A stretch of 64,000 nucleotides of DNA, taken from the NCBI RefSeq assembly GCF_006345805.1, contig NC_043007.1, positions 64,356,001 through 64,420,000 of the forward strand, written 5' to 3'. Each line of letters starts with the position of its first letter. The first letter of the stretch is position 1. This document shows, piece after piece, positions 1 through 64,000 of this stretch. Source of the stretch: Octopus sinensis (taxonomy: Eukaryota). The notes under the pieces are model-generated. The model was not told the DNA's origin. It worked only from the letters and a program-made list of their open reading frames with translations, and did not search any database. Both the position numbers and the translations under genes were made by a program.

Positions 1-564
1 ACATTGTAAAAATTGATTGAGCATGCTTAACTGCTATGCAGTACTGATGCTAGCATTAAAGCATTTCAATATAGAAAAGTTAGAACTATTGATGGCAATG
101 TTAATCTCAGTTGGTTTTAAATCACATAAAGCCAGCATAATATTTATCCATCAATACGTTATATTAGACCAAAGAATCTTTGATGAAAATTCGACGAACA
201 TTTTTTGTTATTTGTGCCAGTATGTACACACATTTATTAATTGCTAGACTTTTTATTTTGTAACACTCAAATTTTTACTTTTACTGTTGCTCAAATAATT
301 TTACAAATGTGAATAGATTTATCTGTAATTCTCTTTCATATTTTGCTTGCTTTGGATTCATTTTGCTTTTCTTTCTGTTAACTCAACCAATTTAACTGGA
401 TGTGGTTTTCTGACTGAATATCCTTGAAATATTTGATTTTCTTACAAAAATGCACACTATAACAAGTTTACAAAGACCATTGATCATTCAGCTTTTGTTT
501 ATTAATTTTATCTAATCTTACATATTTTATTTCAAATTTCCTTTACACCCAAATCCTTATATAA

Positions 565-784
565 CCCTTTTGTTACCATATTTCTGATGAAATACATTCC
601 CTTTGTTTCAATTAATTTTGAAAATTAGAAGAATTTATTAAAATAACTTCACTGCTAGAAAGCTAGTGTTTGGAATTAAGTCAACATGAAATTTAGATGG
701 ATGATTTGAAATTAGATCTCTTTAAAACAGAAAATTTCTATCATAGAACCAGGAGCAGTCACTGGCAGGTTGGTATCAAAAGGG
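565..784. mobile_element. Short non-autonomous piggyBac-type MITE
   Basis: Terminal inverted repeats CCCTTTTGTTACCA / TGGTATCAAAAGGG (1 mismatch), flanked by ATAA (left) and TTAA (right). Confidence 0.6.
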
Positions 785-1605
785 TTAAATATACATTTGT
801 TTTCCTTTATACATTCGAAACTGTACCAGCTATAGAAGCTGAAATACAATTTAAATTCGTTCACTAAAAACACCTAATGACATACTGCTAATGTTAGATA
901 TCTCAGTTTTAAGAGGCTTCCAATTGGAATGTTCATTTGAAAATAATGAATTAAGTTTGTCATTTTAGATAATCATTATTAGACAAAGTTTTTTAGATGT
1001 AAAATTTCTTTCTACTTTGTTTCCTTTTCCTTTCTAAATGGATGCTTAACCAATGATAATTAAAACCTTTGGCTTTCAGCTAATTCTATTTTCCTCTCTG
1101 TTATAATTGCTTGTGAAAAAATCCAGTTGTACTTCTGTTTTTGACCAAATTTGTCTGATACATTCTTGGGACTGTTTTTTCTTTTATTTTGGCTCTGATT
1201 TAAATTTTACTCATAACTTTAGACTAAGTATATGAAGAAATTTTTCTAAAATGTTATAAATCTCACATCAATGCATTGCTCCTCCTCAAATCAATAATCA
1301 GGAGGATGCAAAGCTATGCCTATTAAATGACTGAACTGAATTGCACCAAGCATTTGTATGCAATTATTTTTTCTTATTATTTTTAGTTTAACACGCTTAA
1401 CAGTTTTGTCCAATTTAATTGTTATTGGAACTTACCAAACTAGATTTCCTCTCAAGTTAATTACATTTATCAATGTCTAACAATATATTTCATTTGTTTG
1501 CTTCCTCATTGTTATTATTTATGTTGAATGTGGTGAAATCAGAGAACACAGAATGTTTTGTTCATTTCCTATGTGTGCATGTTTGTATAATGTGCTTTTA
1601 TATAT

Positions 1606-1610
1606 GTATG

Positions 1611-1646
<36 letters not shown>
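1606..1646. repeat. (TA)n microsatellite
   Basis: Direct reading; a similar tract lies at ~3955-3994. Confidence 0.95.
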
Positions 1647-1649
<3 letters not shown>

Positions 1650-2299
1650 ACAACCACAACCACATACACACATAAAAACTCAAACTCAAACACCTTCGTA
1701 TATCTACACATACACCAACATTTTGTTCATATTTGTTCAGTTCATTAAATGTTACATGCAAAATATTTACTTCTGTTCAATGTGGCCTTTTTTAATCTTA
1801 ATATCCCCTATTTACAGTTACTTGGTCCTCTTTCCCAAACCTCCATATAAAGCCTTTATCCTTTCATAGCAATTTAGTTTTTTAACCAGAAATATTTTAC
1901 ATAAATGTTTTAGTTAATCCTATTTCAAGTTCCTTTTGGTTTCTTTTTCTTTCTAGTTTTTTAAAAAGAATTTATTCTGCTTTCTATGAAATTATTACAT
2001 TTCTTTGAAACTGATGTACTTATTTTACATTCTTTTTAAAAATGTCTCTAGTCTCTTTCATAGATACAAATTTTTTGTTTTGTTCTAAAAAGCTCATACA
2101 GAAAGGAACAGTTGTTTTCCTAATTTCATCCTTTTTTTTTTTTTTTGATTATGAGGATTTTTAATTCCTCACAAAGAAATTACTTCAGTTTTTCCAATAA
2201 GAACCATTATATTCTTTTTATTTAAATTATAGTTAATTCTAAAATCCTTTTAGTTTATGTCCTCTGATTTCCCCTACCGATTATCTTTCTAATTTTCAG

Positions 2300-2645
2300 C
2301 AAATTGTTCCGCAGGTCAGTGAATGATAAAGAAGATCAAGTTAAGCCGCGTTCGTTGAGGTTCACATGGAGTATGAAAACGACCAGCTCAATGGATCCTA
2401 ATGATATGATGAAAGAAATTCGCAAAGTCTTGGATTCAAACAACTGTGATTATGAGCAACGGGAAAAGTTTCTCTTGCTCTGCATCCATGGAGATCCAAA
2501 AATAGACAGCTTAGTACAATGGGAGATGGAAGTGTGCAAGCTTCCAAGACTGTCATTGAATGGTGTTCGTTTCAAACGGATTATAGGGACATCAATAGGA
2601 TTCAAAAATATTGCATCCAAAATTGCCAACGAACTGAAACTTTGA
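2300..2645 (+). CDS. MARK: Terminal coding exon of a MARK/PAR-1 serine/threonine kinase (KA1 domain)
   Basis: Translation [39 protein letters not shown]...[42 protein letters not shown] is the MARK-family C-terminus. Acceptor ttttcAG at 2298-2299 (phase 2); an alternative in-frame AG lies at 2313-2314; stop TGA at 2643-2645. Confidence 0.95.
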
Positions 2646-3953
2646 TCTCGGGGGAAAAAAATTTTTGAAAAAAAAAAAAAAAAGATAATAAATTACCAGA
2701 TCTTATGTCTTTGGTTAAACAGCTTGAGATTTCCAGCGTGCAAAGTCCTGCTACACAACCTGGTATTGGTTGATCAGTCATCTTGCTCTACAGTGGATCT
2801 GTAATTTCTAGCAGTTCATTATCCCCTTTGGTGGACTTACTTTATTAGGCTTTTATTTTGTACAATGTGTAAAGACAAACAAAATTTTAAAAATATCTGA
2901 AGAAAAACTGTATCCCAGAACTGTACAAAATAGAGAGTCAATTGGTTAAACCTTTGGATGGTAACCGTGTAACCTTTTAAATGTAAGTATTTCACTTAGT
3001 AAAAAAAAAAAACAAACAAAAAAAACCTATGAAACAGGCGATATAGTTGTGGATCATGACGATGGCAATTTAATTGAGTAAGACTACAACTGGTAGGTAA
3101 TACTGCTATTTTAAATGGAAAAAAATAATATTAATAAAAATAATGAAATAAAGGGAAAACTCTTTGAAATATTAGATGAATGAGTGTGAATTTAAGATTT
3201 AAATAAGACACTATTGTTCATCAGTTATTAAGGAAAATTCTGGATTAGTCTTGTACAAACTGATATCACGGAGAAAGAAAAGAAAAACACCCTCCATGTT
3301 TTGTATTTGCACATTTGTTTTTTAATTACTCCATAAAGCAGGTTACCAGGATCATGTGGTCTTTGAGCCATTTTTATGGTATTTTCAAAACTGCTCTGAC
3401 TCCTCTGACTCCTACCAGCTGGGTAATATCTACCTCTTATTGCCCGTCTCTTTCTGTGTTTTCCCACCCTTCATTGCTAGAGTTTGAATGTTAAAAGGAA
3501 ATGCCAATTTCTTTCAATATTTCTTTTCATTCACATATTCATATGCTGGGGTTATGAGATCAGGCATAAGTACTGCTATTTCAAGTTAGTTACTTTTACC
3601 CCCTTTCAAGCTCTTTTTAGTTGATGACTAATCATATATCATTGTTCTCAAAGTTTTTTTTTTTAACTAAAACTAATCAGTGCTTAGCTATTGATTTCAA
3701 ACTTGAAACCAAATGTGATGAAAGTAAAATTATAAAACCAGCTTCTTTTGGGAAAGGAATTGAGCATTTGTGAAGGTAATATAGATAAGGTCCCAACAAT
3801 TGGTTTGGTATTGAGGCTAATTTGGCCTTAAGTGCACACTCCAGGTTTAAAAAATAAAAAGGAAAAAAAAGAGCTTATTTCTCTAAATATCACCTGCAGC
3901 AAGTTTATTTTTAAGAAATTATATTGCTTATGTTAATTTATCTTGATACTACA

Positions 3954-3998
<45 letters not shown>

Positions 3999-6900
3999 CT
4001 ATTTTGACAAGTGTTCTTGAGACAATTCCTTTAAATTACCTTAGAGCTTAATTATTTTATGTAATATATGTATGTATACATACATACATATACACACACA
4101 CATTTAAAATTAATTTATTTTACTTAGATTTTTAAAAAAATTCTAATTTTGTTTTATTCTGTATCATTCTCTGAAACCAGACTTCTAGCCCAAACCCCTA
4201 GCCTTTTTCTACTATAAAAAAATATTTTCTTGTTCAGCTTTCTCATATTTTGGAGGAGGGGGCTCTAGGTTATTATTTTTCTACTAAAATAGAATTTTTT
4301 ACTTTTCTTACTGCTGTATAGATCTTTCACCAAACTGGTACACATCTTCCATTTTTTATTGCTGTTTGTTGCTGCTTGTACAGCTGTGGTGCATTCAGGT
4401 GATATGGAGTTGCTTCCAGAGAGGCAGTAATACTAATTGCTTTATTTTTCATAAGGGACTGCTAGTATACTGTATTTTGCCATGGTGAAATTGCTGGCAA
4501 GACTTTTGCTTTCATAAGCAATATTACTGTCAATGTTTGTTGTCTCAATAATATTGCTGACAAGATGCCTGTTTGCTATGGTAAAGTTGCAGGGAAGCTG
4601 TCTGCTGCTGTGGTAAATGTTGGCAAGTTGCTTGCTTCCATAATAAAGATGCTGTCAGGTTCACTGTTGTCCTAGAGTTTGCAGGGAGGCTGCGTGGTTG
4701 TAAAGTAAAATGTTGTTGAATGAGCTGTATTATAAAGGCGAGACATGAATATTTTTTTATCGCAGCATTTCATTGAGTATCAAAGCCTTATTATAAGAGT
4801 GCAGTGATATGTTAAGCTCTGGCAAGCCATGTCCATAAACTGCTTTAACTTCTACTAATGTTCTTTGGAATAACATAATCACTACAATTCCTTATTTCTC
4901 TATTAGTGTAAATTTGATGCTTCATGCCTATATAAATCATTATTGTAATCACAGTGATGGAGGAAGACAAGACCGTGAGAGCAAGATTGGATGCTTTATA
5001 AATATTTAAACACTTTCCTGAGATAGTTTCTCCAGAATTGATTTAACCTTTGGTTGAGAAAATAGTGCCAGTAACACTATCCTTTCCTTTTATTTGACAT
5101 TGTCTCCACTCAAGAATAATGATTTCTACATAGGCACATAACCACAAAATTTTGTGAGGAGTGTAGTTGATTAAGTCAGTGCTTATTTTACTGGTCCTGA
5201 AAGGATAAAAACTTAAGTTGGCTTCTGTGGGATTTGAACGCAGAATACAAAGTATTTTGCTAGTGGTGTGGAAACTGAGATGCAGTTGGAAGCTCTTGAT
5301 GAATTGAGCTGCCTGTTTGGCATGCTATTAAAGAGTCTTGGAAATAAATGAGTTTTCCAGTTCTCTCTTAACCTCTAACATTTCATACGTAACGAAAATT
5401 TGTGGTGGATTCGTGGTGCAACTATATACTCTTGGTAAACAGTCATTCTTCAGGTTGGAATGCTAATGCCTATATGAAAGATTTTAATATATCCTTATTC
5501 ACTCTTCTGTCATGAAAATTTGGTATTACACTCCATCATAAGAAATTACTCTGATGGTAGCCTTCTTTGCAGCAACAAGCTATCGATCTCTAAACCAAAT
5601 CTCCAACTTGGTTTTGATACCTAATTTGAAACTACTTGCATCACTAATGGTCTTGGGAAAAGCTTCATAACTTCCTATATCATCAATCCTAAAAGTTACC
5701 TTTGACTTTATTATTATTATGGCAGTGGTGCAAATGGCCAAGGCAGTAGAACAGTAATCTACTCAAATATGCCTTACAAATATTACCTAACCAAATCCCT
5801 TTGTGATCAAGTTCAAAGTTGACTGTCATGGTCAACTTTGCCTTTCACCTCATGGAAATTTATAGATTTGATTTAGTAGGTTTATTATAGTAAATGATTC
5901 AAATATACAATTAGGATATTAATAATAACCAAACTGACAAAATGTAGATACGCTTTTTAAAAACAAAAAATATTCTTGTTATTCAGTAACTCATACATTT
6001 TATTGTAAATTTTTTTTCCTTCAATATTTCAATTGAAAAGAATATCACCTATTTCCCTGCCATGACTTGATTTGCTGTATCATCAGTATATGCAACTCTT
6101 TACTTGGATGATAGAGCCGAAAAATAGATTTATAGTGTTTGTAGTATTGCTGACTCAAATATTCCAGTGTTGACTTTCTTTCATCTCTGCAGAATGAATA
6201 AAAGAAGGTGGTAATTAGGAAAAATTATTTATTTGCATTCTTGCATCAGTCCCCTCCTCCCCACTTCTTAATTATTTTTGTTTCTATGTCAGTGTTTGTT
6301 TTAATCATGTCCTAAGTCATTGTCCTGTCTTCTTAATACTTCTCACATTCTATTCTTATTTTAGCCTACATTCAAAGAAATTAAAACTTAGAATTTTTTT
6401 TTTAAAAAGATACATGTTTAGAGCCATTTATTAAACCTATGCAATTTCTTCTCCCTTCCTTTCAAATCTTTTATTTCAAGTGACTAATTTTCTTTTGACT
6501 GTTGAAGTACATAATTACCTCTTAGAATTATACAAGCCTTCATATCTGAAAGAAGTCAGTGTTATCTAATAAAGTATGAATATACCAAGAAGTAATCTAC
6601 CTTGCTGAATTTTCTTGGTTTCTATTTAATGGGTGTGTACATGGATCTCTTTCTGAATGCAATCAATGGCAATATTCATTAAAATCTAAAATTATATTTA
6701 GTTGTCACCTCATAATTTATTTACCTTAATGAAGTTTCAAATAACTCTAGGAGATACTTCCCTTTGAACATTGTTGTTTCATGCCTTTTCCTTTTATTAT
6801 CTCTTGGAGAAGTCAGAGCATAGTCCTGCTAATTTTGAGCAATTGTAATGGTTCTACTCTAGATGCACAAAAGATATTTATTTTTAAAAAAACTGTCTTC

Positions 6901-9900
6901 TAACTCAATACGTTTTCTTTGGTTAATTTTTCTCTTTCTTTTCACATAAGAAAAAGAAAATTGTTTAAAAGATTTGGGTTGTAAAATTGGAGTATAAAAG
7001 AAAAATTGTTATGAGGCAAGAGCTTGAAAGGGGAATTTTCTCTCATTAATCTTATTTTTCTCCAAATATTTTTCATATTTGACACTGGTTGACCTCGTTT
7101 CCTTCATAAATACAGCCCAAATTAAAATATGTAAGCTAGAATGAACAATGTCTCCATCCAAAGAAAAATTACATCGTTACTTGACATAGTGTAGTTTGCC
7201 TAAAAGAACTGAATTAAGATTGAAGAGCTAGCCTTTCCTTTTAATCTTTCTTCACCACTCCCTTAGAATTTTATGTCCAACTTACCAGCCGTCCCTCATG
7301 TGCAAATCTTAACTGCCATCCATATTTTGTGTTGACATGTCCATAAGCTATTCTTGTATATTCTATTTCTCTCTTTATTGCTGTCTGAACCACACATTGT
7401 GTGCATAACTCTCTTAAAATTAGGGAAAATGTCACTTGATCTCTACTGCTTTATACAACTATCAGTTATGCTCTTGGGTTTTTATACTGTTGTTATTAGC
7501 CCTGTCTTGTCTGGTATTTCAGATAAAAATACCTACACACATCTCTACAAATATTTTCTTGGTTCATGATGCAAGGGGGATGGTATGGAGAGGGAGTTGC
7601 TCCCTCTATTTTGCTGGGAGGGAGAGGGCAGCAGATTATAGGAAGACTGCTATGGATTGTACAGTTGTAAATTACTGTACCGTAATTACTTCAGAATCAG
7701 GCATAACCTTACATGGCACCCTTTCTCAGCCAGGACATGACTACCATTCATGAATGTTGTATTGTTATAACATCCTGTCCATAAGATTTCAGTTCTTGTC
7801 TTATCTAATCTAGCCACAAGCCTATGTTTGTTAACTGTCAGTCTATTATTTTCTGTCTTACTTGAAATATTTATTGCTCAATCTTCTTAGAATCTCCATT
7901 TTTATTTCTTAGGCATCATTATTATAAATAGTTTTCACAATATTTCATTTGAATTGTTAGAATTAATTCTAACTTGCCCTGGCCAGCTATTCAATGTTTG
8001 TATTGGAATGTCAAGCCTAGTCTTGCCCTGTAGTTTATTTTGATCTCAAATAGCAGACAAAATATATATTCTTCAAGACTTTAATTTGCTTTTTGTTCTG
8101 GTTTCTCTTAAGAACTTTGTTTCGTGTGACTACTAAATGCTAACAGCACAGTAACTTGGTCTGAGATAATTATTTCCTCCCTTACCATAACAAAAACAAT
8201 TATTGAATAATATACAGAATTAAATAAATAAAAGTGGAATATTTGGTTATTTTTCAGCCTTTAAAGAACACATTTTAGTCTTTATATTTTTTTTAATTAA
8301 AAGTCCTCTTAAAGTTTTAACCAATCATAATTTCTTATAGACTACAATATTTATTCAAATGAAAACAATAAATAAATTAAACAAATTCTTTTCATCACTA
8401 ATATCAAAGATATGATTCCTGATGAATGAATGGTTTTTGTGTAGAATACAATTTTGATGGAAGACAAATTTTTCTAAAATAGGTATTTTAATGCCCACTG
8501 CCACCCTAAGGCCCTTTAAGAATTATTTCAGATGAGGTGTTAGTTGATATTGTGCAAACCTTCTCCCACCCTGCCCAACAATATAGCTTCTCTATATACT
8601 GTGTGTGCAAAGAGGTTTATGTAAAATAACTTCGTAAATATTCATACAGATATAGTTTCCTTTGGAAAAAAAATTGCTCTTGTTTCTATTTTTTTAATTC
8701 AATGACTTCAAATTGTACAATGGATAAAGAATAAACATTTTAAATAATTATTTTGCAAGCACTTCAAAGCTTTTTTTTTTAATCCTCCTACTTTTCCCCC
8801 CCTCTTTCTCTGTTTTAATTAGTTTGCCTTTTTTTTTTTATATTTTTACTATTGAACCTCTTTGGAAGTAAAAGGTTTTTCTAACAAATTTTTGGTTTGA
8901 TAATATTTTTTTCCACATTCTTGTGAGAAAATTTAATATTTTGATTAAGAAAGAGTACGTTTCTATCTCTCCTATTTTTATTTTAGTCCTTTCTCAAATT
9001 ATTAAAAAGCTGTTTATTTCAACTCGCATTTTTACAAATGCTTGTAACAGATATACTAGTGTTTATGTGTGTATAAATATATATGTCACATATATACTTC
9101 ATTACACATATATACATACCTATTGTTTATCCACTGGTGGTTGGAAAGAGGAGTCTAAAAATATTTGCAAATATGTATAACAAAACCCTTAAATATTGAA
9201 ATGCATAAAATATTTTCATCCATCTTACTTGGATTTCTTCTTTTTTTTACTATTGATTTTTATTTATCTCACCTCACATATTATGACCTGAAAGTTTATT
9301 TAAAATGTACATAAAAATGAAGTAGGAACATTTGCATTTCTTATAACTTGTACCTCAGTTCATTACCTCAAAGATTGAATCTAGTTTCTCTATATTATTT
9401 GAGTATTAGCCTCAGATAGGCAAGGTCCTTTATTTGATGATCAAAATGAGGATGACATAAGTACAGTTTAACCTTTCCCCTAACCATATTAGACAACTGA
9501 AGTGTTTCCTAATTTGGTTGTAGTTACTAAAACACCTAATTTTTATACTTATTTCTGCATTATGCTGTTGTTTCACACATAAGTAAACAAATATGGGTTC
9601 TTACAAGAAATTATTATAGCAAGTTAGTTTAAATACAAGCATTTAAGTTGTAAGGCAGAGACAAAAGATTGTAGTAAATGAGAAGTTAGTTTATTATTTC
9701 ATTTTTTAATTATTTTCAATATTAAACATACAGGAAGTGTATTAAAAAATGTGATAACAAAAAAAATCAAAACTGTCAATGTTGAAGCAGAAGCTTCTGA
9801 ATGTCCAGAGAAAGTACCTGTCAGCTAGTCGTGTTTTCTCAACACTGATAATAGCTTTTGAGATATCATTCACTATCATGGCTCCTTGTTGAATAGAATG

Positions 9901-10005
9901 CAAACAACTCATTTATTTATATGCCAAAACTTTTAAAATCAGATTAATTTTTCAAAACTTAGCTTAATTATGGCAAGTTCAGAACATATTAAGTAAGTTC
10001 TTCCA

Positions 10006-10226
10006 TCAATATTGAGGAAAATTTGGTACTAGTTGGGCCCAAGCTGAGATACCACCTCGTATGTCTTTTATAATCAGGTTGGTAAAAACTTCCTGTAGCT
10101 TTTTCACTGCAATTTGTGAATCGTTACCATGGTGACACACCACCACAATCAATTTACCCTGATCTTGGTCTTCTGAAAGCAGTGACTTGATTTTCTTTGC
10201 ATTTCTTACGTCAGACATTGGAATAT
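10006..10226 (-). CDS. MOCS3: MOCS3/UBA4 exon 12 (terminal; rhodanese domain with active-site Cys)
   Basis: (N)IPMSDVRNAKK...VVCHHGNDSQIAVKKL...DIRGGISAWAQLVPNFPQY* matches the MOCS3 C-terminus (human ...CKLGNDSQ...GGLMAWA...FPQY). Acceptor ctccttaacagaaAG. Confidence 0.93.
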
Positions 10227-11923
10227 CTTTCTGTTAAGGAGTAAAATTCCACACCACTGAAAATCATGTACAGAAGAAAATCACTTGCAATAAATGTATA
10301 CACTAAATATTACTGCAACACTAAAAGTACCAAAATATTAAAAAAAAAATCCCAAAACCAGTATTTAGAAGTAATGATAATGGTTACTTTCACTAAGTTG
10401 TTATATTGAATAAGAGCTGTGATTACCTAAATTTAAAAGTTTTTAATGAGAATCTGAAATCTATAAGTATACAATATTTTACATATTTGTTATGTAGATT
10501 TTCAATCATCACAAATGCACCAAATTGCATAAGATGAATTCAATATAAATGAATTCATAATTAATTGTACAGAAAATATAAAATTGTAAACCACCTATTT
10601 ATTTATAGTGTTGAGATTTCAAAACAAAATTTAACACTAGAGACAATTTATGATCATCACATTTCCATGCCTGCATGGGAATTGGATGAGGCAGGTTTCC
10701 TATGGCCTGTTGCCCTTCCTTTTGTCAACTTCACTTGTTTCCATGAAAGGTAATACTGCCTCATGGCCTGACATGTTCTCATGGAAGATTGGAAATTGTG
10801 GACACCATTTGTACAATGGTGATACTTCTTTACAACTAGTAAGCGATATCAAAGACATGGATACACCTATATATGTGTGTGTATGTATATAACAAATGCC
10901 TTTCCGTTTACATCTCCCAAATCAACTCAAGGTTTTCGGTGGCCCAGGGGCTATAGTTGAAGACACTCAAGTTTCTTCTACAATTTATGTTTATATCATT
11001 TGTTCCACTGATTATCTGGAGTACACATCTAGTACACATTGGAGGATTTGACCGTGGACCTTGTGAGTGTTCATATTTCACACTTATAAAGCAGAATTAT
11101 AACAATTTCTTTGAATATTCTCTTTCCAAACTGTCTGGAAAGGGCTCTACATATCTTGATACCCTTCTCCAAGCCTGTTATGAATATCCTGCTGAGTTCA
11201 CATCCTAGCACTGTTGTTGTTTAGCTCCAGGTCAATTCAGTTTCAGCAAACCTATGATCAAATGCATTCCAGCCATGACTATTCAATCTTATATTCAGTG
11301 TGTAACTTAGACACACAACTATGTCCTTGTTTTAGGTTATATGATAAGACAGAAATTAGCTACTTTTAATACATGAGCTGTCATATAGAGGTTCGTTCCT
11401 TTAATACATTGTATCTACAGGCAACACATTTTCAATGAACAACTCCCATCTAGAAATAAGTATTGCAATTAGCTTGATTCAGCAAATTGTGGCAATATAG
11501 TGCAGTTGGGTATTTCATTAACTTAGTGTAGCAGTTATTGTCCCTCATTCGTCATTGACATCAATGTTGATAACTGAATTGATAACCTATAGTGGAGTTA
11601 ATGATTGTTTCATTTATATACAGCAGCAGAATTATAGGCTTTCATATAAAGCCATGTAAAGTTGAAAACATTCTATCTCTAAGAACATTACTCTTTCATC
11701 CATCTAAAGGTTGATTATTGTTTTCTATTAGGAAACCATACCTTTTTGTTTTTAACTTATTGTAGATATTAAATCTGGTTTCTTCTCTTTCAACTACATT
11801 AATTGTACATTTTTGTTTGAAATTATAAGTTTTACAGATTTCCCAAAACAGTGGCTCTTGACTATTTGCAAAAGTAATCCAAATAATTCTGTCACAGTTT
11901 TCAATGCAATTCATAAAGGATAC

Positions 11924-12023
11924 TGATGGCCTTCTTTGGCAGAGAACAGATTTCTAATTCAACAGGTTGCCGAACATCAATAAGGACATGAGACAAGTGT
12001 TGGTCAAGAAAAGTTTTGTATTC
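11924..12023 (-). CDS. MOCS3: MOCS3 exon 11
   Basis: EYKTFLDQHLSHVLIDVRQPVELEICSLPKKAI; 100 nt; acceptor ttgcAG; donor GTATCCTTTA (U12-type). Confidence 0.92.
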
Positions 12024-12042
12024 CTGCAAACAACAACAATAA

Positions 12043-12655
12043 TTTCTAATTTAGGGACAAGGCCAGAAGTTTTGAGGGGAAGAGTTAGTTGATTATACTG
12101 ACCCTACTACTTGACTGATATTTTCTTTTATTGACCTGAGAGGAATGAAATAAAAACTTCACTTAAGGATTTGAGCTCAGAATGTAAAAGAGCTGAGAGA
12201 AATACTGTAATACATTTCATCCAACATCCCACAGATTCTGCTTAAGGCGGCGAGCTGGCAGAAACGTAAGCACGCCGGGCAAAATACTTAGCATTATTTC
12301 ATCTGTCTTTAGGTTCTGAGTTCAAGGTCGACTTTGCCTTTCATCCTTTTGGGTCAGATAAATTAAGTACCAGTTGTGTACTGGGGTCGATCTAATCGAC
12401 TGCCTCCCTCCCTCAAGTTTCGGGTCTTGTGCCTAAAATAGAAAAGAATAAATTTTAAATTTATGGACAAGGCCAGCAATTTTTACAGGGGGGTAGTTAG
12501 TCCATTATATGAACCAAGTACTTGATTAGCACTTTATTTTATTGACTCTGGACGGATGAAAAGTAAAGATGATTTTGACATGATTTGAACCCAAAATGTA
12601 AAGAGCTGGAAGGAAATACTTTTTCTAATGCTAACAATTCAGACAGTCCACCACC
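12043..12655. mobile_element. Three adjacent copies of one ~200-bp SINE-like family in alternating orientation (-, +, -)
   Basis: The + copy (~12246-12452) begins GGCGGCGAGCTGGCAGAA, contains GAGTTCAA and ends CTTGTGCCTAAAATAGAAA. The flanking segments (~12043-12243, ~12456-12655) are diverged reverse complements of it. Confidence 0.75.
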
Positions 12656-13765
12656 CTTCATTGCTCTTATGGTAGGCACTAAAAATCAGTGATGCTGCAA
12701 GAATTATCAGCAAATATGTAAAAGGTAGGTAAAGTGTGGTTCATCATATATAAAGAGTTGGATATTAGTGTTGAAAAACCCCTGGAAAGGTGGAATATTT
12801 AAATCTTGGAGTCAATTTTTGTATCACTATGCTACTTAAAACACCAAAGTGGTTATTGTGGGGTGTTAAGTCTCCAGATTGAAAAACTGAAATTGTTAGT
12901 GTAATTAGAAAAAAGATAGGTTAATTTGGAAGAGATTTAGCTTAAATGAGATGCATAATGAGGTCCTACCAATAACCTCTTTCTAGTGAGGCAACTTCTG
13001 AAGAAGGTCTTTCAGAGAGTACCATATTTAGAATAGTAATGTTAGGTGCAGATTGTGGAGGTACATGGCTTAGTGGTTATGGTGTGCAATTGTGATAGTA
13101 CCTGGACTGGGCAACATATATTCTTGAGCAAAATACTTAATTTCATGTTGCTCTAGTTTACTCGGCTAACAAAACTTACTAATCTTGTGATGGACCAGCT
13201 TCCTGTCCAGGTAGGGAATATATTTGCCACAGAATTCTGGAAACTAGCCTTTTGAGGTGTAGCTAAATAGTTTGTGAGAGACCCATGTCAACCATATACA
13301 AAGATAAGTCAAAAAGGTAAAAGTTAGCAATGTAGACAGGTGTCTCACCAACACTAATTTCTCAGCTTATCCTTGTTTATCACAGTTCAACAGGCCATAA
13401 TATAGGAGTTTAAGACCAGCTATCCATGTAAGTTGATGACCTAATTCTCATAACTGATTCTGTCAAAGAATTAGAGAAGAAATTCCAAAGGTTGAAAGAA
13501 GACCTAGAATGATACTTTATACTAATTATCAGATTACAGCACACTCACTAGGAAGAAAATGGGATTATGAGCACAAAACTGAACCAATATAGTGTGAAAG
13601 ACTCAAGATATTAAAGTGTGTGAAGAACAAAACCACAGTAATACACAACAAAAAATATTAAAAGAAAAATGTGCAATATGAAGGGAAATTCCATGATGCC
13701 TATCTTTTATGTTTAAGATTTTTTTTTCAAGTAGAGTGACTTAGATTGTTCAACAACAAGAATGC

Positions 13766-14142
13766 GAGTGGCTGTGTGGTAAGTAGCTTGCTTATGAACC
13801 ACATGGTTCCGGGTTCAGTCCCACTGCGTGGCACCTTGGGCAAGGTCTTCTACTATAGTCTCAGGCTGAATAAAGCCTTGTGAGTGGATTTGGTAGACGG
13901 AAACTGAAAGAAGCCTGTTGTATATATATGTTTGTGTGTCTGTGTTTGTCCCCCCCCCCCTCAACATCGCTTGACAACCGATGCTGGTGTGTTTACGTCC
14001 CCATAACTTAGCGGTTCAGCAAAAGAGACCGATAGAATAAGTAGTAGGCTTACAAAGAAGAAGTCCTGGGGTCTATTTGCTCGACTAAAGGCGGTGCTCC
14101 AGCATGGCCACAGTCACATGACTGAAACAAGTAAAAGAGTAT
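13766..14142 (+). mobile_element. Full-length tRNA-derived SINE with internal microsatellite
   Basis: tRNA-like head GAGTGGCTGTGTGGTAAG...GGTTCAGTCCC; same family as the inverted copy at ~37478-37925 and the partial copy at ~54150-54305. Confidence 0.8.
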
Positions 14143-15461
14143 CAGGGTAGTAAATTAGATGAGCATGCTTTTATAAGAGCACTAAACTCAATATAATTAA
14201 AATACATCATGCTAAATTGATATGAAATCAGCTGTTACACTGATTTGAACAGGAAGACTGCATCAATTTAATTACAATAACAGTAACAAACTACCAAAAT
14301 TTATCAAACAGAAACCCAAGTTAACAATAAGATATCTCTCAATTGTTTAAGTAAATTCAACCTAAATAACAATAAATGGTAATTATAAGTTTAAACATTA
14401 AGCAATAGCTTATTGTCTTTGATGTTATGACTGCATAATGTATCCCATTCCATTTCAATGAACAAAATATTTAGTACAGTCCTTAAACCATATTAAAACA
14501 ATATCTGCTGTGTTTTGGAACAATGGCCTACATTGCTCTTCATGTGGTTACTTCCATGCCATAAATCAATAGAGATAAGAATATCTAGTGTCAACCACAA
14601 TAGAAGCTGCAGCTTCCTTAAAATACAACAAATAGAAAATAATATATTTTGTCTTCAGTAACCATACAATGAAACCAGGTACGAGCTGGATATATGTGTG
14701 TGTGGTATAGTGGGACAACAGAAAAAGCAAACCCAAACAACAGATGCAGACAAATTCAGCCTCCTCATCAGTTGACAAAATATCATCACAATTTTGAGCT
14801 TTTTAACAATATTGTCAAGTTTGTCAGAGTCAGCAACATATGCTACTTATGTATAAAGGACAGAAATTGAGACAAGTACAATAACAAGAAAAGAGGTTTG
14901 TAAACCAAAAAGTAAATAAAGATGAGTTATGAGGAAAATAGGCAAGGATAAAACAACACAGATATTTGTAGAAATATAAAATGTCTTCTGACTGAATGAC
15001 AAAAATCAGAGTTGTGCAAAGTAATGCTAATAGGAAAGATGAGAAAAAATAGAAAAGGTTTTTGGGTTTTTTTTAAATGAAAAAAAAATAGACAAACCAG
15101 ATGGAAATAAAGCTACTGACAAATAGAATGAGTAGTCAATTGAAAAAAAGAATGGGTAACTTGAAAACAGGAAGATCAAATGGTATCTTTTGGGAAGGAA
15201 AAAAGGGAATTCATGCAGATGGATTCAAAGACAGAGAATGAGAGAGGAAGGGCTGTAGCAGAGATAATACAGAGTAAGTAGGGGTAATATGAAAAAAGGG
15301 AAAAAACAAAAAGATAAACAGCTACAAAGAAGGAAGGTAAGCGGAGAGATAAATGAATGCAAGAAAGGTATGTAAATAGAGAAAAATATAAGGATGGTTA
15401 CCTGAATGATGCGATGATAGGTGAGCCAGTAGAGAGTGTCTACCATGATCTCTGATCAGTG

Positions 15462-16745
15462 GTTCCCGCTCTAGCAAAGATCAGCCCTGAGATAAACTTG
15501 TCCAAGTCAGAGGTCAAGAACATCAACTGCAGCCTCCATCTTAGAGGTATGTTCACTACTTCATCAAGTACAGGTGACCTCAAAGGAGGATATCCTTACC
15601 TTTGGTTCACTGATCTTTCTGCTTGCCATTCTCTCCACCTTCAGGTCTAAGCTCCTGCAGCTTGAAAAATGTCCATCAAGCTCTGTTCCTGTAAAGGAAC
15701 TGCTTCACCATGCTAAAGCTATTGTACATCCTCCACAGTGCTTCTCAATGCCTGTATTCAACAGGTCACTAAAGAGATATGCAACATTCAGTTTGACGAC
15801 AGTGGATGGCAACAGGTCATCTTACTCATCACATATGGCGACCTTGGCTTCATTTTCCAGTCTCACTGGCCTTGCTGGCTTTTCTCTCATTGATGACTTC
15901 TTACCGTGTCTTCATTAATAGGGTTCTTCACAACACAGCTGAACCACCTGTGATTGAGGCATGTGAAGCAGCTTATGCAACATGGAGCCAGCTCAGCCTG
16001 TGTCCCACTGATGTCCATCTCCTCTCCTGTATGGACGTCTGGACCTCTCAAAAGAAATGGGACATCATCCAGTGTAGTATGACAGCAGACAAGTTAGTGC
16101 ACCAACTTGACCAGCACTGTCTGGCATGTTTCTGCTCAGCCTCTGAGCCTCACAGAAAAGCTTGGATCAATGCAGTGCCATCACTTGCAAATGGCACTAA
16201 CCTTGATGGCAACTGCCTGCACATTGGTGTTTCCCTGAGGCTTGGTCTTCAGATCTGTGAGCCTCATGAATACCGCTGCAGGTCCATTATGGATTCTTTT
16301 GGCCTCCACCCACAGTCATGCTGTCATAGTGCTGACTGCCTTTAACAAGATCATAAAGCATGGTGTAGATGTCACAGGCTTCCCTTCCCAGCTCAAGCCA
16401 GCAGGGCTAGACCGAGGGGATGGTAGAAAGCCGGGAGGTATTACAATTTTCCCATTCTGTGGCAGTAGACCACTCATCTGGGATGCCACATGTTGTGACA
16501 TAATCTCCAGGGGTATCAGTTACTCTCTGACAGGTTTATGGTTGAGCCTGTGGCGGTTGAGACCTCCAGCATCCTTAGTCCGCAGACCATATCCCTGCTC
16601 ACTGCTATCAGGGCAGAGATTGCTGTCTGCAAATGGAAGCCCAGAGAATCAGAGTGGCTGTTCCAGTGCATCTCCCTTGCTATCATCCAGGGCAATGCCT
16701 TTTACATATTGTCTGCTGGTGCCATGAGAAATGTTTCTATATTGT
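15462..16745 (+). mobile_element. Decayed 3' part of a CRE-clade-like non-LTR retrotransposon (restriction-like endonuclease)
   Basis: Frameshifted ORFs carry QKKWD, AWINAVP, SLRLGLQICEPH..C...D.FG.H..SC (zinc knuckle), P.GLDRGDGRKPGGIT, LIWDATC, PVAVET and ISLAIIQGNA. This motif order is typical of CRE/SLACS-type RLE elements. Confidence 0.75.
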
Positions 16746-16779
16746 GAGAGTCAAGATTCTCTGTATTTGAGTAATACAA

Positions 16780-17345
16780 AGAGAATGGGAAAAGACATTA
16801 TTTTAATGAAAACAATAGGCATAGAAAGCTAAGCATAAAGAAATAAGAAAGGGTAGATAAATATATAGAGATATAAAGAGAAGATATCACATGATAAAGG
16901 GCAAAGATAATGTACCTTTCAGCCTGGTTTACACAAACAAGGGGATAGGAAAAAAAAAAATTAAGACTGACCGTCAAAGTGATCAATTCAAAACAATGGC
17001 TAGCTTGAAAAATGGGACGGTCATGTGGTGCCTTTTGGGAAAGGAGAGAGAGGAAGAGTAGAGGTAGGTAGAGAGTAAGATAGAGAAAGAGAGACAGATA
17101 GGGAGGGGAAGGGCCATTGCAGAGATAAAACAGCTGGGAAGGGTGAAACAAGATTAATAAAGTGAACAACAAAGATAAATGGATACAATAGCAGAAAGCT
17201 AAATGGATGTAAACATAAAAAAGAAAGATACATAGAGAAAAAGATAGAAAGATAATTAAGTGGAGCTGGTAGACAGAGTAAGCAATAGAAAGGTAAGTAT
17301 AAGGAAGAAGAGACAAGTGGACAGATGGATAGAGAGAGAAAGAGA
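16780..17345. repeat. Purine-rich (GA/GAA) low-complexity tract
   Basis: Direct reading; similar tracts at ~15000-15420, ~20200-20520 and ~22880-23060. Confidence 0.7.
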
Positions 17346-18406
17346 GGCCTCGAGTAAAAATCTCAAATTAAACACCAGGAGATGGAAAAACACCATTAAC
17401 CAGTAGAAAGGTCAATTCAAAAAAGAACTGGTGGTCTGAGATTCAGGAAGAAGGCTTCATGATGCCTTATGAGAGAGGAGAAAGAGAAAGGTACAGGTGG
17501 GTTGACAGAGAAGGAGTGCCATTGCTGAAATAAAACAGAGTATGGATGCAACTGGTACTGTTGGTTACAATGATGAGAGTTCCAGTTGATCCGATCAATG
17601 GAACAGCTTGCTTGTGAAATTAACATACAAGTGGCTGAGTACTCTACAGACATTTACCCTTAATGTAGTTATCAGAAAGATTCAGTGTGACACAGAATGT
17701 GACAAGGCTGGCTGTTTGAATTACAGGTACAACTAATACAAAGATAGTTATGAAGTGAAAATGATGGACAATGAAAGCAATAAGGAAGTATAAAGAAAGA
17801 ATGAAATCATCATCTAATATCTGTTTTCCATGCTGGCATGGGTGGGATGGTTTGACAGGATCTGGTGAGCCACAAGTCTGCATCAAGCTCCAATGTCAAC
17901 TTTAGCATGGTTTTGATGACTGGATACCCTTCCTAACATCAATCATTTTAGAGTGTGTACTACGTGCTTTCTTTGTGCTACCAGCACTAGTGAAGTCACC
18001 AAGTAACTTGCAAGACAGGAAAAGAACACAAAAAGGTAAAAGTCCCTAAGTGGAGAGGGAAATATTTGAGGAGGGTGGAGGTGAATTTATGCCAAGTGTT
18101 GGTGGGTAGTTTAAATGCAATAAGGAACAAGCCTGTCTTGCTATAGTGAAGATACATGGCTAGCCTACATGGGACAAAAAGATTGTAGTGATGGGGAGCG
18201 AGAGCAAATACTTAAGGAGCTATATATCAGATATAAATAACCAATCAGTTATGGCTGCATCGTAGATTTTCTTGATGGAGCTAACAACTCCATGAACACA
18301 AATTAAAAACTATTGTAAATCAGAACACTTACACATAATGTCTGGTTGCAATAAGGAAAAGGAAATTTACAAGTTGTGTGGCAACTAATTGGTTGTATAA
18401 ACTTAC

Positions 18407-18454
18407 CGCAGCTGAAATTCGGTGTTCATTTGACAAAGTGGATACATGAGTTTC
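18407..18454 (-). CDS. MOCS3: MOCS3 exon 10 (48 nt)
   Basis: ETHVSTLSNEHRISAA fills exactly the 16-residue gap corresponding to human CRSLQLLSPEERVSVT. Acceptor ttttcAG, donor GTAAGT, phase 0 on both sides. Confidence 0.8.
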
Positions 18455-21400
18455 CTGAAAATATATAATGACCAAAATTTAATGATACTTGGCTTTGAAG
18501 GAGTTATTGTGTTCCAAGACAAAAGTACATCATTCCATTCGTGTTTTATGAACCTAACTGAACACAAAATTATATTTGCCACATCACAATTTATCAGAAA
18601 ATATTATAAAAAGTTAAAATAAAAAACAAGCAAAAACATTGATATTAAGTCATTACCATAATTGGCTTAACATTGACCTTCCAGTGTGTATACAACAGTT
18701 TCTCAAACTGGTTCTTTGCTTCATGTTAAAGCCTCACATCTTAAGAGTTAATTACTTTGTCCTAAATCTTTCTCAGCCTGCCTCTGCTACCTTAACCAAT
18801 TCAAGAAGTACTTTGAATTCAATATATACATATTGGTTTACATGTCCACACCAACTTTATCTGGTTATCCTTTACCCTCACACTTGAAGTTCTGTACAAT
18901 TTATGGCTACAAATTCTGCTTCCTCAGACCAACAAAAATATAAAATGAGATGTTTATCGCATACACCAAACAATTATTTCAAATGTACATGTGTTTAGTT
19001 TGTCATTCGTGTTCATGCTTCACATTTAATATTACATTCATCATATAATGAAGGATTTATCTCTTCACTGCATTTGTTTATCATTTCTGTTCATCCCATC
19101 TGGACATTGGTATCATACAATAAACTTTCCATGTCATTTAGTGCCAGTCAGTCCTAATCAAGTAGATCCATGATCAGAGATATTCCAGAACTGGCCATCT
19201 TATTTATCCAACATCATAAAGTGATATCCAAGAGAGATTTGACTGCTATTCCTAGGAGGTTGAGCAGCCATGTAGAAACTTCCATCATGAATTCCTTTGT
19301 TACTTTCAAAAGTACAACTCAAAACATTAAGCTATAGTGGGTTATATCACCCCTCTAATTAGATTACATATCAAAATTTTACCAAATACAACCAGCTAAT
19401 TAACATTGCTTGTTAAGAAATTTAAATTGTATTTCAAAGACTGATTCTAAAATAAAATAATTCAATACAAGCAAATGCGACAGCAAAAATATATTGGATC
19501 AGGGCAAAAGAAGCTGAGTATGAAAAGGCAATGTGAAATCACCCATGCTTATGTTTAATCTCCAGAATCATCAAGAGATGAATTTTGATTTTATGGTTTT
19601 ATAAGCAAAAACATGTATGTGCTATATTTAGACATGCATATATTTCAACTAGAGGCATTCAACATTGCATACATTCTACTATATCTTTCTTTGCTGATAA
19701 CAGTCTTATGGTAAAGATTTTACTCAAAGAAAGAAACTTAAAAAAGTATTTCTTTCTTCATATTGGTCATATATAGCTACAAAAACTACTGCCACCACAA
19801 CTACCAACAATTAATGAGCTTCTTAAACAACTGCTCAACATATACTTGCCTTAGAGGGAGTGCTTTGTCCCTGGCAATTCTAAAGAGCATTCTCTAGCCT
19901 TGTTTCTGATGAGGCAATCTTTCAAGTCCTTTCTAACTTTATGTCTTCATTCATTTGTCAATCCATTTAGAGAGTGTACTGGGTGCATTCTGTTGTGTCC
20001 CCAGCAAGACTTGTATCCTCACTGCCTACATTGCCACCACCCATTCACCAATTACTTTACTGAGTGTATTGGGTGCAATTTATTGTGACACCAGCATTAA
20101 CCAGGTTGTTTCATTCCCAGCAATACTGGAGTTTTCTGTATTCTGGTTTCCCTCTTCCCTTAATTATCGTCATACACTCATTCCTTTCTTTCCCATACAA
20201 CTGATGGGAAAAAGAGTCAGAGTGGAGGAAAGAAAGAATAGAAGCAAGAGGATGATAAAAGAGAAAGCAAGGGAGTGGTAGATAGCTACATGATTGTTGT
20301 TTGTAAGGAGATTGGATAGAAGCAACATGACCAAATGGGTGATAGGAGAAGAGTAATGGAAGGGGACCAGATTTATATGAATGAGAGGGAGAAAGAGAAA
20401 GAAAGTAAAGAGTACATGATGATGGAAAATGGATTGAATAGAAACAGCATAAGCATTATGATTGGAGGCAGTGCACACTATAAAGTGAATGATGAATGAA
20501 AAGAGACAACATATAGTAGGAAGGACTAGAGAGATTGCCTTGTTGCTAGAACAGACTCTTTAGCCTTGCTAGAAACAAGACATCCATGAACAATAAGGGA
20601 GTAATGAGAGAAACAACAGGAGAGCAATGACTGGCAATAAAGGATGATGGTGAAAAAAATTGAAGATAAACAAATTCAACTTGATATCATCCCACATCAT
20701 GCAGATAATGTGATGGGAGAGAAAAGTGATAGAAGAGAGACACATTGATAGAAGGGTGAATGAAAGATGAGGAAGTAATGAAGACAGAGGGAGAGTGGTA
20801 AATGCAGGCTCAATATGAACTTAATAGTAATGAGCAACCCACAGATATTACAATCCTAATCCCCATGACCACTACCATCATTTTTACATATATTTTTCCT
20901 GGCTCGCAAGTTAGGTAGTTCCACTGCAGCATAGCATTTCACAAGTCACAGGCCCCTGTCATCTCCCTTATGAGGTTCTACTTCTCAATATTAGTCTTCA
21001 CTACTTTGTCCAATGTCTTCTTTGGTTTCTCTCTTCCACAGATTCCATCTATTTGGAGCATTCAGCATTCTTTTATAGTATGGACATACTCCATAGGCAA
21101 CAGTGTAGTCTTTTACATCCAGTTTTCCACTCACCCTCAGCTCATTTGTGTTCCATCACTTATGCAAACTAACATTCTACATCCAGTACAGCCAGCTTGA
21201 CTCATTTCTTTTCAGCTTTCCTGAATCCTCTGCATTCAAGGTCTGTGTCTACAATGCATCATTACATTTCACATACTATCATTGTAAATCTGTCCATCAA
21301 TCCTTGTTGCTAGCAGAGGTAATAGTATGCTAAACTTTGTTCACTCAGTTCTTATTCTGGAACTATGCTTTAAAACATTTACACTACTAATCTGGTCACC

Positions 21401-22419
21401 TGCATAACAAAAGCTACCTCAATTAATCTAGTTTCCAGGAATAAGTACATGTTCTTCAGGAAATGTTCTGTGAATGTTGTTTAGCGTTACAGCTCCAGAT
21501 TAGTCCTGATTGAGTAGTCCTAAAATCAAAGATGTTCCACATGTTACAATCCCATCTTTACTTCAGCAAAGTATATTTACAACCACATTATCCCAATGTG
21601 TTCTTCCTTTTTTAAGGGAGATTTGACTGCTCTTTCTAGAAGGTCATATAACACATGGAGGCACCATCCCTGGCTCATGTTCTGTGAATATATTTTCATT
21701 GAATGAATTTATCTCTCATCAGTATAACAGTGTGGGATTTGGTATATGGGTCATTGTTGAATGGTATTAGCCATATGTTGTTACATAATAAACCAAATGT
21801 GAAATTTGTTGAAATACATTTTATTGTTATTGAAGTCATTTACAATATTTACATTTATACATAAAAGTTTCCCAGTAGTTGCTAATAGTGTACTGTATAA
21901 GGCTATAATTGGACATAGCTGTAATTAAATTATGGATAGAATGATTAGTATCATGTGAGAGGCAAACTCCAGGCTGAATTTCAGCAAAGAAAAACTTGAT
22001 GTTGTAAAGACTAGTTGCTTATGCTTCAAAGGGCTGCTCTTTGTTTGATCTAGTCAGCTTCTACCTTTATAACTACAAAAGCACAGGAACCTCTAGAACT
22101 TTGTAGAATGTTCTATATGACATAAGATTTCTGCTAGCTGATTGGTTAATAACCAGAAAACATCACCTGGCATGAGTGTGGTCTTGTACTGGTAACTAAA
22201 ACTGTGAGATTTTTATTCTAGGTCTCACTACAACAGTATTGAATCCAGAGCTCATGAAGACATCATTTATCATTAGACACATACACACATTGTTGAACAG
22301 TTTATAACAACCAACAACAAAAACAACCTTAATGCAAAAAAACATTTCATCAGGTGTCTGTTCCAGAGAATAATGGTAAATTTTGTGAAAGGAAGAATAG
22401 CTACATTATAAAAACCTAC

Positions 22420-22580
22420 CTTATCATTTGATCGAGAGCCACAAAACTGTTCGTAGTCTATCAGCTCTGGTTTTGACCCATCTCCACAAGCAATGCAGTT
22501 CTTTTGACTAGGACGAAGTTTTACTTTGTGAAACGAGCAATCCATACCATCAAACAGAAGTAAGTGCTGTTTCAGAGAAG
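22420..22580 (-). CDS. MOCS3: MOCS3 exon 9
   Basis: (S)SLKQHLLLFDGMDCSFHKVKLRPSQKNCIACG...LIDYEQFCGSRSNDK contains the second CxxC. Acceptor gccttaacaatagatttAG; donor GTAGGT. Confidence 0.92.
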
Positions 22581-24390
22581 CTAAATCTATTGTTAAGGCA
22601 TAATGCATTTACCATATTACAGTTGTCTTTGTGTTTACAAATTTATGCAAATATGTGACAGGTACAGGAAATTAATTATAAAAAGAAAAAAGGATGAAAG
22701 TGTGGATATGTGGTTAAACAGTATGTTTTTCAAATGCATTTCTGTGTTTGATACTATAGCACTAATGAATGACTTAAACTTTGTAAGTGAAATTTTTGTA
22801 TCATTCTGTCTTATTAATAATATTAACATGCCAATTTATTCTTTTTATACATATGGAACTGTGGCATGAGTCACACTTACTTCGGAGGAAGGTGTGAGTG
22901 ACAAAGCAAGAAAAAGGTAGTGAGAGAGAAAGAGAGAGAGTGAAAGAGACAGTGAATGGTAACGGTGTTTCTTTTGTGTTTTTAAATGTTTCAGAGAGGA
23001 AGTAAGAGAGAGTGAGAGAGAAAGAGTGAGTGAGAGAGAAAGAAAGAGAGAGTGAAAGAAATAGTGAATGGTGACAGCGTTCATTTTATTTTTAAATGTT
23101 TATCACATCGCAAGGAAAGTAGACACATAAATCGAAAGAAAAGTTGATACATACACACATTGTTAAATTAAAAGCAGGAGAGAGGAGAGACACAAAGAAA
23201 GTGAGAGAGACAGTAGATACATAGATCAAAAGAAAAGTTGATATATAGATACATACACACATTGTTAAATCAAAGACAAATAACTACAGCAAATACTGGA
23301 TGTCACTTTCACTTTTCATTACCACATGAGGATAAAATTAACTTGCAAGTGGCTGAGCACTCCATAGATATGTATATCATTACCTTAGTTTTCAGAGAGA
23401 TTCAGCCTCACACAGAACAACTCATTTTGGCCAACTGAATGGACTGGAGCAAGATAAACCATCAAGAAAAAGATCCTATACAGGGGCAGGAAAATCCTTT
23501 TAGTCATTAGGGTCACCATGAGTGTTAATCAGGTCCTAACAGCAGCCTTTGTGGGTCGCACAGATCTGGAAGCCAAGCCCCCAGATAAACACCAATGAGC
23601 AGGCTGTTGTTATCAAACTGAGCATGAGTCAAAGGTAAATACACAACAGAACAACAATTATTTTGTCGTAGCTTTCACTGCTTATACTAAACACATGACG
23701 TTTTTGCCTTATGATATGGAACATTTCCTTTCCTTTCACTCTTTTTTAAAAAAATGGCACTCGGTCAGTTGTGATGACAAGGTTCCTGTTTATCTGATCA
23801 ATGGAACAGTCTGCTTGTAAAATTAACATGCAAGTGGCTGAGTACCCAACAGACATACATACCATAAGGTAGATTCAGGGAGATTCAGCCTCACACAAAA
23901 TGTGACAAGGCTGGCCCCTTGGTTTTGCCAGCTGAGTAGACTGCAGCAAGGTGAAGTAGAGTAATTTGCTCAAAAACACGGTGCGCCACAGGGAATTATA
24001 CTCATGACTTTACGATCATGGGCTCAATATCCCTAACCACTTAGCCACATATCTGCACTCTATTAACTGTAGAGAAAAGGAATGAGGCGATAGAGACAGA
24101 GAAAGGAAAGCCTCAGTCATTTACAATGACAATTATACTGAAATACAATTGATCTTTTCTAGCTTCTTTACTTTTAACAATGAAGAAGAGGGAAAGACAT
24201 TTAGTAAGGAATAGAAGGAAAGACTAAAGTGATAGTATGTTGTCAACTTAATGTGACAGTCCCATGAAAGGGAAGAATTCCACTGTTATTTAGCCCAAGG
24301 AAACACCATTTCCTGTTGGACTTGACACATTTCCTGTGTCCTTATGTTTTCAAAGTGGAGATAAGCACCTCCACCCAGCAAAGCCAGCAT

Positions 24391-24431
24391 CCAGAGACTA
24401 GTTTCAGAGTCATTGCTCATCATCAGTCTGG
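24391..24431 (-). ncRNA. Minimal type I hammerhead ribozyme-like motif (Penelope-type)
   Basis: Minus strand reads CCAGA-CTGATGA-TGAGCAATGACTCT-GAAA-CTAGTC-TCTGG: perfect 5-bp stem I, both core boxes, GAG/CTC stem II with an unpaired T on each side, palindromic stem III and a GUC triplet. Confidence 0.65.
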
Positions 24432-24894
24432 AGTAGAATGGCTTGCTAGCTGAATTTTTTTATTTAGACAATAATGTCACATATAGATAATACAGCACAG
24501 GACAACACATACAAATGAAGTTAATGTGAGTTCAAATGAACCTTATTTGAAAATTTTAATGAAAAGATGAATTTTATATTATATAGTCTTTTTTTTTCTC
24601 CCTTTGCCTGGAAAAAAAATGACCTAATTATTCAAAAAGAAAAAGAGTAACAGGATTAGATAGAGCGAAAAATGGGCTTTAAAATGATATATAAAGTGAT
24701 ATATATATCATAAAATGATATATAAAATGATATATACATCATTTAAAACCAAAATTAAAAATTCCAAAAGAGACAACCTAATAGAAAACCAGAGCCAGAG
24801 ATGAAGGATCCTGTCACGAGTCCTTGCATTCTAGTTTTCCACACACATTCTTTCAGCACAGCAACTGTACAGAAAAAAAACATACTTCACCTTC

Positions 24895-25160
24895 ATTATT
24901 TACATTCGATGGATATTTGTCCTCATTTTATTTGTTGTTAACACAACGTTTCGGCTGATATACCCTCCAGCTTTCATCAGGTGTCTTGGGGAAATTTTGA
25001 ACCTGGGTTCTCATTTCTAAGATATTTTTTGATATTATTACTATTCTTATTGTTCACGTCACTGCTTGGAATTGAACTTAGAATCTTGGGTTTAGTAGCC
25101 CATGCTCTTAACCACTACGCCATATGGAGTGAATTTAGGGCTTATAAATCTAATATTTTG
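24895..25160 (-). mobile_element. Penelope-like element 3' end (pseudo-LTR) with tRNA-like segment and hammerhead motif
   Basis: Reverse complement matches ~36580-36860, which directly follows a GIY-YIG ORF. A/B-box-like segment at 25058-25127; hammerhead-like motif at 24940-24985. Confidence 0.75.
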
Positions 25161-25567
25161 TATGAATAGATTCAGTAGGTAGAAACTGAAAGATGACCAT
25201 TGTATATTTACACATATGCATGTGTGTTTTACACTTGTGATTGCTTGTACAATGCAGCAGGTATGATGTCAATTTCTCTTGTCAACAAATTATCCAATCA
25301 CATCGAGCCTTTGAAACCATGTGGAATAAGAGATGTTTTATTCAAAAAACAGATAAAGATTCATATCAGGAAGGGCATCTGGCTGTAAAACAATGCCTCA
25401 GATAACATATTCATCAACCCAAGCAACTATGGAAAAATGGACATAAAACAAATGTATCAATATTTGCATATTCTAGACTTTACCAAACTGTCAATAGCTC
25501 CTAAAGTAAAAAAAATACTGATATAGATCAGACAAAATACAATTATCAGCTGTCATTTGAAGGATAC

Positions 25568-25630
25568 ACTGTAAACCACAAGCAATTTTAATGACTTCTA
25601 AGGCCTGTAAACATCCAATAATTCCAGGAA
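25568..25630 (-). CDS. MOCS3: MOCS3 exon 8
   Basis: (I)PGIIGCLQALEVIKIACGLQ; 63 nt; acceptor ttttttcAG; donor GTATCCTTCA (U12-type). Confidence 0.93.
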
Positions 25631-25851
25631 CTGAAAAAAGATAACATTATCATCATCATATCAGTAATTATCATTATCATTAATGACTACTGTCATTAAT
25701 GTTCGTTTTTTTCCCTCCTATTCTGGCAGATGAGATATAAATGAAATGGATAGTTCTAGCAACCCTTACAATACTTCACTCAACATTAAACCAGCCAATC
25801 AATAACAATAATAATGGTTTCTAATTTAGGCAGAAGGCCAGCAATTTCTAT

Positions 25852-26001
25852 TGTGCCATACAAGTAGTCCAATAACGCAATGCAGAGTGGTTGGTTGTCT
25901 ATTCGACTGCTGTTCCCCTAGCCACTGAGCTGACCACCTTTTATCAGCGACAGTGTATTTAACAATGTGAAACTAAGTACATTTAGTTTCGTATCATTAC
26001 A
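25852..26001 (-). repeat. 3' LTR (150 bp) of a Gypsy-like element
   Basis: Direct repeat of 28626-28776 (14 substitutions and 1 indel by eye). Minus strand starts TGTAA and ends CACA; a polypurine tract AAAGGAAAGGTGGA lies just upstream on the minus strand (~26005-26018). Confidence 0.8.
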
Positions 26002-26099
26002 ATGTCCACCTTTCCTTTAAGCAATTCACAGACAAATAAAACTGACAAATGAAAATAGGGTTTCTTCTCCCTCAAAGAAAGAAAAAAAAAACTGTTTTG

Positions 26100-27692
26100 T
26101 TGCAAGAGCAATACGCAACATGCACTTCAAATAACATGAACAGTTTTATGGTTTTTGTAGTGCTCCGGTGTTTTCAATGTTCTGCCTAATCTTGTGATTC
26201 TTCTGGGGGTTGGCATTGAGCACTTCTCATGCATCTAGCCATTATTTTGTGTTTCTGTGTTGTTATCAGGAGGAGCATGTGTAATTTCTTTCCTTGAGTC
26301 AAGTTGAGTAACATGTTCCATAGAGTTTGTAGGGTCTGCTGGATGGTTGTCTGTCTCTATATTGTAGGGTGATCTGGCAGGTGTTTCCATCTGACTGGTC
26401 TGTTCATACTGTCTGTCTATGTCTATGCTAGTATCTCTCAGTTCTCTTCTGTTTCTCTTCTCTGCAAATCTCCATGCATTGTTTTCACAATGTAAGACTT
26501 TGGTTCTTTACATTGTCTTGCTTTTCTCCAGGTATCCAACATTTGTTGTTTTTGTCAAGGATTCATATAGCTTGTCCTTTGTGCAATGGAGGTAATTCCA
26601 TCTTTGCATGCTGGTCATATGCAGTTTTCATTTGTATTTTCTTTTCTTCAAGAAGTCTTCTCTGTCTTTGAGTTTCATGACAATAGCTCCAGTGTAATGG
26701 CACAAGTGTTGCCCAATAGGATCTCAGCAGGTGACGGCATCTTTGAGTTAAATGGTGTGGCTCTTAGATTCAACAATGCATTGTTTATGTTTGCTTTGCT
26801 TTGTTCACATTTTTGGATTGTCTTTTTAATTATCTGTACCTTCTCTCTATGAATCCATTTGATTGGTGATGATGTAGTGTGTTGAATTCTCCATTTCTGT
26901 GAATTGTTGAAATGGTTTTCCGGTATATTGAGGACCAATGTCACTGAAAATTTCATCAGGTCTGCTGAAGAGAGACATAGTCTTTTTGAATTCCTCTGTG
27001 ACTGCTTTGCTTGTGGTTTCGCTGAGGTGAGATACAATTGGAAATATGAAGTAGTCACAAATGAGCAGATAAGTTTTGCTGTTGATTTCAAATAGATCTG
27101 TTCCTAGTTTTTTTCATGGTGCACTGGGAATGACATCAGTGGTTCTTTGTTGTTGGCAGTTGCAAATTCTTGGCATATTTGACAGGATCTGCATTTCTTC
27201 AATGTCTTTGTTGATGTTTGTCCAATAGACATCTTCACAAGCTGTACTAGAATGTCATGTTGTATCAACACTTGTGTCCCTTCGAAGCTGATTCCATCTT
27301 CTACAACCAATTCATCTCAAAAAGACCAGTATGTTTATGTCATCTAAGAGTTGTTTGATGCTGTCCGGTCACCCATAGGTGATTGTTTCCATCAGTGTAG
27401 CCAAAGTAGAATCTCTGCTGGTGAACTCATGCAGTTGGTAACGTTTGTTGATGGAAAAATTGACAAGGTCAAATTCAGATTGGTGGATTTCTCTTGCAGT
27501 CAATTCAATCCCATCCACTTTCAAATCCAGGTCAATGTCTTCATTGTCTTCATGGTTTGAGAGGTAAGAGAGGGTGTCGGCCAATGTCATGGTATGAATT
27601 GGGCAGTATTTGATTTTGAAACCATATCCCTGAATTTTTTGGAGCATCTTTTGTAGTCAGCATGGTGCTTGAAGAAGGGGTTTTTCTGTGAT
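26100..27692 (-). mobile_element. Decayed Gypsy-like pol remnant (end of RNase H, integrase zinc finger, core and C-terminus)
   Basis: Fragments LQKMLQKIQGYGFKIKY...LADTLS, C..CQ.CQE, QHTTSSP...VQIIK and LLNLRATP...SPAEILLG, with many frameshifts. Confidence 0.8.
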
Positions 27693-28630
27693 CCCCATCA
27701 GGTGCAATACTATATGATAGCTAGTAATGGACACAGTTGCTCTATGAAAGTCAGATTTACAGTTCTCTGTTCTAAGAACCTAGCTAAAAGATATTTCTTT
27801 AGGTTACCAGATTCTTGTGCCAAAATAAATGTTAATGGTTCAGAGCAGTGCCACTCAACAGAACTTTGTAAAAATACTCTTGATCCTAAGTGGAACCAAC
27901 ACTATGACTTATATATCGGCCAAAAAGATTCTGTTACCATAAGTATTTGGAACCATAAAAAGATCCAAAAGAAACACGGCACTGGCTTCTTCGGATGTGT
28001 ACAAATCACTTCCAACAGTTGAAAGATACTAGCTTTCAACAGCTGGAATTACAGAAAAGAAATGCAGATTATCATAAGCCTTATATCCAGAGACAAAGAT
28101 AGTTCAGCCCCTGCTACCATTATCACACCTTCTATTCAGCCAGTTATACTAAATGACCCCAATGAACTTCCTGATGGCTGGGAAGAAAGGACAACTGCTG
28201 ATGGTAGATTTGAGTTTGTCAACCAATGTTACAAGAACAATTTGCTGTGAGCAACCTACAAGGCCCGCATCAGAAACACCATCCAAACGTTTATCAACTG
28301 CCATTATCTCAGATCCAGCTGTGGTCATGTCTCCTGATAAAGAGACCACTGGCAATGTCAGAAGTAGTAATAGCCAAAATACCAGTAATACTGGTGACAG
28401 TAATAGCAGCAGCAGTAACTGTACAAGTGTAAACCACAGCTCGTCAGCAAACAACAGTAGCAGCAGTAACAACAACACTCCTTCTATAGCTACAAACAAT
28501 AACAACGGAATGAGCAGTAGTAACAACACTGGTGGTGATGGCAATAATAGTTTGGGTATGTTCTCCAGAAGACAGTCTATGCGGCACTGAAATTACTTGA
28601 ATAGATTCCATTGCTATCATCAGATTGTGA
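27693..28630 (+). pseudogene. SMURF2: Processed (intronless) 5' fragment of the Smurf HECT E3 ligase: C2 domain, first WW domain and N/S-rich linker
   Basis: KVRFTVLCSKNLAKRYFFRLPD...CHSTELCKNTLDPKWNQHYDLYIG..DSVTISIWNHKKI...GFFGCV matches Smurf1/2 C2, followed by LPDGWEERTTADGR (WW1). Contiguous with no introns; premature stop at 28020-28022, frameshifts and deletions; ATG at 27714. The symbol denotes the family, not a specific paralogue. Confidence 0.9.
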
Positions 28631-28776
28631 CATACAAGAACTCCAATAACGCAATGCAGAGAGGCTGGTTGTCTATTTGACTGCTGTTCCCCCTAGCCAC
28701 TGAGCTGCCTGCCTTTTATCTGTGACAGGGTATTTAACAATGTGAAACTAAATACATTTAGTTTCGTATCGTTACA
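28626..28776 (-). repeat. 5' LTR (151 bp) of the same Gypsy-like element
   Basis: Direct repeat of 25852-26001 with TG...CA termini on the minus strand. Confidence 0.8.
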
Positions 28777-29084
28777 ACAATTTCAAAAGGAGTGGTTTAG
28801 TAGTTACCATCATTGGAGAGATAAAAAGCATTTTGTCTGTCACTCTAATGATTCTGCCTATTTACAGTCTGTGCACAAAGCCAACAATTTTGAGTAGAGA
28901 GATTTACTCAATACCATCATCCCTGGGATTTGACTGGTACTTTATTTTATCAAACTCAGAAGGAAGGCAGAGTAAATGTTGGCAGAATTTGAAATCAAAA
29001 TGTAAAGAGCTGGAAGAAAAACTACAAGGGATTTTGTTTGATGCTCTAACGATTATGTCAATCTACTGCTTTCATAATTGTTTC

Positions 29085-29712
29085 TAATTTAGACACAGGA
29101 CCAGTAATTTTAGGGGAAGAGGTTAGTCAAATCAATCTATGAATTTGACTGGTACTTTATTATTTTATCCACTCTGAAAAGATGAAAGGAAAGTTGACTT
29201 CAGTGGGATTTGAACCCAAAATATGAAGAGCCAGAACAAATACTGAAAGACATTTGCTTGATGACCTGATGATTCTGCCAACCCACCAATATTAACAATA
29301 ATAATTCTTTCAAATTTTGGCACAAGGACAGCAGTTTTGTCAGGAGTAGAAAATCAATTACATAGACCTGTGCTTTACCTGTACTTATTTACCTCAAGAG
29401 GATGAAAGGAAAAATTGACCTCAGTGAAATTTGAACTCAGAAAGTAAAGATGGACAAAATGCCACTAAGCACTTTGTCTGGCATGCTAATGATTCTACCA
29501 GCTTGCCACCTTAACAACAATAATAATAATGCTTTTTTTTATTTAGGCACAAGGCCAGCAATACCATCAACCCAGTACTTAACTGGTACTTATTTTATTG
29601 GCTCCCAAAATGAGGAAACCCAAAGTTGACCATGGTGAGGTTTGAATTCAGAATGTAAAGAGTGATAAAAAATACTGCAAAGCTTTTTGTCTGATATTCT
29701 AACAATTCTGCC
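29085..29712 (-). mobile_element. Three head-to-tail copies of the ~200-bp SINE-like family
   Basis: The block TTTAG/GGCACAAGG(A/C)CAG...GGAAA(A/G)TTGAC...TTTGAA repeats at ~29085, ~29303 and ~29538; another copy at ~33640-33840. Confidence 0.7.
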
Positions 29713-29745
29713 AAATAATAATATAAATTAAATATAAATACTTAC

Positions 29746-29854
29746 TCACGCCCAAAACCCCTCCATCTGAGCAGTTAGTTACTGTTTCTGGTAAAGGAGG
29801 CTGAGGGAAGAGACAGCGGTAACAGGGACCTCCATCATAGTTGTAAACAGTCAG
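29746..29854 (-). CDS. MOCS3: MOCS3 exon 7
   Basis: [36 protein letters not shown] contains the first CxxC and the conserved TNC Cys. Acceptor tttacAG; donor GTAAGT. Confidence 0.95.
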
Positions 29855-29971
29855 CTGTAAAACAAAATAAAACTATGAATGCCAATCAGGCTTTGATTTG
29901 TTTGGTTTATTTGTTAATCTTTAATTTTAAAGTTAACTTAGTAGATTATCAATTAGTAAGTTTTATGTAGT

Positions 29972-30290
29972 GAGGGCGCGTGGTTTAGTGGTTAGGGCAT
30001 TCGGCTCATGATCGTAAAGTTGTGAGTTCGATTCCCGGCGACGCGTTGTGTCCTTGAGCAAGACACTTTATTTCACGTTGCTCCAGTCCACTCAGCTGGC
30101 AAAAATGAGTTGTACTTGTATTTCAAAGGGTCAGCCTTGTCACTCTCTGTGTCATGCTGATTATCCCCGAGAACTACGTTAAGGGTACACATGTCTGTGG
30201 AATGCTCAGCCATTTGCACGTTAATTTCACGAGCAAGCTGTTCCGTTGATCGTATCAGCTGGGACCCTCGTTGTCGTAACCGGCGGAGTC
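29972..30290 (+). mobile_element. tRNA-derived SINE (second family)
   Basis: A-box TGGTTTAGTGG and B-box GTTCGATTCC, then TGTGTCCTTGAGCAAGACACTT. Inverted fragments of its tail occur at ~17555-17720, ~23340-23450 and ~23760-23990. Confidence 0.8.
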
Positions 30291-30593
30291 TTTTGAAGTT
30301 TTATGTAAAGAAGGGATTTTTTAAATCTTTAATATAAATAAAATAGATTTAATAAAAGAGGAGAAACATGCTCATTTACATTTAATGAAGATAAAAAAAA
30401 ATATTCTGCTTTGTATTTTTATCTTTTAAATATGTGATCCTATTATAACCATAATCATCAACAGTAATGTTAATTCCTCTCACTACTACATGCCCATTAT
30501 CACAACCTGCGTTATAACTTCCACTGGCACGATTATAAATGTAGAGTTTTCATGCCATTAACACTGACATTGTTGCACTCAAGTTTCTTTTTA

Positions 30594-31865
30594 TTAGGTC
30601 ATCAAGTATGAAATTTGTAGAAAAGAAAAAAAAGTTTGCTAATGTTTTATAAATACAAGGAATAGTTTTATTCATCAAAGTATGTACCCATATCGTCAAT
30701 ACACTTTTGCCATTTCAGCGATAGCTTATCCTGCCTGGAACTGTAAAAGCCTGGCAATCTTGAATCAATAAAATCTTGGAAGGCTTGTTTTACAGCATTG
30801 TTGGAATTAAATTTTTTTTCTTTCAAAAAGTTATCCAAATTCTGGAAGAAGTGGTAGTCAGTGGGGGCAAGATCAGGTGTGTATGGTGGATGATGGAGAA
30901 CTTCCAACTCCAACTCCTGAAGTTTCGCAAAAGTCATTTTTGCGATGTGTGGTTTGGCATTGTCTTGCGATAAAATAGGAGTGGATCTATTGACTAATCT
31001 AGGCCGTTTCTTTCGTAAGTTTCTGCATCATTTGGTCCAGTTGGCTGCAGTATACTTCGGCTGTGATTGATGAGCCAGGTTTAATGAAATCAGAATGGAT
31101 CACACCTACATCAGACCACCAAACACACACCATTAGCTTCTTTTTGATGAATTTCGCTTTTTATACTGTGTTTTGGTGGCTCGTCTTTGTCTAACCATTG
31201 TGCTGAATGTTTACAGTTGTTGCATTGGATCCATTTTTCATCACGTTACAATTTGATTACAAAATAATTCATTTTTGTGACAAGAAAGTAGCATAATGCA
31301 GGCTTCCAAACTTTGCCGTTTCAGATTTTCCTGGAGTTCATGTGGAACCCACTTGCTCAACTTTTTCATTTCACTGATTTGAACTAGGTGAGTCAATATT
31401 GTTTACTTGCAAACACCGAACAACAACGCTAATTCATGGGCAGACTTGACAGTGGCTTTCAGTTCATCATTATCCACCTTTGCTTCTGGTCGGCCGCGTT
31501 GCTCATTTGTGAGGTCAAAGTTACCAGAACGAAATTTTGCAAACCAATTTGATACTGTCTACTGTGTAATAACATTAGAATGAAATACTCCATTAATATT
31601 CCGAGTTGTCTGTGATACTGTATATCCAAGAAAGAACTCAAATTTCAAATCTGTACAAATTTCCGACTTATCCATCTTTTAACAAAAATAGCAAAAAACA
31701 ATTTATGAATACTTTATAAATTGCAGAATAAGTTAGAATAAAGAAATAGATGTATCAGCTTTGTAACAAAAAATAAAGATTGTCAAAATATAATAAAGGC
31801 GCAAAATGAGCAGCTGTCAAAGATTACCATATACCTTACTACAAATTTCATACTTGACAACCTAA
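30594..31865 (-). mobile_element. Full-length but inactive mariner (Mos1-like) transposon, 1272 bp
   Basis: 27-bp TIRs TTAGGTCATCAAGTATGAAATTTGTAG / CTACAAATTTCATACTTGACAACCTAA (2 mismatches) with TA on both sides. Transposase pieces WFAKFRSGNFDL..E.RGRP and HPPYTPDLAPTDYHFF; stops and frameshifts. Confidence 0.92.
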
Positions 31866-31982
31866 TAAATGTGTAAGGCCCCTACCTACCTGTATTTGTA
31901 ATAAATACATGAGTCAGATTTTGGGTGGTGTATTCTAAATGCAGTCATTTTTTTTTCTAGTTTTTCTGTCCAGTTCATTTAA

Positions 31983-32495
31983 CCCCTTGACAATGGTTGA
32001 TGCAAATATGCGATCACACTTTTGCTTGCCTACCCACGGTTAACGTAAATATATGATGTAGAGATGCCCTACATCTATCACAAACTTTTTAGCGGCTGAT
32101 GTATGTTTATGTTTGCTATTGTGTACTTTATCTCTTTAGGTGCATGCGCTCTCAGCCCCGTGCATTATCTTAGCTATTTTAGGTTCAAGTCATGAGACTA
32201 GCAGTAGACCAATGACATGTGGATACTTTACGTGCATAATACCGTGTTTTGAGTTGTACCACACACAAGTTATTTTTTTAACTTGAGCAGAATAACTCAT
32301 GCATATCATATTATGATAAATAGCTTCATATAGTTCGTTTTCATAAACCGGGAGACATAAATGTACGATGCTATGTTATTGTAACGGTGAACATAAGTAG
32401 ACGCGAGCTCGTTGGCACTTGTGTTTTTGTGTGGCCTCGTTAGATAAAAAAAACCCAGTGTCTTGCATGCTTCGGGTAATATTGGCGTCAAGGGG
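31983..32495. mobile_element. Non-autonomous piggyBac-type MITE
   Basis: TTAA|CCCCTTGAC ... GTCAAGGGG|TTAA. Confidence 0.75.
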
Positions 32496-32866
32496 TTAAC
32501 ATTCAGTTGAGAATGTTATAACTACAACTTATTAGTAAGTCATTTAGAGTATTGATGCCTATAATCTTTTATTTGCATTTAACTCTGCAGTAATTATTAA
32601 TATGTCTATAATATTCCTTCCTAATCTTTCATGTGTTTCTGTTGTACCTTGTTTAGTACATTGAATCCTAAATATTCCTGCATTTGCTCTAATTTTTTTA
32701 TCTGTATATTATTTAATGTTATTAGTGTTCTTGATAAATTTTCCCCTTTTCAAAGTTGCCATGACACATTTTTCAAATTTAAATTTTATACAAATTTCTC
32801 AAATAAAAAAAAATCCCTAAAGCAAATAAAACAAGTGTCTTCAAATAGATTGAAGAACAAACTCAC

Positions 32867-32984
32867 CTGTCCTTCAAATCGTAGAGCACTACCAGAAACC
32901 AGAGGCTTGCCAGAGATGACACATGCATCATTAACAAGGTATCGTGTGGCAACATTGTCAGAGGCATCTATCACAATGTCATAA
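32867..32984 (-). CDS. MOCS3: MOCS3 exon 6
   Basis: [39 protein letters not shown]; donor GTGAGT. The 5' boundary is inferred from frame and homology because no AG is present (see findings). Confidence 0.92.
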
Positions 32985-35360
32985 CACAGATAAGTTAAGG
33001 AGAGCAGAATAATAGGATGGTTTAACAGAGCAATGTGAATAACAATTTATGATATGAATAGAAAACTTTAGTCATATTTTTTTCATAGGTTAGTTACAAA
33101 GACTATACCCATGATCTTTTCCAGGTCCTTTGGGATTGTAAGCAGAGAAGTTATTCTCAGTCCAGAGAATGCTGAATGCTGACAACAGAACTGATTCTGT
33201 TAAAAGTATCCAATAACCAGGTGCTAGTATTAATCAAGGCAATGTGTTAAAACTACTGTCTATCTAAGAACTGGTACAGTCCCCCTGTCAGACATCCATA
33301 AAATTTCTACCAAACGAATTACACTCACAAGATTTTAGTTGACTTACAGCTATGGAAGAAGATATTTAAACACTTCAAAGTGTAGAGTAGTGAGATTAAA
33401 TCCAAAACCATAGTTGTGAAGCCAAAACTATTCTTTACATCAACACAAGAAAAGGAGATATAGTAATTCAAATTGATTCCAATATATTACTGATATTTAT
33501 TTGATTAACACCAGAGTACTGAAGAACTCATTCCAATCCTTTTGATGTTTTAACATGTATAGTTGAGGTATTGAGGTCAGATTAAAGGTAGGTGTAATGT
33601 ACTACTAAATATTACATTTTAATACTGATATTTTCAAATTATAGCATAAGGCCAGCAGTTTTTAGTGGGAGGAATGATAGTTGATTATATCTACCCAAGT
33701 ACCTGATTAGTATTTTTACATAAAGGATGAGAGACAAAGAGGCCTTTCGTAGTGTTTGAACTCGGAACATTAAAAAAATCAGGAGAAATGCTGCTAAGTA
33801 TTTTGTCTGACACACTAATAATTCAGCCAACTCACTGCCTTCCATCTTAATACTAATAATAATAAATGTGAAACCTGAGGTCTTTTACAAATGTGAACGT
33901 TGGAATACTAATGCAAGGGCTTAAAAAAAAAACAAAGAAAATAGTTCCAGCTAAGGATTTAATTGAATACCTTAAATGCCACACCATGGTGATAACTAGT
34001 GTGAAAGGGAAGAGGTTAGAAGTCCTCCCATGACAACTAAGCTAAAACATGTTAAGCTGCTGAAGTGATGATCAGAAGGTCAAACCTTGACATGGATACC
34101 TTAGTAAAAGTACATCACCTAAGGCTGTAAAATAAACATCAATTTCATTTCACTTTTGGATACACAATGTAACTTTTGGTACATATGGAATAGATATGTC
34201 AGAGGTGGCAGAGTCATTCAATCCATGTTGATTAAATACTAAAATACATGTTAAACTATTAAAACAATATATTGTTATTTAGTTCTGGCCAGTAGATCTA
34301 TGGACAAAGTATTTTAAACTGTGACTATTCTTTCTATTTTCACACAAGTATATTCAAGTGTACATTATGCCAAGTGTCATCCCTTCTTTAAGAGTGTGTT
34401 ATTTGTTTTAGCAAGTCAAACAACTACCTTTCACACATTCATTCACTTGTTGTACCTGGAAGCAAAGTGTGTGATTCTACTTGCCTAAATTTGCCTAGCT
34501 TTGATTTCAAACACACACACACGTATATATGTGTGAATTTCTGCTAGCATGTTTGTCAGTCAGTCTTATTGTCTATCTGTCTGTTTGAAAACTAAATCGC
34601 AAAAGCTTTTATTTTCACCACCATCAGTCACCATTGCTTCTATCACATTCACTACACACAAGCATGCATGCACGCATGCGCATGCATGCACACACGCACT
34701 TCAAATCAACAATCCCTAGGTAAATTTTACATTTTCAAAACTATCTTAGCCATTCTATGGTAGGAAACTGGATGTTAATGAGAAAAACACTTTTTAAAAA
34801 ATGATTTTAATATTCTAATTCCCATCCAGTCTCCATTGGCATAGATGATAGAGAGATGGATTACATATATTCATCAAGGTTTCAATTTTAGAGTTCCATA
34901 AAAGTAAACTTTGCCTTTAATCTAATTAAAGGAATAGTAAAATATCAGTTATGTTAGAAAAATAGCATAGGAGGATCAATACATTGCAATAATATAAAAA
35001 GATTATACATACAACATTAATATAGTAGGGTCAATACATAGTAGTAATGTAGGAGGCTCAGTACACATAGCAGTAATTATAGTTGGGACACTAGAAATGT
35101 AGTAGTGATATAGTAGCCTCAGCATACATAGCAATATTGTAAGATCAATATACAGAGCAGTAATATAATAGAGTTTACACACATAGTAGTAATATAGTAG
35201 ATTTAATACACATAATTATACACTGATACATATTTAAGATCCGTTTCCCAAAGAAAAGTTAATGGAACCAGTTAAAGATCCCTCAGTATATTTTGGTAGA
35301 GAAAAGATTGATGCTAAATGTTCCACATTTGAATAAATAACAGAAATATCAGTTTTATGT

Positions 35361-35402
35361 CTCTCTGATGAGGTCATAATAAGACTGAAACACATGCAGA
35401 GT
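35361..35402 (+). ncRNA. Degenerate minimal hammerhead-like motif
   Basis: CTCT-CTGATGA-GGTC-ATAATAA-GACT-GAAA-CACATGC-AGAG: stem I and stem II are present, but the U of the GUC triplet is missing. Confidence 0.45.
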
Positions 35403-35606
35403 TGTTTTTTGTAACTGCCAAGATAATGAAAATAACACTAGTCATGGTCAAATACTGTTTTCTTTTCTCTCACACTGCATAATTCATTGTAGTTAACATT
35501 TTTTTTCTTAAATTCTAACACAAATTTAACCATTGTCAGACAATTGATTAGGTTATAATTATTCAGTCAAATGATCCACCAAAGTATAGAAGCAGTTAAA
35601 GGATAC

Positions 35607-35681
35607 TGTTGAATTATCTCAATGGCATTGCTGCTGGACAACTGTAAATGGTATGGTATATACTGTACACTGGAGTTTAGT
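35607..35681 (-). CDS. MOCS3: MOCS3 exon 5
   Basis: (Q)LNSSVQYIPYHLQLSSSNAIEIIQ; 75 nt; acceptor tttgttAG; donor GTATCCTTTA (U12-type). Confidence 0.92.
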
Positions 35682-35749
35682 CTAACAAAGGAGAAAAATT
35701 TGTGAAAAATTCAAATCAAAACAAAACACAGTATACAGTCTTATAAATC

Positions 35750-36860
35750 TCTGGCCCCACCAAGAAGATGTCCAAGTGCTGTTAGATCATGTGAATTCAA
35801 TAAAGTCATCCATACAGTTCACAATGGAAAAGGAAAAAGACAATCAGCTAGCAAGTATGGATTCAGGACATCCGTACACCACAAGATGACCTTCACTGGA
35901 CGATACCTCAATTTTAATTCCCACCATCCATACGGTGTAAAGAGAGGGATTGCTCAGTGCCTAAAACATCGTGCAAAGAATATAAGTAGCGATCGTGATA
36001 CACACTACGAAGAAATGATCAAGCTCAGTAACAATCTGATAAGCAGCAGCTACCCCAAAAACATACTATCCACTCCAATTATGAAGAAGAGAGAGGATGA
36101 AACCGATAAACTGTCCACAGTCTGTTTACCTTATGTGAAAAGCCTCTCTGAAAAGATACAAAAGATATGTGGCCCCTGATGATTACATCAGGACAGTATT
36201 CAAGAGTAATACAACACTTTGCAAATATCTCCTTTGAGTAAAACCACCAATAGAAGAGAATATGACCAAAAACTGCGTGTAGTCCATCCCATGCAGCTGT
36301 GGTATGTTATACAAAGGCAAAACATGCCGGCCCCTCAAAATAAGGGTAGAGGAACATAGCAAATCTGTGATAAATTGAGTATAGCTGATCATGTATGGAA
36401 AAATGGAGACCAACTCCTCCAGTGGGATGAAGTTAAAATAATAGACAGAGAACACCACTGGAAAATATGAAAATTAAAAGAAGCAGCACATATGCTAGGA
36501 CACAACAACCTCCTAAGCAGACCGAGTACAGATCTGAATAACATATGGGAACCAGTATTAAGGAAGGATAGGAAAATATTAGATTTATAAGCCCTAAAAT
36601 CCACTCCATAATTGCCCATGGGCATATGGCGTAGTAGTTAAGAGCGTGGGCTACTCGCCCCAAGATTCCAAGTTCGATTCCAGGCAGTGACCTGAATAAT
36701 GATAGTAATAATATCAAAAAATACCTTAGGAATGAGAACCCAGGTTCAAAATTTCCCCAAGGTACCTGATGAAGGTTGGTGGGTATATCAGCCAAAGCGT
36801 TTTGTTAACAACAAACAAGATGAGGACAAAAATCCGTCAAATGTAAATAATGTATTTTTT
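35750..36860 (+). mobile_element. 5'-truncated Penelope-like element (RT C-terminus, GIY-YIG endonuclease, 3' pseudo-LTR)
   Basis: Pieces IQFTMEKE, TGRYLNFNSHHP, LPYVKSLSEKI, SIPCSCG.LYKGKTCRPLKIRVEEH, IADHVW and KLKEA; contains stops. Confidence 0.88.
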
Positions 36861-37195
36861 GTTTGCTTGTTTATTGATTTTGCATATTATTTGTAAGTAA
36901 AACCGCTGGATTGAAATGTTTCCAGTTGAATTTATTATTTATTCACTAATTACTGTTTAGAACTTTATATCTAATAGGTGGCAACTTTTTTTCAGCAAGA
37001 CAGTGGAAAGCGAAAAGATATAATAGCTCTAGCAGATTTAAATCCATGAGTATTTGGTCAGGAATTGGAGACATTAACTTTATAGTGATATTAACATATT
37101 AACATGTTCAAATTTGCTGAAAAAGGAAAAAGTGTCTTTTTGTAATGCTAACATGGAGAAATTAACAGTGAGCAAGCAATAAAAGGAAATCTTAC

Positions 37196-37316
37196 TGAGC
37201 ACAAGAAGTTGCTAAGGATGCAGTTTTGGAGGTACCAACTCTTTTCTCTGTATGAAGAATTTGTCTGTGTAAATTATTGAGTTCAACATCATCATAATCT
37301 ACAACACCAAGCCTAC
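37196..37316 (-). CDS. MOCS3: MOCS3 exon 4
   Basis: (G)[39 protein letters not shown] carries the ThiF/MoeB NLHRQ motif. Acceptor gttccAG; donor GTAAGA. Confidence 0.95.
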
Positions 37317-37477
37317 CTGGAACAAAAAATAAAACAAATTAATACCTTTCTGAAAAATACAATCAACATAAAATGTATACAGCTTAAATAATTTTATTTG
37401 GACACATTACTTCTGATATTGAATACTCTCTTTTTCTCCTCCTTGCATACTCTTGAAAGTTAAAACATGCACATATT

Positions 37478-48411: not shown

Positions 48412-51400
48412 TCAGTTGATTCACGTCCTGGCCTACCACCTGATGTATGCCCAAAGCTAAGATCTGTAGCATCCTTAAATCGCAACTCTGTGCCACAGGA
48501 AAGTTTTAGCCTCCGCGATGATGGGCAAATCTGGAAATTTGTCAAGTTTGGTGAGTCGTGGATAAGGGATACCAGCTGGACTGAGCAAACTGCACCCACA
48601 ACAACAACTGGCAATACAAAAATCTTGGGAAACTAACCAAGAATAATCAGCCATCCCCTGTATATCATCATCTGAAATCCAGATACAAACTGCTTTCCTT
48701 GAATGCCCGTAGTTTATGCAACAAGGAACATCTTTTTGACTCTTACGTCAAAAGTATCAACCCAGATTTCATCATGGTTACGGAAACATGGGCACATTCT
48801 GCACTCTGTGGTGGAGTTTTCAGCGTAGCCGGCTACAACCTGTTCCACAAAGACCGCATTAATCGCTGTGGAGTAGGTGTGATGGTTTATCTTTGATCAA
48901 ATCTATCGGTAATCCCTTGTGATGATTTCAACCAATCTCAGCAGGAAGTATTTTTCTGCAATATACACATGACCATGTCAACACTTCTGCTTGGAGTTGT
49001 TTACCGCCCACCAAATTATCATCAAGACACACAGCTTTTTGATATCCTCAGAGCTGCTGCCATGAAAACAGCCCCGTATGTTTATATTGTGGGTGACTTC
49101 AATTTCCCTGAGATTGACTGGGAGGCCTTCATTGGCTGCAAAGTGTGGACGATTTCCTTGAACTGGTGCTGAATTCAAATTGGTCCCAAGTCGTAACCTC
49201 CCCCACAAGGGGAAACAACACTTTGGATCTGCTACTTACCGCCTCTCCTGAAACAATCATTAGTGTCACTACTGAAGAACCTTTAGGTGACTCTGATCAT
49301 TCCATGATCATGGCCAACTTGTCTCTGATTGGTTGTAACAAAAACCACAACCATCTTTAAACTGCCCGCTTTGACTGGAATAAAGCAGACTAGAGCTCTT
49401 ATTGTACTGAGCTGCAATGCCCAAACTGGCTCGAATTTTATGCCTCTGGAGATGTGGACACTATACTCCAGAACATTCTGAATTCAATATGGGCGGCATG
49501 TGCAGCATCAGTACCATGCAAGCACAAAAAAACCCACCCAATAGTGCAATTTGGGAGACTGCAGCAGTTCGACTTGCCAGGAAAAGACGCCGTAAGGCTG
49601 AACAGGATTACAAATTGCACAAATCAGAGATCAACAGGAAAAAGCGCAATAGGTCAGCCAACCACCTCAAACAGGTGACAAAAAAGGCAGTGCTTGATTT
49701 TGAACAACATGTTGCAACCAACCCTGACTGCAAAGTGTTCTGGAAGTATGTGCACTCAAAGCAGAGACCTCACTCTCCAGTTGGTCCCCTTCGCAATCCC
49801 CACACAGGACAGATTACTGGCAATCCCAAAGAATGTGCAGAAATCATTGCTGGATGCTATACTGGCATCTTTACTGTTGAAGACCAAAATGTTCCATCTT
49901 CATCACCACTGACACCGGACTCTATATCTACTATGCAATTTACACCAGCAATGCTACAACGCCACCTTAAGAATAAACGCAACTATGCCTCTCCTAGTCT
50001 CGATGGTGTTACATACCTACTTCTCAAATGCAGTGGGTACTTTCTTCTAAGTCAACTTTCTCTATTCTTCCAATTCTGTCTTGACAATGGTGTTACTCCA
50101 GAGCAATGGAAAACTGCCAGTGTTATCCCTCTGTTCAAAAAAGGTGACCGCACATCGCCTGTCAACTATCGCCCGATTAGTCTTACTAGCTGCATCGCTA
50201 AACTGATGGAATCCTGTGTCAGGGAAACCCTCTGGAACTTCTGGAAGTCTCACAGCCTCATCCAGCCGTCACAATTTGGATTTATTCCTAACTCCAGCTG
50301 CTATAATCAACTCATCGAGTTTCTTGAGGACATTACCCAAATCACTGATTGCGAATCCTGGGTGGATGTTGTTTACCTGGACTTTGCTAAGGCTTTTAAC
50401 TCTGTGCCACACAAAAGACTTATGGTGAAACTCTCTGCGTTGGGCGTAAGAGACAAACTCCATAACTGGTTGAAGTCCTTTATTTTCGGCTGAAAAGAGG
50501 TTGTCACAGTTCTAGGACAGCACTCTTCACCCTATGAGATGACATCTGGTGTACCACAGGGATCTGTTCTTGGCCCCCTTTTATTTGCTGCATATGTTAA
50601 TGACATAGATGCCAACTTAAAGAATGTCACAGTGCTGAAATATGCAGATGACATCAAGCTGTACCTCGAAATAAAGAGATCAGATCCTGTACACTATAGA
50701 TCTCTATTGCAATCAGACCTGGACACAATGCAGCAGAGGATCATGGACTGGCAACTCAAGCTGGCTGTGGACTAATGTACCACCATGCATTTTGGGAGGA
50801 GAAACCCAGTGTCCACTTACTCACTCCACAACACTAATCTCAAAAAGTCTTCATGTGAACATGACCTGGGTGTTATTGTCGACAGTGATTTGCGTTGGAC
50901 AAAACACATCGCTAAAATTGCCAAGAAGGCTGAGGGTGTCTTGGCATCACTCACCAAGTCCTTTGTGAGCTGCTCTCCGGCTATCTATCTGTGGCTTTAT
51001 ATAGCTATGGTAAGACCTCACCTGGAATTTGCATCACCAGTCTGGAACCCCTATCTTGCCCAGGATATTAATCGTCTGGAAGCCGTTCAGCGATATGCAA
51101 CCAAAAGAATACCCTCCATCAGGCATTTGCCATATTCTGAACGCCTTACTTCTCTGGGCATGGACACATTGAAACTCCGACGTCTGGCAGCTGACTTGGC
51201 AGACACCCATAAAATTATTAACCATCTTACAAACAATAACTCTGAGCACCTTTTCAAACTCCACCCATCTAACACATGTGGACATATTTACAAAGTCAGA
51301 AAACAGCACAGCTCCCATGACTTTAGGAAACATTTTTTCACGCTGAGAGTTGCTGAAGCATGGAACAAACTGCCGGCATCAGTTGTTAGTTGTCAGAGCA

Positions 51401-51612
51401 CTGCATCCTTCAAAACTTTCATGCGTTCTGAGATTTGCCAACACTACACCTGATTTTCTCCCCTCCATACACACACAAGCATGCATCTGACTCGTACATT
51501 GTTCGCTTTCCAGACATTTGTACATTACTGCATATACTTTATACGCACTTTCTGACAAGTTGTGGTGCACCTGAGCACTGTATACAATAATTTCATTATT
51601 TATTTATTATTT
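48412..51612 (+). mobile_element. CR1-like LINE: end of ORF1 plus a complete but disrupted ORF2 (APE endonuclease and RT)
   Basis: NARSL, VTETW, GVVYRPP, GDFNFP.IDW, TRGNNTLDL, SDH (APE); YRPISLTS, YLDFAKAF, GVPQGSVLGPLLF, YADD (RT); RPHLEFASPVWNPY; (ATT)-rich tail. A few stops and frameshifts. Confidence 0.93.
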
Positions 51613-54600
51613 ATTAACAGAAATTGAAATGATTTTTTAAATTTCAGGTGTCCCTAACTCTAACATGAATAAATCTGTTTCTAAATATTAAGTTTTGTCA
51701 CTAAGCATATACCATCAAAATGCTTACATTTTGATAAAATGTGTAAAGAGTCTGGGGAAAATATCACTCCTCAGGCAGTTTGAGGATATTGAAAAAAATT
51801 CAAAACGAAGAGTCTGTTAATATTTATGAATGTTGGATAAGAGAACAAATGTGAATGTAAAAAAAAAGAAAGGCTTGCTTATTATGAATATGATGAATGC
51901 TGATGATTCAACACAAGTTGTTAATTAATTGAAATTCAGGAGAATTTGGGAGATTAAGAAATTGAAAGGTTAACATTATTCTCTAAGGAAATTGAAAAGA
52001 CTCTTCTTGGAGGGAGTAAACAGGCCTCATCTATAGTGCTTGCGTGAAAAGTTGATGATGATCTCAGAAAATGTGGAAACTATAAAGTAGGTGGAAATGA
52101 AGGAATATATTCAGCTTATGCAACTCTACATACTGAATATTTCATTCCCACTTTGGCTTGAACTATTTTTCTAATGTAGTTTTAATTCTTTATCATTCAT
52201 ATTACTCTGTCAAATATAAGGCTTATTTATTCACATTGTTTTGAATTAATCATGCATTAACTCATAGCTTTAAGATTTCAATAATGTGATAGTTAATTTT
52301 TTAGAATGACATTGTAGGGTAGGTGTGAGAGGCCTGATCTGGTCAGTTTGACCATAAAATAGGTAAAATTTTGGGCTGGATATGGCTAGTTTGAATACTA
52401 AAAGGTTAAAAGAGACAAATATATCAGATATAAAAATGTGTTCTGAAGCATAAGAAGTTCTAACAATAAATATTCTAATGGGTCTTTTAAGAAGGATAGG
52501 TTTTTCCATATGAAATTAAAGTAATTAGTGCTGTTTCTAGAACAGAACAAGCTGGAAATGACACTGATATATAAATTGGTGCTAAAACTGTTGAAAATGT
52601 CTGTTTTATGGTAGATAAGATCATAAAAGATTGGAATTATCAGGAATGATGATCATTTGAGCTAAGTTTGTGTTTAGAGACTGATGAATCATCTTTTTTG
52701 TTATGGACATAGACTGACAAAGATAAGTATATCAAAGGCTCATTTTAAAGAGATAATTATGGTATTCACCATTGGCTATGCTTCTACCCTTGTTTGTCAT
52801 TCATCTCTAACCATTTGCCACTCTTTTTTCACACCCATGAACTTAGCTATTCACTCTAGCCAATCCTCTGTTCCTAATCTCTCACACATTCACCTTCTTG
52901 TACCTTGAGAGTACACCTTGACATCTCATTGACACTATATCTCTCTTTCTAGTTGAGGTAGCCTTGTATCTCCTCTATCACAAGGCACATGTACCAGTCT
53001 CTATATCATACTTTAACCTCTCAACACCAGGCATAAAACCATCTCCCTCCTTATAATAACCTCCATTTACCTTGCGAATTACTTGTTTCCTCATTAGTGT
53101 CAGTACCATAAAAAACACCCAATACACTCTGTAAAATGGTTGGCATTACAAAGAGTATCCAGCTATAGAAACCATACCAAAGCAGATACTAGGGCTAGAC
53201 ACAGTCCCCTGGGTCATTAGATCCAGGTGAAATGTCTAACCCATGCCAGCATGGAAGATAGATGTTAAATGATGATGAATTATAGAGGTAAAACCACCAC
53301 ATGATAGAAACAATTAGAATCTTTTTTTGAAATAGTTAATTTCTATGGGAGATATATTATTTAGAGACCACATGTAGTGCTGATTGCATTACTTCATAAA
53401 ATGTGTTCCGTTTTGAAGGGGAGTCAAATGATAAAAGACATTTGAGGATATAAAACTGATGCATCATATTCAGTGATCCAGATCCATGATATTACAAAAA
53501 TGTTCACTGATGCAAGTAAAAAGGCTATGTCAGTAACATTTTCACAAGACAGCCATCATGTACTAAATTTGTCAGGAAATTAACCACAGCTGGAACAAGA
53601 TACTCAAATATTAAAGACAAACTACAATTTATTGTGTGCTTAAAAAGTAACTTTGGTTGTGTATTTTAAGATGAACCTTACAGATAAAATATATTGTTTA
53701 AAAGATTACATAAAGGGATCTGAGGTAGCAGATGCAAATACATTATCATGATGATGATAATGATGCATATTCAGCAGAATAAAGTTTCTGAATGTGAAGG
53801 ATTATGTGTAACTGCAACTTCACTTGGATAAATTTGGTACGAGGCTGCAATAATCATAAAATCTCTGCATACCAGTGTCTCATTGGTGTTAGCATTTTCC
53901 TGTCCACAAGAATCTCCAGCTTTAAGGATAACTTAACTGTTATCAATTCTTGACATAACATTAATCCTACTTTTGATATGAAAATACTGATCATGGCTGT
54001 TATTACTGTCTATCTCTAGTCCGAGTTGAATTGTTCTCTCTCTTATCCTAACATTTACCTCTTCAGATAAACACATATTTTAAATATTTTACATATATTT
54101 TTTGTTTCATTGAATGAACACATACTTTTCTATTAATACTTATTTCAATGGCTACGTGGTCAGAAAGTGTACTTCACAACCATGTGATTTCAGTTCAGTC
54201 CCACTGTGTGGAACCTTGGGTAATTGAGCAAATGTCTGCTTGTATAGTCCCAAGCCAACCAAAGCCCTGAGCAGATTTGGTAGATGGAAACTGAAAGAAA
54301 CCTGGTATGTATGTGTGTGTGTGTGTGAGTTTGTATTTCCTTTCATTTACATGGTTGCTGGTTGTAAACAATGGCTTTGTTGATGGTGTCATTTGCTTGC
54401 AGCCGATCATGAACGCATGGTCAGGCTATTTGTTGTTTAATAGACTTGGAGAATATGACCTTAACTGAAAACACATTGGGTGGGGGTTACAGGTGTGAGT
54501 TTGCATCAAGAACATCTAGCTATAGAAAACTTTGCCTCAGCATACTCTTGCCTGACCCATGCAAACATGGAAAAGATGTTAAAATGACGAAGATGATAGC

Positions 54601-55948
54601 AACTTGGAAAATGGCTATTATTTTCTTCTCATATTATCAACAATTCCGATATTAATCTCTACAAAATGAAGTTGCAGTGGTGTAAACATTAGGGACAAAA
54701 TGCCTTACAGTATTCAGTTCTGCTTACACACATTCTAAGTTCAAATTATGTCAAGGCCAATTTTACATTTTATCAGGCATGTGCAGGTGTTTGAATCCCC
54801 TGTCCCTGTCATTGACAAATCTGAAGTCTTGTGTCAATATCAGAAATCATTTGTCTACATACATATATGCATATAATATATACATTTAAAAATATATAAA
54901 AATGTTAGTTTCCCAAGCATGACAACTCAGTATATTCTCACAAAAGTATAGACGTTGCTCACAAATTATTTTTATATATCTGTGTAGTAGTAAGCAGACA
55001 TAGATACCTTCTCATTGTTGACACTGTGGAACATTGAGGATGTGACAACTGGAGAGAGAGAGAGAGAGAGCTATACCAGTGCTAATCTGTACTTAATCAG
55101 AGCTGAGTAGACTAGAGCAAAGTGAAATGGAATGTCTTGCTTAAGGACACAATGCAACACTCAGTCCGGTAACTGAATTCACAACCTTATGAACATGAGC
55201 TCCAACATCCTAACAACTCAGCCATGTGCTTTCACATATTTTTGCAACGAAGTGAAAAGAACTATATTGAATAAAATAAAAACAATTTTTTATTTAATAT
55301 ACATTATTATTGTTGTTGTTGTTATTAAAATTAATAACATACATTTTACATACAAGACTGGCATGAAGCAAATTAAAAATTAAACTCAGAAGTCTAAGAA
55401 ACAAGATCTGACAAAAGTCAGTTGGTCAACCTCAGCAACATTCTTTACTTGATAACTGAATTGTTTCATTCTCTCAACTGTTATATTACTAGAAATATTG
55501 ATACCTGTAAGAAAATATGACATTTTGCTGGCAATAAATCCAGAAACTGATATGGTGACAAATAAATCTAAAGAACAGATTTAGTGTCGCAGTCATAATT
55601 TAATATACAAGGAGACAAAATTTAGAAAGCAGCTTTAGTAAGAAAATCTGGATGCTAGCTTTAGTAGGAATGTAACCAATTTTTAAGTAACACATAGGAG
55701 AGTAACGAGCTTTGGGTATGGAAGATAAAAAAATTTGGAAGTTACTTTTACTTAATTTCAGAACGCATGAAACTAAATTCAGAAACGAAGTTGATCAGGA
55801 AGCAATTGACCATATATCTTACTTAGGAACAGCTTTGACATATGAAGTCAATGGATTGATATTTAAGATATTTCATTTTCACTTAGATTATTTTGGTGTT
55901 CTGCAATTTCAAGTTATTGTTGTCATTTCATAAATTCAAGTTAAATCT

Positions 55949-56114
55949 TCAAGTCCATGGCTTTTTTGACCGCCAGTCCAGAAAGTCTTTAAAATCATCT
56001 GTTGAAATGCTATCCTCATCTTCACTTCCATCACCACAGTGATTTTTCTGAGATTTAACTTGCATTATCTTCTCTTTCTGATCTTGTAAATCATTGATTT
56101 GTGACCAGCGATGT
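55949..56114 (-). CDS. ZNF830: ZNF830/CCDC16 terminal coding exon
   Basis: (I)HRWSQINDLQDQKEK...SEDEDSISTDDFKDFLDWRSKKPWT* has an acidic tail plus the DWR motif of the ZNF830 C-terminus. Acceptor ttttcAG; phase 2 matches the upstream exon. Confidence 0.82.
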
Positions 56115-57177
56115 CTGAAAAGAAATGAAAAAAGTGAATTGCAAATACACACAAATTATATATTTACTTTGTAGTGTCTGTCCTGGATCTGTGTGTTGCA
56201 AGTTCAAAACATATTTTCAGTCATGGGAATAGAAAAAAAAAAACAGTGACACTTCTGTCAGGAATTGCAACTGACAAATAGTATCAGCAATGGAAAAACT
56301 ATTGGAAACATTGTATTCTGCCACTACTCTGTGTGTGGGTGTGTGCACACGCATGTGTTTGGACGAGCAAGCATGAGGTACACGTATGTATGTACATCAT
56401 CCTCAACACTATTTAATGGCCATTTTTCCGTTTGGCTTGGTGAGTTAGGGTCTACTAGTTTTATTATAACAATATAATAAGAGATAACTGTTTGGCTACA
56501 AATATGACATAACTGTAGCTGAAATATGCTGTTTTTTCTGATTTTATGTTTGAGTGGCTGATGACATTCATCTAAGAACCAAAGAAAACAAACCAAAAAA
56601 CAAAAAAGCAGTTGTGCTAACAATGCATGTGAAGATATACAAATTTACAGAACTGTAATGCAAGCAATGGAAAATTCATGTAAAAATCATGTTTAGTATA
56701 ACTAAAACAAAATAAAATATATAATTATATTGGGTAGTTCTGTGTTCTACATAAATCTCTTATTATAAAAGGCAGATTTAATCTGCCTCCCTTTGGGAGT
56801 TATACAAATCTACAATATAGGATTTCTTCAATTACAATTTACCTAGCATTTTTAAGAGTACAATGCATCGCGTCATGCCAGGTCCAGTTTTTAAAATTTA
56901 AACTACAATTAAGCAAAATTTACAGAAAACTCACATTCTGGTGTGTGTGTCAAATGCTTTTCTTAGTCTGGTTTACACCACACGCAAACGCACACACACA
57001 GTGGGCAACGAATAAAATGAAAGTAAATAGCGACAGAGTGATTTGAGGAAGACTAAAGTGAAAGTATTCTGTCTATGACGCTGATAGATACATGAGTAAA
57101 ATGTATGGGAAGCTAAGAGCTAAGAGTGACTGAAAATGTTCTTGGAAGAGAGTAATTAGTAATAAAGTAAACATACA

Positions 57178-57186
57178 CTCATACAT

Positions 57187-57221
<35 letters not shown>

Positions 57222-57308
57222 TACACACACACATACATACACACACACATACATACATACATACATATACATACATACATACACACACACACATACACAC
57301 ACACACAG
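57178..57308. repeat. Compound (CATA)n/(CA)n microsatellite
   Basis: Direct reading. Confidence 0.95.
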
Positions 57309-57477
57309 TATTGAAGCTTGAGAACAATCAGATACATTTGCAACACATCTGTTGAAAATATTATTGTTCACACACATACATATACATATATATACATACA
57401 GACAGACAGACAGATAGACACACACACATGATCCAGCATGGCCACAACCTCAAGGCTGAAACATATAAAAGAATAAC

Positions 57478-57845
57478 AGAATATAAATGTGTGCAAAGTA
57501 CAAGAAATATTAATGCAGTATATGGGGATTGGACAATAAGCGTAAGGCAGTGTCAATGGTGGTTCCAGAAATCCCGAGCCATAAACTACAGCCTTGAAGA
57601 CGAACCTCATCCTGAAAGATCTGTAGAACTCGACAAGGACATCCTGAAAACCCTGGTGGAACAAAATATCATCGTAACTGTTGAGGAACTAGCAGAGAAG
57701 CTTGGATTTGGTCATTCAACCATTCATTGACACCTGTGTGCTATCGGAAAAGTCAGCAAATTGGGTCAATGGGTTCCTCACGAACTTTCCAAGTCTAATT
57801 GCATGCAGAGAGTGAATGTATGCTTTTCTTTGCTGTCATATCTCA
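57478..57845 (+). mobile_element. Mariner transposase N-terminal fragment
   Basis: TRNINAVYG...SVRQCQWWFQK...SLEDEPH..R...LAEKLGF..STI and LGQWVPHEL. Confidence 0.85.
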
Positions 57846-60199
57846 CCACTACTGCGCTATGTATATCTATATATATAAAACTGTAGTTGTGTGAGTGTCT
57901 GTCCCCTTCGATTTAGATTCCTAACTACTCCCACATTTTGTGGTACAGTTTAACCAAATTCGGGTAGCTTATAGTCGTGATTCATATCGAGCCCGTCTGA
58001 ATATTAGCGCGCGTCTACGATGAGTCTACGATTTTTAAAACAATTTAACATCATTTTTTATTCCATTTTAATGCATAATTTTTCGTGTGTCGATGGCGGC
58101 GGAGTTGGCGTCCACGCTCACACCTGCACCTGTGGGGAAGGGAGTGTAAGGAAATCAACGTCGTAATGCGTTGTCAAGGAGACCAGTGTTCTTTTAGAAC
58201 AACGACTTCATGGCTTGTAGACACCAAAACAGAAATGGCTAAGAAAGCGTCTACATGAGTCTACGATTTAAAAAAAAATTTACCATCGTTTTTTTTTCCA
58301 TTTTAATGCATTTTTTCGCTATTATATAAGGGAAGTAACTCTCTAAAAATGTCTACGATGAGTCAACGATTTAAAAAAAAATTTACCATCATATTTTTTC
58401 CATTTTTAATGCATTTTTTGCTATTTTTTGGCTATAACTCTCTAAAAATGCTTATATAGTTATTTCCCTTACAAACCCGAGCAACGCCGGGCGATACTGC
58501 TAGTCTCTTATTATAAAAGGCAGATTTTATCTGCCTCCCTTTGGGAGTTATACAAATCTACAATATAGGATTTCTTCAATTACAATTTACCTAGCAGTTT
58601 TAAGAGTACAATGCATCGCGTCATGCCAGGTCCAGTTTTTAAAATTTAAACTCCAATTAAGCAAAATTTACAGAAAACTCACATTCTGGTGTGTGTGTCA
58701 AATGCTTTTCTTAGTCTGGTTTACACCACCTGCAAACGCACACACACAGTGGGCAACGAATAAAATGAAAGTAAATGTAATATTTGTTTCTGTCTATCAC
58801 GCTGATAGATACATGAGTAAAATGTATGGGAAGCTAACAGATAACAGTGAGTGAAAATGTTCTTGGAAGAGAGTAAATTAGCGACAGTGATTTGAGGAAG
58901 ACTAAACTGAAACTATGAAACAGTGTTTATGTATAAACAGACGACACTTATATAAACCCTTTCGTTACCAAACCGCCCGAATTTACCTATTCATATTTAA
59001 ATTAGAATATCTGAGTAAATCTCTTTAGTACATTCGTGAAAACACGTATTATACTTCGTAAACACTTCAAATACAGTTTTGTACAAAAATCGAAGTGTAA
59101 TTTTAATTCCGTGAATTATGGGAGATTTTTTTCCAAAATTTTTTCCTATTGTGTTTTCAAAATTTGTAATTCTGACAAAAAATGGATACGAATTTCATTA
59201 TATCAAGCAGCGAGTCAGAATTCGAAGGATTTTCTACTGAAGACCTTCATAAATCTAACTCTATGATTGAAAAAAAAAAGCATCTTTATATAAGAGTGAA
59301 GTTGTGTGTCTGTCCCCTTCGATTTACATTCGTAATTACTCCCACATTTTGCGGTGCAGTTTAACCAAAAGCGGGTATCTTATAGTCGTGATTCATATCG
59401 AGCCCTTCTGGGTATTAGCGCGCGTCTACGATGAGTCTACAATTTAAAAAAAATTTACCATCATATTTTTCCATTTTAATGCATTTTTTCGCTTTTATAT
59501 AAGGGAAGTAACTCTCTAAAAATATCTACGATGTGTCAACGATTTAAAAAATATTTACCTTAATTTTTTTTCAATTTTTAATGCATTTTTTTTGCTATAA
59601 CTCTCTAAAAATGCTTATATAGTTATTTCCCTTACAACCCGAGCAACGCCGGGCGATACTGCTAGTACATATTAAAAGAAATATAAAAAGATGAATGATG
59701 GTGCTGCTGTATATTTTGAGTTGATAACTAGAGCATGAGATGTCAAATAGCCAAGCAGATAAGCTAGTGGATTATCGGTTCAAAGATCATCTGTTTCTGG
59801 GCCAGACACTTTATTCTACATTTGCTTTATTTTAACTTCCAGCTCTATGTTTTTATCTCAGAAATGCGTTAGGAAAATACACAAACATTACATAATCTCA
59901 TTTAGATAGTCAAGTGCAAAATAAAGGCAATATTATTATGTGTCATAAACCAGTTCAAAGAAGGCTAATATTTAAACTTTATTCTGCTCACCATTTAATC
60001 CATTAATCATGGCTGTCCAACGATTAAGACACATTGTTCTATATTAGGTAAAGACAGTATCAATCTATCAATGTCATTTGGCACTATGCAACATTTTCAT
60101 ACTCAATACAAAATAACATATCTATATCTTTATCTATTATTTACTATTGTAGATAGGAATTAATGATAGGATATAATAATTCATAACTGTCTTCCCTGC

Positions 60200-60830
60200 T
60201 GAATGAAAAGTTAGTCACAGTGCATCCAAAACATATAGTACTTTAGTTGAAAAGGTATCTTGATAATTCATCCCGATCTCAACTTCTTCATCTCTTTTGT
60301 CCTTGAACAGTTGGCATTTTGATACCTGTATTATTCTTGTTCAAGTACTCTTCGTCAGTTGCTAATCTGCTCATGTTTTCATATGCTGGAATGAGAGCTC
60401 TGTTTCTTTGTTGATGCATTACTTCTATTGGTGTACCGTCAGGGTCAGTTCCTTTTGATTTATTATTTGTGGATCTTATTGTTCTGTATCAAACTCTGTT
60501 TGTCTAGTTAGCCTTGGTTGTGTTTGTGTGTTATCTTTGCTTCCTTGATTGAAAGATTGCCCTGCTGGAGCGAGATTGTGTGTTGACACTGTATCGTTTC
60601 CTCCATTACCAGAATGTATGTGTGCAAAGTGGGGAATAATCCTCTCCAACAATTTAATATTTTCTACAAGTGGATCCCCCTTATTTCTGAGATGTCAACA
60701 ATGTAATATTGTGCTTCCGGTATTCTGGAGGAATTCAGGTAGAATGGTCATTGCAAATGGTACAACTTGATATGTTTCCCCATAATGCAACATTGTCACT
60801 GATGAATGCTCAGTAGCGATGATCTTTGAT
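60200..60830 (-). mobile_element. Gypsy-like integrase C-terminal remnant
   Basis: HLRNKGDPLVENIKLLE and, after a frameshift, PHFAHIHSGNG..DTVSTHNLAP. Confidence 0.6.
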
Positions 60831-60869
60831 AAGCAAAGGACATCAAAAATAAAAAAATTAAAAACTTAT

Positions 60870-61195
60870 ACACTGGCACTTGGACCTCTTGGACATAAAT
60901 TACACAATCTCCTATAGACCAGGAACTCAAAACAAAGCAGTAGACACACTATCAAGATGTGCAGCAACAAGAGTCACTACAACACTAGTAATTCTTCAGA
61001 AACAACTGTGCCGCCCAGGAGTGACATGCCTACTTCACTACTGTAAAGTACGAAACCTGCCGTTCTCCCTCAATGAAATCTGTGAAATGACACTGGCTTG
61101 CTCTACATGCAATAAACTCAAACTCCGCTTCCACAAACCACTTATGGGTCAATTAATACAGGCATTGAGACCTTGGGAGCGCCTCTCCATCAACT
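60870..61195 (+). mobile_element. Gypsy-like RNase H end / integrase zinc-finger remnant
   Basis: YTISYRPGTQNKAVDTLSR ... CSTC ... RPWERLSIN. Confidence 0.8.
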
Positions 61196-61351
61196 TATTA
61201 ATTTATTATTTAGTGATCACGAAATTACAAGTGTGAGATATTTTTAATATTTTATGTGTTTCATAATGGCATGAAAACATATAAAGAAAAACACATATAG
61301 GAAAAATGGAGTTGAGTGTAAGCAGAAATATAGAAGTAGGATATTACTCAC

Positions 61352-61428
61352 ATTTGTTCATCAATTTCATCAATATTTCTATCTACATTAGCTTGTTCAT
61401 CATCATCTTCAATTATAGCTTCAGATAC
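61352..61428 (-). CDS. ZNF830: ZNF830/CCDC16 penultimate coding exon
   Basis: VSEAIIEDDDEQANVDRNIDEIDEQ resembles the conserved VSEAI..E.DEE...DR.I.EIDEQ block. Acceptor tcaacAG; donor GTGAGT; 77 nt. Confidence 0.85.
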
Positions 61429-61594
61429 CTGTTGAAATAGATTCAATAACTTCAAGTTATATATGAATACAGCTGGTGTTATAAAAAAGCTAAAAATAAA
61501 AAGAAGTTGATTATACGAAGTTTCTATGTACTTTTCCATAGTTTATCCAGTGTTGTTTATCACTTACTGTTGCAACTTCTTTCCACCTCCTTCT

Positions 61595-63052
61595 AGATCA
61601 TATGCTGTTTGGTTTTATGCCTGGGAGAAGCACAACTGATGCTATATTCCTGGTAAGACAACTACAGAAGTATTTAGCGAAAAATAAACCTCCATATTTG
61701 GTTCTTGCCAACATGAAGAAAGCTTTTGACAGGGTCCCTCACTCCCTTATCTGGTGGTCAATGTGGAAGCTAGAGGTAGATGAGTAGTTAGTAACAGCTG
61801 TACAAGTCATGTACAGGGATGCTGCCAGTGAGGTGAAGGTTGATAGCAAATATAGCAATGAATTCAGTGTATAGGTAAGAGTTCACCAAGGCTCAGTTCT
61901 CAGCCCTCTCTTGTTTATCATAGGCTATAACAGGAATTCAAAACTGACTGCCACTGGGAGCTTCTCTACACTGATGATCTTGTTCTTATAGCTGAATCAC
62001 GACCTGACCTAGAGAAGAAATTTCAGGTGTGGAAGGCCTGCAGTCTTAAAGTTAATTAAAAAAAAAAACTGAAGTCCTAGTAAGTAGGAAAACAGACAAA
62101 TCACAAGTCCTTTCAGGGAGATGGCTCTGCTCAATATGTAAGAAGGGTGTTGGTAGAAACTCCATATGTTGTACCCAGTGCAAGCTTTCGAAACATAAGT
62201 GATGTAGTGGTGTCACAGGAAGGTTAACAGAGAAAATAGTCTTTGTGTGTAGCAAATGTGTGGGTACAATAAGCACTAAAAATGCACAGGTTGATACCTA
62301 GAAGTAGTATAGCCTCTGATACCTAGGCAACCATTGCTTGAATGAGAACAGGCTGGGCAAAGTTCAGAGAGCTTTTACCTTTGTTGGTAACTAAGAGCCT
62401 CTCCTTCAGAGTGAAAGGTAGATTGTATGATCCCTGTGTATGTACAGCTATGCTACATGGCAGTGAAACATAGGCTATGACTACAGAGGACTAGTGAAGG
62501 CTTGAAAGAAATGAAGCTAGCATGCTCTGTTAGATTGGTAATGTCAATTTGCAAACACAGCAAAGAGTAAATGATTTATGAGGAAAACTGGGTATAAGAG
62601 GCATAAGATGTGTGCAAGAGAAAAAACTATGTTGGTTTTATTATGTGCTGCATATGGATGAGGACAGTTGCATGAAGTGCCAAGCTCTAATTGTGGAGGA
62701 AACCTGTGAAAAGGGTAGACCCAAGAAGTGGGATGAAGTGGTGAGGAAGGATCTTCAGATGCTGGGCCTCAGCAAGGGAATGACAAAGGACCAAGACTTG
62801 TGGCAATTACAGGTGCCAGTGCCATGTAAAATGCTTTTGTGCTGGCACTGTGTAAACACACCTATGCTGGTGGCACATAAGAAAACCCAGCACAGCCTGT
62901 AAAGTGGTTCGTATTAGAAAGAGTATCCAGTTGTAGAAACCATGCCATAACAGACAATTGGAGTCTGGATAGCTCTCTGGCTGGCCAGCTCCTGTCAAAC
63001 CATCCAACCCATGCCGGCATGGAAAGCAGACGTTAAACGATGATGATGATGA
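61595..63052 (+). mobile_element. Decayed 5'-truncated RTE-clade LINE (RT to 3' UTR, (GAT)n tail)
   Basis: FGFMPGRSTTDAIFLVRQLQ, KAFDRVP, VHQGSVLSPLLF, and C-terminal GRPKKWDEVV. Confidence 0.88.
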
Positions 63053-63067
63053 TATATAAATATATAT

Positions 63068-64000
63068 ATATCATCATCATCATCGTTTAACGCCTGCTTT
63101 CCATGCTGGCCTGGGTTGGATGGTTTGACTGAGGACTGGCGAGCCAGATGGCTGCACCAGGCTCCGATCTGATCTGGCAGAGTTTCTACAGCTGGATGCC
63201 CTTCCTAACGCCAACCACTCTGAGAGTGTAGTGAGTGCTTTTACGTGCCACCAGCACGAGGGCCAGTCAGGTGGTACTGGCGACGGCCATGCTCAAATGG
63301 TGTATTTTATGCGCCACCTGCACAGGAGTCAGTGCATCGGCACTGGCAATGACCTCGCTCGAATATTGTTTTTCATGTGCCATCAGCACAAGTGCCAGTA
63401 AGGCGGTGCTGTCATTGACCACGTCAGCAAATTTGATTTTGATTGTGTATTCACTTGCCTCAACAGGCCTTTGCAAGCAAAGTTTAGTGTCCAACGAAAG
63501 AAAGGTATGCATATGTAGGCTGGTTACACTGCTAGCATAGGCTATGAGTTATGGTCTCACTTGGCTTGCCAGGTCTTCTCAAGCACAGCATATTTCCAAA
63601 GGTCTCGGTCACTATTCATTGACTCGGTGAGGCCCAATGTTCAAAGGTCGTGCTTCACCACATCATCCCAGGTCTTCCAGGGTCTACCTCTTCCAGAGAT
63701 TCCCTCAACTGCTATGGTGTGACACACAGCTGTCCTCATCCATTCACACCACATGACCATACCAGCGGAGTTGTCTCTCTTGCACACCACATCTGATGCT
63801 TCTTATGTCCATCTTTTCTCTCAAGGCACTTAAACTGTCGTGTATGCACACTGACATTACACATCCAGTGGAGCATACTGGCTTCATTCCTTGCAAGCTT
63901 ATACATGTCCTCAGCAGTCATGACCCATGTTCCACTGCCATGTAGCATGGATGTTCATACACATGTGTCACACTATACCTATAATACTACATGGACTGAA
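63068..64000 (-). mobile_element. 3' part of a second RTE-clade LINE, opposite orientation
   Basis: MLHGSGTW..TAEDM..L.RNEASML.WMCNVSV on the minus strand; the 3' UTR is homologous to ~62865-63052 and ends in (GAT)n. Confidence 0.85.

Follow-up and report, generated by a model that had tools for sequence, protein, structure and literature searches.

Minor introns represent under 0.5% of introns, and the reason for their persistence is a long-standing question. They lack a pyrimidine tract and have a branch-to-3′ optimum of 11–13 nt. Human and mouse each have 50 genes with two minor introns and 3 genes with three according to MIDB (Olthof et al., 2019), and among the conserved minor introns of animals the GT-TG, GT-AT and AT-AA termini represent 0.039% (29 introns), 0.43% and 1.1%, respectively (Larue and Roy, 2023, Table S1). 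For MOCS3, IAOD classes intron 5-6 of the zebrafish gene as U12 (Weinstein et al., 2022, PMC9501576, Tables S3 and S4). This intron is significantly more retained in zrsr2-null zebrafish embryos, and mocs3 mRNA in zrsr2 mutants has a log2FC of -1.37, a drop of about 2.6-fold (PMC9501576), which shows dependence on the minor spliceosome and not regulation by it. For mocs3 these tables name intron 5 only, with introns 8 and 11 unmentioned. Ciomborowska et al. (2013, PMC3548309, Table 1) list human MOCS3 among the orphan retrogenes, single-exon because the retrocopy replaced a multi-exon parent; the same study does not mention U12-type introns in the lost parent.

The minus strand of the 64-kb window (the whole stretch of DNA analyzed) contains a 12-exon MOCS3/UBA4 gene with 11 introns and a product of 448 aa. 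Exon junctions follow RefSeq and GenBank models together with the logic of the reading frame. Exon 10 was located by searching exhaustively for exons in phase 0 at both ends and confirmed through identity to the RefSeq protein. The coding features are:

10006..44331, minus strand: MOCS3/UBA4 coding region, ATG to stop (12 exons, 11 introns, 448 aa)
44236..44331, minus strand: exon 1 (coding part); the intron 1 that follows is U2-type, phase 0
39878..40019, minus strand: exon 2
38476..38568, minus strand: exon 3
37196..37316, minus strand: exon 4
35607..35681, minus strand: exon 5; last bases ...ATT CAA CA, then the U12 donor
32867..32984, minus strand: exon 6; first bases T TAT GAC (His176-Tyr-Asp); holds a 10-residue core of the ThiF domain
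29746..29854, minus strand: exon 7
25568..25630, minus strand: exon 8
22420..22580, minus strand: exon 9
18407..18454, minus strand: exon 10, 16 codons (ETHVSTLSNEHRISAA)
11924..12023, minus strand: exon 11
10006..10226, minus strand: exon 12 (coding part, to the TGA stop); rhodanese active-site loop CHHGNDSQ

The hand-assembled product is identical to RefSeq XP_029642587.1 (MOCS3, Octopus sinensis), and the same gene structure is found in the O. bimaculoides RefSeq model and in an Argonauta model. Pfam identifies ThiF (4.3e-80, residues 67–301) and Rhodanese (6.8e-11, residues 341–440), so that the protein has the N-terminal ThiF/E1-like adenylation domain and the C-terminal rhodanese domain of MOCS3/UBA4, the name already given to the gene by a first-pass annotation of this DNA. 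The best protein matches are all named MOCS3 (53–97% identity, full length), and the octopus protein aligns with the orthologues at its CxxC pairs and its rhodanese loop. That it adenylates and thiocarboxylates MOCS2A and URM1 we infer from orthology only.

All 11 introns were scored with position weight matrices trained on 77 human minor introns (Olthof et al., 2019, Table S2). Introns 5, 8 and 11, for which the first-pass annotation had claimed U12 type, score far above the other eight, and they lie on the minus strand at exactly the boundaries and in the phases (2, 1 and 1) that it had proposed:

32985..35606, minus strand: intron 5, U12-type, phase 2, 2622 nt, non-canonical GT-TG termini; donor start GTATCCTTTAAC
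35598..35606, minus strand: intron 5 donor GTATCCTTT, joint top donor score in the window
32993..33004, minus strand: intron 5 branch-site 12-mer CTCTCCTTAACT, 14.6 bits, the highest branch-site score of the window
22581..25567, minus strand: intron 8, U12-type GT-AG, phase 1, 2987 nt; donor start GTATCCTTCAAA
25559..25567, minus strand: intron 8 donor GTATCCTTC
22591..22602, minus strand: intron 8 branch-site 12-mer TATGCCTTAACA (11.7 bits)
10227..11923, minus strand: intron 11, U12-type GT-AG, phase 1, 1697 nt; donor start GTATCCTTTATG
11915..11923, minus strand: intron 11 donor GTATCCTTT
10232..10243, minus strand: intron 11 branch-site 12-mer TACTCCTTAACA (13.2 bits)

By sequence, the three introns are U12-type on every count. 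They share GTATCCTT donors and have TCCTTAAC-type branch sites 7–12 nt from the 3′ end. Donor scores are 15.2, 14.4 and 15.2 bits for introns 5, 8 and 11 (human training set: median 14.0, maximum 15.2), ranking 1–3 among 127,982 scored positions of the window. The corresponding branch sites score 14.6, 11.7 and 13.2 bits (training median 11.4), and the branch A precedes the 3′ end by 10, 12 and 7 nt. Conversely, the other eight introns have donors between -5.0 and -14.6 bits and branch sites of at most 4.9 bits, and the scores across the 11 introns are bimodal with zero overlap. As had been claimed, these eight carry ordinary U2-type, GTRNGT-like donors; their pyrimidine tracts end in YAG. The U1 consensus is matched at 3 of 9 positions in the three U12 donors versus 5–8 of 9 in the other introns. 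No distinct polypyrimidine tract is present, the pyrimidine fraction over positions -20 to -4 being 0.53 in intron 8 and 0.65 in intron 11; in intron 5 this interval mostly spans the branch motif itself. The branch-to-3′ spacing of intron 11 (7–8 nt) is unusually short and falls under the published 11–13 nt optimum. Its first AG, 3 nt past the branch A, is skipped; the second AG alone preserves the frame.

The last two bases of intron 5 are TG instead of AG (...CTTATCTGTG/TTATGAC), on which the first-pass annotation was silent. With a U12-type donor and branch site and a 3′ end reading ...CCTTAACTTATCTGTG/T, it belongs by sequence to the GT-TG subtype. There is no usable in-frame AG or AC near the branch site: no AG lies 8–25 nt past the branch A, and use of the nearest AC would break the frame. 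The predicted exon junction in the mRNA is ...ATAATTCAACA/TTATGACATTG.... O. bimaculoides and Argonauta share both this TG end and the spacing, and GT-TG is conserved in three octopods. Across animals, this intron position exhibits five terminal pairs (GT-AG, AT-AC, GT-AT, AT-AA and GT-TG), all of them documented minor-intron termini (Larue and Roy, 2023); one would not expect the major spliceosome to tolerate these five pairs. The position is a compact example of 3′-site flexibility in U12 splicing, and one that trips gene predictors, the O. vulgaris and early O. bimaculoides models both being mis-joined there.

We compared the three positions in octopods, the chiton Liolophura, the scallop Pecten, the brachiopod Lingula, the sea star Asterias, the pufferfish Takifugu and the shark Hemiscyllium. 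Among the nine bilaterians sampled, an intron of U12 type in the same alignment column and phase is found in nine for intron 5, eight for intron 8 and nine for intron 11. The implied restriction to the octopus lineage is not supported: all three positions and phases are U12-type in Liolophura, Pecten, Lingula, Takifugu and the shark, and two of the three in Asterias. In Asterias the intron 5 homologue passes by its donor only and the intron 8 position holds a U2-type intron. The intron 11 homologues of Takifugu and the shark likewise pass by donor only, with branch sites of 1.3 and 3.6 bits under the human matrix. Outside bilaterians, Oscarella has introns at all three positions, all U2-type, and two of the three are absent or converted in Xenia. 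The U12 motifs are conserved, unlike the intron sequence that flanks them. Since the three U12 introns stand at the same positions across bilaterians, their U12 state goes back at least to the ancestor of bilaterians and is no cephalopod gain. In some lineages, conversion to U2-type or loss followed later, and in the human lineage an intronless retrogene replaced the whole MOCS3 gene.

About 2.5 GTATCCTT octamers would be expected in 128 kb (our own estimate, from base composition) and GT-AG termini formally fit U2-type splicing, so that fortuitous motifs in introns removed by the major spliceosome have to be considered. Yet the window contains exactly three copies on its two strands together, all at these in-frame exon ends of a single gene and each paired with a high-scoring branch site 7–12 nt before the acceptor, a joint chance of ~1e-9 or lower. 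The poor U1 fit, the missing pyrimidine tract, the varying terminal pairs at the intron 5 position and the conservation of motifs without flanking conservation also argue against chance, and the orthologue comparison effectively refutes it. An origin specific to cephalopods or molluscs, as the first-pass annotation implied, would agree with molluscs being comparatively rich in minor introns, but Lingula, Asterias, Takifugu and Hemiscyllium, with U12-type introns at these positions and in these phases, already refute it, together with the U12 typing of zebrafish intron 5. It is improbable, if less decisively so, that intron 5 only seems to end in TG through an artefact and that the mRNA uses a different 3′ site, for example the in-frame AG at 32890-32889. 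In favour of an artefact, introns ending in TG are very uncommon (GT-TG makes up 0.039% of the conserved minor introns of animals), exon 5 is joined in the O. vulgaris model P0003 to the in-frame AG 96 nt inside exon 6 (reading ...IIQH/ALRFEGQ, with 32 residues skipped), and the older O. bimaculoides model P0005 is also mis-joined in this region. However, 106 nt separate that AG from the only branch site, a distance far beyond the U12 range, and use of this AG would delete the stretch from the 10-residue motif to PLVSGS, the ThiF nucleotide-binding core conserved in every orthologue. The TG site is used by two RefSeq models and the Argonauta model; in Argonauta the TG, the spacing of 10 nt and the codon for His are retained, the first exon base having changed synonymously from T to C, and a cephalopod transcript assembly (P0006) includes ...IIKDYDIVVDASDNV. 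Taken together, we give a probability of about 0.93 to the reading that the window carries MOCS3/UBA4 from an octopus of the Octopus sinensis/vulgaris type and that introns 5, 8 and 11 are genuine U12-type introns. Their presumed excision by the U11/U12/U4atac/U6atac spliceosome has indirect support in the retention of zebrafish mocs3 intron 5 in zrsr2 mutants.

From established knowledge of minor splicing, the /GTATCCTT donors would be recognized by U11 and U6atac and the TCCTTAAC branch sites by the U12 snRNA. No polypyrimidine tract would be needed for introns 5, 8 and 11, and the 3′ cleavage site may be picked by its short distance to the branch point, a rule that would explain both the TG ending of intron 5 and the AG skipped 3 nt past the intron 11 branch A. 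Retention of introns 5, 8 or 11 leads to a premature stop after 13, 25 or 7 extra codons, respectively. Since retention of any single one brings a stop within 7–25 codons, a functional MOCS3 mRNA would need three separate minor-spliceosome events. As read from the sequence, this triple requirement would be a structural dependence, while a throttle role under selection is a proposal.

According to that proposal, selection keeps three serial U12 introns and MOCS3 output is a steep function of minor-spliceosome activity, with Moco synthesis, tRNA wobble thiolation and urmylation as the downstream targets. We consider it unlikely, although several observations are consistent with it: the three introns have been U12-type for more than 500 million years in many lineages, U12 splicing is 2–5 times slower and has been proposed in the literature to be rate-limiting, Zrsr2 loss in zebrafish lowers mocs3 mRNA ~2.6-fold with intron 5 retention, retention of any one U12 intron truncates the protein, and only 3 human genes carry three minor introns. 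Against it, the U12 state is dispensable, given the U2-type introns at the intron 8 position in Asterias and at all three in Oscarella and the two lost or converted in Xenia, and the human pathway is served by an intronless retrogene. Furthermore, the broadest survey attributes most minor-intron retention to neutral processes, dependence in a mutant differs from physiological regulation, and the zebrafish table flags intron 5 only. More doubtful still is the wider idea that selection holds MOCS3 under a triple minor-spliceosome lock in non-tetrapods and that the human-lineage retrogene uncoupled the pathway. If true, the sulfur relay (tRNA wobble thiolation, urmylation and Moco) would be a steep read-out of minor-spliceosome activity. 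A side question is how the minor spliceosome recognizes the fixed octopod GT-TG end without an AG or AC. The claim that vertebrates lost this control is not supported: pufferfish and shark keep all three introns, and zebrafish mocs3 intron 5 is U12-typed and retained in zrsr2 mutants. Its human part, a single exon through retroposition, is correct and already published.

The U12 introns of octopus MOCS3 are an old inheritance of a known kind and leave knowledge of the U12 mechanism unchanged. Their interest lies in the gene, one of few with three minor introns, at positions fixed from molluscs to sharks and missing where a retrogene took the gene's place. The triple-U12 parent in fish, sharks and invertebrates and the intronless human copy form a natural contrast, and offer a test case in a housekeeping enzyme. 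The rarity asserted in the first-pass annotation is real, only 3 of 714 human minor-intron genes having three. Its statement that XDH and AOX1 have several holds for XDH, with two, and not for AOX1, with one; XDH and AOX1 are paralogues of each other. None of the other Moco-pathway genes checked (GPHN, MOCS1, MOCS2, MOCOS, SUOX and NFS1) is on the minor-intron gene list.

Like the multi-minor-intron genes of human and mouse in MIDB, XDH with its two among them, octopus MOCS3 has several U12-type introns among U2-type ones. MOCS3 itself is absent from both lists because it is intronless there, and the triple U12 state is found only outside the retrogene-bearing lineage. With regard to termini, conserved minor introns with GT-TG, GT-AT and AT-AA ends are on record (Larue and Roy, 2023), whereas here five pairs occupy one orthologous MOCS3 position and GT-TG is fixed in three octopods, a combination for which we found no published description. 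Relative to zebrafish intron 5-6, octopus intron 5, with its TG end, differs in length (2622 nt versus 101 nt). The two nevertheless share the gene and the intron number, at a position conserved in Takifugu and shark, and are presumably orthologous; the zebrafish intron is likewise U12-typed, and was Zrsr2-dependent in experiment, with a lower transcript level on retention.

The exons of MOCS3 on the minus strand were located with a rough MOCS3 query that served solely as a probe, and their boundaries were set from the reading frame and splice signals. Exon 10, of 16 codons, was found by exhaustive search. The resulting model has 12 exons and 11 introns and encodes a 448-aa product with ThiF and rhodanese domains, identical to RefSeq XP_029642587.1 at every residue. 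The octopus protein shares 97% identity with that of O. bimaculoides and 82% with that of Argonauta hians, which places the window in O. sinensis or its very near relative O. vulgaris. Reading the minus strand, we reproduced both the six boundaries and the phases (2, 1 and 1) of the three introns that the first-pass annotation had proposed to be U12-type:

35606-32985, minus strand, intron 5: donor GTATCCTTTAAC after exon end 35607, branch motif CTCCTTAAC just upstream of exon start 32984
25567-22581, minus strand, intron 8: donor GTATCCTTCAAA after exon end 25568, branch motif GCCTTAAC just upstream of exon start 22580
11923-10227, minus strand, intron 11: donor GTATCCTTTATG after exon end 11924, branch motif CTCCTTAAC just upstream of exon start 10226

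The three introns show the features by which a review defines the U12 type: donor and branch site are both conserved, the branch site lies near the 3' end, and a pyrimidine tract is lacking. We built log-odds matrices from the donor and branch-site 12-mers of 77 human minor introns (Olthof et al., 2019, Table S2) against the base composition of the window.

Scores of MOCS3 introns against the human minor-intron matrices
Intron 5: donor 15.2 bits; branch site 14.6 bits; branch A to 3' end 10 nt
Intron 8: donor 14.4 bits; branch site 11.7 bits; branch A to 3' end 12 nt
Intron 11: donor 15.2 bits; branch site 13.2 bits; branch A to 3' end 7 nt
Other eight introns: donor -5.0 to -14.6 bits; branch site at most 4.9 bits
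Human training set: donor median 14.0, maximum 15.2 bits; branch site median 11.4 bits

When both strands were scanned, the three donors ranked first to third among 127,982 positions. The motif GTATCCTT has just three copies in the whole window, counting both strands, all of them these donors, and three of the seven branch-site matches of at least 11 bits adjoin the acceptors of introns 5, 8 and 11. The fit of the U12 donors to the U1 consensus is 3 of 9 positions, versus 5-8 of 9 for the other introns. Matrix scoring thus upholds the proposed assignment, with the other eight introns scoring low, and at the level of predicted splice signals the presence of three U12-type introns in octopus MOCS3 is confirmed and statistically secure. 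A search of a metagenome contig collection returned no match to the spliced exon 5-exon 6 junction, and an Rfam scan of the whole window at gathering thresholds gave no match at all, so the introns contain neither snRNA nor snoRNA genes.

The 3' end of intron 5, ...CTCTCCTTAACTTATCTGTG/TTATGACATTGTG (slash, splice site), terminates in TG, a feature overlooked by the first-pass annotation. Between 33066 and 32968 there is no AG. By our own reading of the sequence, using the AG at 33066 would introduce an in-frame TAA; the AC 17 nt past the branch A would break the frame, and splicing to the next in-frame AG, 106 nt downstream, would cost the ThiF core 32 residues. GT...TG splicing instead yields CA/T, His176, followed by a conserved 11-residue segment. 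The end of intron 5 is identical in O. bimaculoides, and in Argonauta (...CTCTTTAACTTATCAATG/CTATGAC) the TG and the 10-nt spacing are kept with a synonymous His codon. The GT-TG subtype of minor introns is documented but very rare, with 29 examples among conserved animal minor introns (0.039% of them; Larue and Roy, 2023).

Compared with exons 5-6 and exon 12 of the window, P0003, the model from O. vulgaris, splices to the distant AG, lacks the 32 ThiF-core residues and ends in a spurious C-terminus. In P0005 (UniProt A0A0L8HNT4), an older model from O. bimaculoides, exon 2 runs straight into exon 6, omitting exons 3-5. Judged against the genomic sequence, both public models are wrong around the predicted GT-TG intron, and their mis-joining of the exon 5-6 region looks like a consequence of its non-AG end.

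Intron 11 is unusual in its spacing: in Octopus a mere 7-8 nt separate the branch A from the 3' end, and splicing passes over the first AG, 3 nt past the branch A; in Argonauta the distance is 10 nt. Its homologues in Takifugu (L008) and Hemiscyllium (L009) have a perfect U12-type donor and share a variant branch motif, TTTCCTRATAC, one T short of consensus, which scores low against a matrix that is human.

For ten annotated MOCS3 proteins we then retrieved the genomic loci, mapped every junction by exact back-translation and placed the introns on the protein alignment. Ten of the 11 octopus intron positions are found at the same column and phase in most sampled bilaterians and also in the sponge; the sole variable position is intron 1, where the N-terminus is poorly aligned.

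Intron types at the positions of octopus introns 5, 8 and 11
Three octopods: intron 5 U12, GT-TG; intron 8 U12; intron 11 U12
Liolophura (chiton): intron 5 U12, GT-AG; intron 8 U12; intron 11 U12
Pecten (scallop): intron 5 U12, GT-AG; intron 8 U12; intron 11 U12
Lingula (brachiopod): intron 5 U12, GT-AG; intron 8 U12; intron 11 U12
Asterias (sea star): intron 5 U12-type donor only, AT-AC; intron 8 U2-type; intron 11 U12
Takifugu (pufferfish): intron 5 U12, GT-AT; intron 8 U12; intron 11 U12-type donor, weak branch site
Hemiscyllium (shark): intron 5 U12, AT-AA; intron 8 U12; intron 11 U12-type donor, weak branch site
Xenia (octocoral): intron 5 absent; intron 8 U12-type donor only; intron 11 U2-like
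Oscarella (sponge): all three positions U2-type, introns about 50 nt long

The varied terminal pairs at the single orthologous position of intron 5 are good evidence for processing by the minor spliceosome. On this alignment, the predicted triple-U12 state of MOCS3 goes back at least to the ancestor of Bilateria. It had been ascribed to the octopus lineage, but the same U12 positions recur in chiton, scallop, brachiopod, pufferfish and shark. Nor does the proposed loss by vertebrates apply to the group as a whole: Takifugu and Hemiscyllium carry U12-type donors at all three positions. In the Xenia model (L007, gene 501-10786, 585 aa) the last three exons are repeated in tandem with identical intron sequences, and between the repeats the model places a 7-kb AT-TA "intron", which is impossible. 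The repeat is either a local duplication or two copies merged in annotation. We restricted the evidence from this model to the intron 8 position.

Other features of the window are as follows:

2304-2645, plus strand: last exon of a MARK/Par-1-type kinase, encoding a KA1 domain (Pfam 6e-19) that ends in ...ELKL, with an ordinary U2-type acceptor
27669-28022, continuing to about 28330, plus strand: C2-domain ORF (Pfam 8.8e-13), antisense inside MOCS3 intron 7
40707-41192, 42817-43143, 49417-50493 and 50785-51453, plus strand: transposon debris
47043-47607: near-perfect palindrome upstream of MOCS3, about 2.7 kb from its start codon

The MARK/Par-1-type gene is convergent (tail-to-tail) with MOCS3, whose stop codon lies about 7.4 kb away; ATATCCTTG at 418 (+), near this gene, was rejected as a U12 candidate as it has no exon context and the KA1 exon acceptor is U2-type. 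Past an in-frame stop, the intron 7 ORF continues into a WW-like motif, LPDGWEERTTADGRFEFVN; from its sequence it resembles a retrocopy, intronless and decayed, of an E3 ligase of the NEDD4/Smurf type. The insert is also present in intron 7 of O. bimaculoides, where amino-acid identity is about 76% versus 97% for MOCS3, suggesting a pseudogene. Antisense inside MOCS3 intron 2, a strong U12-like donor GTATCCTCT at 39370 (+; 13.5 bits) lies 216 nt from a strong branch-site motif TATTCCTTGACG at 39586 (+; 12.8 bits). With the nearest AGs 3-5 nt past the branch A and coding context absent, this pair was ruled out as an intron and is probably due to chance. In the palindrome, nested arms 87 and 192 nt long, with 98% complementarity, flank an 8-nt centre and give rise to ORFs that mirror each other on the two strands; either a foldback element or an artefact of assembly could account for it. 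The transposon debris comprises a Tc1/mariner DDE_3 transposase fragment inside MOCS3 intron 1 (40707-41192) and a reverse-transcriptase ORF upstream of the gene (49417-50493); the ORF downstream of the latter (50785-51453) recurs inside intron 1 (42817-43143), judging by near-identical translations.

Retention of intron 5, 8 or 11 would add 13, 25 or 7 codons, respectively, before a stop. From established knowledge of minor splicing, U11 and U6atac would bind the donors of these introns and U12 their branch sites, the 3' site would be picked by distance, and splicing would be slower than for U2-type introns. Since any retention leads to a stop, removal by the minor spliceosome would mean that functional MOCS3 mRNA needs three independent minor-spliceosome events, and MOCS3 output should respond more to minor-spliceosome activity than that of a gene with a single U12 intron. 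The U2-type conversions in sea star and sponge and the viable intronless human retrogene both argue that the U12 state is dispensable, and a broad survey favours neutral retention of minor introns. We therefore regard a regulatory use of this sensitivity as unlikely.

Three U12 introns in one gene are as rare as had been supposed: in human, as in mouse, 50 genes carry two minor introns and only 3 carry three (MIDB; Olthof et al., 2019). Of the two Moco enzymes said to carry several, XDH does have two, adjacent in mouse, but AOX1 has just one (MIDB; Olthof et al., 2019). XDH and AOX1 are paralogous, which leaves little to connect minor splicing with the Moco pathway; we rejected such a connection, as the MIDB minor-intron tables for human and mouse lack MOCS3 and six further pathway genes (GPHN, MOCS1, MOCS2, MOCOS, SUOX and NFS1). 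The suggestion of retroposition is correct for human MOCS3 but already published, the gene being listed as one of 25 "orphan retrogenes", which took the place of a multi-exon parent (Ciomborowska et al., 2013, PMC3548309).

Our literature search found no text discussing MOCS3 with "U12-type" or "minor intron" (two papers that mention both mocs3 and U12 seemed unrelated, going by title and abstract), and no match for Arabidopsis CNX5 (At5g55130) with U12. O. sinensis, Lingula and Asterias are among the species run through intronIC by Larue and Roy (2023), so the MOCS3 U12 introns are almost certainly already in bulk data. In zebrafish, mocs3 "Intron 5-6, 101 nt" was typed as U12 with IAOD; in zrsr2-null embryos its retention is significantly increased and mocs3 mRNA is reduced (log2FC -1.37, adjusted p 1.2e-5; Weinstein et al., 2022, PMC9501576). 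Taken together, the MOCS3 U12 introns, with the non-canonical GT-TG end of intron 5, are well conserved and not previously discussed; they have some value as a natural experiment, and they point to no new mechanism.

What the first reader, a model, noticed from the sequence alone, without database searches (positions are those of the whole stretch)
32975..33005. U12-type intron 5 of MOCS3 appears to end in TG (GT-TG intron)
Seen: the minus strand reads ...attctgctCTCCTTAACttatctgTG|t tat gac att gtg ata gat. There is no AG between the branch motif and the exon, nor in the ~30 nt upstream. Joining exon 5 (...caa ca) to 32984 gives EIIQ-H-YDIVID, with 25 residues from LNS to the conserved Tyr, the same count as human [27 protein letters not shown]. 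Established: the minor spliceosome sets the 3' site mainly by distance from the branch point and tolerates unusual terminal dinucleotides better than U2. Inference: this is a real non-canonical GT-TG junction in a housekeeping gene, or an allele or assembly error at 32986.
Basis: partly seen in the sequence, partly recalled or inferred. Interest (0 to 1): 0.75.

Follow-up and report, generated by a model that had tools for sequence, protein, structure and literature searches.

The report
Octopus MOCS3 minor intron ending TG
Intron 5 of the octopus housekeeping gene MOCS3 is an ancient minor-spliceosome (U12-type) intron whose 3' end changed from the usual AG to TG in octopods and has stayed that way in four species; this is a genuine but already catalogued rarity, and it has caused at least one wrong public gene model.

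Summary
On the minus strand, intron 5 of MOCS3 starts with a perfect U12 donor (caaca|GTATCCTTT, 35606) and has a perfect branch motif (TCCTTAAC, 33001-32994). It ends ...ttatctgTG| at 32986-32985, 10 nt after the branch A, with no AG for 81 nt upstream.

The window is the Octopus sinensis reference. My hand-spliced 448-aa protein using this junction is identical to RefSeq XP_029642587.1.

The TG is not an assembly error or an allele. It is present in O. sinensis, O. vulgaris, O. bimaculoides and Argonauta hians, although the rest of the intron has diverged beyond BLASTN detection between Octopus and Argonauta.

The same intron, at the same position and phase and with a U12 donor, is GT-AG in abalone, scallop, chiton and Lingula, and AT-AC in sea urchin. 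So the TG is derived in octopods.

It is the only junction that reproduces the conserved protein: Y and D follow it in 117 of 119 orthologues. The O. vulgaris public model avoids it and loses 32 conserved residues.

GT-TG minor introns are a known, very rare class (29 of about 73,700 conserved animal minor introns). I found no direct RNA reads.

Verdict: real; a new member of a known kind; modest interest.

The parts
10006..44331 (-). MOCS3/Uba4 gene: 12 coding exons, 448 aa. Exons are e1 44331-44236, e2 40019-39878, e3 38568-38476, e4 37316-37196, e5 35681-35607, e6 32984-32867, e7 29854-29746, e8 25630-25568, e9 22580-22420, e10 18454-18407, e11 12023-11924, e12 10226-10006.
   Evidence: tblastn exon map. 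Spliced CDS of 1347 nt with an open frame. The product is identical to RefSeq XP_029642587.1, O. sinensis MOCS3. The window is 100% identical to GCA_006345805.1 CM016869.1 over 36,326 bp.
35607..35681 (-). Exon 5 (LNSSVQYIPYHLQLSSSNAIEIIQ + CA of the His codon); it ends in phase 2.
35598..35606 (-). U12-type 5' splice site GTATCCTTT of intron 5.
   Evidence: Exact match to the RTATCCTT consensus at the exon end. Conserved as [AG]TATCCTT in all 8 species mapped.
32985..35606 (-). Intron 5: 2622 nt, U12-type, GT-TG.
   Evidence: It is the only donor/acceptor pair that reproduces the protein (nopts=1).
32994..33001 (-). U12 branch-point motif TCCTTAAC. The second A, at 32995, is 10 nt from the last intron base.
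   Evidence: The distance is the same in all four octopods (Argonauta has TCTTTAAC).
32985..32986 (-). Terminal TG dinucleotide of intron 5, the non-canonical 3' splice site.
32867..32984 (-). Exon 6 (T of the His codon + [39 protein letters not shown]).
   Evidence: 14 of the 17 Octopus-Argonauta differences fall at third codon positions, including base 1 of the exon.
32976..32977 (-). In-frame alternative AT acceptor at +9, 19 nt from the branch A. It would delete Y-D-I (rival explanation).
32889..32890 (-). AG inside exon 6 that the O. vulgaris public model (CAI9730102.1) uses as acceptor. This deletes 32 conserved residues.
   Evidence: P0003 reads IIQH|ALRFEGQ; coordinates.
22581..25567 (-). 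Intron 8, a second U12-type intron (GTATCCTTC ... CCTTAAC + 12 nt ... AG).
10227..11923 (-). Intron 11, a third U12-type intron (GTATCCTTT ... TCCTTAACagaaAG). Only 7 nt separate the second A from the 3' end.

Best explanation
Intron 5 of Octopus sinensis MOCS3 is a genuine minor-spliceosome (U12-dependent) intron of the rare GT-TG subtype.

Proposed mechanism. U11 snRNA recognises the donor GTATCCTTT. U12 snRNA pairs with TCCTTAAC and bulges out a branch adenosine. The 3' splice site is then taken at the position about 10 nt downstream, where the terminal G is kept to partner the 5' G, while the penultimate base is U in place of A. The join CA|T restores a His codon and the invariant Tyr-Asp that follow.

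Evolution. The intron itself is ancient, at least bilaterian. It was GT-AG in the mollusc ancestor. The A-to-T change at position -2 was fixed before Octopus and Argonauta diverged, and the TG has been retained since.

What is shown: the sequence, the orthology, the conservation and the coding constraint. What is inferred: that U11/U12 carry out the splicing, and that the TG is the site used in RNA.
For: 1. The donor and the branch motif are perfect U12 matches, placed exactly at the exon boundaries.
2. The branch-to-3' end distance is 10-11 nt, next to the published optimum of 11-13 nt (PMC3584512).
3. There is no AG for 81 nt upstream. The nearest downstream AC (+7) and AG (+17) both shift the frame into immediate stop codons.
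4. The TG is present in four species and four assemblies. In Argonauta the neighbouring bases differ (caaTG|C against ctgTG|T), and the rest of the intron gives no BLASTN hit against Octopus.
5. An orthologous U12-type intron sits at the identical position and phase in Haliotis, Pecten, Liolophura and Lingula (GT-AG) and in S. purpuratus (AT-AC).
6. Sixteen unidentified genomic ORF fragments read through the homologous acceptor. The residue before YD is Arg, Ser or Thr, never Cys or Trp.
7. 14 of the 17 Octopus-Argonauta substitutions in exon 6 are at third codon positions, including the first exon base (CAT/CAC, both His), with only 2 of 40 residues changed.
8. Y and D after the junction are each present in 117 of 119 orthologues, and the spacing is unchanged.
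9. RefSeq XP_029642587.1 (O. sinensis), XP_014770747.1 (O. bimaculoides) and the A. hians model all use this junction.
10. GT-TG is a catalogued minor-intron class.
Against: I obtained no RNA-seq read, EST or transcript contig from any octopod that spans the junction. Searches of the protein collection found no octopus transcript-derived fragments. The public models that use the junction could in principle rest on protein-homology alignment and not on RNA. The 3' region is pyrimidine-rich (70% over the last 40 nt), so the 3' side alone does not exclude the major spliceosome. The papers reporting mutational analysis of U12 3' dinucleotides (Dietrich 2001, 2005) were not available to me. Secondary summaries speak of GT-AG and GT-AT as functional pairs and do not mention GT-TG.
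Confidence: 0.85

Rival explanations
1. Assembly error or segregating allele: the true sequence at 32986 is A, so the intron is an ordinary U12 GT-AG.
For: A single-base difference would be enough, and every non-octopod lophotrochozoan orthologue examined has AG.
Against: The TG is identical in O. sinensis, O. vulgaris (about 98% identical to the window, so a different genome), O. bimaculoides and Argonauta hians. In Argonauta the flanking bases differ but the TG is kept.
Confidence: 0.01
2. The minor spliceosome actually uses the in-frame AT at +9 (32977-32976, 19 nt from the branch A). That would make a GT-AT intron and a protein lacking Tyr-Asp-Ile. Alternatively it uses both sites.
For: GT-AT is a more common U12 subtype than GT-TG. 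A distance of 19 nt looks usable, because orthologues of this intron place the 3' end 8-14 nt from the branch A and U12 3' site choice is reported to be error-prone. I recall a published usable range reaching past 20 nt but could not check it here. The AT is conserved in Argonauta.
Against: It would remove a Y and a D that are each present in 117 of 119 orthologues. The nine bases TTATGACAT are conserved in frame across octopods, with only a synonymous change at base 1, whereas the intron bases at -3 and -4 differ. Three public models use the TG. The AT lies further from the distance optimum than the TG does.
Confidence: 0.05
3. The intron has converted to a major-spliceosome (U2-type) GT-TG intron, like the U2-like TG acceptors described in human GNAS and TSPYL2 and in Drosophila.
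For: U2-type GT-TG introns exist. The last 40 nt are 70% pyrimidine.
Against: The donor ACA|GTATCCTTT is a perfect U11 site and a poor U1 site. The branch motif is a perfect U12 match at the U12-typical distance, and both are conserved in Argonauta despite complete turnover of the intron. U2-type TG acceptors usually accompany a nearby canonical AG, and none exists here for 81 nt upstream.
Confidence: 0.06
4. The O. vulgaris model is right: the acceptor is the AG inside exon 6 (32890-32889), giving a protein 32 residues shorter.
For: It is a canonical, in-frame AG, and a public annotation uses it.
Against: It lies 106 nt from the branch A, many times the 11-13 nt optimum. It deletes 32 residues of the ThiF-type adenylation domain ([32 protein letters not shown]), a segment kept at 2 amino-acid changes in 40 between Octopus and Argonauta and retained in the other orthologues. 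The same model also mis-splices the last exon.
Confidence: 0.02

Closest known systems
GT-TG (GT-NG) subtype of U12-type minor introns, as catalogued by Sheth et al. 2006 (PMC1557818), Larue & Roy 2023 (PMC10639083, Suppl. Table S1) and the Minor Intron Database counts quoted in PMC13602164
   Same: A U12 donor and branch motif, a 5' GT, the terminal G kept, and a penultimate base that is not A. It differs from canonical GT-AG by a single base, as most non-canonical minor introns do.
   Different: This is a new instance, in a different gene and phylum from the mouse and human cases. Here it can be dated (derived from AG, and fixed across Octopodidae and Argonautidae) and it lies at an intron that is AT-AC in a deuterostome. 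I could not tell whether this very intron is among the 29 animal cases counted by Larue & Roy, who included O. sinensis among their species.
Subtype switching of orthologous U12 introns (Sheth et al. 2006, Table 3; the BANP GT-GG and ACTR10 AT-AG examples in Parada et al. 2014)
   Same: Orthologous minor introns change terminal dinucleotides one base at a time, while the donor and branch motifs stay fixed.
   Different: One intron position here shows three states across Bilateria: AT-AC, GT-AG and GT-TG.
U2-type GT-TG introns (GNAS, TSPYL2; 23 cases in Drosophila)
   Same: A TG acceptor.
   Different: Those have U2-type donors and nearly always a nearby alternative AG. This one has U12 signals and no AG within reach.

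Membership tests
U12-type (minor spliceosome) intron | 5' splice site matching [AG]TATCCTT directly at the exon end | tested here: met
   GTATCCTTT at 35606-35598. Conserved in all orthologues mapped.
U12-type (minor spliceosome) intron | Branch-point sequence matching TCCTTAAC/TCCTTRAY | tested here: met
   TCCTTAAC at 33001-32994. Argonauta has TCTTTAAC.
U12-type (minor spliceosome) intron | Short branch-to-3' splice site distance (optimum 11-13 nt, PMC3584512) | tested here: met
   10 nt from the second A and 11 nt from the first A, identical in four octopods. Orthologues range from 8 to 14 nt.
U12-type (minor spliceosome) intron | Orthologous introns in other lineages are also U12-type (positional conservation) | tested here: met
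   Same position and phase with an RTATCC donor in Haliotis, Pecten, Liolophura, Lingula and S. purpuratus.
U12-type (minor spliceosome) intron | Removal depends on the U11/U12/U4atac/U6atac snRNPs | not testable with these tools
   This needs snRNA knock-down or blocking, or a minigene assay.
GT-TG subtype of minor introns | Intron begins GT and ends TG in the genome, and this is not a sequencing artefact | tested here: met
   Four assemblies of four species.
GT-TG subtype of minor introns | The mRNA junction lies exactly after the TG | tested here: inconclusive
   It is the only junction that reproduces the conserved protein, and it is used by the RefSeq and A. hians models. No RNA reads or transcript contigs from an octopod were found.
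MOCS3/Uba4 (adenylyltransferase and sulfurtransferase) | ThiF-type adenylation domain plus a C-terminal rhodanese domain, and orthology to annotated MOCS3 | tested here: met
   Top hits are annotated MOCS3 carrying PF00899 and PF00581. The product is identical to RefSeq O. sinensis MOCS3.

The most novel reading that the evidence does not exclude
The TG acceptor may not be a neutral variant. It could make intron 5 a slowly or conditionally spliced minor intron that limits MOCS3 output (tRNA thiolation and molybdenum cofactor synthesis) in octopods. Or it could reflect a lineage-wide relaxation of the -2 requirement in the octopod minor spliceosome, which would show up as an excess of GT-NG minor introns across octopod genomes.
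Probability: 0.08. Interest if true: 0.5.

Novelty: new member of a known kind. Interest (0 to 1): 0.3.

Why it matters
The find is a clean, datable natural example showing that the minor spliceosome does not need the penultimate A of the 3' splice site. The TG has been kept in an essential gene across an order of cephalopods, while everything else in the intron except the donor and the branch-to-3' block was replaced.

One intron position shows AT-AC, GT-AG and GT-TG in different animals, which is useful material for studying subtype switching.

It also has a practical side. Annotation pipelines restricted to canonical sites get this gene wrong. The O. vulgaris model lacks 32 residues of the adenylation domain, and an oyster model appears to carry 8 spurious residues at the same junction.

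Tried and rejected
The cluster look-up then showed it is the RefSeq O. sinensis protein.
- A 97-aa junction-spanning query and a 40-aa exon-6 query returned no octopod transcript fragments and no fragments from other cephalopod genomes. I therefore have no direct RNA evidence and could not tell whether squids, cuttlefish or Nautilus have AG or TG.
- The Logan transcript L004 (SRR27666071, 76% identical, species unknown) shows an uninterrupted ...AAAGA|TTATGAT... junction but comes with no genomic sequence.
- The look-up of a fish orthologue (P0047) and of the read-through fragment P0260 found nothing on record. The Ser/Arg/Thr read-through inference was therefore not verified at DNA level.
- Dietrich et al. 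2001 and 2005 and Levine & Durbin 2001 are not held in the library.
- A scan of the whole window against Rfam found nothing.
- A-to-I RNA editing, which is common in octopus, was considered and rejected. It cannot turn U into A or G, so it cannot restore an AG here.
- A donor/acceptor shift that would give the same mRNA with canonical ends was excluded. Only one donor/acceptor pair reproduces the protein (nopts=1).

Full report
**1. The observation**

The minus strand of the window reads ...attctgctcTCCTTAACttatctgTG|TTATGACATTGTGATAGATGCC... The TG is at 32986-32985 and the first exon base, T, is at 32984. The stretch without AG is in fact longer than reported: the nearest upstream AG is at 33067-33066, 81 nt before the junction.

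The upstream exon ends ...GAGATAATTCAACA at 35607. It is followed directly by GTATCCTTTAAC, a perfect U12-type 5' splice site.

**2. The gene**

A tblastn probe and manual refinement gave a 12-exon model on the minus strand (44331-10006). It encodes 448 aa with an uninterrupted frame.

- Eight introns are ordinary U2 GT-AG introns with pyrimidine tracts.
- Three introns (5, 8 and 11) begin GTATCCTT and have a CCTTAAC or TCCTTAAC motif close to the acceptor.
- These account for all three minus-strand GTATCCTT matches and both minus-strand TCCTTAAC matches in the whole 64 kb window. Chance placement can therefore be dismissed.

The product matches annotated MOCS3 proteins with ThiF and rhodanese domains. 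The spliced protein, built with the TG junction, is residue-for-residue identical to RefSeq XP_029642587.1, MOCS3 of Octopus sinensis. The window is 100% identical over 36,326 bp to GCA_006345805.1 CM016869.1. So the window comes from the O. sinensis reference genome, and NCBI's model already contains this junction.

**3. Is the TG real DNA?**

I fetched the orthologous loci of three other octopods: O. bimaculoides (L001), Argonauta hians (L002) and O. vulgaris (L003, about 98% identical to the window, so a different genome).

| Species | Intron 5 acceptor |
|---|---|
| O. sinensis, O. vulgaris, O. bimaculoides | ctcTCCTTAACttatctgTG\|TTATGAC |
| Argonauta hians | gctCTTTAACttatcaaTG\|CTATGAC |

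All four end in TG. In Argonauta the two bases before the TG differ, and so does the first exon base, yet the TG and the 10-nt spacing from the branch A are unchanged.

Apart from the donor and this branch-to-3' block, intron 5 of Octopus and Argonauta gives no BLASTN alignment at all. The block is therefore a conserved island in a fully turned-over intron. An assembly error or a polymorphism is excluded.

**4. Is TG the splice junction?**

- I mapped each orthologous protein onto its own locus and listed every donor/acceptor pair that reproduces the protein exactly. For intron 5 of the octopods there is exactly one such pair, so no ambiguity from repeated bases exists.
- Within reach of the branch site, the alternatives with familiar dinucleotides are AC at +7 and AG at +17. 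Both shift the frame into stop codons within a few residues.
- The only in-frame alternative with a known U12 dinucleotide is AT at +9. It would delete Tyr-Asp-Ile.
- The Tyr and the Asp are each present in 117 of 119 aligned orthologues, and 118 of 119 have the same spacing as the window across the junction.
- Between O. sinensis and A. hians, exon 6 has 17 nucleotide differences. Fourteen are at third codon positions in the frame set by the TG junction, including the first exon base (CAT against CAC, both His). Only 2 of 40 residues differ.

This is what is expected if translation runs from the base immediately after the TG.

**5. How old is the intron, and what did it end in?**

The same spliced mapping shows introns at the identical positions with [AG]TATCC donors in five non-octopod species.

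| Species | Intron 5 type | Acceptor region |
|---|---|---|
| Haliotis rufescens | GT-AG | cCCTTAACatgtaAG |
| Pecten maximus | GT-AG | TTCCTTCATaagatgccatAG |
| Liolophura (chiton) | GT-AG | aCCTTGACcgcagatAG |
| Lingula anatina | GT-AG | TTCTTTAACgacgaaaatcaAG |
| S. purpuratus | AT-AC | ATATCCTTTT...CTCCTTAATcggctggttacAC |

Sixteen short ORFs called on unidentified animal genomic contigs read through this acceptor. The residue before YD is Arg (8), Ser (7) or Thr (1), and never Cys or Trp. That fits AG or AC ends and not TG. This inference is indirect, because Ser and Arg also have other codons, and I could not check the DNA.

The intron is thus at least bilaterian in age. It has switched between the AT-AC and GT-AG subtypes. 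TG is a derived state shared by Octopodidae and Argonautidae, both in Octopoda: Incirrata. Whether decapodiform cephalopods share it could not be determined. The one probable non-octopod cephalopod sequence I found is a transcript without genomic DNA.

**6. Mechanism**

By the defining sequence features this is a U12-type intron. Established knowledge from the review PMC3584512:
- The 5' splice site and branch sequence define the class.
- Either A of the branch consensus can be the branch point.
- The branch-to-3' distance is short, with an optimum of 11-13 nt.
- No pyrimidine tract is required.
- Non-canonical termini are tolerated with reduced efficiency.
- 3' site choice is error-prone.

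The discussion in PMC4176328 summarises mutational work: a 5' G pairs preferentially with a 3' G. It attributes the relaxed 3' dinucleotide to the dominant role of the branch site.

I infer the following. U11 binds GTATCCTTT and U12 binds TCCTTAAC. The 3' site is chosen 10-11 nt downstream, where a G is available to partner the 5' G. The U at -2 is tolerated. None of these steps was tested here.

**7. Comparison with what is known**

GT-TG minor introns are catalogued:
- 1 mouse case in Sheth et al. 2006, Table 2.
- 1 of about 770 human introns in the Minor Intron Database counts.
- GT-TG is listed among the human G-type introns in the CENATAC study.
- 29 of about 73,700 conserved animal minor introns (0.039%), behind GT-GG (159) and GT-CG (46), in Larue & Roy 2023. 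That survey included O. sinensis among its species.

So this is a new, well-supported member of a known but very rare class, not a new kind of splicing. It differs from U2-type GT-TG introns, which have U2 donors and usually a neighbouring AG.

**8. Annotation consequences**

The O. vulgaris model CAI9730102.1 joins exon 5 to an in-frame AG inside exon 6 (32890-32889 in window coordinates). It loses 32 conserved residues of the adenylation domain. This is the kind of error that Parada et al. and Sheth et al. describe for non-canonical sites.

**9. What is missing**

I have no RNA reads. The protein collection holds no octopod transcript fragments for this region. The models that use the junction might rest on protein alignments. 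I therefore put 0.85 on the GT-TG U12 junction being the one used for the functional mRNA. The remainder is split among a U2-type TG acceptor, partial or exclusive use of the AT at +9, and the other rivals.

Noticed in passing
window 25567-22581 and 11923-10227 (minus strand), together with intron 5: MOCS3 carries three U12-type introns (5, 8 and 11) among its 11 introns. All three are conserved in position and type in abalone, scallop, chiton, Lingula and sea urchin. Clustering of minor introns in the same genes is documented (PMC7367187), but three ancient ones in a 448-aa gene is a notable case.
   Followed up: partly
window 10240-10227 (minus strand): In intron 11 the branch motif TCCTTAAC is followed by only agaaAG, so the second A is 7 nt from the 3' end. 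That is shorter than the 11-13 nt optimum. Argonauta has a different arrangement there (atccttcaccttcaaaAG).
   Followed up: no
L003 (O. vulgaris OX597824.1); window equivalents 32890-32889 and about 10160: The O. vulgaris model CAI9730102.1 is wrong twice. It skips 32 residues at the TG acceptor. It also splices out of the last exon at CAG|GTAAAT, ending ...DQDQEMKESQHWNI and losing most of the rhodanese domain.
   Followed up: partly
P0046 (Saccostrea echinata RefSeq MOCS3-like), at the exon 5/6 junction: This is the only one of 119 orthologues with an indel at this junction. It has 8 extra residues, ITFLTLCI. T-F-L-T can back-translate to a TTCCTTAC branch-like motif, and the Ile codon before Tyr implies an intron ending in AT. 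This may be another non-canonical end at the same intron, handled wrongly by the annotation. The DNA was not examined.
   Followed up: no
window 27669-28250 (plus strand), inside MOCS3 intron 7: ORF fragments on the opposite strand match the Pfam C2 domain (E = 8.8e-13) and, weakly, the WW domain. They resemble the N-terminal part of a NEDD4-family ubiquitin ligase. They could be a nested gene exon or a pseudogene fragment.
   Followed up: no
window 40707-41192 (plus strand) and 30668-30937 (minus strand): Transposase remnants lie inside MOCS3 introns. One is a DDE_3 (Tc1/mariner-type) fragment in intron 1. The other is a mariner-like ORF in intron 6 (HHPPYTPDLAPTDYHFF...) with no Pfam hit at E <= 0.01.
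   Followed up: no
L008 (S. purpuratus), intron 5: The sea urchin orthologue of this intron is AT-AC (ATATCCTTTT...CTCCTTAAT...AC), whereas the lophotrochozoans examined have GT-AG. So the intron has switched between the two main U12 subtypes, a change reported as rare between vertebrates.
   Followed up: partly
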